In this document: in pieces, positions 1 through 64,000 of the stretch
How positions within the stretch are numbered: position 1 is the stretch's first letter
How the letters are laid out: the number at the start of each line of letters is the position of its first letter
DNA from: Candidatus Harrisonbacteria bacterium
GTDB taxonomy: Bacteria; Patescibacteriota; Minisyncoccia; UBA6257; 1-14-0-10-44-23
Direction of reading: 5' to 3'
Length of the DNA stretch: 64,000 nt
Assembly: GCA_023255625.1 (NCBI GenBank)
Contig: JAHFLF010000001.1
Span: forward strand, 431,771-495,770
Notes under the pieces: generated by a model
Told to the model about the DNA's origin: nothing
Databases searched by the model: none
What the model saw: the letters and a program-made list of their open reading frames with translations, nothing else
Translations under genes and position numbers: made by a program

Positions 1-228
1 GGTGTTTCCCTGATGACACTGGCAAAATGGCAGGACAATCCCCGGATGATTCGTTCCATAGCAGTTTTTGCGGGAATTTTCTGGATTTTGTACGACGGTT
101 TTGCCGGGTCTTACGGTGGCGTGCTCGCAGAGTCCATCATCCTTGTTTCTGTTCTAATCAGCTTACTAAGGAAAAAATCTTTGCATGTCTAATAACTAAA
201 AACCAGGCTCTCACCGGGTTTTTAGTTA

Positions 229-1224
229 TTAGATGAGCCCTACTTTTTCGTAGACCTCTTTGAGTTTGGCTCCGGCTACTTTGTTGGCTTTTTTGTCGCC
301 AGTCGCGAAGGCCTTGAGGATTTTTTTCGGGTCTTCCATCAATTTAGCTTTTTTCTCGCGGATTGGGGCGAGATAGGGAATGAGGGACTCGGCGACCGCG
401 GCTTTGAACTGACCGTAGTTTTTGCCGGCAAATTCTTTTTCTAGTTCCGGGATTGTCTTGCCGGCTTGCCCGCCGTGGCGGGTCGCTGCGCTCAAAATCA
501 TGAGCAAGTTGCTAACGCCAGGTTTGCTTGCCTCATCAAACTTAACCTCGCTGCCGGAGTCGGTTACGGCCGACATGATTTTTTTCTTGATGACCTCCGG
601 TTCGTCGTCTAGGAACAAGCAGCCATTCGGCACAGATTTGCTCATTTTTTTGAGTGGGTCGGCCAGCGACATGACGCGCGGCGTAGCGGTATGGAGCGCT
701 TTTGGCTCAATGAATGTTTCGCCAAATCGGGAGTTGAATTTACGGGCAAGCGTGCGGGCGAGTTCTAAGTGCTGGTCTTGGTCATCGCCAACTGGCACGA
801 ATTCAGCGTCATAGAGAATGATGTCTGCCGTCATGAGCGCCGGATATGTGAAGAGTCCCGCATTGGTTTCCATGCGCGCAGATTTATCTTTATACTGCGT
901 CATTCGTTCAAGTTCTCCCATCGGGCAGATGCTGTTTAAGACCCATGCAAGCTCTGCGTGCGCAGGTACATGAGATTGAATAAATAACGTTGATTTTTTA
1001 GGATCCAATCCGGCTGCAAGATAGTTCGTTGCTATATCAATGATGTGATCAGCGCGTTCGATAGGAGATGCTGACTCTGTAAGTGAGTGGAGATCTGAAA
1101 GGAAAAAATAGCAATTGTACTTTCCTGAATTTTGTAGCTGCACAAAGTTGTGGAGCGCACCAAGATAATTGCCGACATGCAATTTTCCAGAAGGCGTGAT
1201 GCCGGAGAGAACAATAGGTTTCAT
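229..1224 (-). CDS. trpS: tryptophan--tRNA ligase
   Basis: Class I aaRS with HIGH-type motif (KLHVGN) and KMSKS. Start taken at MKPIVLSG; the listed ORF (229..1254) has a 10-aa upstream extension. Confidence 0.9.
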   Translation of the reverse strand: MKPIVLSGITPSGKLHVGNYLGALHNFVQLQNSGKYNCYFFLSDLHSLTESASPIERADHIIDIATNYLAAGLDPKKSTLFIQSHVPAHAELAWVLNSICPMGELERMTQYKDKSARMETNAGLFTYPALMTADIILYDAEFVPVGDDQDQHLELARTLARKFNSRFGETFIEPKALHTATPRVMSLADPLKKMSKSVPNGCLFLDDEPEVIKKKIMSAVTDSGSEVKFDEASKPGVSNLLMILSAATRHGGQAGKTIPELEKEFAGKNYGQFKAAVAESLIPYLAPIREKKAKLMEDPKKILKAFATGDKKANKVAGAKLKEVYEKVGLI

Positions 1225-1496
1225 AATAGTTAATTGGTTAGTCAGTAAAAGCAAAATGAAAATGCTCTAAGCGTTTCGCCAGAATTTGTATGCAGAGTGG
1301 TATGTTTGCCGGAGAATAATCATGTATGTATTGTAGCGGGGGAGGAGCTTTTTTGCAAAATTATTAAATAAAAAAGTTATCCACCATTGTATTTGAAGTG
1401 GTTTTACTTCATTCTATATAAAGTACCTGGGGATTTTTATTTTTTCTTATTGTTTTTAAAGGTCGAATTATTTAGGGATTTTTTCAAAAGGATTTT

Positions 1497-1598
1497 ATGA
1501 AAAAGAAAAAGGCAAAAAAGACAGCGAAGCGCCGCGTAGTTCGCCATCCGGCAAAGCGGAAGACTACGAAAAAGGCCGCCAAGAAGCGTCGTCGCTAG
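1497..1598 (+). CDS. 33-aa highly basic peptide (MKKKKAKKTAKRRVVRHPAKRKTTKKAAKKRRR), unknown function
   Basis: ATG..TAG ORF read directly from the sequence, below the ORF-track size cutoff. About 60% Lys/Arg. A strong intrinsic terminator follows immediately. Confidence 0.4.
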   Translation: MKKKKAKKTAKRRVVRHPAKRKTTKKAAKKRRR

Positions 1599-1619
1599 TT
1601 TCATGATAACAACAAAAAA

Positions 1620-1668
1620 CCCGCAGTTTACGCCGTAAATCTTCAGGCGTAAACTGCGGGTTTTTTGT
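1620..1668. terminator. rho-independent terminator, probably bidirectional
   Basis: Perfect 14-bp stem (cccgcagtttacgcc / ggcgtaaactgcggg) followed by TTTTTTG. An A-run upstream gives a T-run on the opposite strand, so it can also serve the converging RNase J gene. Confidence 0.7.
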
Positions 1669-1749
1669 TGCTCGGAGCTATACTTCAATTATCACCGGAA
1701 GTATCACCCCAGTAGTAGAACCTGCTGGTTCACTACGGGGCAGGTCGGC

Positions 1750-3954
1750 CTACACCTCTATAATTACCGGAAGTATCATTGGCCTTCTCAAGGTTTTATT
1801 ATATAAGAATAACCCGAGCTGGTCGCGGATGATGCCTTTGATGTAATCACTCTCGGCTTCTTGGCGAACTTTGCTTTGATTGACCTGATTCACCAGATTT
1901 TTAACCTTCATGCGCAACTCGCTCATGAGCGCGCCCTGGTCTTTCAAATAAATAAATCCACGGCTAATTATGTCCGGATTTTTAGCCAGTTTGCCGGTCT
2001 GGCGGACTATCGTGGCGATCACGACAATCATGCCCTCCTGCGCCAATAATTTTCGATCACGCAGTACCACCGCCTCGACATCACCAACGCCAAGACCGTC
2101 AACCATAACATAGGTGGCGTCAACATGCTGGTCGGTGACTACAGCGGTATGTTCAGTGAGCTCAAGCACCTGGCCGTTGTCCGGCAGAATAATTTTTTCC
2201 TGCGGGATGCCAACTGTTTTCATGTTGCGAATATTGTAGGCGCGCTGGAAGATGTAGCCGTGAATTGGCACAATAAACTTTGGCTTGCACATCTTGGCAA
2301 CCAGGGCGAGGTCTGGGCCGGGCGCATGACCGGAGGAGTGAATGTCTAGGTCATCGTTGGTAATCACGATCGCGCCCTGGCGGGCCAGGTTGTCTTTGAC
2401 CGCCTGCACCGATCGCTCGTTGCCTGGAATTACTGATGAACTAAAAATAGCCGTGTCGCCGGGTTTAATCTTGACATGCTTATGTTCGCCGTTAATTATC
2501 CTCATCAGCCCGGCATTCTCCTGTCCTTGCGCGCCGGTAGTGATAATCAGCAGCTTGTTGTCGGCATATTTGTGTACCTCTTCAACGGCGACTAGCGAGC
2601 CATTTTTGTAAGAGAGATAGCCAAGCTGACGCGCGATTTCCAGGTTGTCTTTCATTGAGCGGCCGTTAATAGCAACATAGCGGCCGAGCTTTTCGGCAAT
2701 CTTGATGACTTCGGCGAGCCGTTCGATCATTGAGGCAAAAGTCGACAGAATTATGCGGCCTTCGGCCTCAACAAATAATTGCTCAAGGTGTTCAATAACA
2801 ATTTCTTCGCTGACTGTGTGGCCATCCTCGTGTGCGTTGGTTGAGTCAATGAGTAAGGAGTGCACACCAAGACCGCCAAGCCACTCAAATTCTTTGGTGT
2901 TAAATAGATTATCGTGTTTATCGTACTCCAAGCGGAAGTCGGCAAAGTGCACCATTTTACCGGCCGGAGTTTCCAGCATTACTCCGGTGGTATCCGGAAC
3001 AGTATGGGCGACACCGAAAAATTCTGCTGTAAAGTGTTCGCTGATTTTCACGCGGGCGTGATTTTTGATTAGTTCAAAGCGCAGCTTTGGGGCGTTCGGC
3101 ATTTCATCGAGCCGTTTTTTTACTAATTCGCGGATTAAGGCCGTGCCGTAAATAACCGGATTACCCAGTTTTTCCAAAACATAGGGGATTGCGCCGAAGT
3201 GGTCGTAGTGGGCGTGGGTAATGATGATGCCCTTGATGTTTTTTCTCTTTTTTTCCAGATAGCTGATGTTGGGGATGATCCAGTCAACGCCCGGGGTGTC
3301 TTCTTCTGGGAACTGGATGCCCATGTCAATAATGACAATCTCGTCGTTGTACTCAAAGAACGAGCAGTTGCGGCCGACCTCCTCCAGCCCACCGAGTGGG
3401 ATCCAGTAGAGAGTGTCGCGTTTGAGCGAAATGGCACCGGTGTCGCCGGTAAGCACTCCTTCTTTTTTGATGAATTTTCGTTCCGAAAACATAGAGATCA
3501 TTTGCTGGCGGGGCATTCGTCCGCCTCGTTGCCTGATCGGCCGGTTAGAAAGTTCGTGCGGAGTAGCACCGCCCTGGTCAATCATCGGACGCTGCTCTCT
3601 GTCATGTGCTCTGGATGTGTCATGTCGCGCAATTTCTCGTCCCGCTAGAACTCGTCCACCATCAATATGTACAGTGCGGGTTGGTGCAATTTTAAAGACA
3701 CCAGTTTTAATTTCACCGGAATTTGTAGCTGATTTTGGCGGTTGGCCATTTTCTTGTTTTAGCCCCGACTCGATTGAATTCGGCAGAAGGCCGCCGCGAT
3801 TAGTTATAGAGTGGGGAAGCGGCGTAGCATGTTTCTCTGGGCTGCGTGGCGGCAAACTTGGGCGAGATTGATAATAGCCGCGTCGCGGACGGGATCCGCG
3901 GTTGCCGCCGGAGGAGCTGCTACGCCCGGCTGGTTTGTTGTTGATAGGAGTCAT
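1750..3954 (-). CDS. rnj: ribonuclease J (metallo-beta-lactamase/beta-CASP), Arg/Gly/Ser/Pro-rich N-terminal extension
   Basis: HAHYDH metal-binding motif, beta-CASP region and RNase J C-terminal domain. The first ~150 codons are GC-rich low complexity; the true start may be an internal Met (MIDQ.. or MISMFSERKF..). Confidence 0.85.
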   Translation of the reverse strand: MTPINNKPAGRSSSSGGNRGSRPRRGYYQSRPSLPPRSPEKHATPLPHSITNRGGLLPNSIESGLKQENGQPPKSATNSGEIKTGVFKIAPTRTVHIDGGRVLAGREIARHDTSRAHDREQRPMIDQGGATPHELSNRPIRQRGGRMPRQQMISMFSERKFIKKEGVLTGDTGAISLKRDTLYWIPLGGLEEVGRNCSFFEYNDEIVIIDMGIQFPEEDTPGVDWIIPNISYLEKKRKNIKGIIITHAHYDHFGAIPYVLEKLGNPVIYGTALIRELVKKRLDEMPNAPKLRFELIKNHARVKISEHFTAEFFGVAHTVPDTTGVMLETPAGKMVHFADFRLEYDKHDNLFNTKEFEWLGGLGVHSLLIDSTNAHEDGHTVSEEIVIEHLEQLFVEAEGRIILSTFASMIERLAEVIKIAEKLGRYVAINGRSMKDNLEIARQLGYLSYKNGSLVAVEEVHKYADNKLLIITTGAQGQENAGLMRIINGEHKHVKIKPGDTAIFSSSVIPGNERSVQAVKDNLARQGAIVITNDDLDIHSSGHAPGPDLALVAKMCKPKFIVPIHGYIFQRAYNIRNMKTVGIPQEKIILPDNGQVLELTEHTAVVTDQHVDATYVMVDGLGVGDVEAVVLRDRKLLAQEGMIVVIATIVRQTGKLAKNPDIISRGFIYLKDQGALMSELRMKVKNLVNQVNQSKVRQEAESDYIKGIIRDQLGLFLYNKTLRRPMILPVIIEV

Positions 3955-4070
3955 TAATTTGTTAATTTTTAATTACAATTTATTTTTTAAAAAATAAAAG
4001 ATTGTTAGGAATAATTATTTACATTTATTAACTTTGTGCCCAGGGAGGGGGCTGAATCATTTTTTAAATC

Positions 4071-5564
4071 CTAGTCAAACGTGAAAGAGTTCAGGATCCG
4101 ATAAAGAATTGCATTCTCTAACGACTCATTAGCAGGATTGGCTTTTATGTAGAAATCTACAACTCCCCCTTTAGGATTTTCAAGAGCGGCTCTTACGCCC
4201 AACAGGTCATACGCTGCAGACGTTATCCTTAAAGCATTGTAACCGTTGATCTTAGAAATTTCTGAGTGACCAGAAATGAGCGCAGATGTTGAATAGCCAG
4301 ACCAGGCATCTTTTTCGGGATAGATGCTTATTTTAAGCGTCAATCTTTTATCGACTGCATTCCCGTATTCTACATATGCCGTCGGCACAAACTGAAATCG
4401 GCCATTGGTACTTGGGTAGTCAGTGGCGTTGTCGCGAACATTAGTAACTTCATTGAGTAGCGTCCAAGTCCCATCCCAGCGCGGACACGCAAAACTGAAA
4501 TGATACTTTTCACTGGCGCAACCCTTCCAACTCCAATTTCCATCGTCAACTATGAGAGGTTTAGAAGTAATCTTGAAAGTCGAAAGGACTTTTAAGAGCA
4601 TTTGTTCGTCCATCGCACTAAACTCGAATACCTGGGTTTCATCAATACGTTGTTCTAGCTGATAGTTAAATTGGGGTTTAATTTTGCCTTGATTGCTTAG
4701 AAAATCTGCTTTCAGCCAAGCGACTCCATTAATCATTACACGCGTTCTGCTATAATCGCCGCGACCACTATAGATAGAGAAGGTGCCAAACGTCAGGTCG
4801 AAATTAAGATGAGGAGTCTCTTGAATACAATATGATGGACTAGGATTTCCGTTAGGATCTTTACCATTCGCGCAATTTTTTACAATCTGTTCGTACTCCG
4901 TCTCGTGTTCAGGAGTTCGGAAGCCACCATGACTGTAATTAGTAAGGTTGTTTGGTATTTGGAACTCAACACCAAGGTCTTTGTCCTGGTACAGCTTCCA
5001 GTCAGTCTTATCAAAATCAGGGACAGTTATCGGAGGTTTAGCAGTTATTTTGAAAGTTGAAAGCACTTGTTGAAGTAACTGCTCGTCAGAAGAAGAAAAA
5101 TTAATGCTCGGATATTCATGATCACGAACGACTAGCTGATAGTTTATCCAAATCGGTGCGGATCCGCTTCTGTAGACCGACCAGGTAATTCCGTTAATTA
5201 TTACACGATCATCTCTGTCGCTGAAACTAGAACCAGCATAAAAGTCTATTGATATATTTTTATCACTCGGCGCGCGAAACCGGCCAGGAGACTCTTCCGT
5301 AAAATTATTTGGAATTTGAAATTGAACTCCAAGACTCTGGTCTTGATATAGTTTCCAGTTAGTTTTATCAAAAGTAGGGGCAGTTACTGTTTCGGCGGGT
5401 GCAGCAGGGGCTTCGGGCTTAAGAACTTGATTGCTAGGGGCGGTAGCTTTTTGCTCTAAGGCAATGGTTGGTCTATTTTGCCGATAGAGAGCGGTGCCAG
5501 CGACCAAAATCACAACAACGACGATAGATGCAATAATTTGTTTACTATTTTGTATTTTTCTCAT
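4071..5564 (-). CDS. membrane-anchored/secreted protein with an internally duplicated ~140-aa domain, unknown function
   Basis: N-terminal TM/signal anchor. Two tandem copies of a (T/V)PxFDKTxWKLYQDxxLGVxFQIPNNxT ... LLxxVLSTFKIT(A/S)KP module. Confidence 0.6.
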   Translation of the reverse strand: MRKIQNSKQIIASIVVVVILVAGTALYRQNRPTIALEQKATAPSNQVLKPEAPAAPAETVTAPTFDKTNWKLYQDQSLGVQFQIPNNFTEESPGRFRAPSDKNISIDFYAGSSFSDRDDRVIINGITWSVYRSGSAPIWINYQLVVRDHEYPSINFSSSDEQLLQQVLSTFKITAKPPITVPDFDKTDWKLYQDKDLGVEFQIPNNLTNYSHGGFRTPEHETEYEQIVKNCANGKDPNGNPSPSYCIQETPHLNFDLTFGTFSIYSGRGDYSRTRVMINGVAWLKADFLSNQGKIKPQFNYQLEQRIDETQVFEFSAMDEQMLLKVLSTFKITSKPLIVDDGNWSWKGCASEKYHFSFACPRWDGTWTLLNEVTNVRDNATDYPSTNGRFQFVPTAYVEYGNAVDKRLTLKISIYPEKDAWSGYSTSALISGHSEISKINGYNALRITSAAYDLLGVRAALENPKGGVVDFYIKANPANESLENAILYRILNSFTFD

Positions 5565-5643
5565 AATTTTTTCCGCGTGTTTTACAAGTGAATCTGCCCT
5601 TTTGCAAATGTATTCTGTTTTCCGATTATGTTAATAAATTATC

Positions 5644-5727
5644 TGGTGGGGATGAAGGGAGTCGAACCCTTATGAGTTGCCTCGTACGCACCTGAAGCGT
5701 ATGCGTCTGCCATTCCGCCACATCCCC
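5644..5727 (-). tRNA. tRNA-Leu (anticodon CAG), type II with long variable arm, CCA encoded
   Basis: Hand-folded cloverleaf: acceptor GGGGATG/CATCCCC, anticodon loop TTCAGGT, 13-nt variable arm, T-arm AAGGG-TTCGACT-CCCTT, 3' ACCA. Confidence 0.85.
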
Positions 5728-5743
5728 ATTGATTTATTAGACT

Positions 5744-5870
5744 AGCGTTTTTTGTCATCCCGAAGCCGAGGGGTCTCATCCTGGATTCCGGATTTGCCGC
5801 CGGAATGACAGAGGGGAAGATGAGATGCTTCGGCTTGGACTCAGATCCCTCGGCTTCGGGATGACAGACA
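5744..5870. repeat. ~125-nt nested palindromic element next to tRNA-Leu
   Basis: Outer 19-bp inverted repeat gtcatcccgaagccgaggg / ccctcggcttcgggatgac enclosing further nested inverted repeats (tctcatc/gatgaga, attccgg/ccggaat). Confidence 0.5.
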
Positions 5871-5882
5871 AGATGGTATTGA

Positions 5883-7190
5883 TTACAATTTCTTTTTTCC
5901 CGCTAATTTTTTGATTTTATTCACAACTTCCAGTCCGAGCGGATTCATCTTTCGGTTGACGGCAACATAGTACCCGATCCACTGTGCTATCACAATTCCA
6001 TTTGCGGTTACCTCGAGCGGTGTCCGCCCGGGTACCCGTATAGTTTCCGATGGGATGCCGTACTCGTCAAGTGTCTGTGCCGTCAGATCAAATTCTTTTT
6101 TTCGATTTTTATATTCTTGTTCGCTGGTAATAAAAATTGCATATAGATTTTTCGGCCGGGCTTCTAGCAGATTTAGTTCGTTGTGATTTACCTCCGGGAT
6201 CGTATTGGCAAAGGCCAACGATTTGCCGCTTTCGGTAATGCTGATTTTAAAAATCTGGCCGAGGTGGCTGAAATTATGAGTTGTATATATTAAAGCAATT
6301 TTTCCAGCTTGTCGGGCAGAGCTCTGGCGAAGTCCGAATATCCGCGCGGCTGTCTTTTTGGCGCTTGTCGCAAACCTTCGTGAGTTAATCTGCGCGGATA
6401 AGTCCGGTATATGTAGGCGGGGGAAAACGGATTGGAGAATCTGCAGTGTTGCGTAGAGCGTAAGCCCATATGCTTGTCTGGGCTGAAGAGATCCTATGTT
6501 GATATTTTCCACATCCCGCGTTCTCGCCTCATCTGTCCCAGATGCTAGGCCTGCCGAGGAAATTGAAGACTCGCTCTTCATTTCCGAGGCGTAACGACGC
6601 AGATGGGCAGATGAGGCAGAACCCGAAGGGACAGGTCTAGTTTCGCCGATTACTTTGTCGCTTCCGTCACGCTGTGCCGCAGCGGGCACTATCGTGTCGT
6701 CGCTTCGCGTACTCGGCGAAACTGGTTGCTGTCGCGGGGTGGGAGAAATATCAACATAGGATCCACTGTCTGCACTAAAGGTTGCGTGCGGCAGCTGTTT
6801 CGCTTTGGCTTCTTCTAAGAGTGTTCCGCCACCAGCAACAACCGCGATCATTTTTCCCGATTTGACTGCTTTTTGAAAAGCAGCAAGCGGTTCGCGAGTG
6901 TTGCCGGAGAAAGAAATAAATATGTATAGGGGATTTTTGCCCGGGACTACGGGAAGCACGCTATCGTGCCAGGAAAAAATCGGTATGTTTACTATAGCAC
7001 ATGACAGGATATTTTGCAAGATGGCCCCCGGTGTGCCAGAGCCGCCCATGCCAATAAACACGATAGAATCTGGCTTTTTGGCATGTATTTGCTTTTGGAG
7101 TTTATCCAAATTAGCCGTTCGGATGTTGTCGGGCTTAAGTTGTTTTGGAAATTCCAAAATATGCTTTCGAAATATTTCACTATCCCTCAT
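5883..7190 (-). CDS. bifunctional phosphoglucose/phosphomannose isomerase (SIS domain) with a ~90-aa low-complexity insertion
   Basis: GMGGSG and SFSGNTxE motifs typical of archaeal-type PGI/PMI. The central Ser/Pro/Ala-rich segment (about 6470..6780) is GC-rich and interrupts the fold. Confidence 0.65.
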   Translation of the reverse strand: MRDSEIFRKHILEFPKQLKPDNIRTANLDKLQKQIHAKKPDSIVFIGMGGSGTPGAILQNILSCAIVNIPIFSWHDSVLPVVPGKNPLYIFISFSGNTREPLAAFQKAVKSGKMIAVVAGGGTLLEEAKAKQLPHATFSADSGSYVDISPTPRQQPVSPSTRSDDTIVPAAAQRDGSDKVIGETRPVPSGSASSAHLRRYASEMKSESSISSAGLASGTDEARTRDVENINIGSLQPRQAYGLTLYATLQILQSVFPRLHIPDLSAQINSRRFATSAKKTAARIFGLRQSSARQAGKIALIYTTHNFSHLGQIFKISITESGKSLAFANTIPEVNHNELNLLEARPKNLYAIFITSEQEYKNRKKEFDLTAQTLDEYGIPSETIRVPGRTPLEVTANGIVIAQWIGYYVAVNRKMNPLGLEVVNKIKKLAGKKKL

Positions 7191-7196
7191 AGAGGA

Positions 7197-8876
7197 TTAT
7201 GGCTCTGTGCTGGTTTCATTTTTGAACACCCGGGCGGTTTCCAGATACCATTCATAGATATTCGAAAGCCGATCGGCGGGCGAGCTGATGAGCGGCTGGT
7301 CGAAGCCACCCAGACCGGTCGGCGCGGCATATAAATAGAGAGGCGAATAAAGGAAGACAGCGGGTTTATCGGTGTAAATCTGGGTTTGAATTTTTGCCAG
7401 CGCCTCGGTGCGCGTAGCATTGTCGAAGGTGGTGCGCGCAGTTTCAATCAGTTTATCTACAGATTTATTTTCGTAGAGCGCTAAATTCAGTCCCGGCTGA
7501 AAGCGCTGGCTGGAGTGCCAGAAAGAAAATAGGTCGCTGTCTGCCCGCAAAATGTTGCCGAAGAGCAGCATCTGGTAGGTGCGCGGCTTGATCGCCTCGG
7601 TCTCTATATTTTCTACCGGAACAGTTTTTATGGTGATTTTTACTCCGATTTGTTGCAACTGGTTTTTAATCAGATCTGCAGTTTTGGTTAGGAAGGGGAG
7701 ATCCGGAGTTGTCAGTTCGAAGTCTAACCGCTGTGCCGTTTTACCAACCGTGCGCGTTTGCACGCCGTCCGGGCCGATTTTCCATCCCTGTTTTACAAGT
7801 AGTGCTCGCGACTCCTCGACTGATATGTGTTCGGTTGCATAAGTTGAACTGCTGTATTGAGGAAGGTTCGGAGAGATTGGGCCGCGAGCTATCGTGGCAT
7901 GATTTTCAAAAATTTCTTCAATCATTTTATCTTTATCGATTGCCAAGGTCAGCGCCTCGCGAACAGAGCGGTCTTTGAGGGCAATATTAACCGATGGGTT
8001 AAAGAATAAAGCATAATATTGAGGCAAAGCTAGCTCGCGCAAAGCATAATTTATTTTTATCTCCGGGAGTTGCTCCTGGCTGATGCCGCCCAGGCCATCA
8101 ATTTGTTTATGATTGAAGGCGATAACCGCATCCTGATAAGTCGGGAAAAAAGCAAAGTTAAATTTCTCAATGAGCGTGCGCGAACCAGGATAGTTATTAT
8201 TTGCTTTTAGATTGTAGCTCGTGATAAAGCCGTCTTTGCGTTTTTCGTATCGGTCAAATTCATAAGGGCCGCTTGTTACGGGCTCCAGGTTGTAATTTGA
8301 AAGACGGATATTCGAGATAGGTAGATTTTCAAATATATGCGCCGGTGCGATGCGCAAATCGCGCAGCGCGTCCAGGAAATAACTGTACGGGGCCTTGAGC
8401 GTAAAGCGAACTTGCAGTTGGCTGACTCGTTCAACAGTTACGCCCTGCCAGTTACTAAAGAGCGGACTGCCGGCGTCGGGGTGCTGGATTGTTTGTACGG
8501 TAAAGACGACATCATCGCTGGTAATCGGTTTTTCGTCCGACCAAACCATATCCTCTTTGAGCGTTAGCAACCAAACTTTTCCGGTGGAATTTGTCTCGTA
8601 GCGTGCGGTAAGTGTGAGCAGATCTGCGAAGACGGCGGTAACCAGGTCCCGATCAGTTGAAGAGCTGCCGATCAGCATCGGATTAATCGCTGTTGGCTGG
8701 CCGATGATTCCCTCGGTGTATTCTCCGCCGGGCGCAGGGGCGATTGTTGTATTTTTGATGAATAAATTCCAGCCGGTCAGTGCACCGGAGAAGATTGCTA
8801 TGAAGGTACAACCATAGAGGATGTTTCTTTCTACGGTTGTAAGATTTTTGAAAAGCCGGATAAGGTAATTAATCAT
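7197..8876 (-). CDS. ABC transporter substrate-binding protein, family 5 (peptide/nickel type)
   Basis: N-terminal TM anchor. Length and motif pattern of OppA/DppA-like SBP_bac_5 proteins. Confidence 0.65.
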   Translation of the reverse strand: MINYLIRLFKNLTTVERNILYGCTFIAIFSGALTGWNLFIKNTTIAPAPGGEYTEGIIGQPTAINPMLIGSSSTDRDLVTAVFADLLTLTARYETNSTGKVWLLTLKEDMVWSDEKPITSDDVVFTVQTIQHPDAGSPLFSNWQGVTVERVSQLQVRFTLKAPYSYFLDALRDLRIAPAHIFENLPISNIRLSNYNLEPVTSGPYEFDRYEKRKDGFITSYNLKANNNYPGSRTLIEKFNFAFFPTYQDAVIAFNHKQIDGLGGISQEQLPEIKINYALRELALPQYYALFFNPSVNIALKDRSVREALTLAIDKDKMIEEIFENHATIARGPISPNLPQYSSSTYATEHISVEESRALLVKQGWKIGPDGVQTRTVGKTAQRLDFELTTPDLPFLTKTADLIKNQLQQIGVKITIKTVPVENIETEAIKPRTYQMLLFGNILRADSDLFSFWHSSQRFQPGLNLALYENKSVDKLIETARTTFDNATRTEALAKIQTQIYTDKPAVFLYSPLYLYAAPTGLGGFDQPLISSPADRLSNIYEWYLETARVFKNETSTEP

Positions 8877-8942
8877 AGCAAATTACAAAATGGCAGAGAG
8901 CAAATAGCCAAATTGATTCTACCATTTGCTATAGCCCGTTGG

Positions 8943-9275
8943 CTATCTTGTTGGCGTGATGGTGATTGGCGCACTGCTTGATGCGTCTAGAGAGAGGAAC
9001 GGAGAGGTCGAGGATGCTGCCGCGGGGATAGTTGAAATGGGCGTCTCATGATAAAAGAGGGAAACCAGCGCCAGGGAGGCAAAGATAATTACAAGCACGA
9101 CTGTCGCACCGAAGAAAAAACTTTCCATACCTCGCCGTTGCTGATAAAATCCGCCGCCACCGCCGGAACCACCGCCCATAAATCCGGATAAATCGCTGTC
9201 GCGCTGTTGGAGTAGGATTAGAGTAATTAAAGCTACGGAGACTATAATTTGGATGATAATAATTGTTTGTTGCAT
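8943..9275 (-). CDS. secG: preprotein translocase subunit SecG
   Basis: TM1 - LLQxR..D - Gly-rich loop (GGGSGGGGGF) - TM2, with a Ser/Thr/Pro-rich C-terminal tail. Confidence 0.7.
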   Translation of the reverse strand: MQQTIIIIQIIVSVALITLILLQQRDSDLSGFMGGGSGGGGGFYQQRRGMESFFFGATVVLVIIFASLALVSLFYHETPISTIPAAASSTSPFLSLDASSSAPITITPTR

Positions 9276-9299
9276 ATTTTCGGTTTGCCGATTTACAAT

Positions 9300-9656
9300 T
9301 TAAGATTTTTTGCGGTGAATCAGGTGGATAATGATGTTTACGGCAGTAATGATCAGGGTTCCGTAGATTAGGGCCGGCAATCCGCTTATATTAAGGTTTT
9401 GTGAGTAAATGTCAACGACATAGAGGAAGCCGCCGGTAATTATGATATTAAAGAGTCCCAGGGTCAGGATGATGAGCGGGCCCAGGAAAAAACGCAGGAC
9501 GGGCTTGATGATAACATTCAGCCCGGTGAAAACGGCGACCAGAGCCGCGGCGGCCTGTAGATTACTTAAATCTAAATTGAAACCGGCGACTAGATAGCCG
9601 GAAGCGACCAGGGCGAGCGCATTGCCGATAAGCGACCAGATGATATTTGCGAGCAT
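9300..9656 (-). CDS. phage holin family 4 / DUF360 (YvlD-like) 4-TM membrane protein
   Basis: Hydrophobicity pattern and conserved P..L..LG.F...I.GG motif region of the Phage_holin_4_2 family. Confidence 0.65.
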   Translation of the reverse strand: MLANIIWSLIGNALALVASGYLVAGFNLDLSNLQAAAALVAVFTGLNVIIKPVLRFFLGPLIILTLGLFNIIITGGFLYVVDIYSQNLNISGLPALIYGTLIITAVNIIIHLIHRKKS

Positions 9657-9686
9657 CTTTTAATGATAAACGAAAAGCAGGAAACA

Positions 9687-9766
9687 GTAAAACTTGCGAC
9701 AATTCGGATTTTTGGCCGGGCTCACCCTGCGGGATGGCCAAAAATCCGAATTGTCGCAAGTTTTAC
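9687..9766. repeat. long hairpin H1: 31-bp perfect stem with conserved GGGCTCACCCTGCGGGATGG loop
   Basis: gtaaaacttgcgacaattcggatttttggcc [gggctcaccctgcgggatgg] ccaaaaatccgaattgtcgcaagttttac. Lies in the divergent region between the holin-like gene and murA. Confidence 0.7.
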
Positions 9767-9832
9767 ATTGAGTCATTAGTTAGCCGGCGATTAGCATTTA
9801 CTTAAATATCTCATATATGATATACTTTAAGA

Positions 9833-11347
9833 ATGATAAATCATCTGCAAAATCGGATCGGGAAACTGATCGGGGCATTTCGGGAGCGTTCTGGTATGAC
9901 GCAGGCGCAGCTTGCAAAAATTGTTGGTACGAGTCAAAGCGCTATTGCACGTATGGAGGATGGCGAGCAAAATTTTACGGTGGAAATGCTTGGGAAAATT
10001 TCCGGGGCGCTCAAGCGCGATATCATGACGCTTTCTAAAGGGACGGTTGATTTTGAAATTGAGGGCGGCAGGAAGTTGCACGGAACGGTTGTTACCAAAA
10101 CAAGCAAGAACGCTGCGGTTGGACTGCTCTGCGCCTCGCTTCTTAATAAAGGTACAACGACGCTTAAGAGCATGCCGAAGATTGAGGAGGTCAAACGGTT
10201 GATTGAGGTGCTGACGAGTATCGGCGTGGAAATAAGATGGGCTGGCGATGATTTAGAAATTCGCCCGCCGAAAAAGCTGGCGCTTGAGAAATTGAATGTC
10301 GTATCTGCGATTAAGACGCGTAGCATTATTATGTTTATCGGCCCGCTGATTCACCAATTAAAATCTTTTTCTCTGCCGCAGGTTGGGGGATGCAAGCTCG
10401 GCAGTCGCACAGTCCGCCCGCACTTTTTCGCACTGGAAAAACTCGGCGTGCAGATTGAGGCGCACAGCGACAGTTTTACGGTGAGTCATACAAAGCTTAA
10501 GCCGAATTACATTGTGCTGTACGAATCCGGCGACACCGTTACAGAAAATGTGCTGATGGCAGCCGCACTGATTCCGGGAACAACCACAATCAAATTTGCT
10601 TCGGCAAATTATCAGGTGCAGGACATGTGTCATTTTTTGCAGTTACTCGGGGTGCGCATAGAGGGGATTGGCACAACAACACTTGTGATTCACGGTGTTG
10701 CTTCTATTGATAAGGCGATTACCTATCACCCGAGCGAGGATCCGATTGAGTCCATGTTTTTCATTGCCGCCGCGGCCGTAACCAACTCGTCTATTGTTAT
10801 CAAGCGTTGCCCCATTGATTTTTTGGAGTTGGAGTTACTGAAGCTAGAAAAAATGGGTTGGAAGTTCAAGCTCTCGCCGCGGTACAAGGCGCGCAATGAC
10901 CACGCCGAGCTTGTAGATATCACGACACTGCCGAGTAAACTTGTGGCGCTGGAAGAAAAAATTGATTCGCGGCCGTTTCCTGGCATGAACATTGATAACC
11001 TGCCATTTTTTGCCGTGATTGCCACGCAGGCCGAGGGCCGCACGCTCATTCACGACTGGGTCTACGAAAAACGCGCTATCTATTATACGGAGTTAGATAA
11101 GTTGGGTGCGAATACTGTTTTAGCAGACAGCCACCGCGTGTTTATTCAGGGCAAGACTGATTTAAAAGCCGCTCAAGTCGTCTGCCCGCCGGCGCTCCGC
11201 CCCGCAACGATTATTTTGATCGGCATGCTTGCAGCAAGGGGGACTTCAATTCTGCGCAATGTGTATTCTATAAACCGCGGGTATGAGGATTTGGCGAATC
11301 GGCTCAATGAGCTGGGCGCGAAGATAAAGGTGTTGCGGGAGGCGTAA
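9833..11347 (+). CDS. murA: UDP-N-acetylglucosamine 1-carboxyvinyltransferase with N-terminal XRE-family HTH domain
   Basis: Residues ~20-65 form an HTH_3 pattern (MTQAQLAKIVGTSQSAIARMEDG). The rest aligns to MurA, including the catalytic Cys loop (QVGGCKLGSRTVRPH) and C-terminal INRGYEDLANRLNELGA. Confidence 0.85.
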   Translation: MINHLQNRIGKLIGAFRERSGMTQAQLAKIVGTSQSAIARMEDGEQNFTVEMLGKISGALKRDIMTLSKGTVDFEIEGGRKLHGTVVTKTSKNAAVGLLCASLLNKGTTTLKSMPKIEEVKRLIEVLTSIGVEIRWAGDDLEIRPPKKLALEKLNVVSAIKTRSIIMFIGPLIHQLKSFSLPQVGGCKLGSRTVRPHFFALEKLGVQIEAHSDSFTVSHTKLKPNYIVLYESGDTVTENVLMAAALIPGTTTIKFASANYQVQDMCHFLQLLGVRIEGIGTTTLVIHGVASIDKAITYHPSEDPIESMFFIAAAAVTNSSIVIKRCPIDFLELELLKLEKMGWKFKLSPRYKARNDHAELVDITTLPSKLVALEEKIDSRPFPGMNIDNLPFFAVIATQAEGRTLIHDWVYEKRAIYYTELDKLGANTVLADSHRVFIQGKTDLKAAQVVCPPALRPATIILIGMLAARGTSILRNVYSINRGYEDLANRLNELGAKIKVLREA

Positions 11348-11364
11348 TTTGATATAGTTGCTAT

Positions 11365-11799
11365 ATGAGTGGAGATTCATTAGATAAAAATTTGGGAAAT
11401 TCTGCGCCGCAACCTACGCCGGCGAAAGAGGCGGGTCCAGCGGAAAGGGCATCCCTTGAAATGCCACTTAGAACGATAGAGGGTGGTGGCGACTATAGTT
11501 TGGATTTTGCCTCTGACGAGGCCGCAGCAGAATTCGTCCGGGCATTTTGGGCACAAGTTGATAGTATTAGAGCTGCGCCGCCGGGTTCACAGATGCATGT
11601 GACAACTTATTTAAACAGTGGGATGTTTCTTCCGCTCAGGGAAATAACCGTAGGTTGTAGGACTGATACAGTAAGAACGACGGATGATAACGGCAGGACT
11701 CTGCGAAGAGTTATCGTTTGGAGCAATGGTACCAGAGGTGGATTGCAGCCATACGGAGTACAGGCGCTAAGAAATTTAGGCATAGAGGTTAAGAAGTAG
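11365..11799 (+). CDS. hypothetical protein
   Basis: ORF with reasonable codon usage between murA and an arsC-like gene; no recognisable motif. Confidence 0.4.
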   Translation: MSGDSLDKNLGNSAPQPTPAKEAGPAERASLEMPLRTIEGGGDYSLDFASDEAAAEFVRAFWAQVDSIRAAPPGSQMHVTTYLNSGMFLPLREITVGCRTDTVRTTDDNGRTLRRVIVWSNGTRGGLQPYGVQALRNLGIEVKK

Positions 11800-11805
11800 G
11801 TTTTT

Positions 11806-12225
11806 ATGAAAGTCTTATTTGTCTGTTGGGGAAATTCTGGGCGCAGCCAGTTCGCGGAAGCGTTTTTTGAAAAATTATCTTCTCGCCATCAGGTGAAAAG
11901 TGCCGGCACAAATGCTGATGAGCGCACCAAGCATTTCGGAACTGATCATGTGCCGGACATTGTTGCTGATGTTATGAACGAGGTCGGCGTTGACATGAGT
12001 GCGAAGCGCCGCAAGCAGCTGACAAAAGAGATGGCGGATGAGGCGGATATTATTATTGGAATTATTGATACACAGTTTTTGCCTGATTACATTTTGAAGT
12101 CGCCAAAATTTAGGCACTGGGATATACCTGATCCAAAAGGAACTGACGCAGCTTTTCATCGGAAGGTGCGTGACCAAGTCAAAAAGGAGGTTGAGAAATT
12201 GGCCCGTGAGATTGAGCGCGTGTGA
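11806..12225 (+). CDS. arsenate reductase / low-molecular-weight phosphotyrosine phosphatase family protein
   Basis: N-terminal CxGNxxRS P-loop (VCWGNSGRSQFAEAF), as in ArsC/LMW-PTP. Confidence 0.75.
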   Translation: MKVLFVCWGNSGRSQFAEAFFEKLSSRHQVKSAGTNADERTKHFGTDHVPDIVADVMNEVGVDMSAKRRKQLTKEMADEADIIIGIIDTQFLPDYILKSPKFRHWDIPDPKGTDAAFHRKVRDQVKKEVEKLAREIERV

Positions 12226-12239
12226 TGTTGCAATCTTCC

Positions 12240-12277
12240 CAGTATACTAAACCGACGGCCGTCGGTTTAGTATACTG
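12240..12277. terminator. perfect 17-bp palindrome, terminator-like hairpin
   Basis: cagtatactaaaccgacgg / ccgtcggtttagtatactg directly after the arsC-like gene. Confidence 0.6.
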
Positions 12278-12405
12278 TGGCAGCCTGTGAGGCGCGGACT
12301 GATGCGGGTTGATTTTGTATTTTGTGGCTGGTTTTGCTAGGATACCAGCACTTAATCGTGTATCGTATATCGTGTAACGCGAATCAGGATTCTGTTCCTA
12401 GCGCT

Positions 12406-12436
12406 ACACGCTACACGCTACACGCTACACGACTAT
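12406..12436. repeat. heptamer tandem repeat (GCTACAC/ACGCTAC) x4.4 abutting the mreB start codon
   Basis: gctacacgctacacgctacacgctacacgac ends 2 nt before the ATG at 12438. No obvious SD in between. Confidence 0.7.
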
Positions 12437-12437
12437 C

Positions 12438-13445
12438 ATGTTCATCCGCCGTATTGGAATTGATTTAGGCACCGCCAACACAATCGTGTTTGTGCCGGGC
12501 AAGGGGTTTGTGGTTAACGAGCCCACTATTGTCGCGCTCGGGCAACCGGATAATAAAGTTTTGGCGGTTGGAGCCGAGGCCAAAAATATGATTGGACGGA
12601 CACCAGCGGACATTATTGCGTATAAGCCGCTTAAAGATGGCGTCATTGCCGACTACTATATAACCAAGGCGATGCTTCGGTATTTTATCAGCAAAGCGAT
12701 TGGGCCGTGGAACATTATCAAACCCGATGTGGTTATCTCTGTGCCGGCCGGTATTACGCAAAACGAACGGCGCGCAGTGAATAATGCAACACGCGAGGCC
12801 GGCGCAAAAAATGTATATATTGTGCGCGAGCCGATTTTGGCGGCGCTTGGTGCGGATATTCCGATAAATTCGCACTCAGGCAACATGATCATCAACATTG
12901 GCGGCGGCACAAGCGAGGTGGCGGTTGTCTCGCTCGGCTCTATTGTCAGTTGGGCGAGCGCGCGCATCGCCGGCAACAAGTTTGATGCGGCCATCATGGA
13001 GTTTATTAAGAAAAAGTTTTCAGTCTATATTGGCGAGCAGACGGCTGAACAGGTAAAGATTGAGATTGGTTCGGCGCTCCCTATGAAGGAGAAGCTCTCA
13101 ATGAAGGTGCGTGGTCGCGATGCCTCGTCGGGGTTGCCAAAAGATATTACGGTTAATAGCAACGAAATTGCAGAGGCACTCAATCCGCTTCTTATTGATG
13201 TTGCGCAGAATGTGCAGACGGTTTTTAACGCAACTCCGCCGGAGTTGGTTGCTGATATTATGGAAAAAGGAATTATGATTTCTGGTGGCGGAGCGCATCT
13301 GCGAAACATTGATGAGTTTTTTAAACGCATGACCGGTGTCAGCTGCTATATCTCCGAGGAGCCGCTGTTTTGTGTGGCAAAGGGAACGGGATTAATTTTG
13401 GAGCATTTGGAGGTGTATAAGAGGACTTTGCTGAACAAGAGATAG
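12438..13445 (+). CDS. mreB: rod shape-determining protein MreB
   Basis: Actin-fold ATPase; N-terminal IGIDLGTANT and conserved MreB blocks throughout. Confidence 0.9.
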   Translation: MFIRRIGIDLGTANTIVFVPGKGFVVNEPTIVALGQPDNKVLAVGAEAKNMIGRTPADIIAYKPLKDGVIADYYITKAMLRYFISKAIGPWNIIKPDVVISVPAGITQNERRAVNNATREAGAKNVYIVREPILAALGADIPINSHSGNMIINIGGGTSEVAVVSLGSIVSWASARIAGNKFDAAIMEFIKKKFSVYIGEQTAEQVKIEIGSALPMKEKLSMKVRGRDASSGLPKDITVNSNEIAEALNPLLIDVAQNVQTVFNATPPELVADIMEKGIMISGGGAHLRNIDEFFKRMTGVSCYISEEPLFCVAKGTGLILEHLEVYKRTLLNKR

Positions 13446-13453
13446 CGTTTGTG

Positions 13454-13572
13454 TGCCCGTGCGCGATTATGTGAAGACGGCACCGGGCATATTTTTCTGG
13501 TGAAAAATCGGTCTATACTCTCGCGCCGTCGCGCTGCGAGAATTGCCGCTATCACATAATCGCGCACGGGCA
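13454..13572. repeat. structured repeat family 'GACGGCACC-core', copy A
   Basis: 21-bp flank pair tgcccgtgcgcgattatgtga / tcacataatcgcgcacgggca enclosing the core gacggcaccgggcatatttttctggtgaaaaatcggtctatactctcgcgccgtcgcgctgcgagaattgccgct. Starts 9 nt after the mreB stop. Confidence 0.7.
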
Positions 13573-13626
13573 GTTCTGCAATTTTGTTGTTAAAAATAAG
13601 TTTTTGGGGAGGAGGTGAGGGGAGGG

Positions 13627-13664
13627 GAAAAAAGAACGGCCCCGCGCGACGATGTCGCGCGGGG
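13627..13664 (-). terminator. rho-independent terminator (minus strand)
   Basis: Minus-strand stem ccccgcgcgac/gtcgcgcgggg followed by CCGTTCTTTTTT. Terminates the small Zn-ribbon ORF transcript. Confidence 0.6.
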
Positions 13665-13757
13665 TTCGTCCGCTGCAGAAGCGCTTCTGCGCACCCACCA
13701 CTTTTACGGCTCTAGCCGCAGGGCTCGGTGGCTCCCTTCAGATATATTCGCTCCGGG

Positions 13758-13922
13758 CTAGTACTCGGGCTCTGCCGCGAGTTCCGCGCGGAACTCGTCG
13801 TAGCACGGTTTGCATGCCTGGCCGGGCTCTTCCCCTCGTACCGACGAGGGGATTCGGTATCCTCCCTCGCCAGGAGGGATGTCGTGACCGCAGAAATCGC
13901 ACTTCTCCATGGGCTCCTCCAT
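13758..13922 (-). CDS. 54-aa CxxC..CxxC zinc-ribbon protein (MEEPMEKCDFCGHDI...CKPCYDEF...), hypothetical
   Basis: Hand-translated minus-strand ORF in a GC-rich island. GGAGGA precedes the second Met. Its own terminator lies downstream. Could instead be part of a structured RNA. Confidence 0.35.
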   Translation of the reverse strand: MEEPMEKCDFCGHDIPPGEGGYRIPSSVRGEEPGQACKPCYDEFRAELAAEPEY

Positions 13923-14015
13923 TTCCGAGTGAGTTGCTCGGAATATTTATATTATAGCATTAAAATATATAATTGTCAATATCCATTCAGCCCATAAATC
14001 CTGTATTATTCAAAC

Positions 14016-14801
14016 ATGGCGACCATTGCTTCACTAGAAAGAGATTTTAAAAATCTCGTTAAACATGAGGCGCTTGCGCAGGCGTATGTTTTGCATGGGC
14101 CGGGCGGGGCGGTGCAGTTTGAGTTTGCAAAGGGGCTGGCATATTTTTTAGAAACCGGAGACTGGGCTGGTCCAACTAACCAACTAACTAAGCAACCAAC
14201 TAACCAAATTTTGTTGGATGCAAAATTTGTTGACGGCACCGCGCAGGATTTGGGAGTTGATGTGACTCGTGAGTTTAGTGAATTTTTATATCGCCAGCCG
14301 GTGGCAAGTCCACGCAGGACACTGGTGATTAACAGCGCGGCTGAATTTACCGACCGGGCGCAGAATGCAATTTTAAAGATTGTTGAGGAGCCGCCAAGTC
14401 ATGCGCTGATTATTCTGACAGTTCGCGATGTGAATTCGCTGCTGCCGGCGCTGCGGTCGCGGTTGCAGAAGGTGTGGGTGGCTGCAAGCGGCACGCTGCA
14501 AGAATCAAGCGAGGAGAGGCGAGCCAATGAATTAGTTGAGCAGTTTTTTCTCTCTGCGCCTGGCGAGCGAAGTAAATTAGTGAAAGCACTGATTGACGAG
14601 GATAAAGAACTGAAAGAAAAAGAAATAAAAAGCGAGCAAATTGCAGATCACTTCGTGCGTGCGCTGATTGTCGAACTTGCCAAAAAGCCGGAGCAGAATT
14701 GGCAGGCGCTCAAGGAGTTATTAAAGCGCCAGACGGCCATGGGGGATTACACGACGAGCCGGAAGTTGCAGCTGGAGGCCGCGCTTCAGTATTTGAAATA
14801 A
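14016..14801 (+). CDS. holB: DNA polymerase III subunit delta'
   Basis: AAA+-like N-terminus and conserved NAILKIVEEPP ... LPALRSR block of HolB. Confidence 0.8.
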   Translation: MATIASLERDFKNLVKHEALAQAYVLHGPGGAVQFEFAKGLAYFLETGDWAGPTNQLTKQPTNQILLDAKFVDGTAQDLGVDVTREFSEFLYRQPVASPRRTLVINSAAEFTDRAQNAILKIVEEPPSHALIILTVRDVNSLLPALRSRLQKVWVAASGTLQESSEERRANELVEQFFLSAPGERSKLVKALIDEDKELKEKEIKSEQIADHFVRALIVELAKKPEQNWQALKELLKRQTAMGDYTTSRKLQLEAALQYLK

Positions 14802-14805
14802 GCAA

Positions 14806-14920
14806 CGATGCGAATATACTAATGTACAAATGATACGAATGTATACAAATGTTTCCGTTCCCTGTATATTCGTATTATTAGTATAATTTGTACGAATTTG
14901 TATATTTGCATCGCGCACTC
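14806..14920. repeat. ~110-nt imperfect AT-rich palindrome between holB and frr
   Basis: gatgcgaatatactaatgtacaaatgatacgaatgtatacaaatg ... mirrored by ...catttgtatacattcgtatcatttgtacattagtatattcgcatcg on the opposite strand. Contains a TATAAT-like box. Confidence 0.45.
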
Positions 14921-14923
14921 ATT

Positions 14924-15475
14924 ATGGATTCCATCCTCAAGGATTTTGAAAAGTCAGTCGCGGCAATACTTTCGGCTCTTTCCGGCGAGCTTGGTTCGGT
15001 GCGCACAAGCCGGCCGAGCCCGCAGCTGATTGAGGATTTGAAAATTGATTACATGGGGACTTTGATGGCCGTGAAGCAGCTTGGTTCAATCAGCATCATC
15101 CCGCCGCGGGAGATGGCGATTAGTTTGTGGGATGCCAGCGGCGTAACAATAGTTGCCAAGGCGCTGGAGGATGCAAAGCGGGGATTTACAGTTTCGGTGC
15201 GGGGCGGAGCAATCTATATTGCTTTGCCGCCACTTTCCCAGGAACGGCGCGATGAGATGAGCAAACTGGCAAAAAGTATAGCCGAGATATATCGGATTAA
15301 AATCCGCGGTGCTCGGGAATCGGCGAACAAGCAACTACAAGTGGGCAAGCAGGCAAAGACTTTGACTGAAGACATGGAGACGCGTGGCAAGAAAAAAGTT
15401 CAGGAGGTTACCGAGAAGGCAAACAAGGATATTGAAGCAGCAGTTGAGAAAAAAGTTAGGGAGATTGCTGAATAA
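14924..15475 (+). CDS. frr: ribosome recycling factor
   Basis: RRF family conservation throughout. Start taken at MDSILKDFEK; the track ORF begins 12 codons earlier. Confidence 0.9.
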   Translation: MDSILKDFEKSVAAILSALSGELGSVRTSRPSPQLIEDLKIDYMGTLMAVKQLGSISIIPPREMAISLWDASGVTIVAKALEDAKRGFTVSVRGGAIYIALPPLSQERRDEMSKLAKSIAEIYRIKIRGARESANKQLQVGKQAKTLTEDMETRGKKKVQEVTEKANKDIEAAVEKKVREIAE

Positions 15476-15476
15476 T

Positions 15477-15782
15477 ATGAGCAAGACGCCAGAGGAGACA
15501 CTGTCAGGGCCAGCAGAGGTTATCAAGAGAGGTTTGACTGATGCAAAGACCGGCCTTGGGCAGATTGAGGTAGAACGGGGGAATGTTGTTGGCACGGCTC
15601 TTGCTGCTCTGCAGCTTGCACGCGATATGATCCCGACTGATGATGCTGATTTACGCGCACGCATTGATACTATTGTGAGTATGAATGATTCCAGGCAGCG
15701 CGCAGCCGAGCCCATAAAAGACGAGGTGGTTGAGACTGTCCGCGGCTTGATTGACGAAGTTCTTGGTAAGTTGCAGGGTTAG
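15477..15782 (+). CDS. hypothetical 101-aa protein
   Basis: Starts 1 nt after the frr stop (MSKTPEETLS..). The longer track ORF 15384.. overlaps frr out of frame and is rejected. Confidence 0.45.
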   Translation: MSKTPEETLSGPAEVIKRGLTDAKTGLGQIEVERGNVVGTALAALQLARDMIPTDDADLRARIDTIVSMNDSRQRAAEPIKDEVVETVRGLIDEVLGKLQG

Positions 15783-15793
15783 ACATTTTACTT

Positions 15794-16840
15794 ATGATCA
15801 CCGGCATCATTTTATTTATTGGCATCTCATTACTTATCCTCGTTCACGAGCTCGGGCATTTTTTGAGTGCGAAGCAAGCGGGGATTAAAGTTGAAGAGTT
15901 TGGGTTTGGTTTTCCGCCGCGGATAAAAGGATGGCGACGCGGTGAGACGCTCTATAGTTTGAATTGGTTGCCATTTGGCGGGTTTGTGCGGATTTATGGC
16001 GAGAGTAAACATAAGCAAGAATTGATCGCGCAGGAGACGGGGGAAGTTATAGAAATAAAACGAACTTTTTTTGCGCAATCAGTGTGGCGGCGTTTCGTGG
16101 TTATTGCCGCCGGCATTGCGATTAATTTTATTGCCGGCTGGCTGCTGCTTTCCGCGGTTTATATGATCGGAGACTGGGTGCGAGTTGAGATAACCGAGGT
16201 GCAACCGGGAAGTCCGGCGGCTTTGATTGACCTGCGCGAGGGGGATGCACTCACGCAGTTTACGGTGGCTGATGAGTTTGTCGCTTTCACAAAAGCGCAT
16301 AAGGGCGAGACGGTGAAAGTTGAAATTTTGCGCGACGGGATTTCTCTACAGAAGCAAGTGACGCTTCGGGCGCAACCAAAAGAGGGCGAGGGCGCGCTCG
16401 GTGCTGCGGTTTCTGACTTTGGTTTTCCGCGGCTGGGATTTGGCCGGGCGCTCGTAAAAGGATTTTCTGATTCAGTCGGTATGCTGGCTGATATTTTTCG
16501 TGCGCTTGGCAATCTGGTTGGTCAGATTTTTAGTCATGGAACATTGCCGGGCGATGTTGTTGGGCCGGTTGGTATCTTCAGCATGGCGGGGGAGTTTGGC
16601 AAACTTGGTTTTGTGTATGTGATTCAGGTGCTTGCCATGATCTCGCTCAACCTTGCCGCTCTTAACGCCTTACCGATTCCTGCGCTTGATGGCGGTCGTA
16701 TTCTTTTTCTAATTATAGAAAAAATAAAGGGCTCACCGATTGCGCCCAAGCGTGAGTTTTTCGCAAACATTATCAGCTTCGGCCTTTTAATTATTCTGAT
16801 GATTTTTATTACCGGACGAGATATAGTGCGACTGTTCTAA
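15794..16840 (+). CDS. rseP: RIP zinc metalloprotease RseP (site-2 protease, M50) with PDZ domain
   Basis: N-terminal TM with HELGH motif, central PDZ-like region, C-terminal LDGG motif region. Confidence 0.9.
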   Translation: MITGIILFIGISLLILVHELGHFLSAKQAGIKVEEFGFGFPPRIKGWRRGETLYSLNWLPFGGFVRIYGESKHKQELIAQETGEVIEIKRTFFAQSVWRRFVVIAAGIAINFIAGWLLLSAVYMIGDWVRVEITEVQPGSPAALIDLREGDALTQFTVADEFVAFTKAHKGETVKVEILRDGISLQKQVTLRAQPKEGEGALGAAVSDFGFPRLGFGRALVKGFSDSVGMLADIFRALGNLVGQIFSHGTLPGDVVGPVGIFSMAGEFGKLGFVYVIQVLAMISLNLAALNALPIPALDGGRILFLIIEKIKGSPIAPKREFFANIISFGLLIILMIFITGRDIVRLF

Positions 16841-16858
16841 AATACGATTCATTTAATT

Positions 16859-16908
16859 ATTTCTGACTATGTTACAGTGTACTAGTACACTGTAACATAG
16901 TCAGAAAT
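16859..16908. repeat. 50-nt perfect palindrome
   Basis: atttctgactatgttacagtgtac tag tacactgtaacatagtcagaaat, immediately after rseP. Confidence 0.7.
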
Positions 16909-16963
16909 CAAAGACCGAAATGATGAGAGAGTAGAGAGGCGTGGAAAAGAATAATTTTGTTTC

Positions 16964-17005
16964 ATAAAAATAGTGCGAGCCGTCCCAAGTTCATCGGGAC
17001 GGCTC
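16964..17005 (-). terminator. rho-independent terminator (minus strand)
   Basis: Minus-strand stem gagccgtccc/gggacggctc plus GCACTATTTTTATG, downstream of the small TM ORF. Confidence 0.55.
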
Positions 17006-17097
17006 GGCGGTTGCGCCCGTTGGTTCGTCACGGCTTGACGGGTCGGGCGATGGCACGCCAGAAGCTCCTGGGGCCGCACTTCGGCGGACGCCGCGAA

Positions 17098-17262
17098 TCA
17101 CTTCACCTCCGTGCCGGCTGGGGTCGCGATACCGGCGTGGGGTGTCTTGGGGCGCGCCGCAACGCTTACCCAGATCACGATCGCGAGTAGAACGATCACG
17201 ACCACTCCCTGAACCCAGTCTCCAGACTCCGGTTCATGGTCTTCGATTTGGACCGGGTCCAT
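17098..17262 (-). CDS. 54-aa single-TM protein (MDPVQIEDHEPESGDWVQGVVVIVLLAIVIWVSVAARPK...), hypothetical
   Basis: Hand-translated minus-strand ORF in a GC-rich island with a terminator just downstream. Alternative plus-strand track ORFs look low complexity. Confidence 0.3.
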   Translation of the reverse strand: MDPVQIEDHEPESGDWVQGVVVIVLLAIVIWVSVAARPKTPHAGIATPAGTEVK

Positions 17263-17527
17263 TTTCGTATACGCCGATTTCTCGACGCCTCCATATTGCC
17301 GCTGGGCGGGTTTGCCCAGTTTTTAAACTTTATACTGAAATTTTGAAAAGTCAATATTCGTATTTATTTCGGAAGTCTTATACAATAAGATTCTGGATTC
17401 AGGGTGAGATTCTTCGCTTTGATCAGAATGACGGACAGGGGATGGATTGCCACGGTGGGATAGACTCCCGCCCATTACTATGGGCGAGGCTCGCCCCAAA
17501 GGGGCGGCGCAATGACAGACTGAAAAT

Positions 17528-18781
17528 ATGAAACAAAGCCAGCTATTTACAAAAACTCGCAGAGAGCCACCAAGCGATGAGGTCGCAAAAAACGCGCAGC
17601 TTTTGATTCGTGCCGGATATATTCACAAAGAGATGGCGGGAGTGTACGCGTACCTTCCTTTGGGTTTGCGCGTTCTGAATAATGTTTCCAGAATTATTCG
17701 CGAAGAGATGAATGCCATCGGCGGCATTGAGATTCAGATGACCGCGCTGCAGGACAAAGAGAAGTGGGTCAAGAGTAATCGGTGGGATGACGCCGTGGTT
17801 GATGTATGGTTTAAGACTGCGCTCAAAAATGATGCTCAACTTGGTCTTGGTTTCACGCACGACGAAGCGCTGATTGATATTTTGAAAAATTATATTGCCT
17901 CGTACAAAGACCTGCCCCGGTATATTTATCAGATCCAGACAAAATTTCGCAATGAACTGCGTTCCAAAAGCGGCATTATGCGCGGACGCGAGTTTTTGAT
18001 GAAAGATCTGTATTCTTTTACTCGCACACAGCAGGAGCTTGATGCATTTTATGAAAAGGTCCAGCGGGCGTATCACAATGTGTTTCGCCGTTGCGGTATC
18101 GGCGACTCCACCTATCTTACATTCTCAAGCGGAGGAACATTCAGCCAGTTTTCGCATGAGTTCCAAACTATTTCTGATGCAGGCGAGGATGTTATTTATG
18201 TTGATCAGGCAAAAAAGATTGCTGTGAATAAAGATGTACTGAATGACGAGGTGCTTAAAGGTTTGGGGCTTACACGATCTAACCTGGTTGAAAAAAAGGC
18301 AATTGAAGTTGGCAATATTTTTCGGCAGGGAACTCGTTTTACCGATGCGCTTGGCGTGTATTACGCTGACGAAAAAGGTGAGCGGCAGTCTTTATATATG
18401 GGCGGGTATGGGATTGGCGTGAGTCGTGTTGTTGGCACTATCGTTGAGGTGCTGGCTGATGACAAAGGATTAGTTTGGCCCAAAGAGGTGGCGCCATTTG
18501 CGGTGCACCTTATCGCAATCGCGGGGAAAAGCGGAGAGAAGGTCAGTGCTGCCGCCGATAATTTGTACGCTGATTTAGAGAAAGCCGGCGTTGAGGTTTT
18601 GTATGATGATCGCGATGTTTCGGCCGGCGGAAAATTAGCGGATGCTGATCTGATTGGTATTCCGACGCGCATTGTTATTTCTGAAAAGACCCTAGAAAAA
18701 GATTCTGTAGAGGTTAAAGAGCGGGCGAGCGGAGAGACGAAGATGGTGGCGCTTTCAGTTGCGATAGATCATTTTGCTTAG
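17528..18781 (+). CDS. proS: proline--tRNA ligase, short form lacking the editing (INS) domain
   Basis: Class II aaRS motifs, ProRS-type N-terminus (LLIRAGYIHKEMAGVYAYLPLG) and C-terminal anticodon-binding domain. 417 aa versus ~570 for INS-containing enzymes. Confidence 0.9.
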   Translation: MKQSQLFTKTRREPPSDEVAKNAQLLIRAGYIHKEMAGVYAYLPLGLRVLNNVSRIIREEMNAIGGIEIQMTALQDKEKWVKSNRWDDAVVDVWFKTALKNDAQLGLGFTHDEALIDILKNYIASYKDLPRYIYQIQTKFRNELRSKSGIMRGREFLMKDLYSFTRTQQELDAFYEKVQRAYHNVFRRCGIGDSTYLTFSSGGTFSQFSHEFQTISDAGEDVIYVDQAKKIAVNKDVLNDEVLKGLGLTRSNLVEKKAIEVGNIFRQGTRFTDALGVYYADEKGERQSLYMGGYGIGVSRVVGTIVEVLADDKGLVWPKEVAPFAVHLIAIAGKSGEKVSAAADNLYADLEKAGVEVLYDDRDVSAGGKLADADLIGIPTRIVISEKTLEKDSVEVKERASGETKMVALSVAIDHFA

Positions 18782-18851
18782 CGGTTGGCCATATATTTTT
18801 ACAGCCGGGCTCATCGCAAGCGAATGGCTGTAAAAATATATGGCCAACCGC
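18781..18851. repeat. long hairpin H2 (GGGCTCA-loop family)
   Basis: cggttggccatatatttttacagcc [gggctcatcgcaagcgaatgg] ctgtaaaaatatatggccaaccg. Confidence 0.7.
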
Positions 18852-18860
18852 TACCTTTGG

Positions 18861-18941
18861 TTTAGAATTCCGCAGTTTGTGTTTTTGCGGCCGGGCTCAT
18901 CCTTCGGAATGGCCGAAAAACACAAACTGCGGAATTCTAAA
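18861..18941. repeat. long hairpin H3 (GGGCTCA-loop family)
   Basis: tttagaattccgcagtttgtgtttttgcggcc [gggctcatccttcggaatgg] ccgaaaaacacaaactgcggaattctaaa. Tandem with H2. Confidence 0.7.
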
Positions 18942-19040
18942 ATCTGCTTGCGCGCTTATTTTGTTTGGTATATAAAGAAACTGTTGGCTACCATCAAGTT
19001 CTGTCTGGTGACAGAGGGAGGTGGGGCTACATTTCAGGAG

Positions 19041-19763
19041 ATGGAGGATTTGATGCTTAGCTGGAGCAATATCGGTGTCCCGGTGCAGGATGTTCAGGTA
19101 GTGGGGCCGGAAGTCTTCCTGAATGTCCCAGTATTCCGGCAGACGAGCGCTGCCGGAAGAGCTCGTCTTGCCGAATGCGGCTGTGTTCGGCGGCTGAACC
19201 GAGGAGAGAGGGTCTTCCGGATCGGCGATCCGGTGGAGAAGCTGGCCATCGTTCTGGATGGTCGCATCCAGTGCGGCCGCGAGAACCGCGGGCGACCATG
19301 GGTCAGCACCATCACGGAGGTTGGTGGAGTCGTGTCTCTCGCTGGATGCCTGGTCGGAGGGAATTGGCCGGCGGGTGCCATCGCGCTCACCGCGGCCTCG
19401 GTGGTGGAGATTCCTCGCGATGTCTTCATGACGCTGATTCACGAGGATCGTGAATTGGTAGAGGCGCTTCTCCTTGCGGTTGCACGGGAGGCGCTCGACG
19501 CCGAGGCGATGTGCGCGGCATTCGCACTTCAGACCCCAGAGCAGAGGGTCGCCGCGTTCCTGATTGGACTGGTAGGCGAGAGTGACTCTGCCGTGCTGCC
19601 AGATACACAGGCGCGCCTGGCTGCACAGCTCGGGACCGTTCGCGAGTGCTTTGGGAGGGCCATGCGCAGTCTCGTGGATAAAGGGGTGATCACTCGCTCG
19701 GGGATTTACGGCAAGAGCTTCCGGATCATCAACCGCGAGTATCTCGAGCTGCTCGCGAGCTGA
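19041..19763 (+). CDS. Crp/Fnr family transcriptional regulator (cNMP-binding + C-terminal HTH)
   Basis: cNMP-binding beta-roll pattern (FRIGDPVEKLAIVLDGRI) and HTH (TQARLAAQLGTVRECFGRAMRSL). Start taken at MEDLMLS, preceded by AGGAG; the track ORF's N-terminus is translated through hairpins H2/H3. About 65% GC, unlike neighbouring genes. Confidence 0.75.
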   Translation: MEDLMLSWSNIGVPVQDVQVVGPEVFLNVPVFRQTSAAGRARLAECGCVRRLNRGERVFRIGDPVEKLAIVLDGRIQCGRENRGRPWVSTITEVGGVVSLAGCLVGGNWPAGAIALTAASVVEIPRDVFMTLIHEDRELVEALLLAVAREALDAEAMCAAFALQTPEQRVAAFLIGLVGESDSAVLPDTQARLAAQLGTVRECFGRAMRSLVDKGVITRSGIYGKSFRIINREYLELLAS

Positions 19764-19883
19764 TCTCGTAGCGCTCTGGGCTACACGCACAACTACGGGT
19801 TCGTAGCAGGTGGATGATCCACCGCTTTGAACCCGCGTTCTTTTTTACAAAAAATTCGATTCTTGCTAGGATAGCAGCACTTT

Positions 19884-20933
19884 ATGAGGAATCCTTTCAG
19901 GTTTTTTCGGCACAATATTGGTATTGATCTTGGTACAGCCAACACGCTTATTTATTTAAGCGGCCGGGGAATTGTCATCAACGAGCCGACTGCTGTGGCT
20001 GTTAATACAAAAACCAATAAAGTTGTTGCTATCGGACATGAGGCCAAGCAAATGCTCGGGCGAACGCCGCAACATATGAATGTGGTCAAGCCGCTTAGCG
20101 GTGGCGTGATCAGTGACTTTGAAATGGCGCAGGAGATTTTGCGGCAGTTTTTAAAAAAGTTGGCTAAAGATAATACTTTTGCTTATTACCAAAATGCGGT
20201 GGTTGGCGTGCCGGCTGATTTAACGGAAGTTGAACGCAAGTCGGTTGAGGACGCGGTTATCGGTGCCGGCGTGAGTCAGGCCTATGTGATTGAGTCGGCG
20301 CTGGCCTCGGCACTGGGTGCAAGACTACCGGTTGGCGACCCGGTTGCCAACATGATTATTGATATTGGCGGCGGCACAACAGAGATCGCGATTATTTCCA
20401 TGGGCGGCGCGGTAACCATCAAGAGTTTAAAAATTGGTGGCGATAAATTTAATGAGGATATCATTAAGTTTGTGCGGGACGAGTTCCAGTTGATTATCGG
20501 TGAGCCGACTGCCGAGCAGATTAAAATCGAGCTGGGCAGCGCTATTCCGATAAATGATAAGCTGGAGCTGGCTATATCCGGCCGCGATCTGCTGACTGGT
20601 TTGCCCAAAGAGGTCATTCTAAAAGATATGCATGTTCGTGCCGCAATTAATAAATCGCTGCGGCAGATTGTGGACGCTGCGAAAGAGGTGATTGAAAAGG
20701 CGCCGCCGGAGTTAGCCGGCGATCTGCTCCGGCGCGGAGTTTCGATGTGCGGCGGCGGCAGTTTATTGCGTGGAATCGATCAGCTGATGAGCAAGGAGCT
20801 GGCGACAACGGTCACGGTGGTTGACGATCCTTTAACTTGTGCGGCGCGCGGAGCCGGTATCGCCGTAGAAAATTTAGAAAAATACGATTATATTTTAAAT
20901 AGTCCGATGCGGCCGAGAGACATCAAATTGTAA
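19884..20933 (+). CDS. mreB: rod shape-determining protein MreB/Mbl paralog
   Basis: IGIDLGTANT N-terminus and MreB blocks. Second copy in the window, followed by mreC/mreD/PBP2. Confidence 0.85.
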   Translation: MRNPFRFFRHNIGIDLGTANTLIYLSGRGIVINEPTAVAVNTKTNKVVAIGHEAKQMLGRTPQHMNVVKPLSGGVISDFEMAQEILRQFLKKLAKDNTFAYYQNAVVGVPADLTEVERKSVEDAVIGAGVSQAYVIESALASALGARLPVGDPVANMIIDIGGGTTEIAIISMGGAVTIKSLKIGGDKFNEDIIKFVRDEFQLIIGEPTAEQIKIELGSAIPINDKLELAISGRDLLTGLPKEVILKDMHVRAAINKSLRQIVDAAKEVIEKAPPELAGDLLRRGVSMCGGGSLLRGIDQLMSKELATTVTVVDDPLTCAARGAGIAVENLEKYDYILNSPMRPRDIKL

Positions 20934-20934
20934 T

Positions 20935-21032
20935 TTTAAATTTCTAATTTCTAATTTTCAAACAATGATGCAATGTCTTAATTGGAAAATTTTAAAATTG
21001 TTTAGAAATTGTAAATTGTAAATTGAAAATTA
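20935..21032. repeat. GAAATT-type AT-rich module as an inverted repeat pair ('empty cassette' configuration)
   Basis: aatttctaatttctaattttcaaacaatg ...25 nt... ttgtttagaaattgtaaattgtaaattgaaaatt. The inner part reads as the mini-ORF MMQCLNWKILKLFRNCKL*. Confidence 0.7.
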
Positions 21033-21791
21033 TTGTACCCCATGCCACGGTCTCCATTAATTATTGCCCTTGCAACTTTCAGCTTTCTTTTTGTTGTCGG
21101 GCAATTTTTTTTCGTGCCGAAAACTGCATTGAATTCAGTCGTGCTGACTGCGCTTTCTGCTCCGCGCGTTTTTTTTAGCGCATTGCGTAATAAACATAAG
21201 CTTGTAACTCAACTTAGTGATCTGGCCATAGAAAATCAGGCCTTGCGCGGGGAGCTGGCTGGCGCTCTTTCCCTGCCAAGAATTATTGAAGAGAGCAAAC
21301 AAGAGTATCTGCGGGCGATTGTCTATTCTTCTTATCCTTTAACCAGTGCTAAAACTCTGACGATCGGAGCTGGTGCAGCGCAGGGTGTTGGCTTAGGAAT
21401 GCCCGTGGTGGTTAAGCCGGGACTTTTTATCGGTGAGGTGTGGCGTGTTTTTGGACAGCAGAGTAGCGTGCATACCGTTTTTGACAGTGCGGAGTCTGCC
21501 ACCAGCACTGTTTGGCAACTTTCTGTTAAGGTCGGCAAAAATAATACAGATGCGCTGCTCATTGCCGGTCTTGAGCCGCGACTGACTATTATTTCCAGGA
21601 AAAAAGGTGTGACTGTTGGTGATGAGGTTCGGCTGGCCGGAAAACAGTATCCATATGGGCTCTCGATTGGCACAGTGGGCGCGGTCATTGACGATCCAGG
21701 GAATATTTTTTTGGAGGCGACTCTGGCTGTTCCCTATTCAATCGCCGATTTAGACGAGCTTTTTGTGATTCTACCAAAAAAGCCATTATAA
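21033..21791 (+). CDS. mreC: rod shape-determining protein MreC
   Basis: N-terminal TM, coiled-coil, C-terminal beta-rich MreC domain pattern. Position directly after mreB. Confidence 0.7.
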   Translation: MYPMPRSPLIIALATFSFLFVVGQFFFVPKTALNSVVLTALSAPRVFFSALRNKHKLVTQLSDLAIENQALRGELAGALSLPRIIEESKQEYLRAIVYSSYPLTSAKTLTIGAGAAQGVGLGMPVVVKPGLFIGEVWRVFGQQSSVHTVFDSAESATSTVWQLSVKVGKNNTDALLIAGLEPRLTIISRKKGVTVGDEVRLAGKQYPYGLSIGTVGAVIDDPGNIFLEATLAVPYSIADLDELFVILPKKPL

Positions 21792-21799
21792 ATTCTGTT

Positions 21800-22267
21800 A
21801 TGACGAGCTCTTCCAGATTGACCGTAACCGCTTTCATGGCCATCGTGCTTGCATCCGCGCTTAGCCGAATGCCCATACTGACTATTGGGCCGGTTCAGCC
21901 AAATCTGGTGCTCATTGTACTTTTAGTTACGGGATTTTTTACCGGTAACGCATTTTTTTTCGGATTACTCGTGGCGCTTGCCGCAATGTTAGTTCGTCAG
22001 ACACCCGTCCTTTTTGATGTTTTTTCAGTCGGGACGGCGGTTTCTGCGTTTGCCGCTTTTTTCATTAAGCAACATGTTGTTTGGCCGGATCGCTTGGGCG
22101 TTGTGTTGCTCATAATCTGCGCAACATTTTTTTTACACCTGATCGTTGCGCCGGGTTTTATTTTGGCTCATTTTGGCATGTTTGCTCTTGAGGTTGTTTT
22201 GAGTATTGTAATCGGTTTAATTTTGTTCGAATTGTTCTCGTTAGTTGTGGGTCGGCGTCATGAGTAG
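21800..22267 (+). CDS. mreD: rod shape-determining protein MreD (multi-TM membrane protein)
   Basis: Five or six hydrophobic helices. Synteny mreB-mreC-[this]-PBP2. Confidence 0.5.
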   Translation: MTSSSRLTVTAFMAIVLASALSRMPILTIGPVQPNLVLIVLLVTGFFTGNAFFFGLLVALAAMLVRQTPVLFDVFSVGTAVSAFAAFFIKQHVVWPDRLGVVLLIICATFFLHLIVAPGFILAHFGMFALEVVLSIVIGLILFELFSLVVGRRHE

Positions 22268-22270
22268 TAG

Positions 22271-22495
22271 AGCTACGAATAACGAATTATTACGAAAGTA
22301 CGAATAATACGGGAATGACAAAAAAGCCCGAGAGCTACGAATAACGAATTATTACGAAAGTACGAATAATACGGGAATGACAAAAAAGCCCGAGAGCTAC
22401 GAATAACGAATTTTTACGAAAGTACGAATAATACGGGAATGACAAAAAAGCCCGAGAGCTACGAATAACGAACTAATTACGAAAGTACGAATTAA
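22271..22495. repeat. 62-nt tandem repeat x3.7 (agctacgaataacgaattattacgaaagtacgaataatacgggaatgacaaaaaagcccgag)
   Basis: Three near-identical units plus one diverged unit between mreD and PBP2. The same unit flanks the GxxExxY gene at 26509. Confidence 0.85.
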
Positions 22496-22501
22496 GAATC
22501 A

Positions 22502-24367
22502 ATGAGAAAAAAACCAGAATTACTTTTTGAAGAATTTGCCACTGACGCCCGCGGAACTAGCGAGATGGATTATTTGGAGGTTCCGGTAGCTTCTTCAATG
22601 TTTGCAATAGCGGGCATTGCGGTTTTGGTTATTTTAATCAGTCTGTTTTTGCGGATGTCCTATCTGAATATCGGTCAGAAGCAGTTTTATTCAGCGCGGG
22701 CGCAGCGCAATGTGAATTTGGAGCGGCCGTTACCTGCACAACGCGGAATAATTACCGACCGATACGGAGAGGTTTTGGCAAAAAATACCGACACATTCAG
22801 CGTTTTCGCGGATGCGGCCGCACTTTTAAAAGATCGCCAACTTTTGAGCGAGACATTTAGCCAGCTTTCTGATGCGCTGGGAGTTCCGGTTGAAGAGCTC
22901 GAGCAGACTTTAGCCGCCGGTGATTACGAGCAGGCGGCCGAGGTGCCGATTGTCCGCAATATTAGTCCGGAGCAGGCGATTGCAGTGCGAGGATTGAATT
23001 TAGGGACGATTACAGTAGCTAATGATCTTCGGCGTGAATATATTGATGGCGAGATTTTTGCGCAGGCGCTCGGTTATACTGGCGTTGATGATCGGCGCGG
23101 AGCGATTGTCGGTAGAGCCGGACTTGAGCGCTCTTATGACGAGGTGCTGCGCGGAAGCGACGGATCCTTTGTTACAAGCCGCGATGCTCGGGCCAATGTG
23201 CTGGATGAACACATTGCCGCCCAGCCAATTTCCGGAAAAAAGCTGGTCACGACGCTAGACGCCGGGCTGCAAAGATATTTTGATTCAAGATTGCGCAGCG
23301 GGCTTCGCTCGCTCGGCGTAACCGTTGGCGTTGGTGTTGCGATGGATCCTAAAACTGGCGAGGTGCTTTCACTTGTGAGTATTCCAAGCTATGACAACAA
23401 TCTTTTTGTGACACCTGGGAAAAGTAAAGAGCGAGCGGCTTTAGTCAATGATTCTGTGCGCAAACCGCTTTTTAACCGAGTTGTCTCTGGCGCATATAAT
23501 CCCGGCTCGACTATCAAACCGCTGGTCGCTTTAGCCGCGCTCCACGAGGGAGTAATTACGCCAACAACGCTGGTCTATTCAAAAGGATATATCGAGGTCC
23601 CTAATCCATATGTGCCAGATAAGCCGACTCGGTTTGTTGAGTTTAATCAGCAGGAGTTAGGGTTGCTCACAGTTCGCTCTGCGCTGGCGCGGTCAAGCAA
23701 TGTATTTTTTTACAGCGCCGGTGGTGGGTTTGGCGATATTAAAGGACTGGGAATTGAACGGCTTTATCAGTATTGGCAGCAATTTGGTTTTGGAAAAAAG
23801 ACCGGCATCGGTTTAGAGCCGGAACAGCCGGGTTTTCTGCCGACGATCGAAGAAAAAGAAACGAGAACCAGGCAGCCCTGGCGGCTTGGTGATACTTTCA
23901 ATGTATCTATCGGGCAGGGTGATTTATTGGTAACGCCGATACAACTGATAAATCAAATTGCTTCGATTGCTAACGACGGCCTACTTTTGAAACCGCGCCT
24001 GGTTCGTTCGGTTGGTGGTGCTGCCGCTTCGCCGCCGGAGATACTGGAAAATTATAGTAGTTGGCAAATGGAGCTGGGCGAGGTGCAAGCCGGTATGCGC
24101 GACGGCGTAGTTAAAGATTACGGCCGCTCTCACGCATTAGCCGATTTGCCTTTTAGCGCAGCCGCAAAAACCGGTAGTGCGCAGATCCAAAATAATACAA
24201 AAACCAACGCACTTTTTGTTGGTTATGCGCCATATGAGGATCCACGCATTGTTATTTTAGTACTGATTGAGAACGCAAAAGAGGGGAGTTTGAATGCAAT
24301 TCCTATTGCCAAAGATGTTCTGAATTGGTATTACGAAAATCGGCTGGGCAAGCAGGATACGGAATGA
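22502..24367 (+). CDS. mrdA: penicillin-binding protein 2 (peptidoglycan D,D-transpeptidase)
   Basis: N-terminal TM, dimerisation domain, transpeptidase motifs STIK, SSN (in RSSNVFF), KTGSA. Confidence 0.85.
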   Translation: MRKKPELLFEEFATDARGTSEMDYLEVPVASSMFAIAGIAVLVILISLFLRMSYLNIGQKQFYSARAQRNVNLERPLPAQRGIITDRYGEVLAKNTDTFSVFADAAALLKDRQLLSETFSQLSDALGVPVEELEQTLAAGDYEQAAEVPIVRNISPEQAIAVRGLNLGTITVANDLRREYIDGEIFAQALGYTGVDDRRGAIVGRAGLERSYDEVLRGSDGSFVTSRDARANVLDEHIAAQPISGKKLVTTLDAGLQRYFDSRLRSGLRSLGVTVGVGVAMDPKTGEVLSLVSIPSYDNNLFVTPGKSKERAALVNDSVRKPLFNRVVSGAYNPGSTIKPLVALAALHEGVITPTTLVYSKGYIEVPNPYVPDKPTRFVEFNQQELGLLTVRSALARSSNVFFYSAGGGFGDIKGLGIERLYQYWQQFGFGKKTGIGLEPEQPGFLPTIEEKETRTRQPWRLGDTFNVSIGQGDLLVTPIQLINQIASIANDGLLLKPRLVRSVGGAAASPPEILENYSSWQMELGEVQAGMRDGVVKDYGRSHALADLPFSAAAKTGSAQIQNNTKTNALFVGYAPYEDPRIVILVLIENAKEGSLNAIPIAKDVLNWYYENRLGKQDTE

Positions 24368-24391
24368 TTATTTTCAGGTAAAATCAATATT

Positions 24392-24850
24392 ATGGTTGAT
24401 CCGGAAATTTTGACGCTACTAACCGCCGCCGCACCAATTTCGGAGCTGCGCGGAGCAATTCCGCTAGGGATGAGTTTGGGGTTAACACCGGCCGCGGTTT
24501 ATTTTTGGGCTGTGCTCGGTAATATGCTGCCGATTCTGCCGCTACTTTTGTTTTTGAAGTACGGTTCTAGGTGGGCGATGGCACATCTGCCGATCATAAA
24601 AAGGATTTTGAATTGGGTTTTCGCTCGGACGCGGGCCAAGCATGGGCAAAAGTTCGAACAGATTGGTTTTTGGGCGCTCCTGGTCTTTGTGGCAATCCCT
24701 TTGCCTCTAACCGGCGGCTGGACCGGGGTTGTAATCGCGTATTTGATTGACATGCCGATAAAAAAAGCATTTTTTGCTATACTAGGAGGAGTGCTTCTGG
24801 CCGGGTTAGCCGTACTGGCTTTGACTTTTGGGTTAATAAAACTTTTTTAA
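24392..24850 (+). CDS. small multi-TM membrane protein (possibly COG2426 / small multidrug export-like)
   Basis: Four hydrophobic helices; family assignment from memory only. Confidence 0.45.
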   Translation: MVDPEILTLLTAAAPISELRGAIPLGMSLGLTPAAVYFWAVLGNMLPILPLLLFLKYGSRWAMAHLPIIKRILNWVFARTRAKHGQKFEQIGFWALLVFVAIPLPLTGGWTGVVIAYLIDMPIKKAFFAILGGVLLAGLAVLALTFGLIKLF

Positions 24851-24855
24851 TCGAT

Positions 24856-25602
24856 ATGAAACTATTAGTTGCAAACTGGAAGGAGAATCCGATTATGTTA
24901 GAAGATGCTTTAACGCTAGCAAAACAAGTTGACCATCAGGAGGTTGTTATTTGCCCGCCGCATATTTTTACCGCGGCAATCAGCAAGGTTCTAAAAAAAG
25001 CGTCCACAGGGGCTCAAGATGGATTTTATGAACCGCATGGGCCGTTTACCGGATATGTTTCGATGGCACAGCTCGCCGCTGTCGGGGTAAAACATGTTAT
25101 TATTGGTCACTCGGAAAGGCGGGCTCTCGGTGAGGAGGAAACTGTGATTGCCCGGAAGATAGCTGCCGCTTTTGAAGCCGGACTCACGCCGATAGTTTGC
25201 ATAGGAGAGACAGCCGAGGAGCATAAGCAGGGCAAGGTAAAGGAGGTTGTCGATCGACAGGTTCGCAGCGCATTTTCTCTTTTGCCCGCCGGGAGCGTGG
25301 CCACAAGCCGCGAAGCAATTATTTGTTATGAACCGGTTTGGGCGATCAGCACAAATCAAGTTCCGGGCATGGAAACTGCAGATACGCCGGAACAAGCCCA
25401 AACCGTAGCTCGTTATCTGGAGGGGATTGTGCGCGGCATGCCTGTAACTTCGCGTTTTATCTATGGCGGGTCGGTGAATCAAGAAAATCTGGCTGCGTTC
25501 CTGATTTGCCCGGAGTTTTCCGGTGTACTGGTGGGTGGTGCCAGTTTACGCGTCCCAGAGTTTAAGAAGATGATTAAAATTGCCGAGCATATTTTGATGT
25601 AA
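24856..25602 (+). CDS. tpiA: triose-phosphate isomerase
   Basis: VANWKEN, IIGHSERR, CIGET, YEPVWAIST, GGSV motifs. Confidence 0.9.
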   Translation: MKLLVANWKENPIMLEDALTLAKQVDHQEVVICPPHIFTAAISKVLKKASTGAQDGFYEPHGPFTGYVSMAQLAAVGVKHVIIGHSERRALGEEETVIARKIAAAFEAGLTPIVCIGETAEEHKQGKVKEVVDRQVRSAFSLLPAGSVATSREAIICYEPVWAISTNQVPGMETADTPEQAQTVARYLEGIVRGMPVTSRFIYGGSVNQENLAAFLICPEFSGVLVGGASLRVPEFKKMIKIAEHILM

Positions 25603-25678
25603 CGCTCCGCAAGATTTATCGTCTTAATATATACTTAGGGTATTCTCTGGATTATTAAATAATTACTAACTAAATTTT

Positions 25679-26452
25679 ATGGCAACACAAGATTATTCGG
25701 TTAAGGGGGTATTCTGGTATTTAGTTAACGGTGTTTTAGTTGTTACAACTGTTTTTGGTTTGATCGGTATCGGCACGATGGTACGGTACAGTAATGCAAT
25801 CGCTCCGACCCGGACAATCCAGGTCTCCGGTGAGGGTAAGCTGGATACGCGTCCGGATATTGCGACGATTACGGCTTCAGTAATAACTCGTGGTGCGGAT
25901 GCGGCCAAGGTACAGCAGGACGGTACAACTAAGATGAATTCTGTGATTGCTTTTGTGAAAGCCCAGGGTGTTAAGGAGCAAGATATTCAGACAACCAGTT
26001 ACAATGTTTATCCGACGAATCGTTGGGATCCAAAAAGCGGCGAACAGATTCTGACCGGCTATGAGGCAAGTCAAAGTATAACGATTAAAGTGCGCGGCAT
26101 CGATAAGAGTACAGATAAAGTTAATGCAATTGCCGGCGGTATAGTGCCTGCCGGAGCGAATCAAGTTTCCGGCGTTCAGTATATGATTGAGAATCCGGAG
26201 GTACAACGCGCAGCAGCCCGGGCGCAGGCCTTTGATAACGCGGCGATGAAAGCCAGAGAGATGGCCAAACAAAACGGAGTTCGTATTGCCCGAGTGATTA
26301 CCTTCTCGGAGTCGAATAGCTACGGCGGGCCAATCTATTACGATCGCGCTATGGTCGCCGGTAAAGCAGGCGAGGTTGCTCCGATGCCGACGATTGAGCC
26401 GGGGACAGAAGAGGTGCGGGTCAGTGTCAGTGTGACTTACGAAATCCGGTAG
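25679..26452 (+). CDS. SIMPL domain (DUF541) protein
   Basis: N-terminal TM followed by the conserved SIMPL pattern (RTIQVSGEGKLDTRPDIATI...). Confidence 0.7.
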   Translation: MATQDYSVKGVFWYLVNGVLVVTTVFGLIGIGTMVRYSNAIAPTRTIQVSGEGKLDTRPDIATITASVITRGADAAKVQQDGTTKMNSVIAFVKAQGVKEQDIQTTSYNVYPTNRWDPKSGEQILTGYEASQSITIKVRGIDKSTDKVNAIAGGIVPAGANQVSGVQYMIENPEVQRAAARAQAFDNAAMKAREMAKQNGVRIARVITFSESNSYGGPIYYDRAMVAGKAGEVAPMPTIEPGTEEVRVSVSVTYEIR

Positions 26453-26508
26453 AGCTACGGATAACGAATCAATCCGCCGGCTGGCGGAACGAAAGTACGA
26501 ATAAAGAA
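26448..26508. repeat. diverged single unit of the 62-nt 'agctacgaataacgaa' repeat (left flank of GxxExxY cassette)
   Basis: agctacggataacgaatcaatccgccggctggcggaacgaaagtacgaataaag, directly before the ATG at 26509. Confidence 0.65.
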
Positions 26509-26904
26509 ATGGAACTGGCGAAGGTGAAACGAAAGGATTTGATATACCCAGAACTAAGTTATCAGATTCTTGGTTGTGCCTTTGCTGTTTTCAATGAGAT
26601 TGGTCCAGGACAGCTAGAGAATGTGTATCATAAAGCGCTGATGATCGCGCTCAAAAATGATGGAGTCGGTGCGGTTACTCAAGCATATAGCTCTATTCAT
26701 TTTCAGGGCGAGGTAGTTGGCAAGAATTTTTTCGATATTCTTGTAGATGGGAAAATTATCGTTGAGCTAAAAAGGAATTCTTCCTTCTCACGCGACCATA
26801 TTGCGCAGGTTACGAGATATTTGAAAGCGAGTAATCTTACATTAGCTCTCTTAGTTAACTTTGGTACTAATGGTGTACAATGTAAGCGTATTTTGAATCT
26901 ATGA
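26509..26904 (+). CDS. GxxExxY family protein (23S rRNA intervening-sequence protein-like, PD-(D/E)xK-related)
   Basis: N-terminal ELSYQILGCAFAVFNEIGPGQLENVYHKAL contains the G-x-x-E-x-x-Y signature; typical ~130-aa size. Confidence 0.75.
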   Translation: MELAKVKRKDLIYPELSYQILGCAFAVFNEIGPGQLENVYHKALMIALKNDGVGAVTQAYSSIHFQGEVVGKNFFDILVDGKIIVELKRNSSFSRDHIAQVTRYLKASNLTLALLVNFGTNGVQCKRILNL

Positions 26905-27008
26905 ATTCGATTCGTGCTTTCGTAAAAATTCGTTATTCGTAGCTCTAGGGCTTTTTTGTTATCCCCGTATTATTCGTACTTTCGTAAAAATTCGTTATTC
27001 GTAGCTCT
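26905..27008. repeat. 1.6 inverted units of the 62-nt repeat (right flank of GxxExxY cassette)
   Basis: Reverse complement reads agagctacgaataacgaatttttacgaaagtacgaataatacggggataacaaaaaagccctag agctacgaataacgaatttttacgaaagcacgaa. Confidence 0.8.
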
Positions 27009-27278
27009 ATGCGTTTTTTCCTCGCACTCTTCCTAACAGTGATTGTTGTTTTCCTGGGTATCCAGGGATACCGGCTTTTCAAGCAGCAAAAAGAGTTTGC
27101 GGAGCGAGCCGCTACTCTTGAACAAGAGCAGAGCGGGCTTGCATCCGAAAATGCGAAGCTGAATCAGGATATTCAGTTTTATCAAAATTCGGAAAATGCG
27201 ACAAAGGAATTACAGTCAAAAGCAAATTATCGTAAGCCAGATGAAAAAATGATTATTTTGGTGCCGGCCGAGCCCTAA
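27009..27278 (+). CDS. septum formation initiator family protein (FtsB/DivIC-like)
   Basis: N-terminal TM, coiled coil, C-terminal YRKPDEKMIILVP block. Confidence 0.5.
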   Translation: MRFFLALFLTVIVVFLGIQGYRLFKQQKEFAERAATLEQEQSGLASENAKLNQDIQFYQNSENATKELQSKANYRKPDEKMIILVPAEP

Positions 27279-27515
27279 CTTTCTCTCGCGACGCTGTAGA
27301 TTTCATCTTGAGACCAATGCTTGCCATTTGAAGCCTAACGTTAGCATAACAAAAAACGAGAGATAGCCCGTGCTTCGCTTCCTTCTTCGCTAAAGCTTCG
27401 AAGGACAAGCAAGCTACGCAGGGCACTTCTTCGTTTGCATATTAAATTATTTGAAATGCGAACACTATTTTTTAATGTGCTTGCACTTCGTAGCTCCGAT
27501 AGGAGCGAAGAAGTG

Positions 27516-27586
27516 AGCGGGCGAGGAGAATCGAACTCCCGTATATAGCTTGGGAAGCTATCGTACTACCACTGTACTACGCCCGC
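27516..27586 (-). tRNA. tRNA-Gly (anticodon CCC)
   Basis: Hand fold: acceptor GCGGGCG/CGCCCGC, D-arm GTAC-AGTGGTA-GTAC, anticodon arm ATAGC-TTCCCAA-GCTAT, T-arm GGGAG-TTCGATT-CTCCT. CCA not encoded. Confidence 0.85.
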
Positions 27587-27864
27587 GGATAAAATTTTTT
27601 CAAATAGCCCTCCAGCCTTCGCGAAATATATCCTCGACCAAAACCAGTTTTCAACTGGAGTTCACGCTTCCGCGCATCAGTCTTATTCAAACATACTTCA
27701 TAATATACAAGATGAACAGTATCAAATTTTTTAGTTGTCTGCACATTCTTGTCGCGATGTGCCTGCAAACGTTCATCAAGATTGCTGGTGCTGCCAACAT
27801 AAAATTGGCGACTACCCCGACCCACATCGATGCACAAAAGAATGTAGGTATAGTAGAAATTCAT
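27577..27864 (-). CDS. GIY-YIG nuclease family protein (95 aa)
   Basis: YYTYILLC..GR..YVGSTSNLDERLQAH matches the GIY-YIG motif. Last three codons overlap the first 10 nt of tRNA-Gly. Confidence 0.75.
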   Translation of the reverse strand: MNFYYTYILLCIDVGRGSRQFYVGSTSNLDERLQAHRDKNVQTTKKFDTVHLVYYEVCLNKTDARKRELQLKTGFGRGYISRRLEGYLKKFYPRA

Positions 27865-27990
27865 ATTGATTATTTATTGCCCGCCAAAAGCTTCGCATTT
27901 AGGCGGGTCCGCCTTAATGTCCGCACGGCGGACCTTGGGCGGAGGAAGGTCGCGCCCGCCTGCAACGCCTGTGCGTAGCACTGCGGGCAG

Positions 27991-28014
27991 GTACTACCAC
28001 TGTACTACGCCCGC
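27991..28014 (-). repeat. 24-nt direct duplicate of the 5' end of tRNA-Gly
   Basis: gtactaccactgtactacgcccgc is identical to 27563..27586. It lies about 400 bp upstream (in tRNA sense) and brackets the GIY-YIG gene plus a ~120-nt GC-rich hairpin segment. Confidence 0.8.
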
Positions 28015-28053
28015 AATGGTATGCTTACTATATCGTAATTTTTTTTCCAGTCA

Positions 28054-29880
28054 ATGAAATTTTTAATTCACATCAAACATCCGGTGCGCTGGGCAATCGC
28101 GATTTTTATTTTTTTGCTATTGTGCGGAACTGCATTTTTTGAATATCATTATCGGGATAGATTTTTCCCGGGCGTAGTTATCGGCGGAGAGTCGCTTAGG
28201 GGGATACGGTATCAGGATGTTATAGAACGCGTAACGCGAGTTGGCGAGGGGTTAGCGCTCGACGGCATTCATGTTGTGATTAAAAGCAGGAGTGGCGATA
28301 AAACTATTATTATTCCGGAACGATCGACTGGTCTCACTCCGGATGTTGTTGTTGAATATTTTTCTGTGGGTGATAGCGAAAAAGTAGTTGACGAGGCATT
28401 TGCTCTGGGTCATACCGGCAGTTTTTGGTCTAAGCTGCTTGCTCAATATCGTTTGCTCCGCAGCGGCTATTCAAGCGAATATGATCTGACTCTGCGGGAG
28501 GAGTCGATCAGCTCAATACTCGAAAGGGAGCAACAGGAACAGTTGGCACAGCCACAAGATGCGCATCTGGTGCGGGGGACTGGCGGTTTTAAAATTGAGC
28601 CGGAAAAATCCGGCGAGCAGATTGATACCCAAGAGGTTCTTCGGGCGCTCAAGCAGTCGCTGCGGCGAATGCAGACTAATCAGTTGCAAGTTGCTGTTCG
28701 GGAAAATGCTGCACAGGTGACGGTCAAAAAAATTGAACCAATTTTAGGTTTTGCCGGTGCTCTTTCTACTATGTCGCCAATTACCTTAACATATACCAAT
28801 GGGCGTATCGTCTATCTTTCCGGTTCGCGTTTGGCCGGCTGGCTGACAGTTGACCCAAACCAGCCAGGCGTAGTGATCAAAGTTTCCGAGAAGCCGCTTA
28901 AAGAATTTGTGCAGCAATATATAGACGGCGATCTGGCCGATGCGCCTCGTAATAGCCGTTTTGCCATGGTTGGTGGGAAGCTAGTTGAGACCTCTCCGGC
29001 GCAGATTGGCACGGTTGTTGCCGTCAGGGCGCTCGCGGCGGAATTAAATACACTTTTAAATAAACTGTATGTCTCCTCGGTTTTCGGTGCGGCAGAGCAT
29101 GCGCAGTCAGTTACAATCCCAGTTTCATATCAACAGGAGTATCCGCTAGTTACCTCGTCAACGATTGCGCGCTTTAAAATTGCCGATTTATTGGGCAATG
29201 CAACGACGAGTTTTCGCGGTAGCAGTGCAGAGCGCATTAAAAATATTCGCACCGGTGTAGAACGGGCGAGCGGGATTTTGATTGCCCCGGGCAAAGAATT
29301 TTCTTTAGTCGATGCGATTGGCGAGGTTACCGAAGAAACGGGTTTTGAAAAAGAGTATGTGATTAAGGGCGATCGAAGCATCAAAGAGGTGGGCGGCGGA
29401 CTTTGCCAGTTAGCTACAACTGTATTTCGGGGTGCCATTGCGACAGGGCTGCCGATTACCGAACGGCAGAATCACAGCTATGTGGTTGGTTATTACGGGC
29501 CCGGACTGGACGCAACAATCTATGGCCCACATCCGGATTTAAAGTTTATTAATGACACGGGCAACTATCTTTTATTCCAAATGAAGATGCAGGATACGCA
29601 GCTTATTTCCGAGTTTTATGGCGTGCGCGATGGCCGAGTTGCCAATACTACCGCGCCGGTTTTGTCTGATTACATCGATCCGCCGCCAACGAAATATCTA
29701 GCTGATCTTGAGCAGACCTGGGGTCACATTGAATGTCATGACCAGCCGCGCAAGGGACTGACGGCTGTTGCAACAACAACAGTAACCTACGCAGACGGCC
29801 GTGAGCGCACGCAAGTATTCAATAGTGTGTATACGCCCTGGCCAAAAATTTGTTTGGTGGGGATTAAAGCGGGGCAGTAA
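28054..29880 (+). CDS. VanW family protein
   Basis: N-terminal TM. C-terminal VanW block (GGGLCQLATTVFRGAIATGLPITERQNHSYVVGYYGPGLDATIY). Confidence 0.75.
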   Translation: MKFLIHIKHPVRWAIAIFIFLLLCGTAFFEYHYRDRFFPGVVIGGESLRGIRYQDVIERVTRVGEGLALDGIHVVIKSRSGDKTIIIPERSTGLTPDVVVEYFSVGDSEKVVDEAFALGHTGSFWSKLLAQYRLLRSGYSSEYDLTLREESISSILEREQQEQLAQPQDAHLVRGTGGFKIEPEKSGEQIDTQEVLRALKQSLRRMQTNQLQVAVRENAAQVTVKKIEPILGFAGALSTMSPITLTYTNGRIVYLSGSRLAGWLTVDPNQPGVVIKVSEKPLKEFVQQYIDGDLADAPRNSRFAMVGGKLVETSPAQIGTVVAVRALAAELNTLLNKLYVSSVFGAAEHAQSVTIPVSYQQEYPLVTSSTIARFKIADLLGNATTSFRGSSAERIKNIRTGVERASGILIAPGKEFSLVDAIGEVTEETGFEKEYVIKGDRSIKEVGGGLCQLATTVFRGAIATGLPITERQNHSYVVGYYGPGLDATIYGPHPDLKFINDTGNYLLFQMKMQDTQLISEFYGVRDGRVANTTAPVLSDYIDPPPTKYLADLEQTWGHIECHDQPRKGLTAVATTTVTYADGRERTQVFNSVYTPWPKICLVGIKAGQ

Positions 29881-30063
29881 CCGTGTGTTCACGGAGAGTA
29901 TTGACAAGCGAGTTTGGCTAAGATCGGCAGGGATACATTTTACCGCCGCCTTTAGCCAAACTCGCTTGTCTTCAATCACAATGTTTATTTGCGGCACAGC
30001 GATTTGTTGTGCCAAGAATTTGCTTGCTTTGTCATTAAAATTTATGCTTAAATAAGCCGTATC

Positions 30064-30139
30064 GCCATCTTAGCTCAGCTGGTAGAGCAGACCCTTCGTA
30101 AGGGTAAGGTCCCCGGTTCGATTCCGGGAGATGGCTCCA
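30064..30139 (+). tRNA. tRNA-Thr (anticodon CGT), CCA encoded
   Basis: Hand fold: GCCATCT acceptor, D-arm GCTC-AGCTGGTA-GAGC, anticodon loop TTCGTAA, T-arm CCCGG-TTCGATT-CCGGG, 3' TCCA. Confidence 0.85.
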
Positions 30140-30337
30140 ATTTAAAATATAATTTGCCAGTCCGCCTAGGTTTTTGGTATACTACTATCATGTCAACAAA
30201 AACTAAGAAAAAGAATTATACAATTGCAGAAGTTAGGACTTCACTAAGCAAGTATATTGCCGTATCTACAGAGCAGCTACGCAAGGAACTGCGAGAGCGG
30301 TGGAGAATGCAAGCCAAAGAAGAGTTAAAGCAGAGGC

Positions 30338-30688
30338 ATGTTCGATCTTAGTTTTACCGTTCGCGCGCATCAGGACTTAACTGATTTTATTGATGCTTAT
30401 AAATCCGGCTTTGTTGAACTCTATTCTGATAGTGGTATTTGGTCAGAAGATACTATTCTTAAGCAGTATCAGCAGGCGGCAGAGTCATTGAAGGAGGGAA
30501 TTTTAGATTGCATTCAGTTTAGATTGGAGAAGCCAGTTGTTTTTGGACGTCATAAACAATTTGACTCGTATGAATGCATTGTGATGACCAAGGGTCGTCT
30601 TATTGATGTGATATATTCTGAAAATTTGAAACTTAAAGAACGGATCATAGAACGAATTGGAATTAATCGTAAACCTATAATTTTCTAA
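30338..30688 (+). CDS. prfB: peptide chain release factor 2, N-terminal domain 1 only (first half of an interrupted prfB)
   Basis: [17 protein letters not shown] ... [25 protein letters not shown] parallels the RF2 N-terminus (MFEIN..IQDLTER ... [21 protein letters not shown]). Ends TAA overlapping the next ATG (TAATG). Confidence 0.6.
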
Positions 30689-31422
30689 TGGATATTGTAT
30701 CTTTAATCCCAAAACTGACCGGCCCGTACGACAAGGGCAGCGTTCACCTGACCGTCCAAGCCGGCACGGGCGGGGATGATGCTAAAGATTGGGCGCAGAT
30801 GCTGCTTACTATGTACGCGCGGTTTTCCGGTGGCCAGGGATGGACGGTGAGCCAGATTGATGACAACGCGATTGAAATAAAAGGGCAGTATGCGTACGGT
30901 TTGCTGAAAAAAGAAGCCGGCGTGCATCGGCTCGTCCGTATCTCGCCATACGACGCTAAAAAGTTGCGCCACACCTCGTTTGCATTGGTTGAGGTTGTGC
31001 CGATTTTACCGGAGCTGGCCCGGAAATTAAATATTCCGTCAGAGGATTTACGCGTTGAGACGGCGCGGGCCGGCGGCCCGGGCGGGCAGAATGTGAATCG
31101 CCGCGAAACGGCCGTGCGCATTGTGCATCTGCCGACAGGCATTGCTGTAACCTGCCGTGAGGAGCGGGGGCAGCTGCAAAATAAAGAAAAGGCGATGGTC
31201 ATGCTGAAAAGCAAGCTACTGCATTTGCAGGATGTGTATCAGAAAGCAACGCTCGCGGATTTGCGCACGCACGCCAAGCCGGATTTTGGCAGCCAGATAC
31301 GCAGCTATGTTTTGCATCCGTACAAAATGGTTAAAGACCACCGGACAAAAGCCGAGACGACCCGGGCCGAAGAGGTGTTAAAAGGGGATTTGGCAAAGTT
31401 TATTGAAGCGGAGTTGGAGTAA
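30688..31422 (+). CDS. prfB: peptide chain release factor 2, domains 2-4 (GGQ), second half of an interrupted prfB
   Basis: Strong RF2 blocks: [28 protein letters not shown] (SPF-type motif), [29 protein letters not shown]. In the -1 frame relative to the N-terminal ORF. Confidence 0.85.
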
Positions 31423-31822
31423 TTTTTTTGTGAGGAAATACAAACCTCTCCCCAAGATGAGCAGATAAGATATTTGGCAGGAAAACCAATGCAAAGTCTG
31501 CACCAAGATGAGCAGGGATACCTTTTACTGCTCCCTATGGTGCGGACTTTGCATTGGTTGGGGTGTTGCGCTTACTTGTTGGACTCACGATTTTCTTGGC
31601 TGGGTGCATTTTCCTGGTTATCGGGTACTACGGAGCGCCGCGCGAAAGCGCATGATGCGGACAATTGCCGAAAAACCCGAGCGGGCTGTATTTGTTTCTT
31701 ACAATGGTTTGCTCTGGCACGGCAATACATACAAAATATTGCAGCAGCTAAAAAATGAGTATTGGTTAAGATCCGGGGGTTCGGGGGTGGTATGATAAGT
31801 ATGCGGATTTGCGCCGCTTGTT

Positions 31823-33148
31823 ATGCGCCAACGAAAATTTTTATTAATTTTGTTAAGTTTCTTAATTATTGAGGCAGGTTTTGGTTTTGTCATGTACCGA
31901 TTTGCGGCGCAGGCAGAGCAGCAATCGCTTCTGACGCGCGTACAGACAGTTGCCGGGGCCTTTGATGCCCGAGAGATTACGCAGCTTGCGGGCAATGAGT
32001 CTGATTCAGAAACACCAGCATATCGGTCGCTGAAGCAGCGGCTTGTTCGGATAGGCAAGGTGAACGCAGACGTTGTGTCCGTGTATGTAACGGGATACCG
32101 TGACGGTCGCGTTTTTTTCTACGCTGACTCTGTTGATAACCACGAGGTGGGCGAGGCAACGCCCGGTTTGCTTTACGAAGAGGCAACGCCGCTTTTTGTC
32201 AGTGTTTTTACTGAAGGTAAAACAATTTTTGAGGGGCCTTTGGCGGACCGGTGGGGGGAGTGGGTCTCGGCCATTGCGCCGATTGTGGACGAGAACGCAG
32301 CGGTTGTTGCCTCTATCGGAATGGATTTAGACGCAAGTGCGTATCGCGTTGGTGTTATCACAAAAACGGCGGTGCCGGTGCTTCTTCTTGGCATTCTGTT
32401 TCTTATAGCATTCATTCTTTACATCCGGTATTCAAAAAATCGCGAATTACTTGAACTAAAGTCCCGTTTTGTTTCTATTGCCTCTCATGAACTGCGTTCT
32501 CCGGTCGCCGGAATTGTTTGGGCCGCGCAGTCGCTGCAACATCGCGCCGGGGCACTGTGCGATGATGAAAGTCGGCAGACCATGCTTCTCATAGAGCAGG
32601 CCGGCAAACAGCTGGGCGGGACAGTTGAAGAAATTTTAAATTTTTCCCGGCTGGCCAGCGCAGAACATGAAAAATTCAAGATTAGCATGATTGATCTTGC
32701 CGCCCTGGTTCGTACCAGCGTACGGTCGCTGGCGCTGGTAGCCCAGCAAATGGGTGTAGTTATCACTACCAGCCCCTCGTGGCCTCTGGCAGTTAATATG
32801 CGCTGCGACAGCGAGAAGACAAAGCGGGTTTTGCTGAATCTGCTGACTAATGCACTTAAATACTCGCGTCGGGGTGGGCGGATTACTATCGGGTATTCTT
32901 TGGATGCGCACGGGCATCATGTTTCTGTCGCTGACGAGGGAGTTGGGATTCCAAAATCAGAACAGGAGAAAATTTTTAAGCCGGATTTTCGGGCTAGTAA
33001 TGTAGACAAATCGCTAATTGTTGGCAGCGGGCTGGGTCTTTATTTCGCCAGGAAGATGATGGAGGAACAGGGGGGTGCGTTACGGTTTACCTCGCACGAG
33101 GGCAAAGGAAGCATATTTTATATGGACTTGCCCGATAGGCAAGCATAG
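31823..33148 (+). CDS. sensor histidine kinase
   Basis: N-terminal TM and sensing region, internal TM, HisKA (SIASHELRSPVAGI), HATPase_c (GSGLGLYFARKMMEEQGG). Confidence 0.8.
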   Translation: MRQRKFLLILLSFLIIEAGFGFVMYRFAAQAEQQSLLTRVQTVAGAFDAREITQLAGNESDSETPAYRSLKQRLVRIGKVNADVVSVYVTGYRDGRVFFYADSVDNHEVGEATPGLLYEEATPLFVSVFTEGKTIFEGPLADRWGEWVSAIAPIVDENAAVVASIGMDLDASAYRVGVITKTAVPVLLLGILFLIAFILYIRYSKNRELLELKSRFVSIASHELRSPVAGIVWAAQSLQHRAGALCDDESRQTMLLIEQAGKQLGGTVEEILNFSRLASAEHEKFKISMIDLAALVRTSVRSLALVAQQMGVVITTSPSWPLAVNMRCDSEKTKRVLLNLLTNALKYSRRGGRITIGYSLDAHGHHVSVADEGVGIPKSEQEKIFKPDFRASNVDKSLIVGSGLGLYFARKMMEEQGGALRFTSHEGKGSIFYMDLPDRQA

Positions 33149-33186
33149 CCAGGCCGGTTTTGGTTGTTGCGTGTTATACTGAATCT

Positions 33187-33570
33187 ATGGATAAGCTGAC
33201 TATTTTGCTGATTGAAGACGACACCCTTTTGCGCTCTGCATTAGCCGGGGAGTTACGGTTTAGCAATTTTAATGTTTTGGAGGCCGAAAATGGTAAGGAG
33301 GGGTTGGCTGTAGCGCTGGCTAAGCACCCAGATTTAATTTTGCTGGATGTTGCCATGCCGGTTTTAGACGGAATTAGCGTGATGCGCAGGTTAAGAGAGG
33401 ATGTCTGGGGTAAAATTGTGAAGATTATCATGCTGACCAGTTTGAGTAGCTCTGATTTTATGATGAGCGAGATCATGAAAGGTGAGCCATCGTATTATCT
33501 GCAAAAAAATACGACCGACTTGGGCATTGTTCTCTCAAAGGTCCGCGAGGTACTGGCAGTGTCTGCATAA
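33187..33570 (+). CDS. response regulator, stand-alone receiver domain
   Basis: CheY-like fold pattern with phospho-acceptor Asp context (ILLDVAMP). No output domain. Start taken at MDKLTILLIEDD. Confidence 0.75.
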   Translation: MDKLTILLIEDDTLLRSALAGELRFSNFNVLEAENGKEGLAVALAKHPDLILLDVAMPVLDGISVMRRLREDVWGKIVKIIMLTSLSSSDFMMSEIMKGEPSYYLQKNTTDLGIVLSKVREVLAVSA

Positions 33571-33579
33571 GAGAACTCC

Positions 33580-34263
33580 ATGATCCAATTTATTAATGTT
33601 TCCAAAATTTACGAAAATAGGGCAGTTGGGCTTGAAGACATTAGCTTTACTATCAAGCCGGGCGAGTTTGTTTCTCTGGTAGGCCGATCCGGCGCCGGCA
33701 AAAGCACTCTCATCAAACTTTTGATTGGAGAAGAAAAACCGACTAAGGGGCGGATTTTATTTGGGGCTTATGAGGTTAATAAGTTGCGTAGTACCGAGAT
33801 GAGTCAGCTGCGCCGGCAAGTTGGCATCGTCTTTCAGGATTTTCGCCTGCTGGCCAATAAGACGGCTTTTGAGAATGTTGCTTTCGCGCTCGAGGTGGGC
33901 GGTCGGCCGCAATCAGAAATTGATGAATTTGTGCCCCAGGTTCTAGAGATGGTCGGGTTGCCAAGTAAGCGAAATCATTTTCCGAATCAGCTCTCCGGCG
34001 GTGAAAAACAAAGAGTTGCCATTGCCCGGGCCATGATTCATCATCCGGCTGTAGTTATCGCCGATGAGCCGACTGGTAACTTGGACGACATCAATAGCGA
34101 GGAGATTATTAAACTGCTTTTGCGGATTAACGAGCTTGGGACGACTGTGCTCCTAGCAACGCACAACAAAGAGATTGTGAATAAGTTGAAACGACGAGTT
34201 ATCTCGATGGTTGATGGGCGGATTGTGCGAGACGAACCGAATGGGAAGTATATAATTATGTGA
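33580..34263 (+). CDS. ftsE: cell division ATP-binding protein FtsE
   Basis: ABC ATPase with Walker A GRSGAGKST, LSGGEKQR signature, Walker B VIADEPTGNLD. FtsE-type N-terminus. Confidence 0.9.
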   Translation: MIQFINVSKIYENRAVGLEDISFTIKPGEFVSLVGRSGAGKSTLIKLLIGEEKPTKGRILFGAYEVNKLRSTEMSQLRRQVGIVFQDFRLLANKTAFENVAFALEVGGRPQSEIDEFVPQVLEMVGLPSKRNHFPNQLSGGEKQRVAIARAMIHHPAVVIADEPTGNLDDINSEEIIKLLLRINELGTTVLLATHNKEIVNKLKRRVISMVDGRIVRDEPNGKYIIM

Positions 34264-34283
34264 ACGCGGAGCGCTACATGATG

Positions 34284-34345
34284 GAATTTCTAATTTCTAA
34301 TTTTCAATTTCTAAACAATGCTTAATGAATCAATTTCTAATGTGC
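34284..34345. repeat. GAAATT-type module, left flank of four-helix-bundle cassette
   Basis: gaatttctaatttctaattttcaatttctaaacaatgcttaatgaatcaatttctaatg between the ftsE stop and the cassette gene. Confidence 0.75.
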
Positions 34346-34352
34346 TAATGGC

Positions 34353-34697
34353 ATGCAGTACGATTTGGAAGAGCGGACAATGAAATTTAGCAAGAGTATC
34401 ATTCAACTTGCTAAGCATTGCAGGGGGAATGATATTGTAGCGCATATTATTTTACAGCTTGTCCGGGCGGCGACGAGCGTTGGAGCAAATTATCGCGAGG
34501 CAAACGGGGCCAGCTCAAAGAATGATTTTCGCAATAAGATTTATATTTGCCGCAAGGAGATTCAAGAAGCTGAATATTGGATAGTATTGTTGGTTGAGGC
34601 ATTGCCGATTTGTAAGCAAGAAGCTATGATTCTATACAAAGAAGCGCATGAGTTGTCTCTTATTTTTAATAAAATTTCTTCTACATTAAGAAATTAA
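34353..34697 (+). CDS. four-helix-bundle protein (23S rRNA intervening-sequence protein family)
   Basis: Conserved ..QLVRAATSVGANYREANGASSKNDFRNKIYICRKEIQEAEYWIVLL.. block of this family. Inserted between ftsE and ftsX. Confidence 0.75.
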   Translation: MQYDLEERTMKFSKSIIQLAKHCRGNDIVAHIILQLVRAATSVGANYREANGASSKNDFRNKIYICRKEIQEAEYWIVLLVEALPICKQEAMILYKEAHELSLIFNKISSTLRN

Positions 34698-34735
34698 AAA
34701 TTGTTTGAAAATTGAAAATTATAAATTGAAAATTA
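34694..34735. repeat. GAAATT-type module, right flank (inverted relative to left flank)
   Basis: aaattgtttgaaaattgaaaattataaattgaaaatt. Its reverse complement matches the left flank (aattttcaatt..caaacaat). Confidence 0.75.
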
Positions 34736-34744
34736 CCCACTCCC

Positions 34745-35653
34745 TTGGCCACAACATTTTTACGAATTCTAAAATACGGGTTTCAGAGTTTCTGGCGTAA
34801 CGGCTGGCTTTCGATGGCGACCGTCCTGGTTATGGTGCTTGCCCTTATGACAATGCAGGCGCTCATGCTTTTTAATGTCGGTACGACTACGGCCGTGGCC
34901 GCTATACAGGATAAAATTGATATCGCAGTTTATTTCAAACGAGCGGCCAGCGAGGATAGCATGCTGGCTCTCAAGAAAACTGTTGAACGGCTGCCGCAGG
35001 TAAAAAATGTTGAATATGTTTCTAGCGATGAGGCGCTTGCGGATTTTAAGCAGAGGCATTTAACCGATTTAACAATCAACCAGGCGTTGGCCGAATTAAA
35101 CCAAAACCCGCTGCCCGGATCGTTAAACATCAAGGCCAATGATCCAAATGATTACGCCCTGATTGCGGCATATCTTGATAAAAATGCTCCGGCCGGACTG
35201 ATCGAAAAAGTTACCTATAGCCAGCACAAAAACGCTATCGACCGGCTGAATAAATTTGTCGATACTCTGAACCGAATGGGGCTTGCGGTTACCTTGTTTT
35301 TGGCTTTTGCCGCCAGCTTAGTGGCCTTCAATACAATCCGGCTGGCGATTTATTCCAACCGCGACGAGATTGGTATTATGCGGCTAGTTGGCGGTTCGAA
35401 TATGTTTATCAAAGGGCCGTATCTGGTTACCGGGATTATGTATGGATTTTTTGGCGCGCTCGTAGCGATTATCTTGATGGCACCGATTGCCAATATTATT
35501 AATCCATATCTGGTTCGGCTAGTGCCGGAGGTTCAGTTGGAAACTTATTTTTATGCTCACATTTTTCCGCTTTTCGGCTATATGATGCTTTTCGGGGCAG
35601 GGTTGGGAATTATTTCCAGCTGGATAGCAACTCGGAGGTATTTGCGCGTCTAA
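34745..35653 (+). CDS. ftsX: cell division permease FtsX
   Basis: TM1 - large periplasmic loop - three C-terminal TMs, FtsX-like blocks. Partner of ftsE. Confidence 0.85.
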   Translation: MATTFLRILKYGFQSFWRNGWLSMATVLVMVLALMTMQALMLFNVGTTTAVAAIQDKIDIAVYFKRAASEDSMLALKKTVERLPQVKNVEYVSSDEALADFKQRHLTDLTINQALAELNQNPLPGSLNIKANDPNDYALIAAYLDKNAPAGLIEKVTYSQHKNAIDRLNKFVDTLNRMGLAVTLFLAFAASLVAFNTIRLAIYSNRDEIGIMRLVGGSNMFIKGPYLVTGIMYGFFGALVAIILMAPIANIINPYLVRLVPEVQLETYFYAHIFPLFGYMMLFGAGLGIISSWIATRRYLRV

Positions 35654-35758
35654 TAATTGCCCAGACGGCACCGTCCATATTTTTCTGGTGAAAAATCGGT
35701 CTATACTCTCGCGCCGTCGCGCTGCGAGAATTGCCGCTAGGGCAATTATTAGACGCGC
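35645..35758. repeat. structured repeat family 'GACGGCACC-core', copy B
   Basis: Flanks gcgtctaataattgccc / gggcaattattagacgc (includes the ftsX stop codon). Core nearly identical to copy A. Confidence 0.75.
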
Positions 35759-35796
35759 AAACTAGACCTCCTTCATAAAAAAGCGAGGGATTTTAC

Positions 35797-35927
35797 TCAA
35801 GATGAGCAGGGATACCTTTTACTGCTCCCTATGAGAAAAATTTTGCTGGTTTAGAAATTAGAAATTGAAAATTAGAGATTCCCGCAGGGTTTTTAACCGC
35901 AAAAGACGCGGTTAAAAACCCTGCGGG
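35797..35927. repeat. composite: CAAGATGAGCAGGGATACC hairpin motif, GAAATT module, and 20-bp terminator hairpin overlapping the stop of the converging surface-protein gene
   Basis: caagatgagcagggataccttttactgctccctatg (also at 31498..31535). gtttagaaattagaaattgaaaattagagatt. cccgcagggtttttaaccgc aaaagac gcggttaaaaaccctgcggg. Confidence 0.6.
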
Positions 35928-37495
35928 TCGTATCCTTCTTCTGCCGGAAGAATAGTTTTTTCTTTTTTAAATTTCCAAATTGCCAGCCAGCCGAACAAAG
36001 CAATGACGGCCAGGATGCCGCCGCCAACTCCAAATCGCAGTGCAATTTGTTTTTTGATGACGGTTATGCTTTGAGATGGAGCTACTTTCGTGTAGGTTTC
36101 ATCTGCACCAACACCGTAAACGATCACATGATGTACGCCGGAGGTCAGCCCGGGAATTTCTTTAGAATGTTCTCCGGCCGGTACTCTGATGCTCCTTTCT
36201 AAGTTATGGTCATAATCAAAAATATCGATGCGATAACCATTCATCGGTTCGCCATTTGACGGGCTTTGCCATATAAAATTAGTGTTATTACTGCGCATGC
36301 CCGGGCCAATAGTTAATTCCTGGCTCTGGCCGATTGTGACAGGAGCATTTCCGCTTCCTGGCGCTCCTGTATTCGAGTTTGTAGAAGCAGACTGCCCACC
36401 GGATGAGGGCGCTGCTGTGTTAGAATTTGCCGGCGGATTTGTCGATTGATTTGTTTGGGCTGGAGTATTTGTATTAGTTGGTGTAGTTGGCTGGGTGTTA
36501 TTGGCCGGTGGTTGCACTGCGTTGTTAGTCGGCTGCTGGCTGTTTGCCGGCGGTTGCGTATTAACGGGAGTTTGCTGGGAGGCGATTGGAGTGCTGAAGC
36601 CGATTGTGTATGTGGTTAAGATTATGCTTTCTCCCTGGTTGCTAAAAATATCTGCAAAATAATTTACTCCGGGTATCAGCCCGTTAACTGTGATTGTGTG
36701 TTCGAGTTCCAGGGTCGGGTCTGTGGCGCTCGTAAAAATAAAATTTGGATTGAGTTGTGTTCGGATAGAGACACGGGAGTCAGCGGCGATGTTTGTTGTC
36801 CAGGAAAAAGTTGCCGAGGTTGCCGTAGTGTTTACGACACGAGCGTTGGTTATAGTAACATAGGACTGCTGCGGTGTGCTGGCGACCGGGGTTGAGCTGG
36901 CGGTAATTTGATCCGGATCCGTAAAAATGTAGTCCGCGCCGCTCTCTGCGGGCGCATAGAGGGCAAGTTTAAAGGTAAAGGGTTGTAGAGCCGGCCCGAT
37001 TTTAGCCGCGCCATGACTATATTGGCTAACAAAGGTTTGGTTGTGATCAAGCGTTAAAATCCGGTCAGCGCTATACAGGCCAAAGTTGGGCAAATCTGAT
37101 TCTATCTGGAGCGTATATGTTCCTGTGGCGCTAATTGCTATCGGTGTAGTCAGATTCACATGGAATTTGTATCCTCCGGGAATTTCGGCCAGGTGAGGAA
37201 GCGTAACATTGCGTACGGCAAGCTGATGAACCTCATCAGAGAGTCGTAATGTGAGGGGCCCATCCTCGCCAGTGTTATCAACCCAGAGATCAAAACCCGT
37301 CATTAAAGCGTTTACTCCAGGCGCAAAAATTTCATAGACCGGCCCAGCAGCCGAGGAGAATTCAAACCGTTGCGAGGCCCAGCCGTCTGGGGCAAAGGCG
37401 AAAAAGACAGCGTCGGCGGCGAGCGCCGGAGCAGTAGACAGTAGTAAGTAGACGGTAGACAGTATGAGAATAAAAAAGCGAGATGGGCGGTTCAT
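35912..37495 (-). CDS. cell-surface protein: signal peptide, beta-rich (FN3-like) domains, Thr/Pro/Gln/Asn-rich linker, C-terminal TM anchor
   Basis: N-terminal signal peptide, long low-complexity PTQ/N linker, C-terminal hydrophobic helix followed by KFKKEK. Confidence 0.55.
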   Translation of the reverse strand: MNRPSRFFILILSTVYLLLSTAPALAADAVFFAFAPDGWASQRFEFSSAAGPVYEIFAPGVNALMTGFDLWVDNTGEDGPLTLRLSDEVHQLAVRNVTLPHLAEIPGGYKFHVNLTTPIAISATGTYTLQIESDLPNFGLYSADRILTLDHNQTFVSQYSHGAAKIGPALQPFTFKLALYAPAESGADYIFTDPDQITASSTPVASTPQQSYVTITNARVVNTTATSATFSWTTNIAADSRVSIRTQLNPNFIFTSATDPTLELEHTITVNGLIPGVNYFADIFSNQGESIILTTYTIGFSTPIASQQTPVNTQPPANSQQPTNNAVQPPANNTQPTTPTNTNTPAQTNQSTNPPANSNTAAPSSGGQSASTNSNTGAPGSGNAPVTIGQSQELTIGPGMRSNNTNFIWQSPSNGEPMNGYRIDIFDYDHNLERSIRVPAGEHSKEIPGLTSGVHHVIVYGVGADETYTKVAPSQSITVIKKQIALRFGVGGGILAVIALFGWLAIWKFKKEKTILPAEEGYDPQGF

Positions 37496-37523
37496 TTATT
37501 TATGATACCATGGGCAAGGATTT

Positions 37524-37647
37524 GTATCGGCCCCGCGGTTTTGCCGCAGACCGGCACCGGCTATCTTTTTCTGCTGAAAAAGCGCCTGCTCTCGGCCTCC
37601 TCGGCCTGCGAGAGTGCCGCCTAGCGGCAAAACCGCTGGGCCGATAC
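37524..37647. repeat. structured repeat family 'GACGGCACC-core', copy D (diverged)
   Basis: Flanks gtatcggcccc..gcggttttgccgc / gcggcaaaaccgc..gggccgatac. Core gaccggcaccggctatctttttctgctgaaaaagcg... with compensatory changes in the inner hairpin (ctttttc/gaaaaag versus atttttc/gaaaaat). Confidence 0.65.
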
Positions 37648-37655
37648 TGATAGCG

Positions 37656-38306
37656 TTAGATATTCTGGCGGTGGTAGTCGCCAAGGTGTGCGTGGTCGTT
37701 GAGTGTCACGATGTGCCAGTTTTTTCCGTCATAGTCAGCGACCGTGATGCCGGTATTATGCATTGAGGTAGTATTAAAAAGATCGCGGAACAGTTTTGCT
37801 GGAACTTCGGGGCCATGGATGATAGTTGCAAAAAGTACGCGCAGGAAGTGTCCGTGGCTGATCACCGCAATATTGTTATATGTTTGGTTGAGCGTTACGG
37901 CGAAATTTAAAAATGCAACTGCTCGGGCACGGACATCAATAAAGCGTTCTTCTGTGGTGTCTCGGAATTCTGGATCTGATAATTCTTTTTCAATCAGGAG
38001 GTCTTTTACTTTTTGGATTTCGGGGTTGTCGCGGGATTTTCCGGTGAGCACCGAGCCCCATTTTTTTTCAACAAGTAGGGGATTGTGTGTGATAGGAATT
38101 TTTTTGACCGCAGAAATATACTCTGCAGTTTGTTGAGCGCGTATATAAGGGCTTGCGAGAATATAATCAACGGGGATTGATTCAAAACGATGGGCTAAAA
38201 ACTCCGCCTGTTTCTTCCCGAGCGCCGTCAGATTTTCTTCAGGGCCTTGGAAAATATGCGTAAGATTACCCTCTGATTGACCATGTCTGACTAAGTAGAG
38301 CTTCAT
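37656..38306 (-). CDS. histidine phosphatase family protein (phosphoglycerate mutase-like)
   Basis: N-terminal LVRHGQSEGN (RHG catalytic motif) and a second His near the C-terminus (ISHGHFLR). Confidence 0.8.
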   Translation of the reverse strand: MKLYLVRHGQSEGNLTHIFQGPEENLTALGKKQAEFLAHRFESIPVDYILASPYIRAQQTAEYISAVKKIPITHNPLLVEKKWGSVLTGKSRDNPEIQKVKDLLIEKELSDPEFRDTTEERFIDVRARAVAFLNFAVTLNQTYNNIAVISHGHFLRVLFATIIHGPEVPAKLFRDLFNTTSMHNTGITVADYDGKNWHIVTLNDHAHLGDYHRQNI

Positions 38307-38309
38307 ACG

Positions 38310-40115
38310 TTATCTGCTTGCCCGCAGCGCGTTAATGGTTACTCCGACATCAATGATTTCTTGTATAGTAGCAGCAAGTATCGGAGTAATAAAGCCCGCG
38401 GCAGCAAAACCCATGCCAATCAGTGAGAGGCCGATGCCAAAACCGATACTCTGGAGCGCAATCTTTGTAGTTTTACGGGAAATAGCCAGTGTTTCGGTAA
38501 CGAGTGCAAGATCATGCCCGAGAATAGCAACACTTGCCGCCTCAATCGAAGCGCTATTTTCTGTACCGGAAAAAACAATGCCGGCATCGGCCAGGGCCAG
38601 AGCTGGTGCATCGTTGAGTCCGTCGCCGATCATAATCACTCGTTCGCCCGCATCACGAGCAGTTTTGACAATGGCAAACTTTTTTTCCGGCGTGGCGCGG
38701 GCATGAATGGTCATACCGTGGCCACCGAACAGGCGGTCGGCATTTTCCTGCGAGTCGCCGGTGATAAGTGCGATTTTATAGTTTTTAGAAAGCTCGGCAA
38801 GAAAGCCGCTGGCGTTCTTCTTCATCTGATCTGCGAAGAAAAATAGGGCGATGGGTATCTCTTCCTGACGCATTTCCAGCAAAATGCCACCTTCATAAAC
38901 TTTGCTGCTTTTATTAATCGTATAGCTTTTTCCGTCAACTGTGCCGGTGATGCCCTGGCCGATTATTTCACTCACATTGGTTGCGATGAGTTCCGGCAAG
39001 CTGCGCCTTGCGCGCTCGGCCATCATGGCGCGGGCGAGTGGATGGAGCGAATGCATCTCAATCGCCGCAGCAATAACAATCGCATGCTCTTCATCAATAT
39101 TCTTATCGTGCAATGTTACTTTTTCAAGCAGTGGTTCGCCGAGCGTGAGGGTACCGGTTTTGTCCAGAAAAATCGTAGTTGCGCTGCTTAGAATTTCCAT
39201 CACCGAGGGTTTTTTGATGATGATTGTTTTCTTCGCAGCGTGGCTCATACCGGCCAGAAAGGCGATGGGTGCGGCGATCAGAAGTGGGCAGGGAGTTGCT
39301 ATGGCGAGCACAGCCAGGGTGCGACTTATATCGCCAGTAAAAAAATAGGTGCCGCCGGAAATAACCAGCGTGGCAATGGTAAAGGGCCAGTTAAATTTTT
39401 CGGCATAGCGCACAATGCGGGCCGGAAATTGGCGACTCTGTGCTACCAGGTCTACAATTTTTTGGTAGCTGGAGGTGGCAAAGCTGCCGGCCGTTTCCAG
39501 TTCAAAAGAGGGGCCGATATTAACCACGCCGCTTTTGATAAATTCATTTTGCGTATGTTCAACCGGCATGCTCTCACCGGTTAAATTCGCCTCATTGACT
39601 GTTGCAGTGGTTGATTTTAAAAATCCATCCAGCGCCACCAGTTCGTTTGTTTTTACAAAAATCGTTGTTTTTTCCGGGATCTCCTGAATGGCAACTTCTT
39701 GGTATCCGGTTGCGGTTTTAACCAGACAAAATTTTGGGATGCCTTCTACTAAAGTTTTTAGAGAGGCCTCTGCTCGTTCGGCGCCAAACTGCTCAAGTGC
39801 GCCGGAGAGGGTAATCATGAGCGCCACAACCGCACCGGCGATATAATATTCGGGAGAGACAAGTGAGGTTGCCATTGCCAGCATGGCAATATAGTCTAGC
39901 GACCATCTTGCTTCGCGTATTTTTTGGACTGACTCCCAGAGTAACTTGCCAAGGCCGATGGCGATTGCCGTTAGGAGCAGGACATTTTTAGATAGGATTG
40001 CGCCAAAGAGTGCGAGCAGAAGAATCACTATTGGGACACGGAATTCTTTTCGGCGGATTATTGTAAGTACGAATGACATTGATTCAGTATACTCTGTTGC
40101 GGCGTAAGAATGCAC
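38310..40115 (-). CDS. P-type ATPase, P1B (heavy-metal transporting)-like, no N-terminal metal-binding domain
   Basis: DKTGTLT phosphorylation motif, GDGLNDAPAL, TGES-like actuator region, TM6 TPCP (xPC) motif at the usual CPC position. Confidence 0.85.
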   Translation of the reverse strand: MHSYAATEYTESMSFVLTIIRRKEFRVPIVILLLALFGAILSKNVLLLTAIAIGLGKLLWESVQKIREARWSLDYIAMLAMATSLVSPEYYIAGAVVALMITLSGALEQFGAERAEASLKTLVEGIPKFCLVKTATGYQEVAIQEIPEKTTIFVKTNELVALDGFLKSTTATVNEANLTGESMPVEHTQNEFIKSGVVNIGPSFELETAGSFATSSYQKIVDLVAQSRQFPARIVRYAEKFNWPFTIATLVISGGTYFFTGDISRTLAVLAIATPCPLLIAAPIAFLAGMSHAAKKTIIIKKPSVMEILSSATTIFLDKTGTLTLGEPLLEKVTLHDKNIDEEHAIVIAAAIEMHSLHPLARAMMAERARRSLPELIATNVSEIIGQGITGTVDGKSYTINKSSKVYEGGILLEMRQEEIPIALFFFADQMKKNASGFLAELSKNYKIALITGDSQENADRLFGGHGMTIHARATPEKKFAIVKTARDAGERVIMIGDGLNDAPALALADAGIVFSGTENSASIEAASVAILGHDLALVTETLAISRKTTKIALQSIGFGIGLSLIGMGFAAAGFITPILAATIQEIIDVGVTINALRASR

Positions 40116-40145
40116 ATTGTAAAAGTGTAGTATATACTAAAATAT

Positions 40146-41156
40146 ATGAAGAAAGCTGCCCTATGGCGGGCTACCGGTATTTTTGTGCTGGCGATTGGCG
40201 TCGGGTTTTTTACTGGTTACAAGATTCCGCGTGCCGGGACATTTGATGTTCAATCAAGCCAGACCCTTCGAGAACATGGCGGATATCAATATATTAGTAA
40301 GCTGCTGGCCTGCGATTTTCCGGTCAGCCAAGACACCCGTAAATATGGAGGATTGACTGATTCGGTAAACGATTTTATCGCAAAAGGAAAGGCAAATCAT
40401 GAATTGAGCCGAATGTCTGTTTACTTTCGAGACCTGACTGACGGTCGCTGGATTGGTGTCGGGGAGGATGATCAATATGACCCAGCCAGTCTCTTTAAAA
40501 TTCCGACACTAATTGCTTATTACAGGTTAGCAGCAACTGAACCGGATATTTTTTCCAGGCAGATTCAGTTTGTTTTTGCTGATGATAATTCAAAGACACA
40601 GAATATAAAACCGAGCGAGGTCTTACAAAACGGGGAGCGGTATACGGTTGATGATCTGCTGAACCGGATGATTATATATTCAGATAATGCCGCTACCAAT
40701 TTACTAATTAAAAATATTGATAAAGTTTATCTTGAAAATGTCTTTAGAGATCTGGAGTTAAGTTCGGCTGTTCTGACTGATGCCGGCGAATCAATGTCTG
40801 CAAAATCATTTTCACTCTTTTTCCGAGTTTTGTATAACGCTTCATACTTAAGTCGAGACCGTTCAGAGAAGGCACTTGCTCTTCTTGCCAAGACTGATTT
40901 CCAGGATGGATTTCAGGCCGGTATTCCGACCGGTGTCCCGATCGCACATAAGTTCGGGGAGAAGACATTTGTGAATCCGCAGGGTATACCGCTTTCCGCG
41001 CAACTACATGAATGCGGGATTGTATATGCGTCCGGGCACCCATATTTACTCTGCGTGATGACCGAAGGGCAGAGCTTGGATAAGCTGAAGACGGTGTTGC
41101 GGAATGTTTCATCTATGGTATATCAGACGGTCGTTGCGGCTGGTATCACAAAGTGA
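40146..41156 (+). CDS. serine hydrolase, class A beta-lactamase / PBP-related
   Basis: Signal anchor. SxxK (ASLFK), SDN (YSDNAATN), KxG (HKFGEK) triad pattern. Confidence 0.55.
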   Translation: MKKAALWRATGIFVLAIGVGFFTGYKIPRAGTFDVQSSQTLREHGGYQYISKLLACDFPVSQDTRKYGGLTDSVNDFIAKGKANHELSRMSVYFRDLTDGRWIGVGEDDQYDPASLFKIPTLIAYYRLAATEPDIFSRQIQFVFADDNSKTQNIKPSEVLQNGERYTVDDLLNRMIIYSDNAATNLLIKNIDKVYLENVFRDLELSSAVLTDAGESMSAKSFSLFFRVLYNASYLSRDRSEKALALLAKTDFQDGFQAGIPTGVPIAHKFGEKTFVNPQGIPLSAQLHECGIVYASGHPYLLCVMTEGQSLDKLKTVLRNVSSMVYQTVVAAGITK

Positions 41157-41207
41157 TCCTGTGCAGGCATTTTAGAAGCTGCAGTAAAGTGGTAGTATAA
41201 TATTCAT

Positions 41208-41576
41208 ATGCGCCCGTTTACTGTCGTTCGGCCGTGGGGCAGTTTTCGCCGTTTTGATCCGGGCCAGATTGTGGCGGTTAAAATTATGCGGATTAATCCA
41301 AATGCACGGGTTAGTTTGCAGTATCATAATCATCGGAGTGAGTTTTGGTACATTATAAGTGGCCGGCCGAAGATTACAATTGGGAAAAAGACAGTAACGG
41401 CCAGGGCCGGACAGGAATTTAAGATTGGTAAAAAAGTTATGCATCGGGTTGCGGCCGGGAAACAGGAGGCGGTTTTTTTGGAGATTTGGTTTGGCCGGGC
41501 CGACGAGACTGACATTGTCAGGATTCAAGATGTATATGGTCGAGCAGGGACGCGGCCAACGAGTAATAAAAAGTGA
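41208..41576 (+). CDS. cupin domain protein (phosphomannose isomerase type II C-terminal-like)
   Basis: RPWGSF N-terminal motif and cupin His/Glu pattern (QYHNHRSEFWYIISG). Confidence 0.6.
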   Translation: MRPFTVVRPWGSFRRFDPGQIVAVKIMRINPNARVSLQYHNHRSEFWYIISGRPKITIGKKTVTARAGQEFKIGKKVMHRVAAGKQEAVFLEIWFGRADETDIVRIQDVYGRAGTRPTSNKK

Positions 41577-42730
41577 AGAATATGGTGCAGCGAGTAAAAA
41601 AACGAGTAAAAAAAATAGCGAATAAGCCGATTAGGAAATTTTTGGTGCGCCAGCGCGTATCATCAAAAACCAGCGTCAAGAAAAAAGTTCGTTCAAAGGT
41701 TAAGAAAGTTGTACCCAAGCAAAAGAAGAAAGCGCTTTTGTTGGCGAGGCATCAGGAAAATCCGGTTATTCAGCCGGGCGGACATGCTTGGGAGGCGCGG
41801 GCAACATTTAACCCGGCCGCCGTTAGTCATCAGGAAAAAGTACATGTTTTGTATCGGGCGATTGGCGACGATGATCGCTCCGTTCTTGGTTATGCTTCAA
41901 GTGAAGACGGCTATAAGTTAAGCGGGCGCTACCACCACCCCGCTTACGATTATTTTCCTGGTCGGTCGGCTCCGGGTACACCAAAACTGCATTACTCCTC
42001 CGGAGGCGGAACAAGCGGCGGCTGCGAGGATCCTAGAATGACGATTCTCGATGATCGCGTGTATTTAATTTATACGGCTTTTGACGGCTGGGGATCGCTT
42101 CGGCTCGCGCTAACTTCTATTAGTTTAGCTGATTTTACTGCGCAGCGCTGGAGCTGGAAAGAGCCGGTGCTGATTTCTCCGCCCGGGCAGATCAATAAAA
42201 ATTGGGCACTTTTTCCGGAGAAAATTAATGGGCAGTATGCGCTGCTTCATAGTATTTCGCCAGCGGTGCAGATTGCCTATTTCAAAAGTTTAGACGAGTT
42301 AGACGGGGCGCATTTTGTGCAGAGCGTTTATCAAAGCGGCGGCGCTCGCAAGGGCGACTGGGACAGCTGGGTGCGCGGCATCGGGCCGCCACCCCTCAAA
42401 ACAGATTATGGCTGGCTGGTTCTTTATCATGCGATGGATTTTCGCGATCCGAATCGCTATAAGCTGGGCGCGATGATTCTGGACTTAAAAAACCCGACTA
42501 AGATTTTATATCGCGCGCAGCAACCGATTCTGGAGCCAGATGAGCATTATGAAAATCAGGGGTTTAAGTCCGGCGTAGTTTACTCCTGCGGCGCGGTTAT
42601 CAAGAACGGAGAACTCATCGTTTACTACGGCGGCGCCGACACCGTCGCCTGCATCGGCTCCGTCAACCTGAATAGTTTTTTAAAAGAGCTCGTTGCGAGC
42701 GGGCGGCCAAGGTTAATAAGTCGGTCGTAG
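41573..42730 (+). CDS. glycoside hydrolase family 130 (DUF377 glycosidase/phosphorylase-like) with Lys-rich N-terminal extension
   Basis: GH130 block HAWEARATFNPAAV..VHVLYRAIGDD..SVLGYASSEDG, preceded by ~55 aa of K/R-rich low complexity. Confidence 0.7.
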   Translation: MKNMVQRVKKRVKKIANKPIRKFLVRQRVSSKTSVKKKVRSKVKKVVPKQKKKALLLARHQENPVIQPGGHAWEARATFNPAAVSHQEKVHVLYRAIGDDDRSVLGYASSEDGYKLSGRYHHPAYDYFPGRSAPGTPKLHYSSGGGTSGGCEDPRMTILDDRVYLIYTAFDGWGSLRLALTSISLADFTAQRWSWKEPVLISPPGQINKNWALFPEKINGQYALLHSISPAVQIAYFKSLDELDGAHFVQSVYQSGGARKGDWDSWVRGIGPPPLKTDYGWLVLYHAMDFRDPNRYKLGAMILDLKNPTKILYRAQQPILEPDEHYENQGFKSGVVYSCGAVIKNGELIVYYGGADTVACIGSVNLNSFLKELVASGRPRLISRS

Positions 42731-42744
42731 AAATCCTGAATTAT

Positions 42745-44676
42745 ATGCCACTAACATTCGAGCGCTCCGAAGAAAATCCAATTTTGGTGCCGCGTTTTGA
42801 TGAGGAGTGGGAGCAGCAAGGCGCTTTTAACGGCTGCGCCGTAGATGATGGCGGGACGATTCATTTTGTGTACCGCGCACAAAGTGCGCAACAGGATTTT
42901 CATGGCGCCCAAATCAGCGTCTCTACTATAGGTTATGCCAGGAGCGAAGATGGTATTCATTTTACTGATCGCCGGCAGCTTATTGTTCCGAGCGAGCCAT
43001 GGGATCGTTTTGGCTGCGAGGATCCGCGGGTTACTAAGATCGGCGATACATATTATATTTTTTATACCGCCCTTTCCGAATATCCGTTTCGGGCCGAAGG
43101 AATCAAAGTTGCAGTTGCGATTACGAAAGATTTCAAAAAGATCATCGCCAAACATTTAGTAACGGCTTTTAATGCAAAGGCGATGGCTCTTTTTCCGGAC
43201 AAAGTCAGCGGTAAATATGCCGCGATTTTGACGGTGCATACGGATATGCCGCCGGCCAACATCGCCCTTGCGTGTTTTGAGAAGATTACCGACATCTGGT
43301 CGCCTGATTATTGGAGCGCTTGGTATGCACAGATGCCGGCGCACCTGATCACGCTTGGCAGGGGTTTGTCTGATCACATAGAGGTTGGTGCGCCGCCAGT
43401 TAAAACAAAAAATGGTTGGCTGATCTTCTTTTCCTATATCGAGAATTATTTTCACCCGCCGGCCAATTTTGGCGTCCAGGCGGCTCTTTTGGATTTGCGC
43501 AATCCTCAAAAAATAATCAGCCGAATAAAGAGTTCTTTGATCTCGCCGAAAGAGGAGTATGAACGATATGGTTTTGTGCCCAATATTACCTTTCCCTCCG
43601 GCGCAATCGTGCGTAAGCGACAGGTGTGGCTTTACTACGGTGCCGCAGATACCTGTTGTGCCATGGCCAGGTTGCCGCTCCAGAGAATTTTGGATGAGCT
43701 GCTTGCGCCGCCGCAGCGCGTTGCAGCTCTCATTCGTTCAGCAGAGAATCCAATTATGAGGCCGGTCCCAGGTCACGAGTGGGAGTCGAAAGCAGTTTTT
43801 AATCCGGCGGCAATTTATTTAGATGGTAAGGTGCATATTGTTTATCGGGCGATGTCATCAGATAACACCTCGGTTTTTGGCTATGCGGTTAGCAATGATG
43901 GATTTACTATCAGCGAGCGATTGCCAGAACCGATTTATGTTCCGCGCGAATCCTACGAGCAGAAACTTGTACCCGGCGGTAACTCCGGCTGCGAGGATCC
44001 GCGATTAACTCAAATCGGGCAGACTATATACATGTGCTATGTTGCCTTTGATGGCAGGAATCCGCCGCGGGTGGCACTAACCTCTATTTCTGTTTCTGAT
44101 TTTCTGAATCGCAAGTGGAATTGGGCACATCCCAAATTAATTTCAGAGTCCGGCCGCGACGACAAAGATACTGCGCTTTTCCCGCGTCTGCTTGGCGGTA
44201 AATATGCTTTTCTGCACCGGCTTGGTGAGAGTATCTGGCTTGATAAAGTCGATTCACTTGAGAGGGATTGGCAGCAGCAGCCGCTTGGCGGTTCGGTGAT
44301 TATGAATCCAAGGGCGACAGTTCACGATAGCCGAAAAATTGGTATTGCTGGGCCGCCGATTGAGACTCCGGCTGGCTGGCTGCTTATTTATCACGGTGTT
44401 TCGCGCAGAGAAGATCATCATTACCATTTGCGCGCCGCGCTGCTCGATAAAAATAATCCGACCAAAATTTTAGCCCGGACAAAAGATGAAATTTTAGATA
44501 CCGAGACCCCATACGAGCGATACGGAATTGTTCCAAATGTTGTTTTCTCCTGCGGACAGGTTGTGCTCGGAGACCAGCTAATTGTTTATTACGGCGCGGC
44601 CGACACAGTGATTGGCGTTGCTTCAATGCCGCTTAACGAACTAATGATGAAGTTGAGGAGTGAAAAGGAAAGATAG
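42745..44676 (+). CDS. tandem double GH130-domain protein
   Basis: Two copies of the WE..FN..AV...HF/IVYRA...S..GYA.S.DG pattern (near residues 20-300 and 340-640). Confidence 0.7.
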   Translation: MPLTFERSEENPILVPRFDEEWEQQGAFNGCAVDDGGTIHFVYRAQSAQQDFHGAQISVSTIGYARSEDGIHFTDRRQLIVPSEPWDRFGCEDPRVTKIGDTYYIFYTALSEYPFRAEGIKVAVAITKDFKKIIAKHLVTAFNAKAMALFPDKVSGKYAAILTVHTDMPPANIALACFEKITDIWSPDYWSAWYAQMPAHLITLGRGLSDHIEVGAPPVKTKNGWLIFFSYIENYFHPPANFGVQAALLDLRNPQKIISRIKSSLISPKEEYERYGFVPNITFPSGAIVRKRQVWLYYGAADTCCAMARLPLQRILDELLAPPQRVAALIRSAENPIMRPVPGHEWESKAVFNPAAIYLDGKVHIVYRAMSSDNTSVFGYAVSNDGFTISERLPEPIYVPRESYEQKLVPGGNSGCEDPRLTQIGQTIYMCYVAFDGRNPPRVALTSISVSDFLNRKWNWAHPKLISESGRDDKDTALFPRLLGGKYAFLHRLGESIWLDKVDSLERDWQQQPLGGSVIMNPRATVHDSRKIGIAGPPIETPAGWLLIYHGVSRREDHHYHLRAALLDKNNPTKILARTKDEILDTETPYERYGIVPNVVFSCGQVVLGDQLIVYYGAADTVIGVASMPLNELMMKLRSEKER

Positions 44677-44704
44677 CGATCACTGTGCGCAGTATTTTTT
44701 ACCT

Positions 44705-44828
44705 GCAGTTTGCCGTCAGACGGCACCGGGGTTATTTTTCTGCTGAAAAATCCCCCTACATCTCCCGCCGTCGCGGTCCGATAGTTGCCGCGTAGACGGC
44801 AAACTGCAGGTAAAAAATTAACGGCTCG
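44705..44828. repeat. structured repeat family 'GACGGCACC-core', copy C
   Basis: Flanks tttttacctgcagtttgccgtc / gacggcaaactgcaggtaaaaaa. Lies between convergent genes and overlaps the 3' end of the dgkA-like ORF. Confidence 0.7.
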
Positions 44829-45201
44829 CATCAAATAGTTTAAGCAGATAAGGAAGAAGCATTTCAATCCAGACCATAATTGCGAGTAAGCCGGTCAAAA
44901 GTACTGCCCCGGCAGAAAGCTCTTTGACCCTGGCCACGCCGGGATGATGCTCTTTGATTAATGCATCCGCTAGTTCCTCGATCGCAGTATTTAAAAGTTC
45001 TGCTGCGAGGGTCAGTATGACCAGGATGATAAATATTCCTTGTTCAGGATAGGAGGCCTGGGCGAAATTTAGTAATGCAGCGGCAACGATGCCGCCGATA
45101 AACAACAGCCGGAAACTGCGCCCGCGTAGAGCGTGGCGCCAGCCCTTTATGGCGCTCGCAATACTGGCAAGGGTGGATTGTTGACCATTTACAGGATGCA
45201 T
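44818..45201 (-). CDS. diacylglycerol kinase family protein (DgkA/undecaprenol kinase-like)
   Basis: Three TM helices and the conserved AELLNTAIEELADAL ... SAGAVLL block of prokaryotic DAGK. Confidence 0.75.
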   Translation of the reverse strand: MHPVNGQQSTLASIASAIKGWRHALRGRSFRLLFIGGIVAAALLNFAQASYPEQGIFIILVILTLAAELLNTAIEELADALIKEHHPGVARVKELSAGAVLLTGLLAIMVWIEMLLPYLLKLFDASR

Positions 45202-45280
45202 ATGCTATAATTATAGTTGATATGGCCGATAGGGTCGAGCGGCGATTATAAACTATCTAAAGAATTTTCTTCATATTATT

Positions 45281-45547
45281 ATGGATGGAAAAAAGTGTGT
45301 TTGTACTCCAGCGATGATTGGTAAGGTTTTGGTCATTATTGGTGCGGTTAACTGGGGCTTGGTTGGTCTGGGCGGTTTGTTCAGCGGTGACTGGAATGTA
45401 GTCAAGATGATTCTTGGCGGCTGGCCGGTCGTTGAGAACATTGTTTATCTCTTGGTGGGTATTGCCGGCGTTATGATGATTTTTGGTTGCAGGTGCAAGG
45501 CCTGCACCTCTTGCCAGCCACCGGCTGCAGGCGGACAGGCGATGTAA
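45281..45547 (+). CDS. DUF378 family membrane protein with Cys-rich C-terminal tail
   Basis: VLVIIGAVNWGLVG ... IVYLLVGIAGV pattern; tail CRCKACTSC. Confidence 0.65.
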   Translation: MDGKKCVCTPAMIGKVLVIIGAVNWGLVGLGGLFSGDWNVVKMILGGWPVVENIVYLLVGIAGVMMIFGCRCKACTSCQPPAAGGQAM

Positions 45548-45623
45548 GCTGCAAAAGATTTTTATTTTTTCAAAAGCGCCTGTGAGGGGCGCTTTTGATT
45601 TTATTGTTCGTGCATGATAAAAT

Positions 45624-46184
45624 ATGCATATGAAAAAATCTACCTGGATCATTTTGGGCATCATTGCCATTATCCTTATTTGGGGAGTTACCAGCTACAA
45701 TAATTTTGTCGGTTTAAACACCGCGACCGACAATCAGTGGGCACAGGTTGAGACTCAATATCAGCGGCGTTTTGATCTGATTCCAAATCTCGTCGCTTCA
45801 ACCCAGGGAGTTTTAAAACAAGAACAAAAGGTGTTTGGCGATCTGGCGGCGGCACGGAGTAAATATGCTGGGGCGGCTACAGTTGGCGAGAAGGTGTCGG
45901 CGGCCAATGAGGTTGAGGGCGCACTTGGACGGCTGCTAGTGATTGTTGAAAACTATCCGCAGCTTAAGTCGGCAGAAACTGTGCAGACGCTGATGGCGCA
46001 GCTTGAAGGCACAGAGAATCGGATCAGTGTGGAGCGGAAACGGTTCAACGACGATGTCGCCGCTCTCAATGCTGCGACAAAACGGTTCCCGTCGTCGATT
46101 ATCGCCGGTATTTTCGGATTTAGCGGGCGCGAGTATTTTCAGTCAGCTGGCGGTAGCGAGGTGGCACCGAAAGTTGAGCTATAA
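45624..46184 (+). CDS. LemA family protein
   Basis: N-terminal TM and conserved LemA blocks (WAQVETQYQRRFDLIPNLV, VENYPQLKS). Confidence 0.85.
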   Translation: MHMKKSTWIILGIIAIILIWGVTSYNNFVGLNTATDNQWAQVETQYQRRFDLIPNLVASTQGVLKQEQKVFGDLAAARSKYAGAATVGEKVSAANEVEGALGRLLVIVENYPQLKSAETVQTLMAQLEGTENRISVERKRFNDDVAALNAATKRFPSSIIAGIFGFSGREYFQSAGGSEVAPKVEL

Positions 46185-46187
46185 AGT

Positions 46188-47060
46188 ATGCGCAAGCTGA
46201 TTGTATTTTTTGCCGCAGTTTGTCTGCTGCCTCCCTTGGCTTTGGCATATATTTCGCCCGGGCAGCCGGCCGGTTTTGTGAATGATTTTGCCGGCGTTCT
46301 TTCGGTAGAACAGAAACTGATGCTTGAGCAAAAGTTATCTAACTTTGAGAAGCAGTCTGGGAGCGAGCTGACAGTTGCTACAGTTCCTTCTCTCGGCGAA
46401 GAAACAGTGGAGGAGTATGCAGTTTCGCTTTTTAAGGAATGGGGGATTGGTAAAAAATCCGCAGACAATGGCGTTTTGCTTTTAGTTGCGCCCAGCGATC
46501 GGCAGATGCGAATTGAGGTCGGTTATGGTTTAGAGGGCGTACTGACTGATGCGCAGGCGGCTCAAATTATCGCGCTCATGCGCCCGGCATTTGCTGCAGG
46601 AGATTTTGCCGGCGGAATAACTTCCGGCGTTGAGGCGATCACCGCCGTTATTTCCGGTGAGCCGCTGCCGGATGTGCCAGCTGCTGGTTTTCGGCTATCT
46701 TCCGACGCTTTCTTATTTATCTTATTTATCGCTGTTTTTATTTTCCGAATCTTTTTTATTATATTTGCGCGCACCAAGTCCTGGTGGCTTGGCGGGGTCA
46801 TCGGTGTAGTTGTGGCCGGTATTGCCGGGTTAGTTTTTAGTTCTCTATTTTACTTAATTTTTGGAATTTTAATTTTAGTACCGCTCGGTCTGCTGTTTGA
46901 TTATCTGGTCAGTCGTACGGCCGGTAAGGTAATACACAAGGATTATCATATTTGGTGGGGTGGGCCGTTTGGCGGAGGTCACGGTGGCGGCTCTGGAGGG
47001 GGATTTGGCGGTTTTGGCGGCGGTAGTTCTGGCGGTGGCGGGGCGAGCGGAGGGTTTTAA
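46188..47060 (+). CDS. TPM domain protein (YgcG-like) with C-terminal TM segments and Gly-rich tail
   Basis: Signal peptide. TPM block FVNDFAGVLS...ELTVATVPSLGEET..EYAVSLFKEWGIGKK..NGVLLLVA. Conserved gene pairing with LemA. Confidence 0.8.
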   Translation: MRKLIVFFAAVCLLPPLALAYISPGQPAGFVNDFAGVLSVEQKLMLEQKLSNFEKQSGSELTVATVPSLGEETVEEYAVSLFKEWGIGKKSADNGVLLLVAPSDRQMRIEVGYGLEGVLTDAQAAQIIALMRPAFAAGDFAGGITSGVEAITAVISGEPLPDVPAAGFRLSSDAFLFILFIAVFIFRIFFIIFARTKSWWLGGVIGVVVAGIAGLVFSSLFYLIFGILILVPLGLLFDYLVSRTAGKVIHKDYHIWWGGPFGGGHGGGSGGGFGGFGGGSSGGGGASGGF

Positions 47061-47099
47061 AAGTTATACACTTCCCTAATTGCGTTGTCTTTCCCTATA

Positions 47100-47406
47100 C
47101 TAGGGGAGTAAGGGTGCGCTGTGCGCCCGGGTCCAGCACGGAGGTGCAAGATGACATGCATGTCTCAAGCTTCCCGCGGCATGAGCCGCGGTATCACGAA
47201 GGAGGTGGTCATCTAGACACCTCCGCTCTGGGGCTAACCACCCTGGGGCGCCGACGGTCGATCATCTACCTCCCGTCGGCAAACATCGGCGCGCATTATC
47301 TGGCGCCGACAAAGCGAAACATATTCAAGTTGTACCGAGGGCTACCGTCATTCCCTCGGCCGCCGAAGGCGCTGCGTCCAGGGTAACGCAGCGCCACTTC
47401 TTTTTA
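47100..47406 (+). ncRNA. candidate structured RNA / leader of unknown class, ending in an intrinsic terminator
   Basis: GC-rich (versus ~45-50% nearby) with at least 7 consecutive hairpins (ccgcgg/ccgcgg, ggaggtg/cacctcc, gccgacgg/ccgtcggc, cggcgc/gcgccg, gaggg/ccctc). Final hairpin ggcgctgcgt..acgcagcgcc followed by ACTTCTTTTT. Contains a 21-codon mini-ORF behind GGAGGT. Confidence 0.3.
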
Positions 47407-47475
47407 ATAGTAGACAAAAAGCGCCCTCGGTGCTTAGATGAAAGAGAGGTTATTTTACGATATTGCTCAATCATC

Positions 47476-48630
47476 ATGTTTTCATATTCAATCAAAAAAG
47501 TTTTTATCGCCGGATTAGCGGCAGCAGCCGTGTTAGTCCCACTGGCGGTTTCTGCGCAATCAGTCGCCACGATACAGAGTAAGACCGGCGGCTGTATTTT
47601 CAATCGCGACATGACAATCGGTCTGCGCGGCGATGATGTGCAATGTTTGCAGGAGTATTTGATTAAGGGCGGATTCTTGAAAGTTTCAGCCACCGGATAC
47701 TTTGGTCTGCTCACGCGATCAGCGGTCATTAGCTGGCAAGCGGCGCATGCGGTTCTAGCGCGCGGCTACTTTGGTGCCATTTCGCGCGGCGTATATAACG
47801 GATATAATCAGCAGTCGACATTTGCTTTCGATAGTTATCAGACAAAAGAAAGCTGCGAGCAAGCCACCGGATATGAATGTGAGCCCTGGATGTGCGACTA
47901 TGTGCCACCGGGTAAAACATTCGCGCAGGTTTGTCCAAATGGCGGCAGTGGCTGGAGTCGGACGACGATTCGTAAGCCGGTTATCAGTACTCCTGTATGT
48001 GCTCAAGTCCTCAAGCAGTGCCCGGATGGTTCATTGGTTGGTTATGCGACTGGCACATGCCAATATCTTAGCTGTCCGCAGCCGACTACCGCGCCGACGA
48101 GCAGCGCCATTAATCAGCCGAGTATCAGTGGGGGAGCAGCAGTAAGCAGCGGATCTTTCGGCGGGCTTCTGAATCAAAAGCTGGCGGTTTTTTCGATCTC
48201 AAATTATGCCGGTGGTTCTGTGAAGATTTCCGATTTGTCATTCAAAAAAGATAAAAACACCGGTTTAATTTTGCAAAATTTAAGAGTGGTCATCGCCGGT
48301 AGTTTTGGCGGCAATCAATTTGGGGTTACTCAAACTGCCGTGATGGACGATGAGAAGATTGTTGTTACGGCTGTATATCCGGTTACGATTTCAAAAAGGC
48401 AAGCAATCACTGTAGAGGTTTACGCCGATATTCTGGCCGGATCATTGCCGAGTAAATACCTCTCCGTTATTGATCTGGTAGATTGGGGGGCAACCAAATC
48501 GAAAAGCGGTGCCTCGATCGCTTTCCCGGGCACCCAGCCCGGGCAGGATCTGCTGCTTTACGAAAAATATTCAACTTTAGAGGGATCTGTTCCGGCTGGA
48601 GTTAGTTTGACATCACTGGATGGATCCTAG
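47476..48630 (+). CDS. secreted Cys-rich protein with peptidoglycan-binding (PG_binding_1-like) domain
   Basis: Signal peptide MFSYSIKKVFIAGLAAAAVLVPLAVSAQS; DDVQCLQEYLIKGGFL...GYFGLLTRSAVISWQ pattern. Confidence 0.55.
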   Translation: MFSYSIKKVFIAGLAAAAVLVPLAVSAQSVATIQSKTGGCIFNRDMTIGLRGDDVQCLQEYLIKGGFLKVSATGYFGLLTRSAVISWQAAHAVLARGYFGAISRGVYNGYNQQSTFAFDSYQTKESCEQATGYECEPWMCDYVPPGKTFAQVCPNGGSGWSRTTIRKPVISTPVCAQVLKQCPDGSLVGYATGTCQYLSCPQPTTAPTSSAINQPSISGGAAVSSGSFGGLLNQKLAVFSISNYAGGSVKISDLSFKKDKNTGLILQNLRVVIAGSFGGNQFGVTQTAVMDDEKIVVTAVYPVTISKRQAITVEVYADILAGSLPSKYLSVIDLVDWGATKSKSGASIAFPGTQPGQDLLLYEKYSTLEGSVPAGVSLTSLDGS

Positions 48631-48667
48631 AAATTCAAAACCCGCACTAGGCGGGTTTTGAATTTCT
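48630..48667. terminator. bidirectional terminator hairpin between convergent genes
   Basis: gaaattcaaaacccgc cta gtgcgggttttgaatttc (perfect 16-bp stem). Confidence 0.7.
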
Positions 48668-48672
48668 AACGA

Positions 48673-49152
48673 TTATTCTGCTAACCACCGCCGCAGTTTC
48701 GGCGAATTTGCACAACTCGGGAGATTCGCGCAACAATTGCCCAGACCCCAGACACGACCAGCACGCCAGCTGGCCAGTGTCAAAAGTCCAGCAGCATAGA
48801 TGATGTGCTCATCAACTAGCCAGCCATGAGCGATGACGAGGCCTGGTTCGAGTACCGGGAAGTAATATAACAGCATCAGAATCGCACCGGCAATTCCGCT
48901 GAATCTGACGAAGATGCCAAGAATAAGAGCGGCGCCGATCAGTGTGAGCCCCCATTCGTTAATGAAATCGACGAAGGGTAACATACTCGGACTAGCCAAC
49001 CAGCCATACAATCCGGAAAAAGTTTTTGCCGTAGTTAAGTAGCTGGCCGCACTCCAGGTCGGATTCATCAATTTAGTCAGACCGGCATAAAACAACAGCC
49101 AGCCGGTTGTGATCCGTAGAAGAAACAAAGACAATTTTTGAAAGTTAGACAT
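48673..49152 (-). CDS. DoxX family membrane protein
   Basis: Four-TM pattern and N-terminal LRI..G..F...GL.K motif. Confidence 0.7.
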   Translation of the reverse strand: MSNFQKLSLFLLRITTGWLLFYAGLTKLMNPTWSAASYLTTAKTFSGLYGWLASPSMLPFVDFINEWGLTLIGAALILGIFVRFSGIAGAILMLLYYFPVLEPGLVIAHGWLVDEHIIYAAGLLTLASWRAGRVWGLGNCCANLPSCANSPKLRRWLAE

Positions 49153-49320
49153 ATTTATAAGTTAGTTTGTAATTTAGAGACCTGACTTAAAGTCGGCTGC
49201 CAGAAAACCGTGGCCGATAAATTCACCGGCAACGGCAATTCGTAAAATCCAATTGATGAGTTTTGTATTCATATTTGTTTCAATTAATTGCAAAACGACC
49301 TTTGAATAAATCTTATTTGA

Positions 49321-49632
49321 TTATATACGCGCTAATTTTCCATGCTGGCGCAGATTATGGAGAATCCGACATGGGTCAACAATCCGACGGTCGATAATTC
49401 GATAGTGGGCATTTTGTCCGCTGCGACGCACGGTAACCAGTCGCGCGTGGCGCAGCAGGGCAAGATGCTGCGAGAGATTGGATTTTGTTAAGCGCAGGAT
49501 GCCGCGCAATTCCTCAACTGCAAATTCGCGGATGCGGAGCAAATTTAAAATTTCCAGCCGCTTCGGGTTGGCCAGCACTTTATATACCTCCGCATTTTTT
49601 ATATAGGCCTCTTTGGGCAGCGGTGATTTCAT
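49321..49632 (-). CDS. ArsR/SmtB family transcriptional regulator
   Basis: Winged HTH: ANPKRLEILNLL....VEEL......SNLSQHLALLRHARLV. Confidence 0.8.
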   Translation of the reverse strand: MKSPLPKEAYIKNAEVYKVLANPKRLEILNLLRIREFAVEELRGILRLTKSNLSQHLALLRHARLVTVRRSGQNAHYRIIDRRIVDPCRILHNLRQHGKLARI

Positions 49633-49706
49633 AGTTGCGCAACTCTGAAATTAGTATAGCATGCGGAATCCGGGGGAGGGTGTGGATAGCCGACTTAGGG
49701 CGCTGC

Positions 49707-50372
49707 TTAGACCCGTTTGTTTTTAGATTTCTGAACTTTTCTTGGGAAACCAATATAAGCTCGGATAGTCTTTTTGCCGCTAATTGCTAGGGCGACAGAT
49801 CTCATGCAACCATCATCAATATCACCTTTCATTTTTCGTTTGAGTCCTTTTCTGCCGCGCGTGCCAGTCCCGCCCTTGAAGATTATCGGAAACAAGTACT
49901 TCTCTTTTTGCAAAATATGTACATTCGTTTTCAGAATATTCGGAATGCTATACCTTGATCGCTTTTTCAAAATTTTTGGATCGTGTTCTAGCGCAGATTT
50001 TACATGTGCAGCAGTTTGGGCAAGGGAACCCTTGGTCCATGCAAGAGGCAACCCACCTGCTTTTTTCCAAACACCAATTTCATCTACTGATGCTGTACCA
50101 ATATACCAATCATAATCGTCGTAGGCCCTCAACCTTTTTGCCCACTCGTTTTTAATAATTCGGTTGAGGGTTGATATCGGCATCTTCAGAGCTTTTTTCT
50201 TTGCAGTTTTGAGTTTTCTCCTAAAGACATGCTCCGGTACAAGCGTCAGATGTTTTCTCCTGTCTTTTTTGGCGCTAATAAGATCGGCAACAACAAAAGC
50301 TCGCTTAACTTCGATGCCGTTTACTGATTCGAGGATTTTCATGTGTTGGGATGTGGGGCGCTGCCCGACCAC
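49707..50372 (-). CDS. hypothetical 221-aa basic protein, no recognised domain
   Basis: Long ORF abutting the DUF1801 gene stop-to-start (50372/50373). Lys/Arg-rich. Confidence 0.5.
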   Translation of the reverse strand: MVGQRPTSQHMKILESVNGIEVKRAFVVADLISAKKDRRKHLTLVPEHVFRRKLKTAKKKALKMPISTLNRIIKNEWAKRLRAYDDYDWYIGTASVDEIGVWKKAGGLPLAWTKGSLAQTAAHVKSALEHDPKILKKRSRYSIPNILKTNVHILQKEKYLFPIIFKGGTGTRGRKGLKRKMKGDIDDGCMRSVALAISGKKTIRAYIGFPRKVQKSKNKRV

Positions 50373-50807
50373 TTATTTCCTGCGATTTACTGCGAGTTTG
50401 ATGATTTTTTCAAGCTCTTTTTCGTCGATATCGGAAAGTTTTTTGATATAGAGACATCCACCCCCTTCTTTATACTTACCTAATTTTAAGAGAAAATCGT
50501 TTTTCCCTTTATCTTCTTTCAAGCCATTGATGGTCATTTTGAAAATTTTTAAGCCATAGAGAGCAATGTTTTGTTTGCGTGGCGAAAGACCTATCATCAT
50601 CCACTCACCCTCTTTGCCGTTTGCGTAGGTGTACTTTTTGCGACCGAAACCGACGATTGATGTGCCCCACATTTCTGGCTTAGCCTTAGTTGCCCGCTCC
50701 ATCATTCCGGAAATGACGGAACAATCTTTGCGCTTCTCTATATCTTTGATTGTGCTCAAAAATTTCTTCACACTTACCTTATTCACTTTTGTTTTTAATT
50801 CTGGCAT
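50373..50807 (-). CDS. DUF1801 (YdhG-like) domain protein
   Basis: Family-like C-terminal block LGKYKEGGGCLYIKKLSDIDEKELEKII; family assigned from memory. Confidence 0.5.
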   Translation of the reverse strand: MPELKTKVNKVSVKKFLSTIKDIEKRKDCSVISGMMERATKAKPEMWGTSIVGFGRKKYTYANGKEGEWMMIGLSPRKQNIALYGLKIFKMTINGLKEDKGKNDFLLKLGKYKEGGGCLYIKKLSDIDEKELEKIIKLAVNRRK

Positions 50808-50846
50808 AGATGATCTTTTGTTGACGATATGGGACGGAGCGGGAAT

Positions 50847-51461
50847 CTATTTGCTCGATAAAACCCCTAAGGCCTTAAGGTTTTCTATCAATGAGTCGTA
50901 ATCCTTAAAAAGGATAGGATGAAATCCAATCTCTTTTGAGGGCAATAGACTTTGCGGACTATCATCAATGAATATTAGTTCGTGCGGCGATACGCCAAGA
51001 TTTTTTGCGAATAATTCAAAAATTTGTCTGCTTGGTTTTTGCATGCCAACTTCTGCGGATACTATCAAGGTATCAAAATGTTTATCCAGCCCAATCGCAC
51101 GCATGTGAACCGCTGCTTCTTTGCGGTTATTACTTAAGAGTCCTACTTTGTAGTCTAGCGATCTCAGCTTATCAACAAGATCAAGCATCATCGGATCTAT
51201 CTCTGGCTCTGTGTGCGCTTGGAATTTTTTGAGAAGATCAGCAAATTTTTCCGGAACTCTTAATTTTTCTGTTAAAATTTTGGCAAAATTTTCAATTGAT
51301 ACTCCCTCAATGTTGATAAGATGGTTATTTTCAAAATACACTTTGCGCACTCTATCAACAGGGAGCTTAAGGGCAGAGGCGATGCCGTCAATATAACCAT
51401 AACCCACCATGCTTGTGGTCATTACACCTCCGTAATCAAATCCGATTGCTTTGAATTTCAT
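50847..51461 (-). CDS. HAD superfamily hydrolase (subfamily IA)
   Basis: Motif I (FDYGGVM), motif II (LSNN), motif IV (IFIDDS). Confidence 0.8.
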   Translation of the reverse strand: MKFKAIGFDYGGVMTTSMVGYGYIDGIASALKLPVDRVRKVYFENNHLINIEGVSIENFAKILTEKLRVPEKFADLLKKFQAHTEPEIDPMMLDLVDKLRSLDYKVGLLSNNRKEAAVHMRAIGLDKHFDTLIVSAEVGMQKPSRQIFELFAKNLGVSPHELIFIDDSPQSLLPSKEIGFHPILFKDYDSLIENLKALGVLSSK

Positions 51462-51623
51462 GCGTTGACCACGTCGGTTGCGGAGCTTTAGCTTCCAATC
51501 AGTATCCTCCTTCGCTTGATTCTAATCAAGCCCCTGAAGGACGCGATAAGCACCACGGTAACCTTTATTTGTATCTACAACGGGTCCTGGAAATTGAGCC
51601 GTAAAAATGATATAATTACAACT

Positions 51624-52175
51624 ATGACTACTATTGACGAAGATAGCAAAGAGCGGGCTTTAAAACTTTTTGGGAGCCCTGAAATTGAAGGTTTTGAATT
51701 GGGCACTCTGAAGGGGTTGCAGCAAATTCACACCTATCTTTTTGGCGGCCTTTATGATTTTGCCGGGCAGATTCGCAGTAAGGACATCAGCAAGGGCGGT
51801 TTTCGTTTTGCTTCACATTTATATTTAATAGAGAGTTTAGCAAAGGTGGAGAAAATGCCGGAGAGTAGTTTTGAGGATATTGTGGCTAAATATGTGGAGA
51901 TGAACATCGCTCATCCATTTATGGAGGGTAATGGGCGCAGTATGCGGATTTGGTTAGATTTGGTATTAAAAAAGAATCTGAAAAAGTGCATAGATTGGGC
52001 CAGAATCGACAAGCTGGATTATTTGAACGCAATGCAGCGAAGCCCAGTTAATAACCTAGAGATCCGAGAACTTTTGCGTGGGGCTTTAACTGAAAAAATC
52101 AACGACCGCGAAGTGTATATGAAGGGCACTGAGCAGTCCTACTATTACGAAGAGGTGGATTTGTATAAGGCGTAA
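51624..52175 (+). CDS. Fic/Doc family protein
   Basis: Canonical Fic motif [12 protein letters not shown] (HPFx[DE]GNGR). Start taken at MTTIDED. Confidence 0.8.
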
Positions 52176-52308
52176 AACCGGGTCAGTGCCGCTTTCGAAT
52201 CCATCTCCTTATTTGTAGAATATCGCAACAATCTGTCCGATGGAGCCGCTAAGATGTTGACGATCTGGGACGAAGTTGGAACATTTCTTAAAGAATCACT
52301 AAATGGAA

Positions 52309-52812
52309 TTACTTCAGCGCTCGTAATCCCTCAATATCACGAGCATCCCAATCGTCCCGCATGATCATCTCTTTATTCTTGATGATGAGATCCTTAGCCA
52401 TAAGCGGTAAGGAGAATCCGTGGAAATCAACCATTTCGACCGCAGGAAAACCTTGATCGTAAAAGGGTTTATAGTCTCCAAGCTCTTTGTCAAAAATCTT
52501 TAGATCGGCCATCGTACAAATATCGACAATCTGATTTGAGATGGTGATCTCCATATTGTAGTTATCGTAGGATTTGCTTACAAAGTGGATCAGTGGCTGC
52601 GTTATATAAGGACTGAGTTTCTTTATCATATCTGTGAACTTATGATCGTCTTTAGTTATGTCTATATCAATGTCGATATCAGTCAGTTTTCTTTTAACGC
52701 CATATACATAGCATGCGAAACCACCTGTGATCACCCATTTACTATCAAGCCCTTCTATTTCAGGGATTATTTTTGCAAGCGTATCACACGCTGCCTGTTC
52801 TTCGGAATTCAT
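52309..52812 (-). CDS. nucleotidyltransferase domain protein (Pol-beta-like NTase fold)
   Basis: GGFACYVYGVKRKLTDIDIDID fits the G[SG]x9-13DxD NTase signature. Confidence 0.55.
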   Translation of the reverse strand: MNSEEQAACDTLAKIIPEIEGLDSKWVITGGFACYVYGVKRKLTDIDIDIDITKDDHKFTDMIKKLSPYITQPLIHFVSKSYDNYNMEITISNQIVDICTMADLKIFDKELGDYKPFYDQGFPAVEMVDFHGFSLPLMAKDLIIKNKEMIMRDDWDARDIEGLRALK

Positions 52813-52867
52813 TGTTAAATATTATCATTCATCGATGCGACTTGAGCGGAATAACACAGTTCATTTG

Positions 52868-52939
52868 TTGGGGGACAGGGACTCGAACCCCGAACTTCGC
52901 CTCCAGAGGGCGACGTGTTACCAATTGCACCATCCCCCA
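52868..52939 (-). tRNA. tRNA-Gln (anticodon CTG)
   Basis: Hand fold: U1-A72 acceptor (TGGGGGA/TCCCCCA), 3-bp D-stem, anticodon arm TCGCC-CTCTGGA-GGCGA, T-arm CGGGG-TTCGAGT-CCCTG. CCA not encoded. Confidence 0.75.
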
Positions 52940-52986
52940 ATTGGTCAATGTATCTTAGGGTATTTCCGGAAAGAAATCAATTTTTT

Positions 52987-53031
52987 GTTGTACTATGCCC
53001 TTATTCGCGCGAATAAGGGCATAGTACAAAT
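52987..53031. repeat. 44-nt perfect palindrome upstream of tRNA-Gln
   Basis: ttgtactatgcccttattcgcg cgaataagggcatagtacaa. Confidence 0.7.
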
Positions 53032-53094
53032 TGACCATGTCGTGCGTTTGGCGTAGGTTATGGAGACCGGACTCAAACTAACAAAGGAGGAGCA

Positions 53095-53721
53095 TTGCGC
53101 GCAGCATTCGCAATCATCGCTATGTTCCTAATGGTAGGAGCGAGCGGTTGGTGTTGCTACCGGATCTGGAGCAAGAAAGATCCGCCTCTTCCAATTACCA
53201 CCTGGCTCATCTTCAGTATGGTGGTGCCGGCCGTGGCTCTGGCGGCCGTACTACAAACAGGCATTGAGAGGTGGGGGAACGCGCAGGCGGTTGTCGACGC
53301 GATGTCAGTTGTCTGCGTGCTTGGTTTCATGCTGGGCACCGGGCATTACCGGATCGGCGTCAGCGCGCTGGAGCGGCGGGTCAACATTCTCTGTGTTGTA
53401 CTGGCGATCCTGGTTGTTGTCTATTGGTCATGTACCAGTGCACACCACTACGCTAATCTTGCGCTGCAGGGCGTGATGGTCGTGAGCTACATCCCGCTCT
53501 GGTTTGAGCTACTGACCGCGAAGCGGAATCCTTACCGGTTTGGTTTCTGGTTCACGCTGTTCATTCTTTCGGTGATCAGCTTCGAACCTGCCTACGAGGA
53601 TTGGTCGGAAAACGGTGAGACCATGCAGCTCTGGTACGCCGGGCGCGCCACCGTTTCGACTCTGTCGGTGCTATTCCTGATGCGGCGGCTCGTTCGCAGG
53701 GAGCAGCGCAACGCACTATGA
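53095..53721 (+). CDS. hypothetical multi-TM membrane protein (GC-rich gene)
   Basis: Five or six hydrophobic helices. GC3-rich codon usage distinct from neighbours. Confidence 0.5.
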   Translation: MRAAFAIIAMFLMVGASGWCCYRIWSKKDPPLPITTWLIFSMVVPAVALAAVLQTGIERWGNAQAVVDAMSVVCVLGFMLGTGHYRIGVSALERRVNILCVVLAILVVVYWSCTSAHHYANLALQGVMVVSYIPLWFELLTAKRNPYRFGFWFTLFILSVISFEPAYEDWSENGETMQLWYAGRATVSTLSVLFLMRRLVRREQRNAL

Positions 53722-53919
53722 GGCCCGCTTCGAGGAGCGGGCCTTGCGATTTTCAAAAGTAATCGCGAATGAAAAACCAGCGAAATATCGCGAATGGGAA
53801 GAGAAAGAGGTGCGTTTTTCGTGTTACAATAAAGGAGTTCCGGTTCTACCCGGCTTTTTCCTACTGGCCGCTGCTTATTTTTACTACTCCCTACCACCTA
53901 AAACCTATAACCTATCCCA

Positions 53920-55158
53920 ATGGCCGAAGGCGAAGCAAAAATAGACATGACAGTTATTGAGGCGGAGGTGCAAAAGCACCCTCCGTTTCGTTCGATTATT
54001 AAAATTGTCGATGCTCTGGTGGCACAGGCCTTTTTTGCCCGCAGTTCTGATATCCATCTTGATCCAGAGGAGAAGAAGTTGCGCGTCCGGTTTCGGATCG
54101 ATGGCGTGCTGCACGATATCTATTCATTTCCGAAAGAGCTGCATCAGGAAATTATTACCCGTATTAAAGTGCTGGCCGCGATGCGCACCGACGAGCACCA
54201 GGCCGCGCAGGATGGTCGCATGCGAATTGCAATTCCAGACAGCCCGCCGGTGGATGTGCGTGTTTCTATCACGCCGACTTATTTTGGCGAGAACTGCGTG
54301 ATGCGACTTTTAATCAGCCGCGCCGATGATTTTACGCTGAAGGATTTGGGCTTTTCCCCGCATAATTTAGCGATTATTGCCAAGGCCATGAAAAAGCCGT
54401 ATGGGCTGATGCTGGCGACCGGGCCGACCGGGTCTGGTAAGACGACGACTTTGTATATGATTCTTAAAGAATTAAATAAGCCGGAGATTTCGATTATCAC
54501 AATTGAAGATCCGATTGAGTATTCGCTGCCGGGCGTTGATCAAATCCAGGTTAACGCTAAAACCGGACTAACTTTTGCGAATGGTTTGCGTTCTATCTTG
54601 CGTCAGGATCCGAACACCGTGATGGTCGGTGAAATTCGTGATGGGGAGACGGCTTCGATTGCCGTAAACGCCGCCATGACCGGCCACCTGGTGCTTTCAA
54701 CTTTACATACTAACGATGCGCCAACTACCTTGCCGCGATTACTTGATTTAGGCGTTGAGCCATTCTTAATTGCCTCAACTTTGAATATCGCCATCGGTCA
54801 GCGTTTAGTGCGCACAATTTGCACTGATTGCAAAGTGAAAAAAGAATTAACCGATGTTGAACTTAAAACATTGACCGAGGCGTTCCCAGCGGAGTTGCTG
54901 CAGAATAACCGGGCTTTTTATCGGGGAGAGGGCTGCAAACGGTGCAGCAGCAGTGGTTATCGCGGTCGAGTTGGTATTCATGAGGTATTGGAGATTAACG
55001 AAGAACTGCGCGTTATGATCATGCGCCGGGCGAATGCCGACGAGATGCGTGCGGCGGCGATAAAACAAGGTATGATTACTATGACGGTAGATGGTTTTAA
55101 TAAGGCAGTTGCCGGACTAACGACTCTCGAAGAGGTGCTACGCGTGTTCCATGAGTAA
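53920..55158 (+). CDS. pilB: type II/IV secretion system ATPase (GspE/PilB family), short form
   Basis: Walker A GPTGSGKTT, Asp box, Walker B, His box, and tetracysteine CTDCK..CKRC motif region. Confidence 0.85.
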   Translation: MAEGEAKIDMTVIEAEVQKHPPFRSIIKIVDALVAQAFFARSSDIHLDPEEKKLRVRFRIDGVLHDIYSFPKELHQEIITRIKVLAAMRTDEHQAAQDGRMRIAIPDSPPVDVRVSITPTYFGENCVMRLLISRADDFTLKDLGFSPHNLAIIAKAMKKPYGLMLATGPTGSGKTTTLYMILKELNKPEISIITIEDPIEYSLPGVDQIQVNAKTGLTFANGLRSILRQDPNTVMVGEIRDGETASIAVNAAMTGHLVLSTLHTNDAPTTLPRLLDLGVEPFLIASTLNIAIGQRLVRTICTDCKVKKELTDVELKTLTEAFPAELLQNNRAFYRGEGCKRCSSSGYRGRVGIHEVLEINEELRVMIMRRANADEMRAAAIKQGMITMTVDGFNKAVAGLTTLEEVLRVFHE

Positions 55159-55261
55159 TCGCTAATATCGCAAATAAAGGGCAGGAATATCGCCAATGGA
55201 TGCATGATCAAGAAGTAATCGCTAATATCGCAAATAAAGGGCAGGAATATCGCCAATGGAT
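55154..55261. repeat. two direct ~47-nt units (agtaatcgctaatatcgcaaataaagggcaggaatatcgccaatggat), left flank of GxxExxY cassette
   Basis: Unit 1 overlaps the pilB stop. Unit 2 supplies the ATG of the cassette gene. A diverged third copy lies at ~53748..53795 upstream of pilB. Confidence 0.8.
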
Positions 55262-55648
55262 ACTGCTGAAAATACTCTTGTTTTCCCAGAATTAAGCTAT
55301 CAAGTTGTTGGAGCGGCTTTCGATGTATTTAACGAGCTTGGTTGGGGATATAAAGAAAAAGTATATGAGCAAGCTCTTTTGTTAGAGCTGCAAAAATTTA
55401 GGTTGCCGATACGATCTCAAGTTTACATTCCATTACAATATAAAGAAAATATAATCGGTAAGTTTTTCGCAGATATTATTGTTGACGATAAAATTTTGAT
55501 TGAGCTTAAGATTGTTTCGCAATTGGGTTATGTACATATCAAACAAATATATCCTTATCTAAAAGCTGCTAGGTTTAAACTGGGTATTTTGATATACTTT
55601 ACTAAAGATGGTGTTAAGTACAGGAGAATTTTGAATCCGGAAGTTTAA
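55256..55648 (+). CDS. GxxExxY family protein (second paralog)
   Basis: ELSYQVVGAAFDVFNELGWGYKEKVYEQAL contains the GxxExxY signature. Inserted between pilB-like and pilC-like genes. Confidence 0.75.
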   Translation: MDTAENTLVFPELSYQVVGAAFDVFNELGWGYKEKVYEQALLLELQKFRLPIRSQVYIPLQYKENIIGKFFADIIVDDKILIELKIVSQLGYVHIKQIYPYLKAARFKLGILIYFTKDGVKYRRILNPEV

Positions 55649-55692
55649 TTTGCGATATTTTTAAATAATTAGCGATATTAGCGATTACTCCT
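55649..55692. repeat. inverted copy of the 'gtaatcgctaatatcgc' unit (right flank of cassette)
   Basis: tttgcgatatttttaaataattagcgatattagcgattactcc; reverse complement contains gtaatcgctaatatcgc. Confidence 0.7.
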
Positions 55693-55694
55693 TT

Positions 55695-56960
55695 ATGAAT
55701 GAAGAAATAATAAAACCAAAAGCAACACCGCAGTCGGCGGCGGAACCGGCTCAACAATCGGCCCTACGAGACGCCAATGAGGTTGTTCAGCAAAGTCCAG
55801 TGGCGCAGCCGGCGGCAGGTGAGGTTTCGGCCGGCCAGCAGGTGCGTGATGATGAACAGGGTGCGAAAAAAGTCAAAGGAAAATTTAGTTTCAAGTCTTT
55901 GTCCGGCATGAGTTTTTTGCGGGTCTCTCTGGAGGAAAGGGTACTTTTTGCCAGGCAGCTTTCTGTGGGGATTAAGGCCGGCCTTTCGATGCAGGACAGC
56001 TTGCAGTTGCTTGTTTCACAGACCAAGTCGGCTTCGCTCAAAAAAATTCTCAAAACTTTGTTGGATGATACAGCCAACGGAATGTATCTTTCAACGAGTT
56101 TAGACAAGTATGCGCAGATTTTTGGCCAGCTATTTATTAACATTGTCCGGGTTGGTGAACAAAGCGGTACGCTAATTGAAAATTTGACTTATCTGGCCGA
56201 GGAGCTCAAGAAAAAGCATGAACTAGTCAGCCGAGTTCGTGGAGCGCTGATTTACCCGGGTGTAATTTTATTTGCGACGATCGGCATCGTTGTAACCCTC
56301 ATGGTGGCCGTTTTTCCAAAAATCTTGCCGGTGTTTGCCGGGCTGAACATCAAGCTGCCCTTAAGTACCAGGATTTTGATTGCCTCGACCAATTTTTTAA
56401 CTACATATACTTTTTGGCTGATTATCGGCGTGCTGGTTTTTCTGGTCGCTATCTATTTTGTCGCCAGACAGGAGTGGTTCAAAAACTTTTTTGACCATGC
56501 GATCATGCATGTTCCGGTTTTCGGTTCGATGGTTATGAAGATCAATTTGGTAAACATTGCCCGTGTGCTCGGACTACTCCTAAAAAGCGGTTCGCAGATT
56601 ATTGAGGCGGTGAATATTACCGCCAGCGCTCTCGACAATCGCTATTATCGGCGCGAGCTCAAGACGGCGGGGGAGACGCTCCGGCGCGGTGATTTTTTCT
56701 CGGTTTACCTGGGCAAGAATCCCAATCTTTTCCCGCCGATTTTTACAAACATGATCCATGTTGGTGAAAACACCGGCAATCTTTCTGAAAACTTGGTTTA
56801 TCTGGCGACTTATTATGAAGAGGATGTAGACAATTTTCTAAAGAATTTAAACAGTATTATTGAGCCGGTTTTACTGCTCTTCATGGGACTGCTCGTTGGT
56901 TTCATGGCGCTTTCAGTTATTACGCCAATTTACTCGATTTCTCAATCACTGACCCTATAA
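55695..56960 (+). CDS. pilC: type II secretion system F family protein (PilC/GspF platform)
   Basis: Two T2SSF repeats with three TMs. GEQSGTLIENL and GENTGNLSENL motif pair. Confidence 0.85.
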   Translation: MNEEIIKPKATPQSAAEPAQQSALRDANEVVQQSPVAQPAAGEVSAGQQVRDDEQGAKKVKGKFSFKSLSGMSFLRVSLEERVLFARQLSVGIKAGLSMQDSLQLLVSQTKSASLKKILKTLLDDTANGMYLSTSLDKYAQIFGQLFINIVRVGEQSGTLIENLTYLAEELKKKHELVSRVRGALIYPGVILFATIGIVVTLMVAVFPKILPVFAGLNIKLPLSTRILIASTNFLTTYTFWLIIGVLVFLVAIYFVARQEWFKNFFDHAIMHVPVFGSMVMKINLVNIARVLGLLLKSGSQIIEAVNITASALDNRYYRRELKTAGETLRRGDFFSVYLGKNPNLFPPIFTNMIHVGENTGNLSENLVYLATYYEEDVDNFLKNLNSIIEPVLLLFMGLLVGFMALSVITPIYSISQSLTL

Positions 56961-56963
56961 CTT

Positions 56964-59225
56964 ATGAAAATTTTCAATTTAGTTGGGAATTGGAAATTAT
57001 CAATTAAAAATTTTGCCGCTAAGCGCGGCGGTTTTTCTTTGATTGAGATTCTAATCACAATCGTAATTTTTATTATTTTGACCGGCGGTATTTATTTGAC
57101 TTACGCCAATTTGCTGGAAGTAATTGCGAAGACTCGTAATCGGACACTGGCCACCTCTCTGCTTAACAAAGAGATAGAGTATGTTCGCAATTTAAAGTAT
57201 GACGATGTGGGCATTGTTGGCGGCGCTCCAGCCGGCCAGATTCCGGCGACCAAGACAGTTACCTATGAAGGGCAGCAATTTACCGTCAGCGCCTTTGTGC
57301 GGAATATTGACGATGCTTTTGATGGCAGAGCAACCGGGACAACGCCGACCGACACCGCTCCGGGCGACTATCGACTCGTCGAATTACAAGCGAATTGTAC
57401 AACTTGCTTCAAATTTAAACCAGTTATTATTACAACCAGGGCTGCGCCGCAGAATTTAGAAAGCAGCACGAAAAACGGATCGCTGTTTATTAATGTATTT
57501 AACGCCAGTGGAAATCCGGTTGCGAACGCGAATATTCTCGTCAAAAATACCATTTTAAATCCGACTATCACGATTAACGATACGACCAATAGCAGCGGCA
57601 CGCTCCAACTGGTGGATATTCCGACCAGCACGAACGGTTACCAGGTATTTATTTCTAAAGACAATTATTCTTCTGCGCAGACTTATGCGGTGAGCAGCAC
57701 GAATCCTAATCCTGCGCCGAGACATGCGACTGTCGCGAGTCAGCAGGTTACTTTGCTTAGCTTTGGTATTGATAAGGTCAGCCAGATCGATGTTCAGACC
57801 CAGGATCAGTACTGCGCGGGGGTGCCCAATATTGATTTTACCCAGAACGGAGCCAAGTTGATCGGGGTTAGCCCGAATGTACTAAAGTATAGTAAGTCAT
57901 TTGTTACCGATTCCGGCGGGCAGGCCTCGCGTACAGGGCTAGAATGGGATAACTATACTTTTATTAATACAGATACGGGGTTTGATGTCGCCGGCAATGT
58001 TCCATCCTTGCCGATTACCCTGAATCCAAATACAACAACCAGCATTGCATTTTTGATGGAGCCCAAGATCAGCTCCTCCAGCTTGTTGGTTTCGACGGTG
58101 GATAGTTCCGGTGCGCCGATTTCCGGAGTTTCCGTAAAAATCGATAAAATCAGCGGGGGCTTTAGTACCAGTTCGGCTCAATTCACCATCACTAGTTTTG
58201 GTAATTTGCCATATAGCAACTCTGTCGGCATTACTACCTCCGGCGGTTTAAGATTGTCTCCAGGAAGTGCGCCATATCCAACCACCGGCGGCCCTTATTA
58301 TCGGACTTTCGCGCCAGTTGATTTTGGCACATCTACCGTTGATTACACCGCGATCTCTTGGAATCCGTCCAGCCAACCGGCCGGAACTTTGGTCAGAATT
58401 CAACTTGGCGCCACTAATGACGGAAATTCACCGGCAACTTTTACCGGTCCGGACGGTACCAGTAATTCTTATTACACCGTTAGCGGCGGTGCTCTTGGCG
58501 CCAGCTACGACAATAAACGTTACTTAAGCATGAAGATTTTTTTGAGCACGACTGACGCAAATGTCTCTCCTTCGCTGACTTCTGTAACCTTAACCTATGT
58601 CGGGCCATCGGTTGTTTTTACGGATACGAAGCAGACCGGTCAAAAAAAGTTTGTCGTTACCGACTGGTCCGGAAATGCGTACGCCAACCAAGATGGCAAC
58701 ATTCAATCAGAGACAGTGCTCGGCCGCCTGACTCTAAAAAATAGCGGCGGTCAATATCCAACCAGCACTAATAGCTATCTTGAATCAAATACTATAGACT
58801 TCGGCACCGCTAATATTTCTTACAAATCATTAAGCTGGAACCCGACCAGCCAGCCGTCGGGGGCAACCTTAAAATTTCATTTGGCCGGCGCCAGTAGCGT
58901 TAGCGGGCCATTCACCTTCACCGGGCCCGACGGCACTAGCAGTACTTATTACACGACTAATCCGGTCAATCTGCCAACAACCTATAATGCCAACCAATAT
59001 CTTCGCTATAAGGTTTTTCTTAACACAACGAATCAAACAGTAACCCCGACCTTAAATGACCTTGCTATAGCATTTGAATCCGACTGCGTGCCCAGCGGAC
59101 AGGCCTTTTTTCCGGGACTATCAACAGGAAATTATCTGCTGACCCTAAACAAATCCGGACACTCAACCGTGATCCTCCCATTTACTATTGTCTCCGGCTG
59201 GCAGGAAAAAAAGATAACCTGGTAG
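56964..59225 (+). CDS. large prepilin-type N-terminal cleavage/methylation domain protein (753 aa)
   Basis: Leader MKIFNLVGNWKLSIKNFAAKRGG|FSLIEILITIVIFIIL, then a ~700-aa Thr/Ser/Asn-rich beta-type domain with internal repeats. Confidence 0.65.
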   Translation: MKIFNLVGNWKLSIKNFAAKRGGFSLIEILITIVIFIILTGGIYLTYANLLEVIAKTRNRTLATSLLNKEIEYVRNLKYDDVGIVGGAPAGQIPATKTVTYEGQQFTVSAFVRNIDDAFDGRATGTTPTDTAPGDYRLVELQANCTTCFKFKPVIITTRAAPQNLESSTKNGSLFINVFNASGNPVANANILVKNTILNPTITINDTTNSSGTLQLVDIPTSTNGYQVFISKDNYSSAQTYAVSSTNPNPAPRHATVASQQVTLLSFGIDKVSQIDVQTQDQYCAGVPNIDFTQNGAKLIGVSPNVLKYSKSFVTDSGGQASRTGLEWDNYTFINTDTGFDVAGNVPSLPITLNPNTTTSIAFLMEPKISSSSLLVSTVDSSGAPISGVSVKIDKISGGFSTSSAQFTITSFGNLPYSNSVGITTSGGLRLSPGSAPYPTTGGPYYRTFAPVDFGTSTVDYTAISWNPSSQPAGTLVRIQLGATNDGNSPATFTGPDGTSNSYYTVSGGALGASYDNKRYLSMKIFLSTTDANVSPSLTSVTLTYVGPSVVFTDTKQTGQKKFVVTDWSGNAYANQDGNIQSETVLGRLTLKNSGGQYPTSTNSYLESNTIDFGTANISYKSLSWNPTSQPSGATLKFHLAGASSVSGPFTFTGPDGTSSTYYTTNPVNLPTTYNANQYLRYKVFLNTTNQTVTPTLNDLAIAFESDCVPSGQAFFPGLSTGNYLLTLNKSGHSTVILPFTIVSGWQEKKITW

Positions 59226-59234
59226 CATAATTTT

Positions 59235-59882
59235 ATGAAGTGCTTGTTTAGAAATTCAAAATTAGAAATTAAAAATTCCGCTGCTAATGCAGCGGCCGGG
59301 TTTACTCTCATCGAGATAGTTGTCTCGATGGCAATTACCGTCGTGATCGCTATTTTACTGGTGCGCTTGGCTAGAGATACAACGGATTCAACTCTGCGAT
59401 TTAATAATCAACTGGTAACTCAACAGCAAATTGAACAGACTCTGCAACTTATAGTGCCCGAGATTCGCAGTATCTCGCAGGGGATAGACGGTTCTTATCC
59501 AATTGCCGCGGCTGCCAGCAGCAGTTTCCAGTTTTTTAGCGATGTTGACCGAGACGGGAAGTTGGATAAAGTCCGTTATTTTATGAATGGAAATATATTA
59601 CAAAAGGGCATAATTAAACCGGCGGGTAGCCCGGCCTCGTATCCGACTAGCACAGAGATTATCAGCGATTTGGTCAGCGGTATAGTTTCCGGAACGCAGG
59701 TTTTTTCGTATTACGGCAGCGCGGCAACCAGCAGTGGCTCTACACCCTTACCTTCACCGATTAATGTCCTGTCGATTAAAACAGTGAAGGTAACGATTGT
59801 CGCAGACCAGGGACTCCCGGGTAAACCGTCGCTTGCGGGCGCAGAGACGAGTGCGAATATTAGGAACCTTAGGTACAAGTGA
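59235..59882 (+). CDS. pseudopilin (prepilin-type N-terminal domain protein)
   Basis: Leader MKCLFRNSKLEIKNSAANAAAG|FTLIEIVVSMAI (class III signal peptide with Glu+5). Confidence 0.7.
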   Translation: MKCLFRNSKLEIKNSAANAAAGFTLIEIVVSMAITVVIAILLVRLARDTTDSTLRFNNQLVTQQQIEQTLQLIVPEIRSISQGIDGSYPIAAAASSSFQFFSDVDRDGKLDKVRYFMNGNILQKGIIKPAGSPASYPTSTEIISDLVSGIVSGTQVFSYYGSAATSSGSTPLPSPINVLSIKTVKVTIVADQGLPGKPSLAGAETSANIRNLRYK

Positions 59883-61453
59883 ATATGAGACAATTTTCAA
59901 TTTTCAATTTTTCCGCCAAAGGCGGATCCGCCTCGGGCGGACAATTTTCAAACAATGACTCAATTCTAAAATTAAGGCATTTAAAATTGTTTAGAAATTG
60001 GAAATTAGAAATTAAAAATTCCCGCGCACGCGTTGCGTGCGCGGGACAGCTCTCACTCCAGGTGCTGATTATCGGTTCGATCGCTACGGTGCTCATCGCC
60101 GGTTTTACAATGTGGGCGCGGGTTTATGTAACTAATGTGCTGCGTGGTTCTTTGAAAGCGCAGGCCTTTACTATTGCCGAGGCCGGGATCGAGTATTATC
60201 GGTGGCACCTGGCTCACGCGCCACAGGATTTTAAAGATGGCAATTCAGTTGCCTCCAGTACTTATGTTCATCCCTACTTTGATAAGAACAATAATCGTCT
60301 TGGACAATTTGATCTTACTATCACCGCGCCGGCGAGCGGTACTACGATTATGACTATTCAATCAACCGGCAAAATAGATACGGATCCGACTATTAAAAAG
60401 ATTATCAAAGTGAAGATGGGGTTGCCGTCTTTTGCCCGTTATTCAGTTGCCAGCAACAGCAATATTCGGTTTGGTAGCGGTACTGATGTGTATGGCGTTT
60501 TGCACAGTAATGGCGGAATTCATTTTGATGGCGTCGCCCACAATGTTGTTACTAGCGCGGTCTCAGCATATGACGATCCGGACTATAGCGAGCCAAATGC
60601 TTTTGGTGTTTATACGCGGGTTTCGCCACAGGATCCATTTCCGCCGGCGGCTGTTCCGGTGCGCAATGATGTTTTTATGGCCGGTCGGCAATTTCCTGTT
60701 CCGGCGGTTGATTTCAACGGTATTACCGCAAATCTTTCCGCATTAAAAACGCTTGCAACTTCAACCAGCGGCTACTACCGAGCCGGCTCTGGCGCAAAGG
60801 GCTACGATCTTTTACTTAAGACAAATGACAAATTTGATCTCTATCGTGTAGACAGCGTTACCGGACTCTCCGGAAATTGCTCTAATAACAGCTACCAGGA
60901 GTCGGGCTGGGGGAGCTGGTCGATTGCCAGCGAAACGCTTCTGGCTAGTAATGTTAATTTTCCGGCCAACGGGATTATCTTTATCGAAGACGATCTTTGG
61001 GTGCGCGGCCAGGTCAATACCGCCCGATTGAATATTGCCGCCGGCCGTTTTCCGGTTAATGCTTCAACTTATGCCAACATTACAACGAATACAAATTTAC
61101 TGTATACAAACTATGACGGGCAGGATGTCATTGCTCTGACTTCGCAAAACAATCTTAATGTCGGTTTATTCAGTGATGATGTCTTTAAAATTGATGCGGC
61201 GCTCGTTGCTCAAAATGGACGCGTCGGCCGATATCATTACGCGCCACAATGCGGATCTACAGCGACTCGCAGCCAGCTGACTTCTTACGGAATGATTGGC
61301 AGCAACACCCGTTATGGCTGGGCCTGGACTGATGGCACCGGTTACCAAACTCGTACTATCAATTATGACGGGTACCTGCTTTATGGTCCGCCGCCAAGTT
61401 TTCCGACAACTGCGAGTCAGTACGATATCATTAGCTGGGATGAGGTGAAGTGA
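59879..61453 (+). CDS. pilus-associated hypothetical protein with pseudopilin-like N-terminus; start codon uncertain
   Basis: In-frame LFRNWKLEIKNS leader module, then ..ACAG|QLSLQVLIIGSIATVLIAGF. No ATG near the leader (candidates: TTG at 59987, GTG at 60062, or ATG at 59885 reading through repeats). Confidence 0.5.
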   Translation: MNMRQFSIFNFSAKGGSASGGQFSNNDSILKLRHLKLFRNWKLEIKNSRARVACAGQLSLQVLIIGSIATVLIAGFTMWARVYVTNVLRGSLKAQAFTIAEAGIEYYRWHLAHAPQDFKDGNSVASSTYVHPYFDKNNNRLGQFDLTITAPASGTTIMTIQSTGKIDTDPTIKKIIKVKMGLPSFARYSVASNSNIRFGSGTDVYGVLHSNGGIHFDGVAHNVVTSAVSAYDDPDYSEPNAFGVYTRVSPQDPFPPAAVPVRNDVFMAGRQFPVPAVDFNGITANLSALKTLATSTSGYYRAGSGAKGYDLLLKTNDKFDLYRVDSVTGLSGNCSNNSYQESGWGSWSIASETLLASNVNFPANGIIFIEDDLWVRGQVNTARLNIAAGRFPVNASTYANITTNTNLLYTNYDGQDVIALTSQNNLNVGLFSDDVFKIDAALVAQNGRVGRYHYAPQCGSTATRSQLTSYGMIGSNTRYGWAWTDGTGYQTRTINYDGYLLYGPPPSFPTTASQYDIISWDEVK

Positions 61454-61623
61454 GTTATGCACAGCCCTGCAAGATTGATCTAATTTCATCTGCTATTATT
61501 AAAACAAGTCTGACCTGTTCCTGCAGGGCAGGATGCCTTACTTATACGGGGTAAGGAAAGCGTTTATTACTAACATTAACCGTATCAGTCGAATTAGAAT
61601 ACTTTAATTACAAATTTATTATT

Positions 61624-62070
61624 ATGAAATCCAACAAAGGTTTCACGCTCATCGAGCTCCTCGTCGTTATCGGTATTATTGCAATTTTGGCTTCAGTGGT
61701 CATCGTCGCCCTGAACCCGGCCCGGCAGTTTGCCCAGGCCCGCAACACGCAGCGCAGCGCAAATATAAATGCAATTTTGAACGCAATCGGCCAGAACATG
61801 GCGGACAATCGTGGCCTCTGGAATTCCACTGGCTGTGGCACCGCACTTCCGGCTTCGATCTCTTACATTGGTTCGGCCAGCACCAGCATCGCGGGCTGCT
61901 TAGTTTCCGACTATCTGCCGAGCATGCCTTATGATCCAGATGGCGGTTACTACACAGACGCTACAGATTATGGCGCTTTCTACCGTGTGATGCAGGATGC
62001 AGTTACCGGCCGCGTGACGGTTGAGGCTCCAAAGGCAGAACTTGGCGCCGTTCTTTCCGTAACTCGTTAA
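61624..62070 (+). CDS. type IV pilin (major pilin candidate)
   Basis: MKSNKG|FTLIELLVVIGIIAILASVVIVALNP: short leader, Phe1/Glu5, hydrophobic alpha1; C-terminal Cys pair. Confidence 0.85.
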   Translation: MKSNKGFTLIELLVVIGIIAILASVVIVALNPARQFAQARNTQRSANINAILNAIGQNMADNRGLWNSTGCGTALPASISYIGSASTSIAGCLVSDYLPSMPYDPDGGYYTDATDYGAFYRVMQDAVTGRVTVEAPKAELGAVLSVTR

Positions 62071-62094
62071 GCGGTTTGTTTCGTATCGCGTTAT

Positions 62095-62128
62095 TAACAC
62101 AAAGACCCCTGGCTGGGGTCTTTGTGTT
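62095..62128 (+). terminator. terminator hairpin after the first pilin gene
   Basis: aacacaaagacccc tggct ggggtctttgtgtt (14-bp stem), followed by a TATAAT box (ggtataattg) for the next pilin gene. Confidence 0.65.
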
Positions 62129-62161
62129 AATGGTATAATTGAATAAAACATTAATTTATTT

Positions 62162-62635
62162 ATGTCGATATCAACTGTAAACTATAAACTACTAAATCGT
62201 CGCCGCGGTTTCACCCTCATCGAACTTCTCGTCGTTATCGGTATTATTGCCATCTTGGCTTCAGTGGTCATCGTTGCCTTGAATCCGTCTCGCCAGTTTG
62301 CCCAGGCCCGCAACACGCAGCGGCTTTCGAACATTAACGCGATTTTAAATGCGGTTGGACAGAATATGGCAGATAACAGCGGCAAGTGGTCTTGCTCCGC
62401 GCCGCTGCCCGGTTCAGAAACTGTTATCGCTTCTGCTGGCGGCGCGGACATAGCTGATTGCCTTATTCCTGATTATCTACCATCTATGCCATATGATCCG
62501 CAGAGCGGTACTTGGGCTAGCTCGACAAGTTACAATACCGGTTATAGCATTTTCCAGACCGGCGGGAGTACTGGCCGGGTTACCGTGAAGGCGCAGGGAC
62601 AGGAGCTTGGCGCTAATTTGATTGTAACACGGTAG
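62162..62635 (+). CDS. type IV pilin paralog
   Basis: MSISTVNYKLLNRRRG|FTLIELLVVIGIIAILASVVIVALNP; about 110 nt near-identical to the first pilin at the 5' end; C-terminal Cys pair. Confidence 0.85.
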   Translation: MSISTVNYKLLNRRRGFTLIELLVVIGIIAILASVVIVALNPSRQFAQARNTQRLSNINAILNAVGQNMADNSGKWSCSAPLPGSETVIASAGGADIADCLIPDYLPSMPYDPQSGTWASSTSYNTGYSIFQTGGSTGRVTVKAQGQELGANLIVTR

Positions 62636-62646
62636 CATTTTAACAC

Positions 62647-62718
62647 GCAGCATCCGGCTTACTTTTCACAGCCGGGCTCACCCTACGGGATGGCTATGAA
62701 AAGTAAGCCGGATGCTGC
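62647..62718. repeat. long hairpin H4 (GGGCTCA-loop family)
   Basis: gcagcatccggcttacttttcacagcc [gggctcaccctacgggatgg] ctatgaaaagtaagccggatgctgc. Confidence 0.7.
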
Positions 62719-62732
62719 GAAGATAGATTAAT

Positions 62733-63368
62733 ATGAAAAATCGTAAAGACTACATTGCCGATAAGAATTTATTTGATAAAGACCTCGAGGGTTTGTCTTT
62801 GAAGATGTTGGAACAGCATTACAAACTCTACGAGGGCTATGTAAAAAAGAGCAATGAGATTCAGATAAAGGTTGAGTCGGCGGACAAGAGTGAGGCCAAC
62901 GGCGTGTATAGCTTCATCGGCGAGTTAAAGCGCCAGGAGACTTTTGCGGTCAATGGTATGAAGCTGCACGAGGTGTACTTCGGTCATTTGCAGGGCGATG
63001 GCAAACCAGCAGGCGAGCTGCTCGCAATGATTGAAAAAGATTGGGGATCGCTCGACGAGTGGAAAAACGAGATGATCGCGACCGGCATGAGTGCCCGCGG
63101 CTGGGCGATTACCGCGTTTGATTACCGCGATAATCGGTTGCATGTTTACGGCTCTGACGGCCACAATGTGGGAGCGGTCTGGGGGGCCGCGCCGGTAATC
63201 GTTTTAGATGTCTACGAACACGCTTACTTTATTGATTACGGTATCGGTCGCAAAGCGTACATTGATTCATTCTTTAAAAATTTAGACTGGAACTTTGCCA
63301 ACAAGATTGCTCTTGAATACGGTTTAGCTGCGCGGTATGGGAAGTTGCATGAGCAGAACGGAGCTTAG
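62733..63368 (+). CDS. Fe/Mn superoxide dismutase family protein (divergent N-terminus)
   Basis: C-terminal DVYEHAYFIDYG matches the SOD D-x-W/Y-E-H-A-Y-Y signature with Asp/His ligands. The N-terminal HH.KHH block is reduced to QHY. Confidence 0.55.
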   Translation: MKNRKDYIADKNLFDKDLEGLSLKMLEQHYKLYEGYVKKSNEIQIKVESADKSEANGVYSFIGELKRQETFAVNGMKLHEVYFGHLQGDGKPAGELLAMIEKDWGSLDEWKNEMIATGMSARGWAITAFDYRDNRLHVYGSDGHNVGAVWGAAPVIVLDVYEHAYFIDYGIGRKAYIDSFFKNLDWNFANKIALEYGLAARYGKLHEQNGA

Positions 63369-64000
63369 ACCTTCATCGGTTTTTTGCCGTCTGGCTGAAT
63401 CTCGGTGATTTTAAGTTCACCATCTTGCATTGTTGCTCCGAGCAATTTGACCCTTTTCCCTTCGCGGCCGGGAAAGTTCATCGTCCAACAGCCCGGTTCG
63501 GGATTAAACGCTCTAATTTTATTGTAAATTATTTCCGGTTTATCGTTAATCATATCTACCTGACCGTCTGCGGTCGTGAATTTTCGCGTGAAGGTTGCTT
63601 TGGCATGATCCTGCTCCTGCGGTTTAATTTCGCCCTTTAGGAATTTGGGTATCGTTTCAACAAGGAGTTCACCTGCAATTTTTGAAAGTTTGTGGCCCAA
63701 TGTTTCATTCGTGTCCTCTAAGGCGATTTGCGATTTGCGCTGCGCGAGAATCGGCCCGTTATCCATTTTTGCATCCATCTGATATAAGGTAACGCCAGTT
63801 TCAGTTTCGCCGGCCAGGAGCACGGATTGAATCGGGCTGGCGCCGCGGTAGAGCGGGAGGAGCGAGGGGTGCACACCGATTGTGCCCAGCCGGGGGAGAT
63901 TGATGATGCTGTCCGGGATGATGTGGGGGTAGCCCATGACCACGGCGAGGTCTACCTCGCCAATTTCTAATTTTAAATTTTCAATTTCTAATTTTTCCGG
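63365..64000 (-). CDS. fmt: methionyl-tRNA formyltransferase, 5'-partial (continues beyond window edge)
   Basis: VHPSLLPLYRGASPIQ and C-terminal Fmt domain. The reading frame stays open upstream of the track's GTG start and runs through the GAAATT-module in frame (..PEKLEIENLKLEIGEVDLAVVMGY..). Confidence 0.75.
   Translation of the reverse strand, partial: PEKLEIENLKLEIGEVDLAVVMGYPHIIPDSIINLPRLGTIGVHPSLLPLYRGASPIQSVLLAGETETGVTLYQMDAKMDNGPILAQRKSQIALEDTNETLGHKLSKIAGELLVETIPKFLKGEIKPQEQDHAKATFTRKFTTADGQVDMINDKPEIIYNKIRAFNPEPGCWTMNFPGREGKRVKLLGATMQDGELKITEIQPDGKKPMKV

Follow-up and report, generated by a model that had tools for sequence, protein, structure and literature searches.

Three tiny genes in the genome of an ultra-small (CPR) bacterium each lie in a hairpin-forming cassette, and we consider it probable that they are the ORFs of compact, promoter-less selfish cassettes, built as left arm, small ORF, right arm and lodged between cistrons. 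The stretch of DNA analysed, termed the window, is 64,000 nucleotides long. The units, of ~450-560 bp, fill short spacers between co-transcribed genes, are oriented with the operon, and carry arms in which short subrepeats, specific to each protein clade, form inverted arrays. They probably belong to one kind of element with the ORF-bearing intervening sequences (IVSs) of 23S rRNA, but with an intercistronic location instead of one in rRNA. A preliminary description had reported selfish-looking genes with inverted repeats between normally adjacent genes, and a check of each part against the window sequence confirmed the observation, with one correction on the spread of the GAAATT module.

The gene termed FHB (34353..34697, plus strand, as are all features unless stated otherwise) encodes a 114-residue protein of the 23S-rRNA-IVS protein / Avd-like family. 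It matches PF05635 at 62 bits (cut-off 33.8), TIGR02436 at 78 bits (cut-off 24) and PDB entry 2rld at an E value of 2e-13, and has more than 1000 homologues in Patescibacteria at 59-68% identity. Its neighbours are FtsE (33580-34263; TIGR02673, 276 bits, above cut-off) and FtsX (34745-35653; FtsX_ECD and FtsX domains). The left arm (34283..34336), four or five 7-nt AATTTYY units with AAACAAT at the end, begins 20 nt past the ftsE stop codon; the right arm (34691..34736), ATTGTTT followed by GAAAATT units, finishes 8 nt ahead of the FtsX TTG start. Over 42 nt (34285-34326 and 34693-34734) the arms are 83% complementary, which together with the profile matches substantiates the reported four-helix-bundle gene between inverted GAAATT-type arms. 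In all 32 relatives with ftsE upstream the ftsE-ftsX gap is gene-free and spans 2-138 nt, as against 481 nt in the window. The formula of 7-nt AATTTYY units plus AAACAAT holds for the FHB clade: the same arm type flanks homologues at loci L064, L072, L082 and L101, and FHB genes with GAAATT arms also occur between T4SS pilins, between giant surface proteins and at a pilC-pilin junction. Across five loci mean arm identity is 85% (left) and 92% (right), while synonymous sites of the ORF are saturated (pS 0.67-0.94) and pN is 0.14-0.26. A gene-less hairpin at the ftsE-ftsX junction of L004 aligns to the window arms in 7-nt register.

Gx1 (55256..55648) is a GxxExxY gene for a 130-residue protein, matching PF13366/TIGR04256 (118 bits). 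Its product has a minimal PD-(D/E)xK nuclease fold; the AlphaFold2 model (pLDDT 91) gives generic PD-(D/E)xK matches. Residues E34, D73, E83, K85 and Q97 show no variation among 27 sequences, and the catalytic set E34, D73, E83 and K85 of this predicted nuclease is intact. The gene separates a T2SSE ATPase (pilB, 53920-55158) from a T2SSF platform gene (pilC, 55695-56960). The left flank (55142..55255) consists of two tandem 60-nt units, each AGTAATCGC then AATATCGC-type subrepeats; unit 1 overlaps the pilB stop (55156-55158) and unit 2 reaches into the cassette ATG, which derives from the 60-nt tandem duplication (55142-55201 / 55202-55261). The right flank (55648..55691), with ATTTGCGATATT inside and GCGATATTAGCGATTACTCC outside, stops 3 nt short of the pilC ATG (55695). 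The sequence GTAATCGCTAATATCGC is found at 55155 and 55215 and, on the minus strand, at 55672 (3 matches, 0.22 expected). These copies and the duplication bear out the earlier statement that the left unit overlaps the pilB stop and supplies the cassette ATG. A solo left unit of this type (AGTAATCGCGAAT...GCGAAATATCGCGAAT) lies 5′ of pilB (53754..53800).

Gx1-clade arms have the cap AGTAATCGC plus two ~12-nt units of the form ..AATAnnnCGAAT. The terminus AGTAATCGC is present in all 16 distinct anchorable loci of the 21 examined; its GAG TAA part belongs to the host gene in the window, since every relative has a PilB with the C-terminus VFHE*. Clade members with termini GAGTAATCGC...GCGATTACTC sit at pilB-pilC, prfB-ftsE, pheS-pheT, permease-response regulator, x-SpoU and other junctions. 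At least 10 junction types are in use, prfB-ftsE at 6 loci plus a contig-edge copy and pilB-pilC three times. Occupancy is sporadic: in the three closest relatives, with PilC 72-79% identical, distances of 14, 59 and 65 nt separate pilB from pilC, with no gene between, and only one of ~24 GTDB relatives in which both prfB and ftsE were found has a GxxExxY gene there. Protein identity does not cluster by insertion site, which argues against simple vertical descent. The nearest sequence to Gx1 (L037, 63%) is sited elsewhere, and between the window and L038 the Gx proteins are 57% identical, PilB 48% and PilC 29%. The 24-bp outer stem is 87.8% paired, compared with 75.5±1.4 in shuffles, and has 49 double-change cells against 24.1±3.6, neither value being reached in any of 500 shuffles; slid controls give 29-45%.

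Gx2 (26509..26904; 131 residues, PF13366/TIGR04256, 112 bits) occupies the spacer between a SIMPL and a DivIC-like gene. Its left flank (26449..26508) has an outer subrepeat TAGAGCTACGGATAACGAAT, within which the SIMPL stop codon falls, then a GC hairpin and an inner subrepeat ACGAAAGTACGAAT. The right flank (26905..27009) holds ~1.7 inverted copies of a 62-nt unit, its final base being the A of the downstream ATG (27009). The same unit forms a gene-less tandem array of 3.7 copies in left-arm orientation (22267..22495), between a possible mreD (21800-22267) and the gene for PBP2 (22502-24367). The seven copies of AGCTACGAATAACGAA against 0.02 expected (four in the array at 22271-22472, one left of Gx2 and two inverted on the right) corroborate the inverted flanks and tandem array described earlier. 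Gx2-clade arms are made of ..ACGAAT units, and a Gx2-like gene with ACGGATAACGAAT arms lies within a beta-oxidation operon. Orthologues in L092 and L093 are 71-72% identical and share the junction of the window, which points to age and vertical inheritance for at least some cassettes. Between L092 and L093 dN/dS is ~0.04; the outer stems of the window and of these two loci differ on both arms.

Arms also occur with no gene between them. The GAAATT arm core is found five times in the window, against 0.00 expected. A hairpin of two GAAATT arms (20930-20966 and 20997-21031) with a 30-nt loop fills the mreB-mreC spacer exactly (20930..21032). It had been likened to an empty site; the hairpin is real, but it is better read as a gene-less derivative than as an unoccupied target. 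A second gene-less pair (59890..60022) contains an inserted GC hairpin, and its right arm codes for the beginning and leader (FRNWKLEIKNS) of a pilin-like gene. Solo modules lie at 59234..59278 (right-arm type), where the module encodes the pilin leader MKCLFRNSKLEIKNS and the N_methyl motif follows at residues 19-42; at 56969..57013, in the leader of a 753-residue pilin-like gene; at 35837..35881 (right-arm type), in a convergent intergenic region; and on the minus strand at 63961..63999, at the window edge just 5′ of a minus-strand ORF. The repeat had been called cassette-specific; it does flank the FHB cassette, but its presence at these five further sites, three of which lie within coding regions for pilin-like leader peptides, shows a wider distribution. 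Leaders of the genes orthologous to the pilin gene at 59234..59278 lack the module in L096 and L097 and carry a different, genome-specific repeat in L098. Gene-less and solo arms of the cassette types are also found in L101 and L047. Being of the same types and in the same genomes as the cassettes, these hairpins and solo arms resemble non-autonomous derivatives.

How far do these properties set the cassettes apart from their surroundings? For a control set of 293 genes, drawn from the window and 33 related loci, the median flank-to-flank stem score is 19 and the 95th percentile 26; cassettes score 62, 57, 43 and 40, four of the top five values. The predicted fold pairs both flanks in all three window cassettes. 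The upstream gene is co-oriented with the cassette at 27 of 27 determinable loci (18 Gx1-clade, 5 FHB and 4 Gx2-clade). At these conserved junctions the inserts were gained in particular lineages: the genes are not kept in place among relatives, there being none between ftsE and ftsX in 32 relatives or between pilB and pilC in the three closest. Gene and arms are passed on as one unit at many different junctions, and homologues of each gene in unrelated metagenomes have the same arm type at other junctions (prfB-ftsE, pheS-pheT, pilC-pilin and others). The preliminary description had allowed that the repeats might be generic filler; they are not, as arm type tracks protein clade across unrelated genomes and junctions. 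Purifying selection acts on arms and proteins alike, the arms being 85-92% identical, or covarying between sides, despite saturated synonymous sites in the ORFs. Stem mismatches of G·U and A·C type are equally frequent (16 and 18 for Gx1, 8 and 8 for FHB), so that nothing points specifically to selection acting on RNA of the sense strand. A target-site duplication, suggested earlier as something to look for, was not found; comparison of the occupied pilB-pilC junction with the empty one of L096 reveals just a replaced 14-nt spacer. We saw no near-identical cassettes at two sites, identical proteins recurring only in the same context across samples, and found no empty allele within one population.

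The closest known counterparts are rRNA IVSs, which have inverted repeats at their boundaries, are cleaved by RNase III and bear an ORF of the PF05635 family (PMC4990558); the literature views them as selfish (PMC4990558, PMC11270868). ORF-bearing IVSs in 23S/16S rRNA include those of Leptospira and Coxiella (S23p) and are also reported from CPR rRNA genes. The cassettes share with them the PF05635 family, terminal inverted repeats forming a long stem around the ORF, co-orientation with the host transcript and a sporadic distribution suggesting horizontal gain. Unlike IVSs, they sit in intercistronic spacers of protein-coding operons and not in rRNA helices, their arms are clade-specific subrepeat arrays of conserved sequence, and gene-less or solo arms are dispersed in the genome, some of them read as part of pilin leaders. 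Processing by RNase III, a feature of IVSs, is putative here. By the TIGR04256 description, GxxExxY genes occur in IVSs too. REP/REPIN-RAYT systems likewise place a single small gene between inverted copies of a genome-dispersed palindromic repeat and have lineage-specific repeats and gene-less inverted doublets in operon spacers. RAYTs are HUH Y1 transposase homologues, whereas the cassettes encode either a PD-(D/E)xK nuclease or a helical bundle of Avd type; they lie within operon junctions and themselves differ between close relatives. Terminal inverted repeats with internal subrepeats, comparable to arrays of transposase binding sites, presence/absence polymorphism and apparent non-autonomous gene-less derivatives recall TIR transposons and MITEs; the cassettes, however, lack a DDE, HUH, serine or tyrosine enzyme, show no target-site duplication, are very small and are strictly co-oriented with host transcription. 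Integron cassettes are also promoter-less, co-oriented small ORFs with hairpin-forming imperfect inverted repeats, yet have one attC at one end, form an array beside an integrase and insert at attI, whereas the window cassettes have arms on both sides, are scattered in operons as single units and have no integrase nearby. Avd, the accessory protein of diversity-generating retroelements, shares the PF05635 fold family with FHB, a homologue of 2rld (see also PMC10053308). The FHB gene, unlike that of Avd, is bracketed by inverted arms; the gene table lists no reverse transcriptase within 6 kb of it, and no homologue of the one reverse transcriptase tested was found in the window.

We consider it unlikely that the small proteins are ordinary host regulators, binding DNA or RNA and regulating themselves through flanking operator arrays, with the extra arms as a regulon. 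Like binding sites, the arms consist of short subrepeats set in arrays and conserved in sequence, solo arms stand right at gene starts, pilin genes above all, in both the window and L101, and selection on the proteins is strongly purifying. Against this, the closest relatives lack the genes at the same junctions, the genes are spread over many unrelated junctions in different genomes and split tightly coupled pairs such as ftsE-ftsX and pheS-pheT, and rRNA intervening sequences are known to carry members of these families. That the arms before the pilin, mreC and PBP2 genes are a regulon with no selfish relics among them is equally doubtful: arm sequence is translated in pilin leaders and the relatives' orthologous leaders differ, which looks like insertion and not like a conserved operator. 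Free-standing homing endonuclease genes include the phage seg/mob genes, and PD-(D/E)xK homing enzymes are exemplified by I-Ssp6803I. Like these, GxxExxY cassettes place a small nuclease gene patchily between conserved genes whose sequence could support recombinational spread. The GxxExxY genes might then home, by cleavage and repair, to homologous junctions only, with the arms taking no part in DNA movement and acting solely as an RNA-level neutraliser (a stem with RNase III), and with FHB a separate matter. Intact catalytic residues, sporadic reoccupation of the same highly conserved junctions (6-7 times for prfB-ftsE, three for pilB-pilC), absence of a detected target-site duplication, shared operon orientation and a predicted fold joining both flanks in three of three window cassettes are consistent with this; even so, we give it a low probability. 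A stem that served purely for RNase III would not require sequence conservation, but the AGTAATCGC/GCGATTACT termini and the FHB arms are strongly conserved, and G·U mismatches are not in excess over A·C. At least 10 junction types are occupied, and the gene-less and solo arms at further sites go beyond what homing alone explains. Homing endonuclease genes are not known to have inverted arms. Nor can a homing nuclease apply to the four-helix-bundle cassette, which has the same architecture and no nuclease.

Still less probable, indeed hardly so, is that the arms are genome-wide REP/MITE-like palindromic repeats moved by another factor, the small genes being passengers tolerated in hairpin loops. 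These genomes are rich in intergenic hairpins of genome-specific subrepeats (L004, L008, L016; the window families at 13454, 9687 and 31484), and arms do undergo tandem duplication; but arm type follows protein clade across different genomes, even across phyla, unrelated hairpin families in the window have no such genes, and high stem scores in the control set are confined to these gene families.

The comparative data support selfish cassettes of a miniature mobile kind, mobility itself being what we infer from their distribution. Both proteins fall outside the known classes of transposase and recombinase, and with no catalytic motif in FHB there is no obvious mechanism of movement common to the two families. 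The encoded protein would recognise the arm subrepeats of its own cassette. Pairing of the arms would take place in the polycistronic transcript, by analogy with rRNA IVSs, in which RNase III cuts the stem, or in DNA as hairpins, or in both; it would loop out the insert and bring the upstream stop beside the downstream start, so that insertion would stay nearly harmless. Spread would involve insertion where genes adjoin, together with recombination via the highly conserved genes on either side, and in GxxExxY cassettes the intact nuclease may assist. Searches of Rfam, PADLOC, PHROGs and literature gave no description of such cassettes, and the earlier term 'undescribed' reaches only as far as those searches. 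Since each gene family keeps its own arms across distant genomes, the cassettes resemble the suspected selfish inserts of rRNA genes, housed in ordinary operons.

The window, part of a 117.6-kb metagenomic contig (ENA ERZ27280176, k141_3786079), is from a Patescibacteria/CPR bacterium, of the Paceibacteria/Parcubacteria type by its nearest GTDB relatives. The gene at 34353-34697 lies between ftsE and ftsX and encodes a four-helix-bundle protein (FHB; PF05635/TIGR02436). The other two encode GxxExxY proteins (PF13366/TIGR04256). Gx1, at 55256-55648, is placed between the genes for a T2SSE ATPase and a T2SSF platform protein (pilB|pilC), and Gx2, at 26509-26904, between those for a SIMPL/DUF541 protein and a weak DivIC-like protein. 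These identities, assigned in the preliminary description, hold at the curated profile cut-offs. FHB scores 62.2 bits against PF05635 (cut-off 33.8) and 77.9 bits against TIGR02436 (cut-off 24) over residues 6-112, and matches an uncharacterised protein, the five-chain PDB entry 2rld, with an E-value of 1.9e-13. The two GxxExxY proteins score 117.5/118.5 and 110.6/111.9 bits against PF13366/TIGR04256, above the cut-offs. The three are the sole PF05635 or PF13366 members within the window.

Residues G31, E34, D73, E83, K85 and Q97 do not vary among 27 GxxExxY sequences, and Y37 hardly does; in a separate alignment of 35 sequences Y37 is invariant. An AlphaFold2 model (pLDDT 91) predicts a minimal PD-(D/E)xK fold. 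A structure search with this model returned only generic matches at a TM-score of about 0.5 (Cas4 SSO0001, lambda exonuclease and a tRNA-splicing endonuclease), and these PD-(D/E)xK relatives give no hint of the substrate; a sequence search of the PDB returned nothing informative. Values of pN are 0.07-0.26 with saturated pS in both families, and dN/dS is approximately 0.04 between the Gx2 homologues in loci L092 and L093. Judged from these substitution patterns, the FHB and GxxExxY families are under purifying selection. One gene of the Gx1 clade (L047, 3001-3387) has an in-frame TAA at codon 4 (MEL*NKNILYPDLSY...) and would be either a gene with a non-canonical start or a fresh pseudogene.

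Each gene is bracketed by its own inverted repeat, as had been described. The FHB arms, of GAAATT type, are 42 nt each and 83% complementary. Gx1 has GTAATCGCTAATATCGC units on both sides, as two direct copies to the left and a single inverted copy to the right. Gx2 lies between inverted copies of a 62-nt unit which, again as first reported, also forms a 3.7-copy tandem array. This array is at 22267-22495, just upstream of PBP2. Motif counts exceed those in dinucleotide shuffles for the GAAATT arm core (5 against 0.00), the Gx1 unit (3 against 0.22) and the Gx2 unit (7 against 0.02). In minimum free energy folds the flanks pair around the ORF in each cassette, with z-scores of -1.2, -2.7 and -5.8 for FHB, Gx1 and Gx2, respectively. 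As a control, flank-to-flank complementarity was scored for 293 genes from the window and 33 related loci. The median stem score is 19 and the 95th percentile 26; cassettes score 62, 57, 43 and 40 and make up four of the top five. The other high score belongs to a TrpR-like gene in L008 and is a false positive, the palindrome copies there being direct and the arms not inverted.

The arms are conserved within each protein clade. A metagenome scan with Gx1 yielded approximately 20 distinct loci with proteins 45-63% identical, in which the inverted arms carry the conserved termini (G)AGTAATCGC ... GCGATTACT(C). Both termini are present in 16 of the 21 distinct Gx1-clade loci examined, those of the window and L028 included, and in most of the remainder a flank-to-flank stem is still visible. 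Each side holds two subrepeats, for example TAATAATGCGAAT, GAATATACGAAT, AAATATACAAAT and TAATATCGCAAAT, which vary from locus to locus, yet the two sides of one locus match. When 16 loci are aligned on their termini, over 24 pairs, 87.8% of cells are paired as opposed to 75.5 ± 1.4% after shuffling, and there are 49 double-change cells as opposed to 24.1 ± 3.6; none of 500 shuffles reached either value. Slid controls of this stem are 29-45% paired.

Homologues of FHB, 63-68% identical, occur in four other contexts (between T4SS pilin genes, between giant surface proteins at two loci, and at pilC|pilin) with the same GAAATT arms as in the window, AATTTTCAATTTCTAATTTTCAAACAAT ... ATTGTTTGAAAATTAGAAATTGAAAATT. 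Over 36 nt the pairwise identity of these arms is 85% on the left and 92% on the right, with the adjacent ORFs at a saturated pS of 0.67-0.94. Across the Gx2 clade the inner subrepeat ACGAAAGTACGAAT is retained; on both arms the outer stem differs between loci, reading TAGAGCTACGGATAACGAAT in the window and TAAATCGACGAATTACGAAT in L092. A Gx2 homologue with 51% identity, inside a beta-oxidation operon, a setting unlike that of CPR genomes, is enclosed by a 36-bp stem containing ACGGATAACGAAT. In this comparison, the decisive one, the association of repeat and gene that had been proposed is thus borne out in all three families: the arm type is specific to the protein clade, and gene and arms behave as one unit.

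When were these units acquired? Among GTDB species representatives a scan with FtsX gave 33 loci (37-81% identity), and in all 32 that have ftsE the ftsE-ftsX gap is 2-138 nt with no gene between; in the window it is 481 nt. L004, the closest relative (FtsE 93% identical), has a gene-less hairpin of 106 nt at this junction, the arms of which align to the FHB arms of the window in the same 7-nt register. In the next relative, L005 (FtsE 88% identical), the gap is 17 nt. The simplest history would have the FHB insert gained by the last ancestor shared by L004 and the window genome, and the ORF later lost in L004. The pilB|pilC gap measures 14, 59 and 65 nt, without a GxxExxY gene, in the three relatives nearest by PilC (identities of 79, 72 and 72%), one of which belongs to the MAG of L004. 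The comparison of synteny called for at the outset therefore favours insertion at ftsE|ftsX and at pilB|pilC. Gx2 differs in that its two closest homologues (71-72% identical) occupy the same SIMPL|DivIC-like junction; this cassette is therefore older and vertically inherited at least within that group. The search for target-site duplications gave a negative answer, with none at any cassette boundary, nor in the comparison of the occupied pilB|pilC junction with the empty one in L096, where the spacer is CTATTTATTTTTAT.

Cassettes of the Gx1 clade occupy at least ten kinds of junction. They include prfB|ftsE (six loci, and L005 with a right end at the contig edge), pilB|pilC (three loci), pheS|pheT, permease|response regulator, and positions upstream of a SpoU methyltransferase and of a nucleotidyl-transferase, among others. 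In GTDB relatives with both genes the prfB-ftsE gap is usually -4 to 143 nt, and only L028 has a GxxExxY gene there. The identities of the proteins do not group by insertion site. Gx1 of the window is closest to the protein of L037 at prfB|ftsE (63%), and that of L044 to those of L039 and L043, both at other sites; the window and L038 share the pilB|pilC site, and their GxxExxY proteins are 57% identical, against 48% for PilB and 29% for PilC. This pattern speaks for repeated gains, in which certain junctions are possibly preferred, over a single ancient insertion at each site.

Cassette and upstream gene point the same way in all 27 loci for which this could be determined (18 of the Gx1 clade, five FHB and four of the Gx2 clade); the downstream gene is on the opposite strand only in L039, among 19 determinable Gx1-clade loci. 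The cassettes fill the entire spacer. The right terminus of the Gx1 type lies 1-6 nt ahead of the downstream ATG, and the left terminus often doubles as the upstream stop codon, the TAA of AGTAATCGC being in frame in eight loci; in three loci the upstream ORF extends a few codons into the left arm. In the window the GAG TAA is native pilB sequence, since PilB ends in VFHE* in all relatives.

Inserts at prfB|ftsE in L018, L020 and L025 were set aside as they hold an unrelated coiled-coil gene without arms. This gene, conserved in one clade of relatives and encoding about 110-140 residues, is preceded by a promoter-like TTGACTTT motif. Gene-less hairpins with other genome-specific subrepeats are also seen at prfB|ftsE, in L008 (3115-3300; TAGCGACTAG/CTAGTGGCTA) and in L016 (ACTAATGCATACGAAT/ATTCGTAGATTAGCATTA), and in many CPR genomes hairpin elements are drawn to junctions of these same kinds. 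Identical proteins in more than one context would suggest recent mobility, but P0090, P0049 and P0044 recur across samples in the same context only. L068 differs downstream of the right arm, with the caveat that this 746-nt contig may be an assembly chimera at the repeat. The arms do break assemblies: L003 ends within a left arm and many homologues are on contigs shorter than 3 kb. A scan of viral contigs with the FHB protein found nothing, and two exact matches to arm motifs in such contigs were dismissed as chance in AT-rich phage DNA.

Arms are also found without a gene. The GAAATT hairpin that had been likened to an empty site is present at 20930-21032, where it fills the mreB|mreC spacer, and a second gene-less pair of such arms occurs at 59890-60022. 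Solo GAAATT arms are located at 35837, 56969, 59234 and 63961, and a solo left unit of Gx1 type at 53754-53800. The Gx2-type tandem array at 22267-22495 likewise counts among these non-autonomous copies. Elsewhere, L101 has a gene-less GAAATT hairpin between two pilin genes (3530-3665), and L047 a solo copy of its own Gx1-type left arm in the ftsE|ftsX spacer (4139-4180). Three copies in the window are translated. In three consecutive pilin-like genes (56964-57040, 59235-59300 and 59879-60060) a GAAATT arm encodes the cleavable leader, with a KLEIKN motif, as in MKCLFRNSKLEIKNSAANAAAG|FTLIE (N_methyl motif at residues 19-42). In the closest relatives, L096 and L097, the leaders of the orthologous genes are unrelated to these; pilin leaders of L098 (4047-4130 and 5869-5960) are encoded by that genome's own CTACG-type repeat. 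These differences show that arm sequences arrive in new positions as DNA and are tolerated if the leader is cleaved off afterwards; new pilin leaders appear to have been created by repeat insertion.

The window holds further repeats and small genes. A hairpin element separate from the cassettes is present in four copies (13454-13572, 35641-35761, 37524-37647 and 44695-44790), with a conserved core of about 77 nt, GACGGCACCG..TTTTTCTGGTGAAAAA..CGCCGTCGCGCTGCGAGAATTGCCGC, that matches no Rfam family. Its outer stems vary between copies and pair within each copy; at 35641 the last codons and the stop of ftsX form part of the left stem. Perfect or near-perfect intergenic hairpins of 26-31 bp at 9687-9766, 18779-18853, 18861-18941 and 62646-62719, some with the loop core GGCCGGGCTCACCCTGCGGGATGGCC in common, form another family and are possibly terminators. 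The 36-nt sequence CAAGATGAGCAGGGATACCTTTTACTGCTCCCTATG occurs in two identical copies, downstream of prfB (31504-31539, embedded in a larger 32-bp hairpin at 31484-31559) and of ftsX (35798-35833), and in a third, 75% identical, near a tRNA (29919-29954). Just downstream of the Gx2 cassette a 95-residue GIY-YIG ORF (Pfam; about 27577-27864, minus strand) adjoins a tRNA (27516-27586, minus strand) and may be another small selfish-type nuclease gene. Two adjacent ORFs of some 150 residues (61624-62070 and 62162-62635), which follow the pilin cluster and are probably tandem paralogues, share a 177-nt direct repeat (61639-61815 and 62207-62383, 81% identical). Upstream of the pil cluster, in a low-GC stretch, is a Fic/DOC family gene (PF02661; 51516-52175).

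Do the arms act as RNA or as DNA? Selection for a stem in the sense transcript is expected to leave an excess of G·U over A·C mismatches. In the anchored, ungapped stems the counts are 16 and 18 for Gx1 and 8 and 8 for FHB, and with no such asymmetry we make no claim of selection on a sense RNA stem. The mismatches in the FHB arms are mostly swaps between the 7-mer variants AATTTTC and AATTTCT, so the arms resemble inverted arrays of protein-recognition units rather than sequences tuned for perfect pairing. They are also conserved beyond the needs of an RNase III substrate, which points to a sequence-specific reader, and because the arm type follows the protein clade the most economical candidate is the protein of the cassette itself. 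From the co-orientation, and from arms that abut the upstream stop and the downstream start, we infer that a role at the RNA level would also fit, with the insert looped out as in rRNA intervening sequences (IVSs).

The initial observation is confirmed, and the evidence supports its reading as discrete cassettes with cognate arms, gained at operon junctions, over ordinary host genes with chance repeats. [quoted passage not shown] The cassettes share with IVSs the ORF families, a long terminal-inverted-repeat stem around the ORF, the sporadic distribution and the orientation. An IVS is defined by its location in an rRNA gene, whereas the cassettes are flanked by protein-coding genes, and an Rfam gathering scan of the whole window found no rRNA and no informative family; nor did an E-value scan near ftsX give an informative match. 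We rate the cassettes as an IVS-type element outside rRNA.

Other known systems agree in single respects. Transposons with terminal inverted repeats and MITEs share those repeats, but the cassettes are without a target-site duplication or a transposase of known class and their ORFs are only PF05635 or PF13366. The same Pfam result bears on REPIN-RAYT systems, in which a gene likewise lies between inverted copies of a dispersed palindromic repeat and gene-less doublets occur elsewhere; RAYT is a homologue of HUH Y1 (IS200/IS605-like) transposases. A free-standing homing endonuclease gene resembles the putative nuclease-fold GxxExxY ORFs, sporadic and set between conserved genes, a comparison that does not extend to FHB. 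The likeness to integron cassettes is again partial and a defining feature fails. PADLOC and PHROGs models, which cover anti-phage defence and phage proteins, gave no significant family, the one partial match scoring 16 bits. The diversity-generating retroelement (DGR) protein Avd is a member of the FHB family. Avd is marked by an adjacent reverse transcriptase and a template/variable repeat pair; FHB has no reverse transcriptase within 6 kb in the gene table, where its neighbours within ±6 kb are VanW, RF, HisKA, a response regulator, FtsE/X, fn3, a phosphatase and a P-type ATPase; a tblastn search with one reverse transcriptase from a relative had no match anywhere in the window. In the MAG of the closest relative a reverse-transcriptase gene (RVT_1), followed by seeming tRNA-like sequence, is found just upstream of pilB (L097, 1-921), and the window has no counterpart to it. 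No description of such intercistronic cassettes was found in the searched literature, which as a negative is weak evidence.

A more ambitious proposal, which we consider rather doubtful when taken as a whole, is that the cassettes and the ORF-bearing rRNA IVSs constitute one previously unrecognised class of prokaryotic mobile element. The factor for mobility or maintenance would be the small protein, an Avd-like helical bundle or a minimal PD-(D/E)xK nuclease, with no canonical transposase. This protein would read the subrepeat arrays in the hairpin-forming arms, and the element would survive in essential transcripts because the arms loop it out. Gene-less derivatives would then give rise to genome-specific hairpin repeats, and even to novel leader peptides of pilins. 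In a bolder variant the excised stem-loop RNA would be the transposition intermediate and FHB would act like Avd, with a reverse transcriptase supplied in trans.

PF05635 (outside DGRs) and PF13366 are very large families whose function is, to our knowledge, unknown and whose members carry no annotation beyond 'four helix bundle protein' or 'GxxExxY protein', and we know of no resolution of the question of IVS mobility, which dates from the early 1990s. An old and unproven suggestion is that the IVS ORF serves mobility, and the hypotheses of the IVS as a mobile element are attributed to Burgin et al. 1990 and Ralph & McClelland 1993 (PMC4990558). Cognate conserved arms and the colonisation of operon junctions give a testable handle, in protein/arm pairs, in empty and occupied junctions and in a simple reporter design, with the potential to make a decades-old question about IVSs, together with two large uncharacterised families, accessible to experiment. 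The cassettes would account for why CPR metagenome assemblies break so often and yield short contigs, for where the genome-specific intergenic hairpins of reduced CPR genomes come from and for the odd repeat-encoded leader peptides of pilins, and would show how an insert can sit harmlessly between translationally coupled essential genes.

Follow-up and report, generated by a model that had tools for sequence, protein, structure and literature searches.

An AT-rich palindromic repeat of the CPR bacteria and its in-frame copies in pilus genes and fmt

The window, a 64-kb stretch of Candidatus Harrisonbacteria DNA, carries an AT-rich GAAATT-type module that forms inverted repeats between genes and also lies in frame within three pilus genes and fmt, where our translations agree with those of the initial annotation. 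The locus raises the question of what this module is, whether its coding copies are translated, and why they persist. The underlying observation is confirmed, and its first interpretation, a repeat recruited into pilin leaders and inserted into Fmt, is partly supported.

The repeat family and its copies in the window

The GAAATT module is a single arm of an AT-rich palindromic repeat family that extends across the ultra-small bacteria of the CPR (Candidate Phyla Radiation, Patescibacteria). Its unit is the 7-nt heptad N-R-AAATT, and the usual module consists of TTGTTT, four heptads and a GC hairpin. The complete element comprises a GC hairpin, a T-rich arm of about four heptads, AAACAA, a loop, TTGTTT, an A-rich arm of about four heptads and a second GC hairpin. 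A genome scan placed it, among the matches listed, at more than 117 genome loci in many CPR classes. Exactly four heptads were present in 97 of 127 modules sampled from genome contigs among these matches, and the consensus extends upstream as aaaTT....aaTT..aaaTTGTTT. Loop lengths between paired arms are bimodal (15-118 nt or 386-458 nt). At eight loci, including that of the window, the long loops contain 23S_rRNA_IVP-like ORFs, and the "empty" (ORF-less) palindromes occupy short intergenic gaps. 23S_rRNA_IVP is a four-helix-bundle protein with no known role in mobility. Within an element, the variable dinucleotides of one arm are anti-correlated with those of the other (identity 0.128 vs 0.296 with shuffled partners), indicating that the arms are not simply a conserved stem. 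A transposase and a target-site duplication were sought for the element, and neither was found.

Using the pattern GAAATTAGAAATTAAAAATT with up to three mismatches, we identified 13 matches in the window vs 0.04 expected, a number reached by none of 100 shuffles; these reduce to about ten copies. The "empty" reference palindrome (20924-21032; arms 20924-20966, minus strand, and 20997-21032, plus strand) fills the mreB/mreC intergenic gap, with the mreB stop codon inside its left arm. It folds at -19.1 kcal/mol into helices of 5-8 bp, which are interrupted by a single mismatch in each heptad. The mini-ORF MMQCLNWKILKLFRNCKL*, originally placed at 20973, starts at 20965. Between ftsE and ftsX, an ORF-bearing reference copy (34283-34735; arms 34283-34318, minus, and 34700-34735, plus) encloses a 114-aa 23S_rRNA_IVP gene at 34353-34697 (Pfam PF05635, 6.2e-17), and arms flank an IVP gene in this way at seven other loci. 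A solo arm (35848-35881, plus) with a 20-bp hairpin (35848-35927; -38.7 kcal/mol, z = -8.2) lies at the 3′ end of the convergent gene 35912-37495 and has the form of a terminator on the minus strand. The ENA contig (L001) and the Logan contig (L002) are identical across 4710 nt, repeats included; thus, the repeats are not an assembler artefact.

The element is also found inside rRNA genes, namely the 23S genes of L075 and L038 and the 16S genes of L074, L055 and L060, where copies lengthen helices; in L055, a copy of 165 nt stands in place of the loop of a 16S hairpin (fold, -68 kcal/mol). Short ORF-less insertions and IVP ORFs have been recorded previously in CPR rRNA genes (PMC11270868). Furthermore, 23 of the 127 sampled modules lie in frame inside conserved or housekeeping proteins (LepA, PheS, RsmA, PilD and others), flanked in each direction by 50 or more open codons. 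Pfam domains span the inserts in LepA (two genomes, same site), PheS, RsmA and peptidase A24, and in RsmH the MraW domain match is split in two, flanking the insert. The copies in housekeeping genes are net insertions of about 20 aa. These in-frame copies bear out the proposal of a dispersed insertion-type repeat tolerated in frame. In its behaviour, the element resembles an rRNA intervening sequence (IVS) or a MITE.

Reading frames and pilus leaders

Because 7 mod 3 = 1, all three frames of a heptad array pass through the same codon phases, and any of these frames can be read through the array except where the heptad in the T-N-R phase yields TAA, TAG or TGA. A copy is open only if the dinucleotide of that heptad is not AA, AG or GA; a single open frame is thus not a property of the module, as had been assumed. 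The coding copies carry the non-stop variants GG, CA, TA and TG in the T-N-R phase; in the copy at 59244, the heptad in the stop-prone phase has the rare dinucleotide CA, giving TCA (Ser). Stop-type dinucleotides, which make up 77% of the intergenic background, are depleted in leader arrays only in the stop-prone phase (7/52 vs 23/59 and 29/61 in the other phases).

The first pilus gene (56964-59225, plus) encodes a large pseudopilin-like protein of 753 aa with the 23-aa leader MKIFNLVGNWKLSIKNFAAKRGG|FSLIE. A degenerate A-rich heptad array at 56983-57012 (plus; TTGGGAATT GGAAATT ATCAATT AAAAATT; family D1, 76%) reads ..VGNWKLSIKN.. in this gene. Pfam N_methyl matches aa 20-44 with 24.1 bits (cut-off 21.2), CarboxypepD_reg also matches, and the sole in-frame start 5′ of the G|F site is the ATG at 56964. 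The second gene (59235-59882, plus; 215 aa) is minor pilin-like, with the 22-aa leader MKCLFRNSKLEIKNSAANAAAG|FTLIE and an N_methyl match at aa 19-42. Its canonical half-element at 59244-59277 (plus; TTGTTT + AGAAATT CAAAATT AGAAATT AAAAATT) reads LFRNSKLEIKN and is 94% complementary to 34283-34318 (inverted repeat I7). Leaders in its 46 homologues are mostly 6-14 aa, and long ones occur only where repeats read through.

The third gene (59885-61453, plus; 522/524 aa) has a PilX-like N-terminus (..AG|QLSLQVLIIGSIATVLIAGF), which reads ..LFRNWKLEIKNSRARVACAG|QLSLQ from 59879 or 59885. Pfam gave no match for its product; nevertheless, orthologues retain the site (..ADAG|QLSLQVLILG in L121 and ..NSDG|ALTIQVLLV in L122). 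This gene contains a complete palindromic element in frame at 59891-60020 (plus; -36.4 kcal/mol, z = -4.7), matched by the search pattern as an interrupted copy (59891-59957, minus) and an arm (59987-60020, plus). It is composed of a T-rich arm (59891-59911), two inserted GC hairpins, CCGCCAAAGGCGG and CCGCCTCGGGCGG (30 nt, 59912-59941), the inner motif CAATTTTCAAACAATG, a loop, TTGTTT (59987-92) and four heptads (59993-60020). Only 4 of 216 frames are stop-free in 36 complete elements, and two of the three open palindromes are this one and its L122 counterpart, both open in the frame of the downstream gene, vs about 1% of frames in other elements.

A GC hairpin lies directly 3′ of every in-ORF copy (-11.8 to -25.5 kcal/mol; z = -2.6 to -5.2 for three of the four). 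The weakest, GCCGC-TAAGC-GCGGC at 57015-57029 (plus; -11.8 kcal/mol for the whole 51-nt stretch, z = -0.97), encodes AAKRG. It is followed along the operon by CCGCTGC-TAAT-GCAGCGG at 59278-59295 (plus; SAANAA; -13.7 kcal/mol, z = -2.6) and CCCGCGCACGCG-TTG-CGTGCGCGGG at 60021-60045 (plus; SRARVACAG; -25.5 kcal/mol, z = -5.2). The last had been equated with the hairpin at 35841-35927; the two are the same type of feature with different sequences (60021-45 vs 35881-35927).

In the 56964 and 59235 genes, the N_methyl motifs start just 3′ of the module, and the stretch from the module to the G|F site contains no in-frame start codon (ATG, GTG or TTG). In syntenic relatives that lack the repeat, the leaders are shorter and have the same first residues. 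L121 has no repeats at any of the three pilus junctions nor in fmt, and its leaders read MKFFNHTHSIGSRRG|F (15 aa, orthologue of the 56964 gene) and MKAFISKKSSRG|F; L122 differs in its arrangements at these junctions. Since the leaders of repeat-less pilin orthologues are 6-15 aa long, those of 22-23 aa are repeat-derived expansions. Considering metagenomic arrays of at least three heptads beside a G|F site, the pilin frame was stop-free in 37/37 with a gap of up to 32 nt (13/37 and 16/37 in the other frames) and in 25/25 with a gap of up to 11 nt (11/25 in each other frame), with a start codon within the gap in just two, so that these arrays are probably translated. This agrees with the proposal of a long class III leader made in part of the module. 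Such a leader is unusual in comparison with textbook type IVa pilins, but not in CPR metagenomes, where heptad-encoded leaders like MKIENCKLKIKKG|FTLIE are common (at least 120 loci among the matches listed; roughly 5-8% of bystander pilins).

The copy in fmt

The methionyl-tRNA formyltransferase gene fmt (63365-64000, minus) continues past the window; the full 293-aa gene is L001:14131-15012(-), and its product matches PDB 1FMT with E = 6.5e-41. Five heptads (AAAAATT AGAAATT GAAAATT TAAAATT AGAAATT; 63962-63996, on the minus strand, the fmt sense strand) read EKLEIENLKLEI within ..QPEKLEIENLKLEIGEVDLAVVMGYP.., and the adjoining hairpin GGCGAGGT-AG-ACCTCGCC (63944-63961, minus; -13.9 kcal/mol, z = -3.5) encodes GEVDLA, a turn and the start of a β-strand. 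The initial annotation regarded this copy as an insertion in a short loop. Nevertheless, it aligns column for column with an ordinary segment of close orthologues (..KPSDVIPQLKALNADFFVV..) and is about 3 aa shorter than its E. coli counterpart. In the structural model (mean pLDDT 91.5; block means 83 and 88 across residues 81-100), the EKLEIENLKLEI segment forms helix 88-95, followed by a turn into strand 100-103. Judging from these alignments, the Fmt module is a length-neutral, residue-for-residue replacement of surface helix α3 with no net insertion; orthologue comparison therefore upholds an expansion for the pilin leaders and not for Fmt.

The module state is scattered on the Fmt tree: Fitch parsimony requires six or more state changes in 100/100 bootstraps. 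The hairpin is retained by paired changes (GAG/CTC to CAG/CTG in L244), and in L003 and L247 it includes some G.U pairs, valid on the sense strand only. The equal-length swap, the tree scatter and the paired hairpin changes appear to point to a templated or selected process; a simple insertion does not fit.

Explanations for the in-frame copies

In the best-supported reading, to which we assign a probability of roughly 0.6, the element is an IVS/MITE-like CPR repeat that persists as tolerated selfish DNA and is translated in the pilus leaders and fmt. Three consecutive pilus-operon genes begin 5′ of, or within, repeat arms. Translation of arm and hairpin would therefore yield leaders that are rich in Lys and extend to the G|F or G|Q site, with a length of 22-23 aa or, for the third gene, up to 55 aa. 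Prepilin peptidase would then remove the repeat-encoded leader, and because leader sequence presumably matters little, leaders may offer a safe site for landing and expansion. In fmt, array and hairpin would have taken the place of a variable surface helix and the following turn at equal length, their translation happening to give an acceptable amphipathic helix. Selection would chiefly keep the frames open, and the hairpin may also be kept at the nucleic-acid level. We infer translation, cleavage and RNA processing of the module-bearing genes from sequence.

The arms might instead be primarily cis-acting expression signals, overlapping ORFs merely because CPR genomes are compact, which we consider unlikely. 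They could act as Rho-independent terminators (antisense or bidirectional), as processing sites for RNase III or RNase E/Y, as AU-rich enhancers of translation initiation or as promoters. Within the pilin and fmt transcripts, the single-stranded A-rich stretch and the GC hairpin behind it would serve as a processing or stability element. Correia elements, which carry promoters and undergo RNase III cleavage, and the terminator-like SPRITE elements are precedents (PMC10969869). The arm sequence and fixed four-heptad length are very strongly conserved across the superphylum, outer arm ends are flush with start or stop codons (about 24 lie within 0-15 nt of an ATG, and about 34 between -16 and +16 nt of a stop), and arms immediately precede tRNA, elongation-factor and ribosomal-protein genes (ORFs read by eye as EF-Tu, EF-G, S7 and L11); together, these features could mean a functional signal. 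Hairpin plus T-rich arm is also terminator-like, antisense at 60046-60020 and 59295-59278 and on the plus strand at 63944-61, the copy at 35848-35927 lies exactly at the expected terminator position of the convergent gene, and the fmt hairpin is preserved through compensatory and G.U changes. On the other hand, promoters or terminators would be harmful inside 16S/23S genes and the 23 conserved ORFs, modules point about evenly toward gene starts (42) and ends (51), and most window copies are operon-internal (mreB/mreC, ftsE/ftsX, the pil operon and fmt). In addition, a sigma-70 scan flagged no sense-strand promoter in the arms themselves, copies are absent from the same junctions in close relatives, and no Rfam family matches the element.

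Less probable still is that leader arrays are contingency loci, in which slippage by one heptad switches pilus genes on or off and three units change only leader length. The unit is not a multiple of 3, and the arrays are found early in the coding sequence of surface-filament genes, like the CTCTT repeats in Neisseria opa signal peptides. Many metagenomic leaders have 4-5 perfect units, such as (TCAAATT)5, (CAAAATT)5 and (CGAAATT)5, and arrays are homogenised locally (GAAACTA x2 and GAAGCTT x2 in L122 fmt). In L141 and L214, about 700 nt of upstream sequence is the same and the arrays differ in a single ATTCGAA unit, L141 being in frame with an ATG and L214 having no in-frame start; however, L141 is a 1.2x-coverage contig with an apparently chimeric 3′ part, and array length is unchanged in seven other near-identical locus pairs, as it is between L001 and L002. 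Moreover, the window arrays are imperfect, the 59244 copy lacks identical adjacent units, and switching would be senseless in fmt, rRNA and many housekeeping genes. We give very little credence to DNA-uptake signals, akin to DUS/USS of Neisseria and Haemophilus, spread by biased type IV pilus/competence uptake and homologous replacement. Pili and competence proteins are a general feature of CPR genomes, the motif is both conserved and over-represented, with inverted pairs between genes and in-frame copies in tolerated protein segments, and the tree-scattered, equal-length replacement in fmt is exactly what uptake-bias molecular drive predicts. Nevertheless, density is only about one copy per 6 kb, unrelated heptad families (ACGAATA, GTACTTA, CGCTACA) share the architecture, housekeeping copies are insertions rather than replacements, and fmt alleles, 65-77% identical in protein outside the module, are probably too diverged for homologous recombination. 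Equally improbable, and largely refuted already, is that the modules are untranslated upstream DNA with true starts downstream. Gene callers do differ on the first gene (753 aa vs 728 aa in the Logan call), and long-ORF bias is common beside stop-free repeats, as in L098, where an open palindrome precedes a clear rpsD ATG. Yet the 728-aa start removes the G|F site and shifts the Glu from mature-pilin position +5, and the lack of starts in the gap, the placement of the N_methyl matches and the open pilin frames all argue against it.

The CPR element resembles the rRNA IVS in interrupting 16S/23S genes and carrying an IVP ORF in its long loops, and it resembles the Rickettsia "selfish DNA inside genes" (RPE) in lying in frame within protein genes. 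The in-frame CPR repeat is apparently an undescribed counterpart of the latter.

Architecture and distribution of a heptad-built palindromic element

A search with GAAATTAGAAATTAAAAATT, allowing up to three mismatches, yielded 13 matches in the window (G+C content, 47.6%), where 0.04 were expected; based on repeat finding and direct reading, these matches resolve to approximately ten copies of a single module, in which TTGTTT precedes some four heptads (7 nt each) of the form N-R-A-A-A-T-T. The sequence of the module regions is the same in a second assembly (L002, a Logan contig). The copies include an empty palindrome that occupies the mreB-mreC gap (20924-21032), a pair of arms on either side of a gene located between ftsE and ftsX (34353-34697), and a solo arm with a strong hairpin (35848-35927); no copy in the window lies within an rRNA gene. 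Three pilus genes (56964, 59235 and 59885) and fmt, which runs off the end of the window and is complete on ENA contig ERZ27280176 k141_3786079 (L001), to which the window belongs, contain copies inside their ORFs, each followed directly on its 3' side by a GC hairpin (57015-29, 59278-95, 60021-45 and 63944-61). Translation confirmed the initial annotation in all four of its in-ORF readings. The hairpin at 60021, which it had equated with that at 35881, is only analogous, since the two sequences differ, and the mini-ORF that it started at 20973 begins at 20965. The idea that a single frame is permitted was not borne out: because 7 mod 3 = 1, each frame runs through the same codon series, NRA-AAT-TNR-AAA-TTN-RAA-ATT, and a module copy is closed only if AA, AG or GA occupies the heptad that falls in the TNR phase.

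Scanning one genome per species with the pattern TTGTTTRRAAATTNNAAATTNNAAATT, we identified at least 117 matching loci, nearly all of them in Patescibacteria and spread over many classes, which among the matches listed include Moran-, Magasanik-, Zambryski-, Kuenen-, Berkel-, Roizman-, Levy-, Doudna- and Saccharibacteria. Within the same matches, exactly four heptads are present in 97 of 127 instances, and 77% of the heptads have AG, GA or AA as their variable dinucleotide. A conserved stretch, aaaTT....aaTT..aaaTTGTTT, lies upstream of the module. Inverted pairs are frequent and are arranged as T-rich arm, AAACAA, loop, TTGTTT and A-rich arm, with arms of approximately 35 nt that are 83-94% complementary. 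The loop length is bimodal (15-118 nt or 386-458 nt), and the element measures approximately 100-140 nt, or approximately 450 nt with an IVP ORF. In eight loci the long loops contain homologous ORFs of 113-124 aa, including the window ORF at 34353-34697, which matches Pfam 23S_rRNA_IVP (6e-17). The family and its architecture are demonstrated, as are its intergenic, rRNA and coding locations.

In 13 paired elements (from L030, L033, L049, L050, L078, L083, L088, L091, L096, L105, L122 and the window), the dinucleotides of the two arms of one element agreed with an identity of 0.128, compared with 0.296 for shuffled partners, one arm being of GA type and the other of AG type. The arms thus avoid a shared dinucleotide, and the stem therefore contains one mismatch per heptad. 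A conserved RNA stem between the arms was rejected, as there is no simple covariation and the variable dinucleotides are anti-correlated. Rfam at gathering thresholds returned only four tRNAs over the whole window.

Among the matches listed, the module lies inside rRNA genes at five loci, in the 23S genes of L075 and L038 and the 16S genes of L074, L055 and L060. The 165-nt copy of L055 takes the place of the 16S hairpin loop near position 1160. All parts of the architecture are present in it (hairpin, T-rich arm, loop, A-rich arm, hairpin), and it folds as a single extended stem with a free energy of -68 kcal/mol. In CPR rRNA genes, 23S_rRNA_IVP ORFs and short insertions without an ORF have been recorded, and the insertions have been proposed to be IVSs of the RNase III type (PMC11270868); in Coxiella, the IVS that includes an S23p ORF is viewed as selfish (PMC4990558). 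Judged by its sequence, the element described here is an IVS-type or MITE-like palindromic repeat. No target-site duplication was seen by eye at the 16S insertion or in the junction comparisons between the syntenic relative L121 and L001. A parent transposase was not identified either; the sole associated ORF is 23S_rRNA_IVP, which is not known to have transposase activity.

Under strict settings, tandem segments in the window occur at period 7 only, with none at periods 5, 6, 8 and 9 and none in shuffled sequences. A perfect (CGCTACA)x4 array of another heptad type, located at 12399-12434, ends 3 nt before an ATG at 12438. Tandem 62-nt units of ACGAATA-type heptads at 22267-22518 and 26910-27019 form an inverted pair that is 92-94% complementary, with 4.4-4.6 kb and five genes between the arrays, and this pair resembles a larger composite element belonging to another heptad family. 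Genes encoding PDDEXK_3 (PF13366) are flanked by inverted short-period arrays of AATCGCT and TTCGTAT type in a layout like that of the 23S_rRNA_IVP cassette; the first (55256-55648) lies between arrays at 55142-55261 and 55668-55696, and the second is found just beyond the window, upstream of fmt (L001 15012-15460). A dispersed palindrome, ..GACGGCACCG..TTTTTCTGGTGAAAAATCGG.., is unrelated to the heptad module and is present at 13454-13572, 35641-35761, 37524-37647 and 44709-44755; two of its copies are 97% identical over 77 nt, and one adjoins the solo arm at 35848. Finally, the hairpin core GGCCGGGCTCACCCTGCGGGATGGCC is located at 9709-9744, 18884-18919 and 62665-62700 inside longer perfect inverted repeats, the third copy being a terminator-like hairpin after a pilin gene (62646-62719).

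Leaders of the pilus genes

The three pilus genes are located directly downstream of the genes encoding T2SSE (53920-55158) and T2SSF (55695-56960), with two canonical pilins further downstream, at 61624 and 62162. The products of the large gene at 56964 and of the 215-aa gene at 59235 match N_methyl with 24.1 bits (aa 20-44) and 21.8 bits (aa 19-42), respectively, against a cut-off of 21.2, and in both proteins the motif starts directly after the module and its hairpin. Both genes have the prepilin motif (Gly at -1, F/M, a hydrophobic helix of approximately 20 aa and Glu at +5), and neither contains an in-frame start codon between the module and the predicted cleavage site, G|F. An alternative gene call of 728 aa for the large pilus gene would delete the cleavage site. 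The leaders in the window are basic (net charge +3 to +5) and, at 22-23 aa, are not short. Type IVa pilin leaders typically comprise 5-10 aa.

In 46 homologues of the 215-aa protein, the leaders are mostly 6-14 aa long (MRRTSG|F, MKKNSG|F, MKALFIKKSSKG|F), and long leaders are present only where a repeat is read through, as in P0127 (..GNWKLEIGN..), P0147 (..LFRNWKLEIGNSQAG|F) and P0134, in which the reverse arm reads FQFLI; others contain different repeat families. Orthologues without the repeat have leaders of 6-15 aa. The position of N_methyl after the module, the missing intervening start and these shorter leaders together uphold the view of the initial annotation that the module serves as a pilin leader. 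L121 lacks the repeat at all three junctions and shares its first residues with the window proteins (MKFFN.. versus MKIFN.., MKAF.. versus MKCLF..); compared with these, the window leaders are thus expanded by 8 and 10 aa, and presence and absence of the element among syntenic relatives is demonstrated. In L122, another syntenic relative, the small-pilin leader contains the full palindrome with a CCTGCCTGCCGGCAGGCAGG hairpin, and the large-pilin leader contains a different heptad family, GTACTTA.

The third gene, at 59885, has no prepilin motif (G|QLSLQ, with Gln and not Glu at +5) and no Pfam match. Its whole palindrome, including a 30-nt insertion of two hairpins, is open in frame, and that of its L122 orthologue is likewise open; as only 4 of 216 frames are stop-free in 36 complete elements, this argues that the leader may reach 55 aa. 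Initiation at an alternative start codon, the TTG within the TTGTTT at 59987, would shorten it to 21 aa.

We scanned metagenomes for two heptads within 2-32 nt of GGN-TTY-ACN-YTN-ATH-GAR and obtained at least 120 loci. Among the matches listed, at most 11 nt separate the array from the Gly codon in 64 of 123 genes. Arrays of at least three heptads with a gap of up to 11 nt are stop-free in the pilin frame in 25/25 cases, compared with 11/25 and 11/25 in the other frames; with a gap of up to 32 nt, the corresponding values are 37/37, 13/37 and 16/37, and a start codon is present in the gap in only 2/37 (all among the matches listed). Stop-type dinucleotides are rarer specifically in the stop-prone phase. 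The open pilin frame and this depletion indicate, at the level of codon pattern, that the leader arrays beside G|F are translated, and the preservation of the ORF in leaders is demonstrated. A typical heptad leader is MKIENCKLKIKKG|FTLIE, and the median heptad-encoded leader comprises 14 aa among the matches listed. Approximately 5-8% of "bystander" pilins on the same contigs also have strict arrays.

The second major pilin of the window has a 16-aa leader, MSISTVNYKLLNRRRG|F, that includes a degenerate heptad array of a different type (AAACTGT/AAACTAT/AAACTAC) at 62170-62200, and its orthologues in L121 and L122 have leaders of approximately 8-9 aa. Counting this repeat-type array, four of the five pilin-like genes of the operon may have repeat-derived leaders.

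In-frame copies in Fmt and other proteins

In Fmt, whose homologues are labelled Paceibacterota or Parcubacteria, the module had been interpreted as an insertion into a short surface loop. The alignment with 33 orthologues does not support this reading, as EKLEIENLKLEIGEVDLAVV fills exactly the same columns as, for example, EKPSDVIPQLKALQPDFFIV, and the segment is approximately 3 aa shorter than in E. coli 1FMT. In the AlphaFold model (mean pLDDT 91.5), the array forms helix 88-95 and the hairpin-encoded GEVD-LAVV forms the turn into strand 100-103, which demonstrates structural compatibility at the level of the model. The array therefore replaces a segment with no net insertion in this 34-sequence comparison.

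The array state is discrete; it reads KLEIxNxKLEIGE[VI]D[LF]A and recurs in orthologues of 47-67% identity, and its heptad DNA is kept in L003, L246 and L247. In neighbour-joining trees built without the array region, array and plain states are interspersed. A single origin was rejected, as at least six state changes are required in 100/100 bootstraps and the nearest neighbours of array-bearing proteins are plain ones (e.g., P0006 with P0032, 77%). A recurrent origin is likely, although not proven, because the Fmt radiation is star-like (65-77% identity). Simple insertion cannot explain a recurrent, length-neutral replacement; ectopic or inter-lineage conversion is possible, as is a recurrence that is only apparent through the star phylogeny. 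The fmt hairpin shows a double compensatory change between L244 (GGCCAGGT..ACCTGGCC) and L001 (GGCGAGGT..ACCTCGCC), and in L003 and L247 its pairing is kept by G.U pairs that are valid in the sense strand only.

Further repeats were observed in fmt. A 13-aa insert, LPASGGAKGDQGG, located beyond the window (L001 ~14880-14920), is present only in this one of 34 Fmt sequences and is modelled as a disordered loop (pLDDT <50); the small CCGCC-NNN-GGCGG hairpins that encode it belong to the type seen at 59912-59941 in the window. The N-terminal extension MNSYVRN, likewise beyond the window (L001 14990-15012), is encoded by the TTCGTAT-type array of the neighbouring PDDEXK_3 element, and CTA is found where orthologues have the ATG of MKFVFFG; the fmt start has therefore moved into a repeat. 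A second hot spot occurs in L022 and L247, where the T-rich arm is read as ..ISNFQFPISN.. or ..FSISNFQFS.. in a loop matching residues ~170-180 of the window Fmt (..IALEDTNETL..). An 18-20-nt perfect GC palindrome, CTGCCTGCCGGCAGGCAG, is present in unrelated CPR genomes (fmt of L245, L122 9965-9990 and L020); it is read in frame as LPAGRQ within Fmt (P0016, P0019), lies within the pilin-leader element in L122 and beside an intergenic module in L020, and may be a second mini-element that targets heptad arrays.

Of 127 sampled modules, 23 (18%) lie within ORFs with at least 50 codons on each side. Their hosts are housekeeping proteins, namely LepA, PheS, RsmA, RsmH and the A24 prepilin peptidase, to which direct reading of the sequences added PolA, LeuRS, MetRS and TsaD; one CPR PilD (L034) contains an in-frame array. 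The usual product is ..FPISNFQFP(ISKQ/N)..KSKIQNS.., in which the T-rich arm comes first and the A-rich arm follows with its stop-prone heptads changed to CA (Ser); in genomes other than that of the window, copies inside ORFs have their T-rich arm on the sense strand. The proposal that the element is tolerated in frame is borne out by the proportion of modules inside ORFs, by Pfam domain envelopes that span the inserts in host proteins and by pilin orthologues without copies. In two different CPR genomes (L036 and L110), the palindrome is in frame at the same LepA position, between the ..GITIK.QP.R.. strand and LNL(I/V)DTPGH, echoing the recurrence at the fmt site.

A protein-database search with a synthetic array peptide gave only 34 candidates and seven weak matches and was uninformative as to the full set of host proteins. 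A literature search on a CPR promoter motif, CPR pilin leaders, in-frame CPR repeats and the peptides ISNFQF and SNFQFP returned nothing relevant, which is not proof of novelty because most subscription-journal papers fall outside it. The heptad element occurs CPR-wide and is apparently undescribed.

Relationship to known systems and alternative explanations

The closest parallel of the in-frame CPR copies, by analogy, is the family of Rickettsia palindromic elements (RPEs), which Ogata et al. reportedly described in 2000 in frame within protein-coding genes. RPEs are reviewed as selfish palindromic repeats inserted in frame in such genes (PMC10969869). As with RPEs, the CPR family is dispersed, also intergenic and present as many in-frame copies in housekeeping genes that are unrelated to one another; these copies occupy surface or variable positions and leave the ORF intact, and there are orthologues without the insert. 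Unlike RPEs, it resides in hosts of an unrelated lineage (CPR), is shorter and is built of 7-nt heptads around an AAACAA/TTGTTT core, so that no sequence relationship is expected; it additionally occurs as rRNA IVSs, can include a gene for 23S_rRNA_IVP and provides prepilin leaders as half-elements, and the change in fmt is length-neutral and not an insertion. With the bacterial rRNA IVSs of Coxiella and Leptospira (PMC4990558) and the CPR rRNA insertions (PMC11270868), the element shares an inverted-repeat stem at an rRNA helix tip, an optional four-helix-bundle ORF in the loop and a sporadic, selfish-looking distribution. However, most of its copies lie outside rRNA, either intergenically in conserved operons or within protein genes, where they are translated. 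For the translated copies, the RNase III excision that defines IVSs could not apply without destroying the mRNA.

Correia, ERIC and SPRITE, which are bacterial MITEs (PMC10969869), are likewise small, ORF-less, bounded by terminal inverted repeats and located beside or within genes; they too are present or absent among relatives and form RNA hairpins that are candidate RNase substrates, with terminator-like halves. The CPR element differs in being superphylum-wide and not genus-wide, in its imperfect heptad arms, and in that neither a target-site duplication nor a parent transposase was identified. The leaders resemble class III signal peptides in their G|F(T/S)LIE site, hydrophobic helix with Glu at +5, basic character and operon with a PilB-type ATPase and PilC, except that the sequence of the window leaders is dictated by a repeat element and GC hairpin. 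In the opa genes of Neisseria, CTCTT repeats constitute simple-sequence contingency loci in the region coding for the signal peptide. The CPR arrays similarly are tandem repeats with a unit length indivisible by three, placed where genes for a surface structure encode their leaders, but they are short (3-5 units), often imperfect and also present in housekeeping genes and rRNA. The element is most suitably classed among the RPE-like in-frame palindromic repeats, as a new variant built of heptads, and is also an IVS-type element. Its coding copies would persist as tolerated selfish DNA filtered for open frames, and leaders would be favoured sites because the prepilin peptidase removes them. Taken as a whole, the initial annotation stands for the pilin leaders and the in-frame tolerance and falls for the insertion into an Fmt loop.

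A cis-regulatory role, as terminator or processing site, is kept as a rival. Its appeal lies in the fixed geometry of the modules, which abut genes flush, occur in front of tRNA and translation genes and take a terminator-like form. The copy at 35848-35927 fits a GC hairpin with a U-rich tract on the minus strand, and the in-ORF copies of the window have the hairpin and T-rich tract on the antisense strand. The rRNA and in-ORF copies speak against such a role, as does the lack of an orientation preference (42 modules facing gene starts versus 51 facing ends). The same rRNA and in-ORF copies count against a promoter, which was rejected: a sigma-70 scan for TTGACA-like and TATAAT-like hexamers 16-18 nt apart found 15 sites, with 12.4 expected by chance, and none of them falls within an A-rich arm on the sense strand. 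Slippage by 7 nt as a means of phase variation is also retained, on the strength of one polymorphism. Upstream of a GspG-like pseudopilin, the metagenome contigs L141 and L214 are identical over approximately 700 nt, and a single ATTCGAA unit of the leader array distinguishes them: with three units the array is in frame with an ATG, and with two units no in-frame start is present. Nevertheless, L141 has a coverage of 1.2x and a chimeric-looking 3' part, seven other near-identical pairs have no unit change (1/8 differs), and the window arrays are imperfect and identical in L001 and L002, with no switching observed for this genome. An uptake-signal-like drive is kept as a further rival.

We consider it rather unlikely that the arrays and hairpins constitute a CPR-wide dual-use nucleic-acid device, which would punctuate rRNA and operon transcripts and control pilus genes from their leaders, with a templated process behind the recurrent length-neutral fmt conversion. 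Control would operate through on/off slippage of 7 nt, since the L141/L214 pair suggests phase variation, or through a selected RNA hairpin, since the fmt hairpin has compensatory changes.

As an RPE-like repeat, the element would be the first large-scale counterpart of Rickettsia RPEs outside that genus. CPR bacteria (Patescibacteria) account for a large part of bacterial diversity, possess tiny genomes and are regarded as poor in mobile elements. One repeat family links three features so far considered apart, namely their short rRNA insertions, their many scattered "23S rRNA IVS protein" genes and odd low-complexity protein stretches such as ..KLEIKN.. and ..ISNFQFPISKQ.., and it affects essential proteins (LepA, PheS, Fmt, aminoacyl-tRNA synthetases and PilD). 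In CPR genomes, these stretches influence where gene starts are called, how protein lengths are distributed in statistics and how structures are predicted. Pili have a central role in the epibiotic lifestyle and DNA uptake of CPR bacteria. A repeat element dictates the leader in a sizeable minority of CPR pilins, and the arrays, if they slip or are processed, would provide a regulatory handle on pilus expression.
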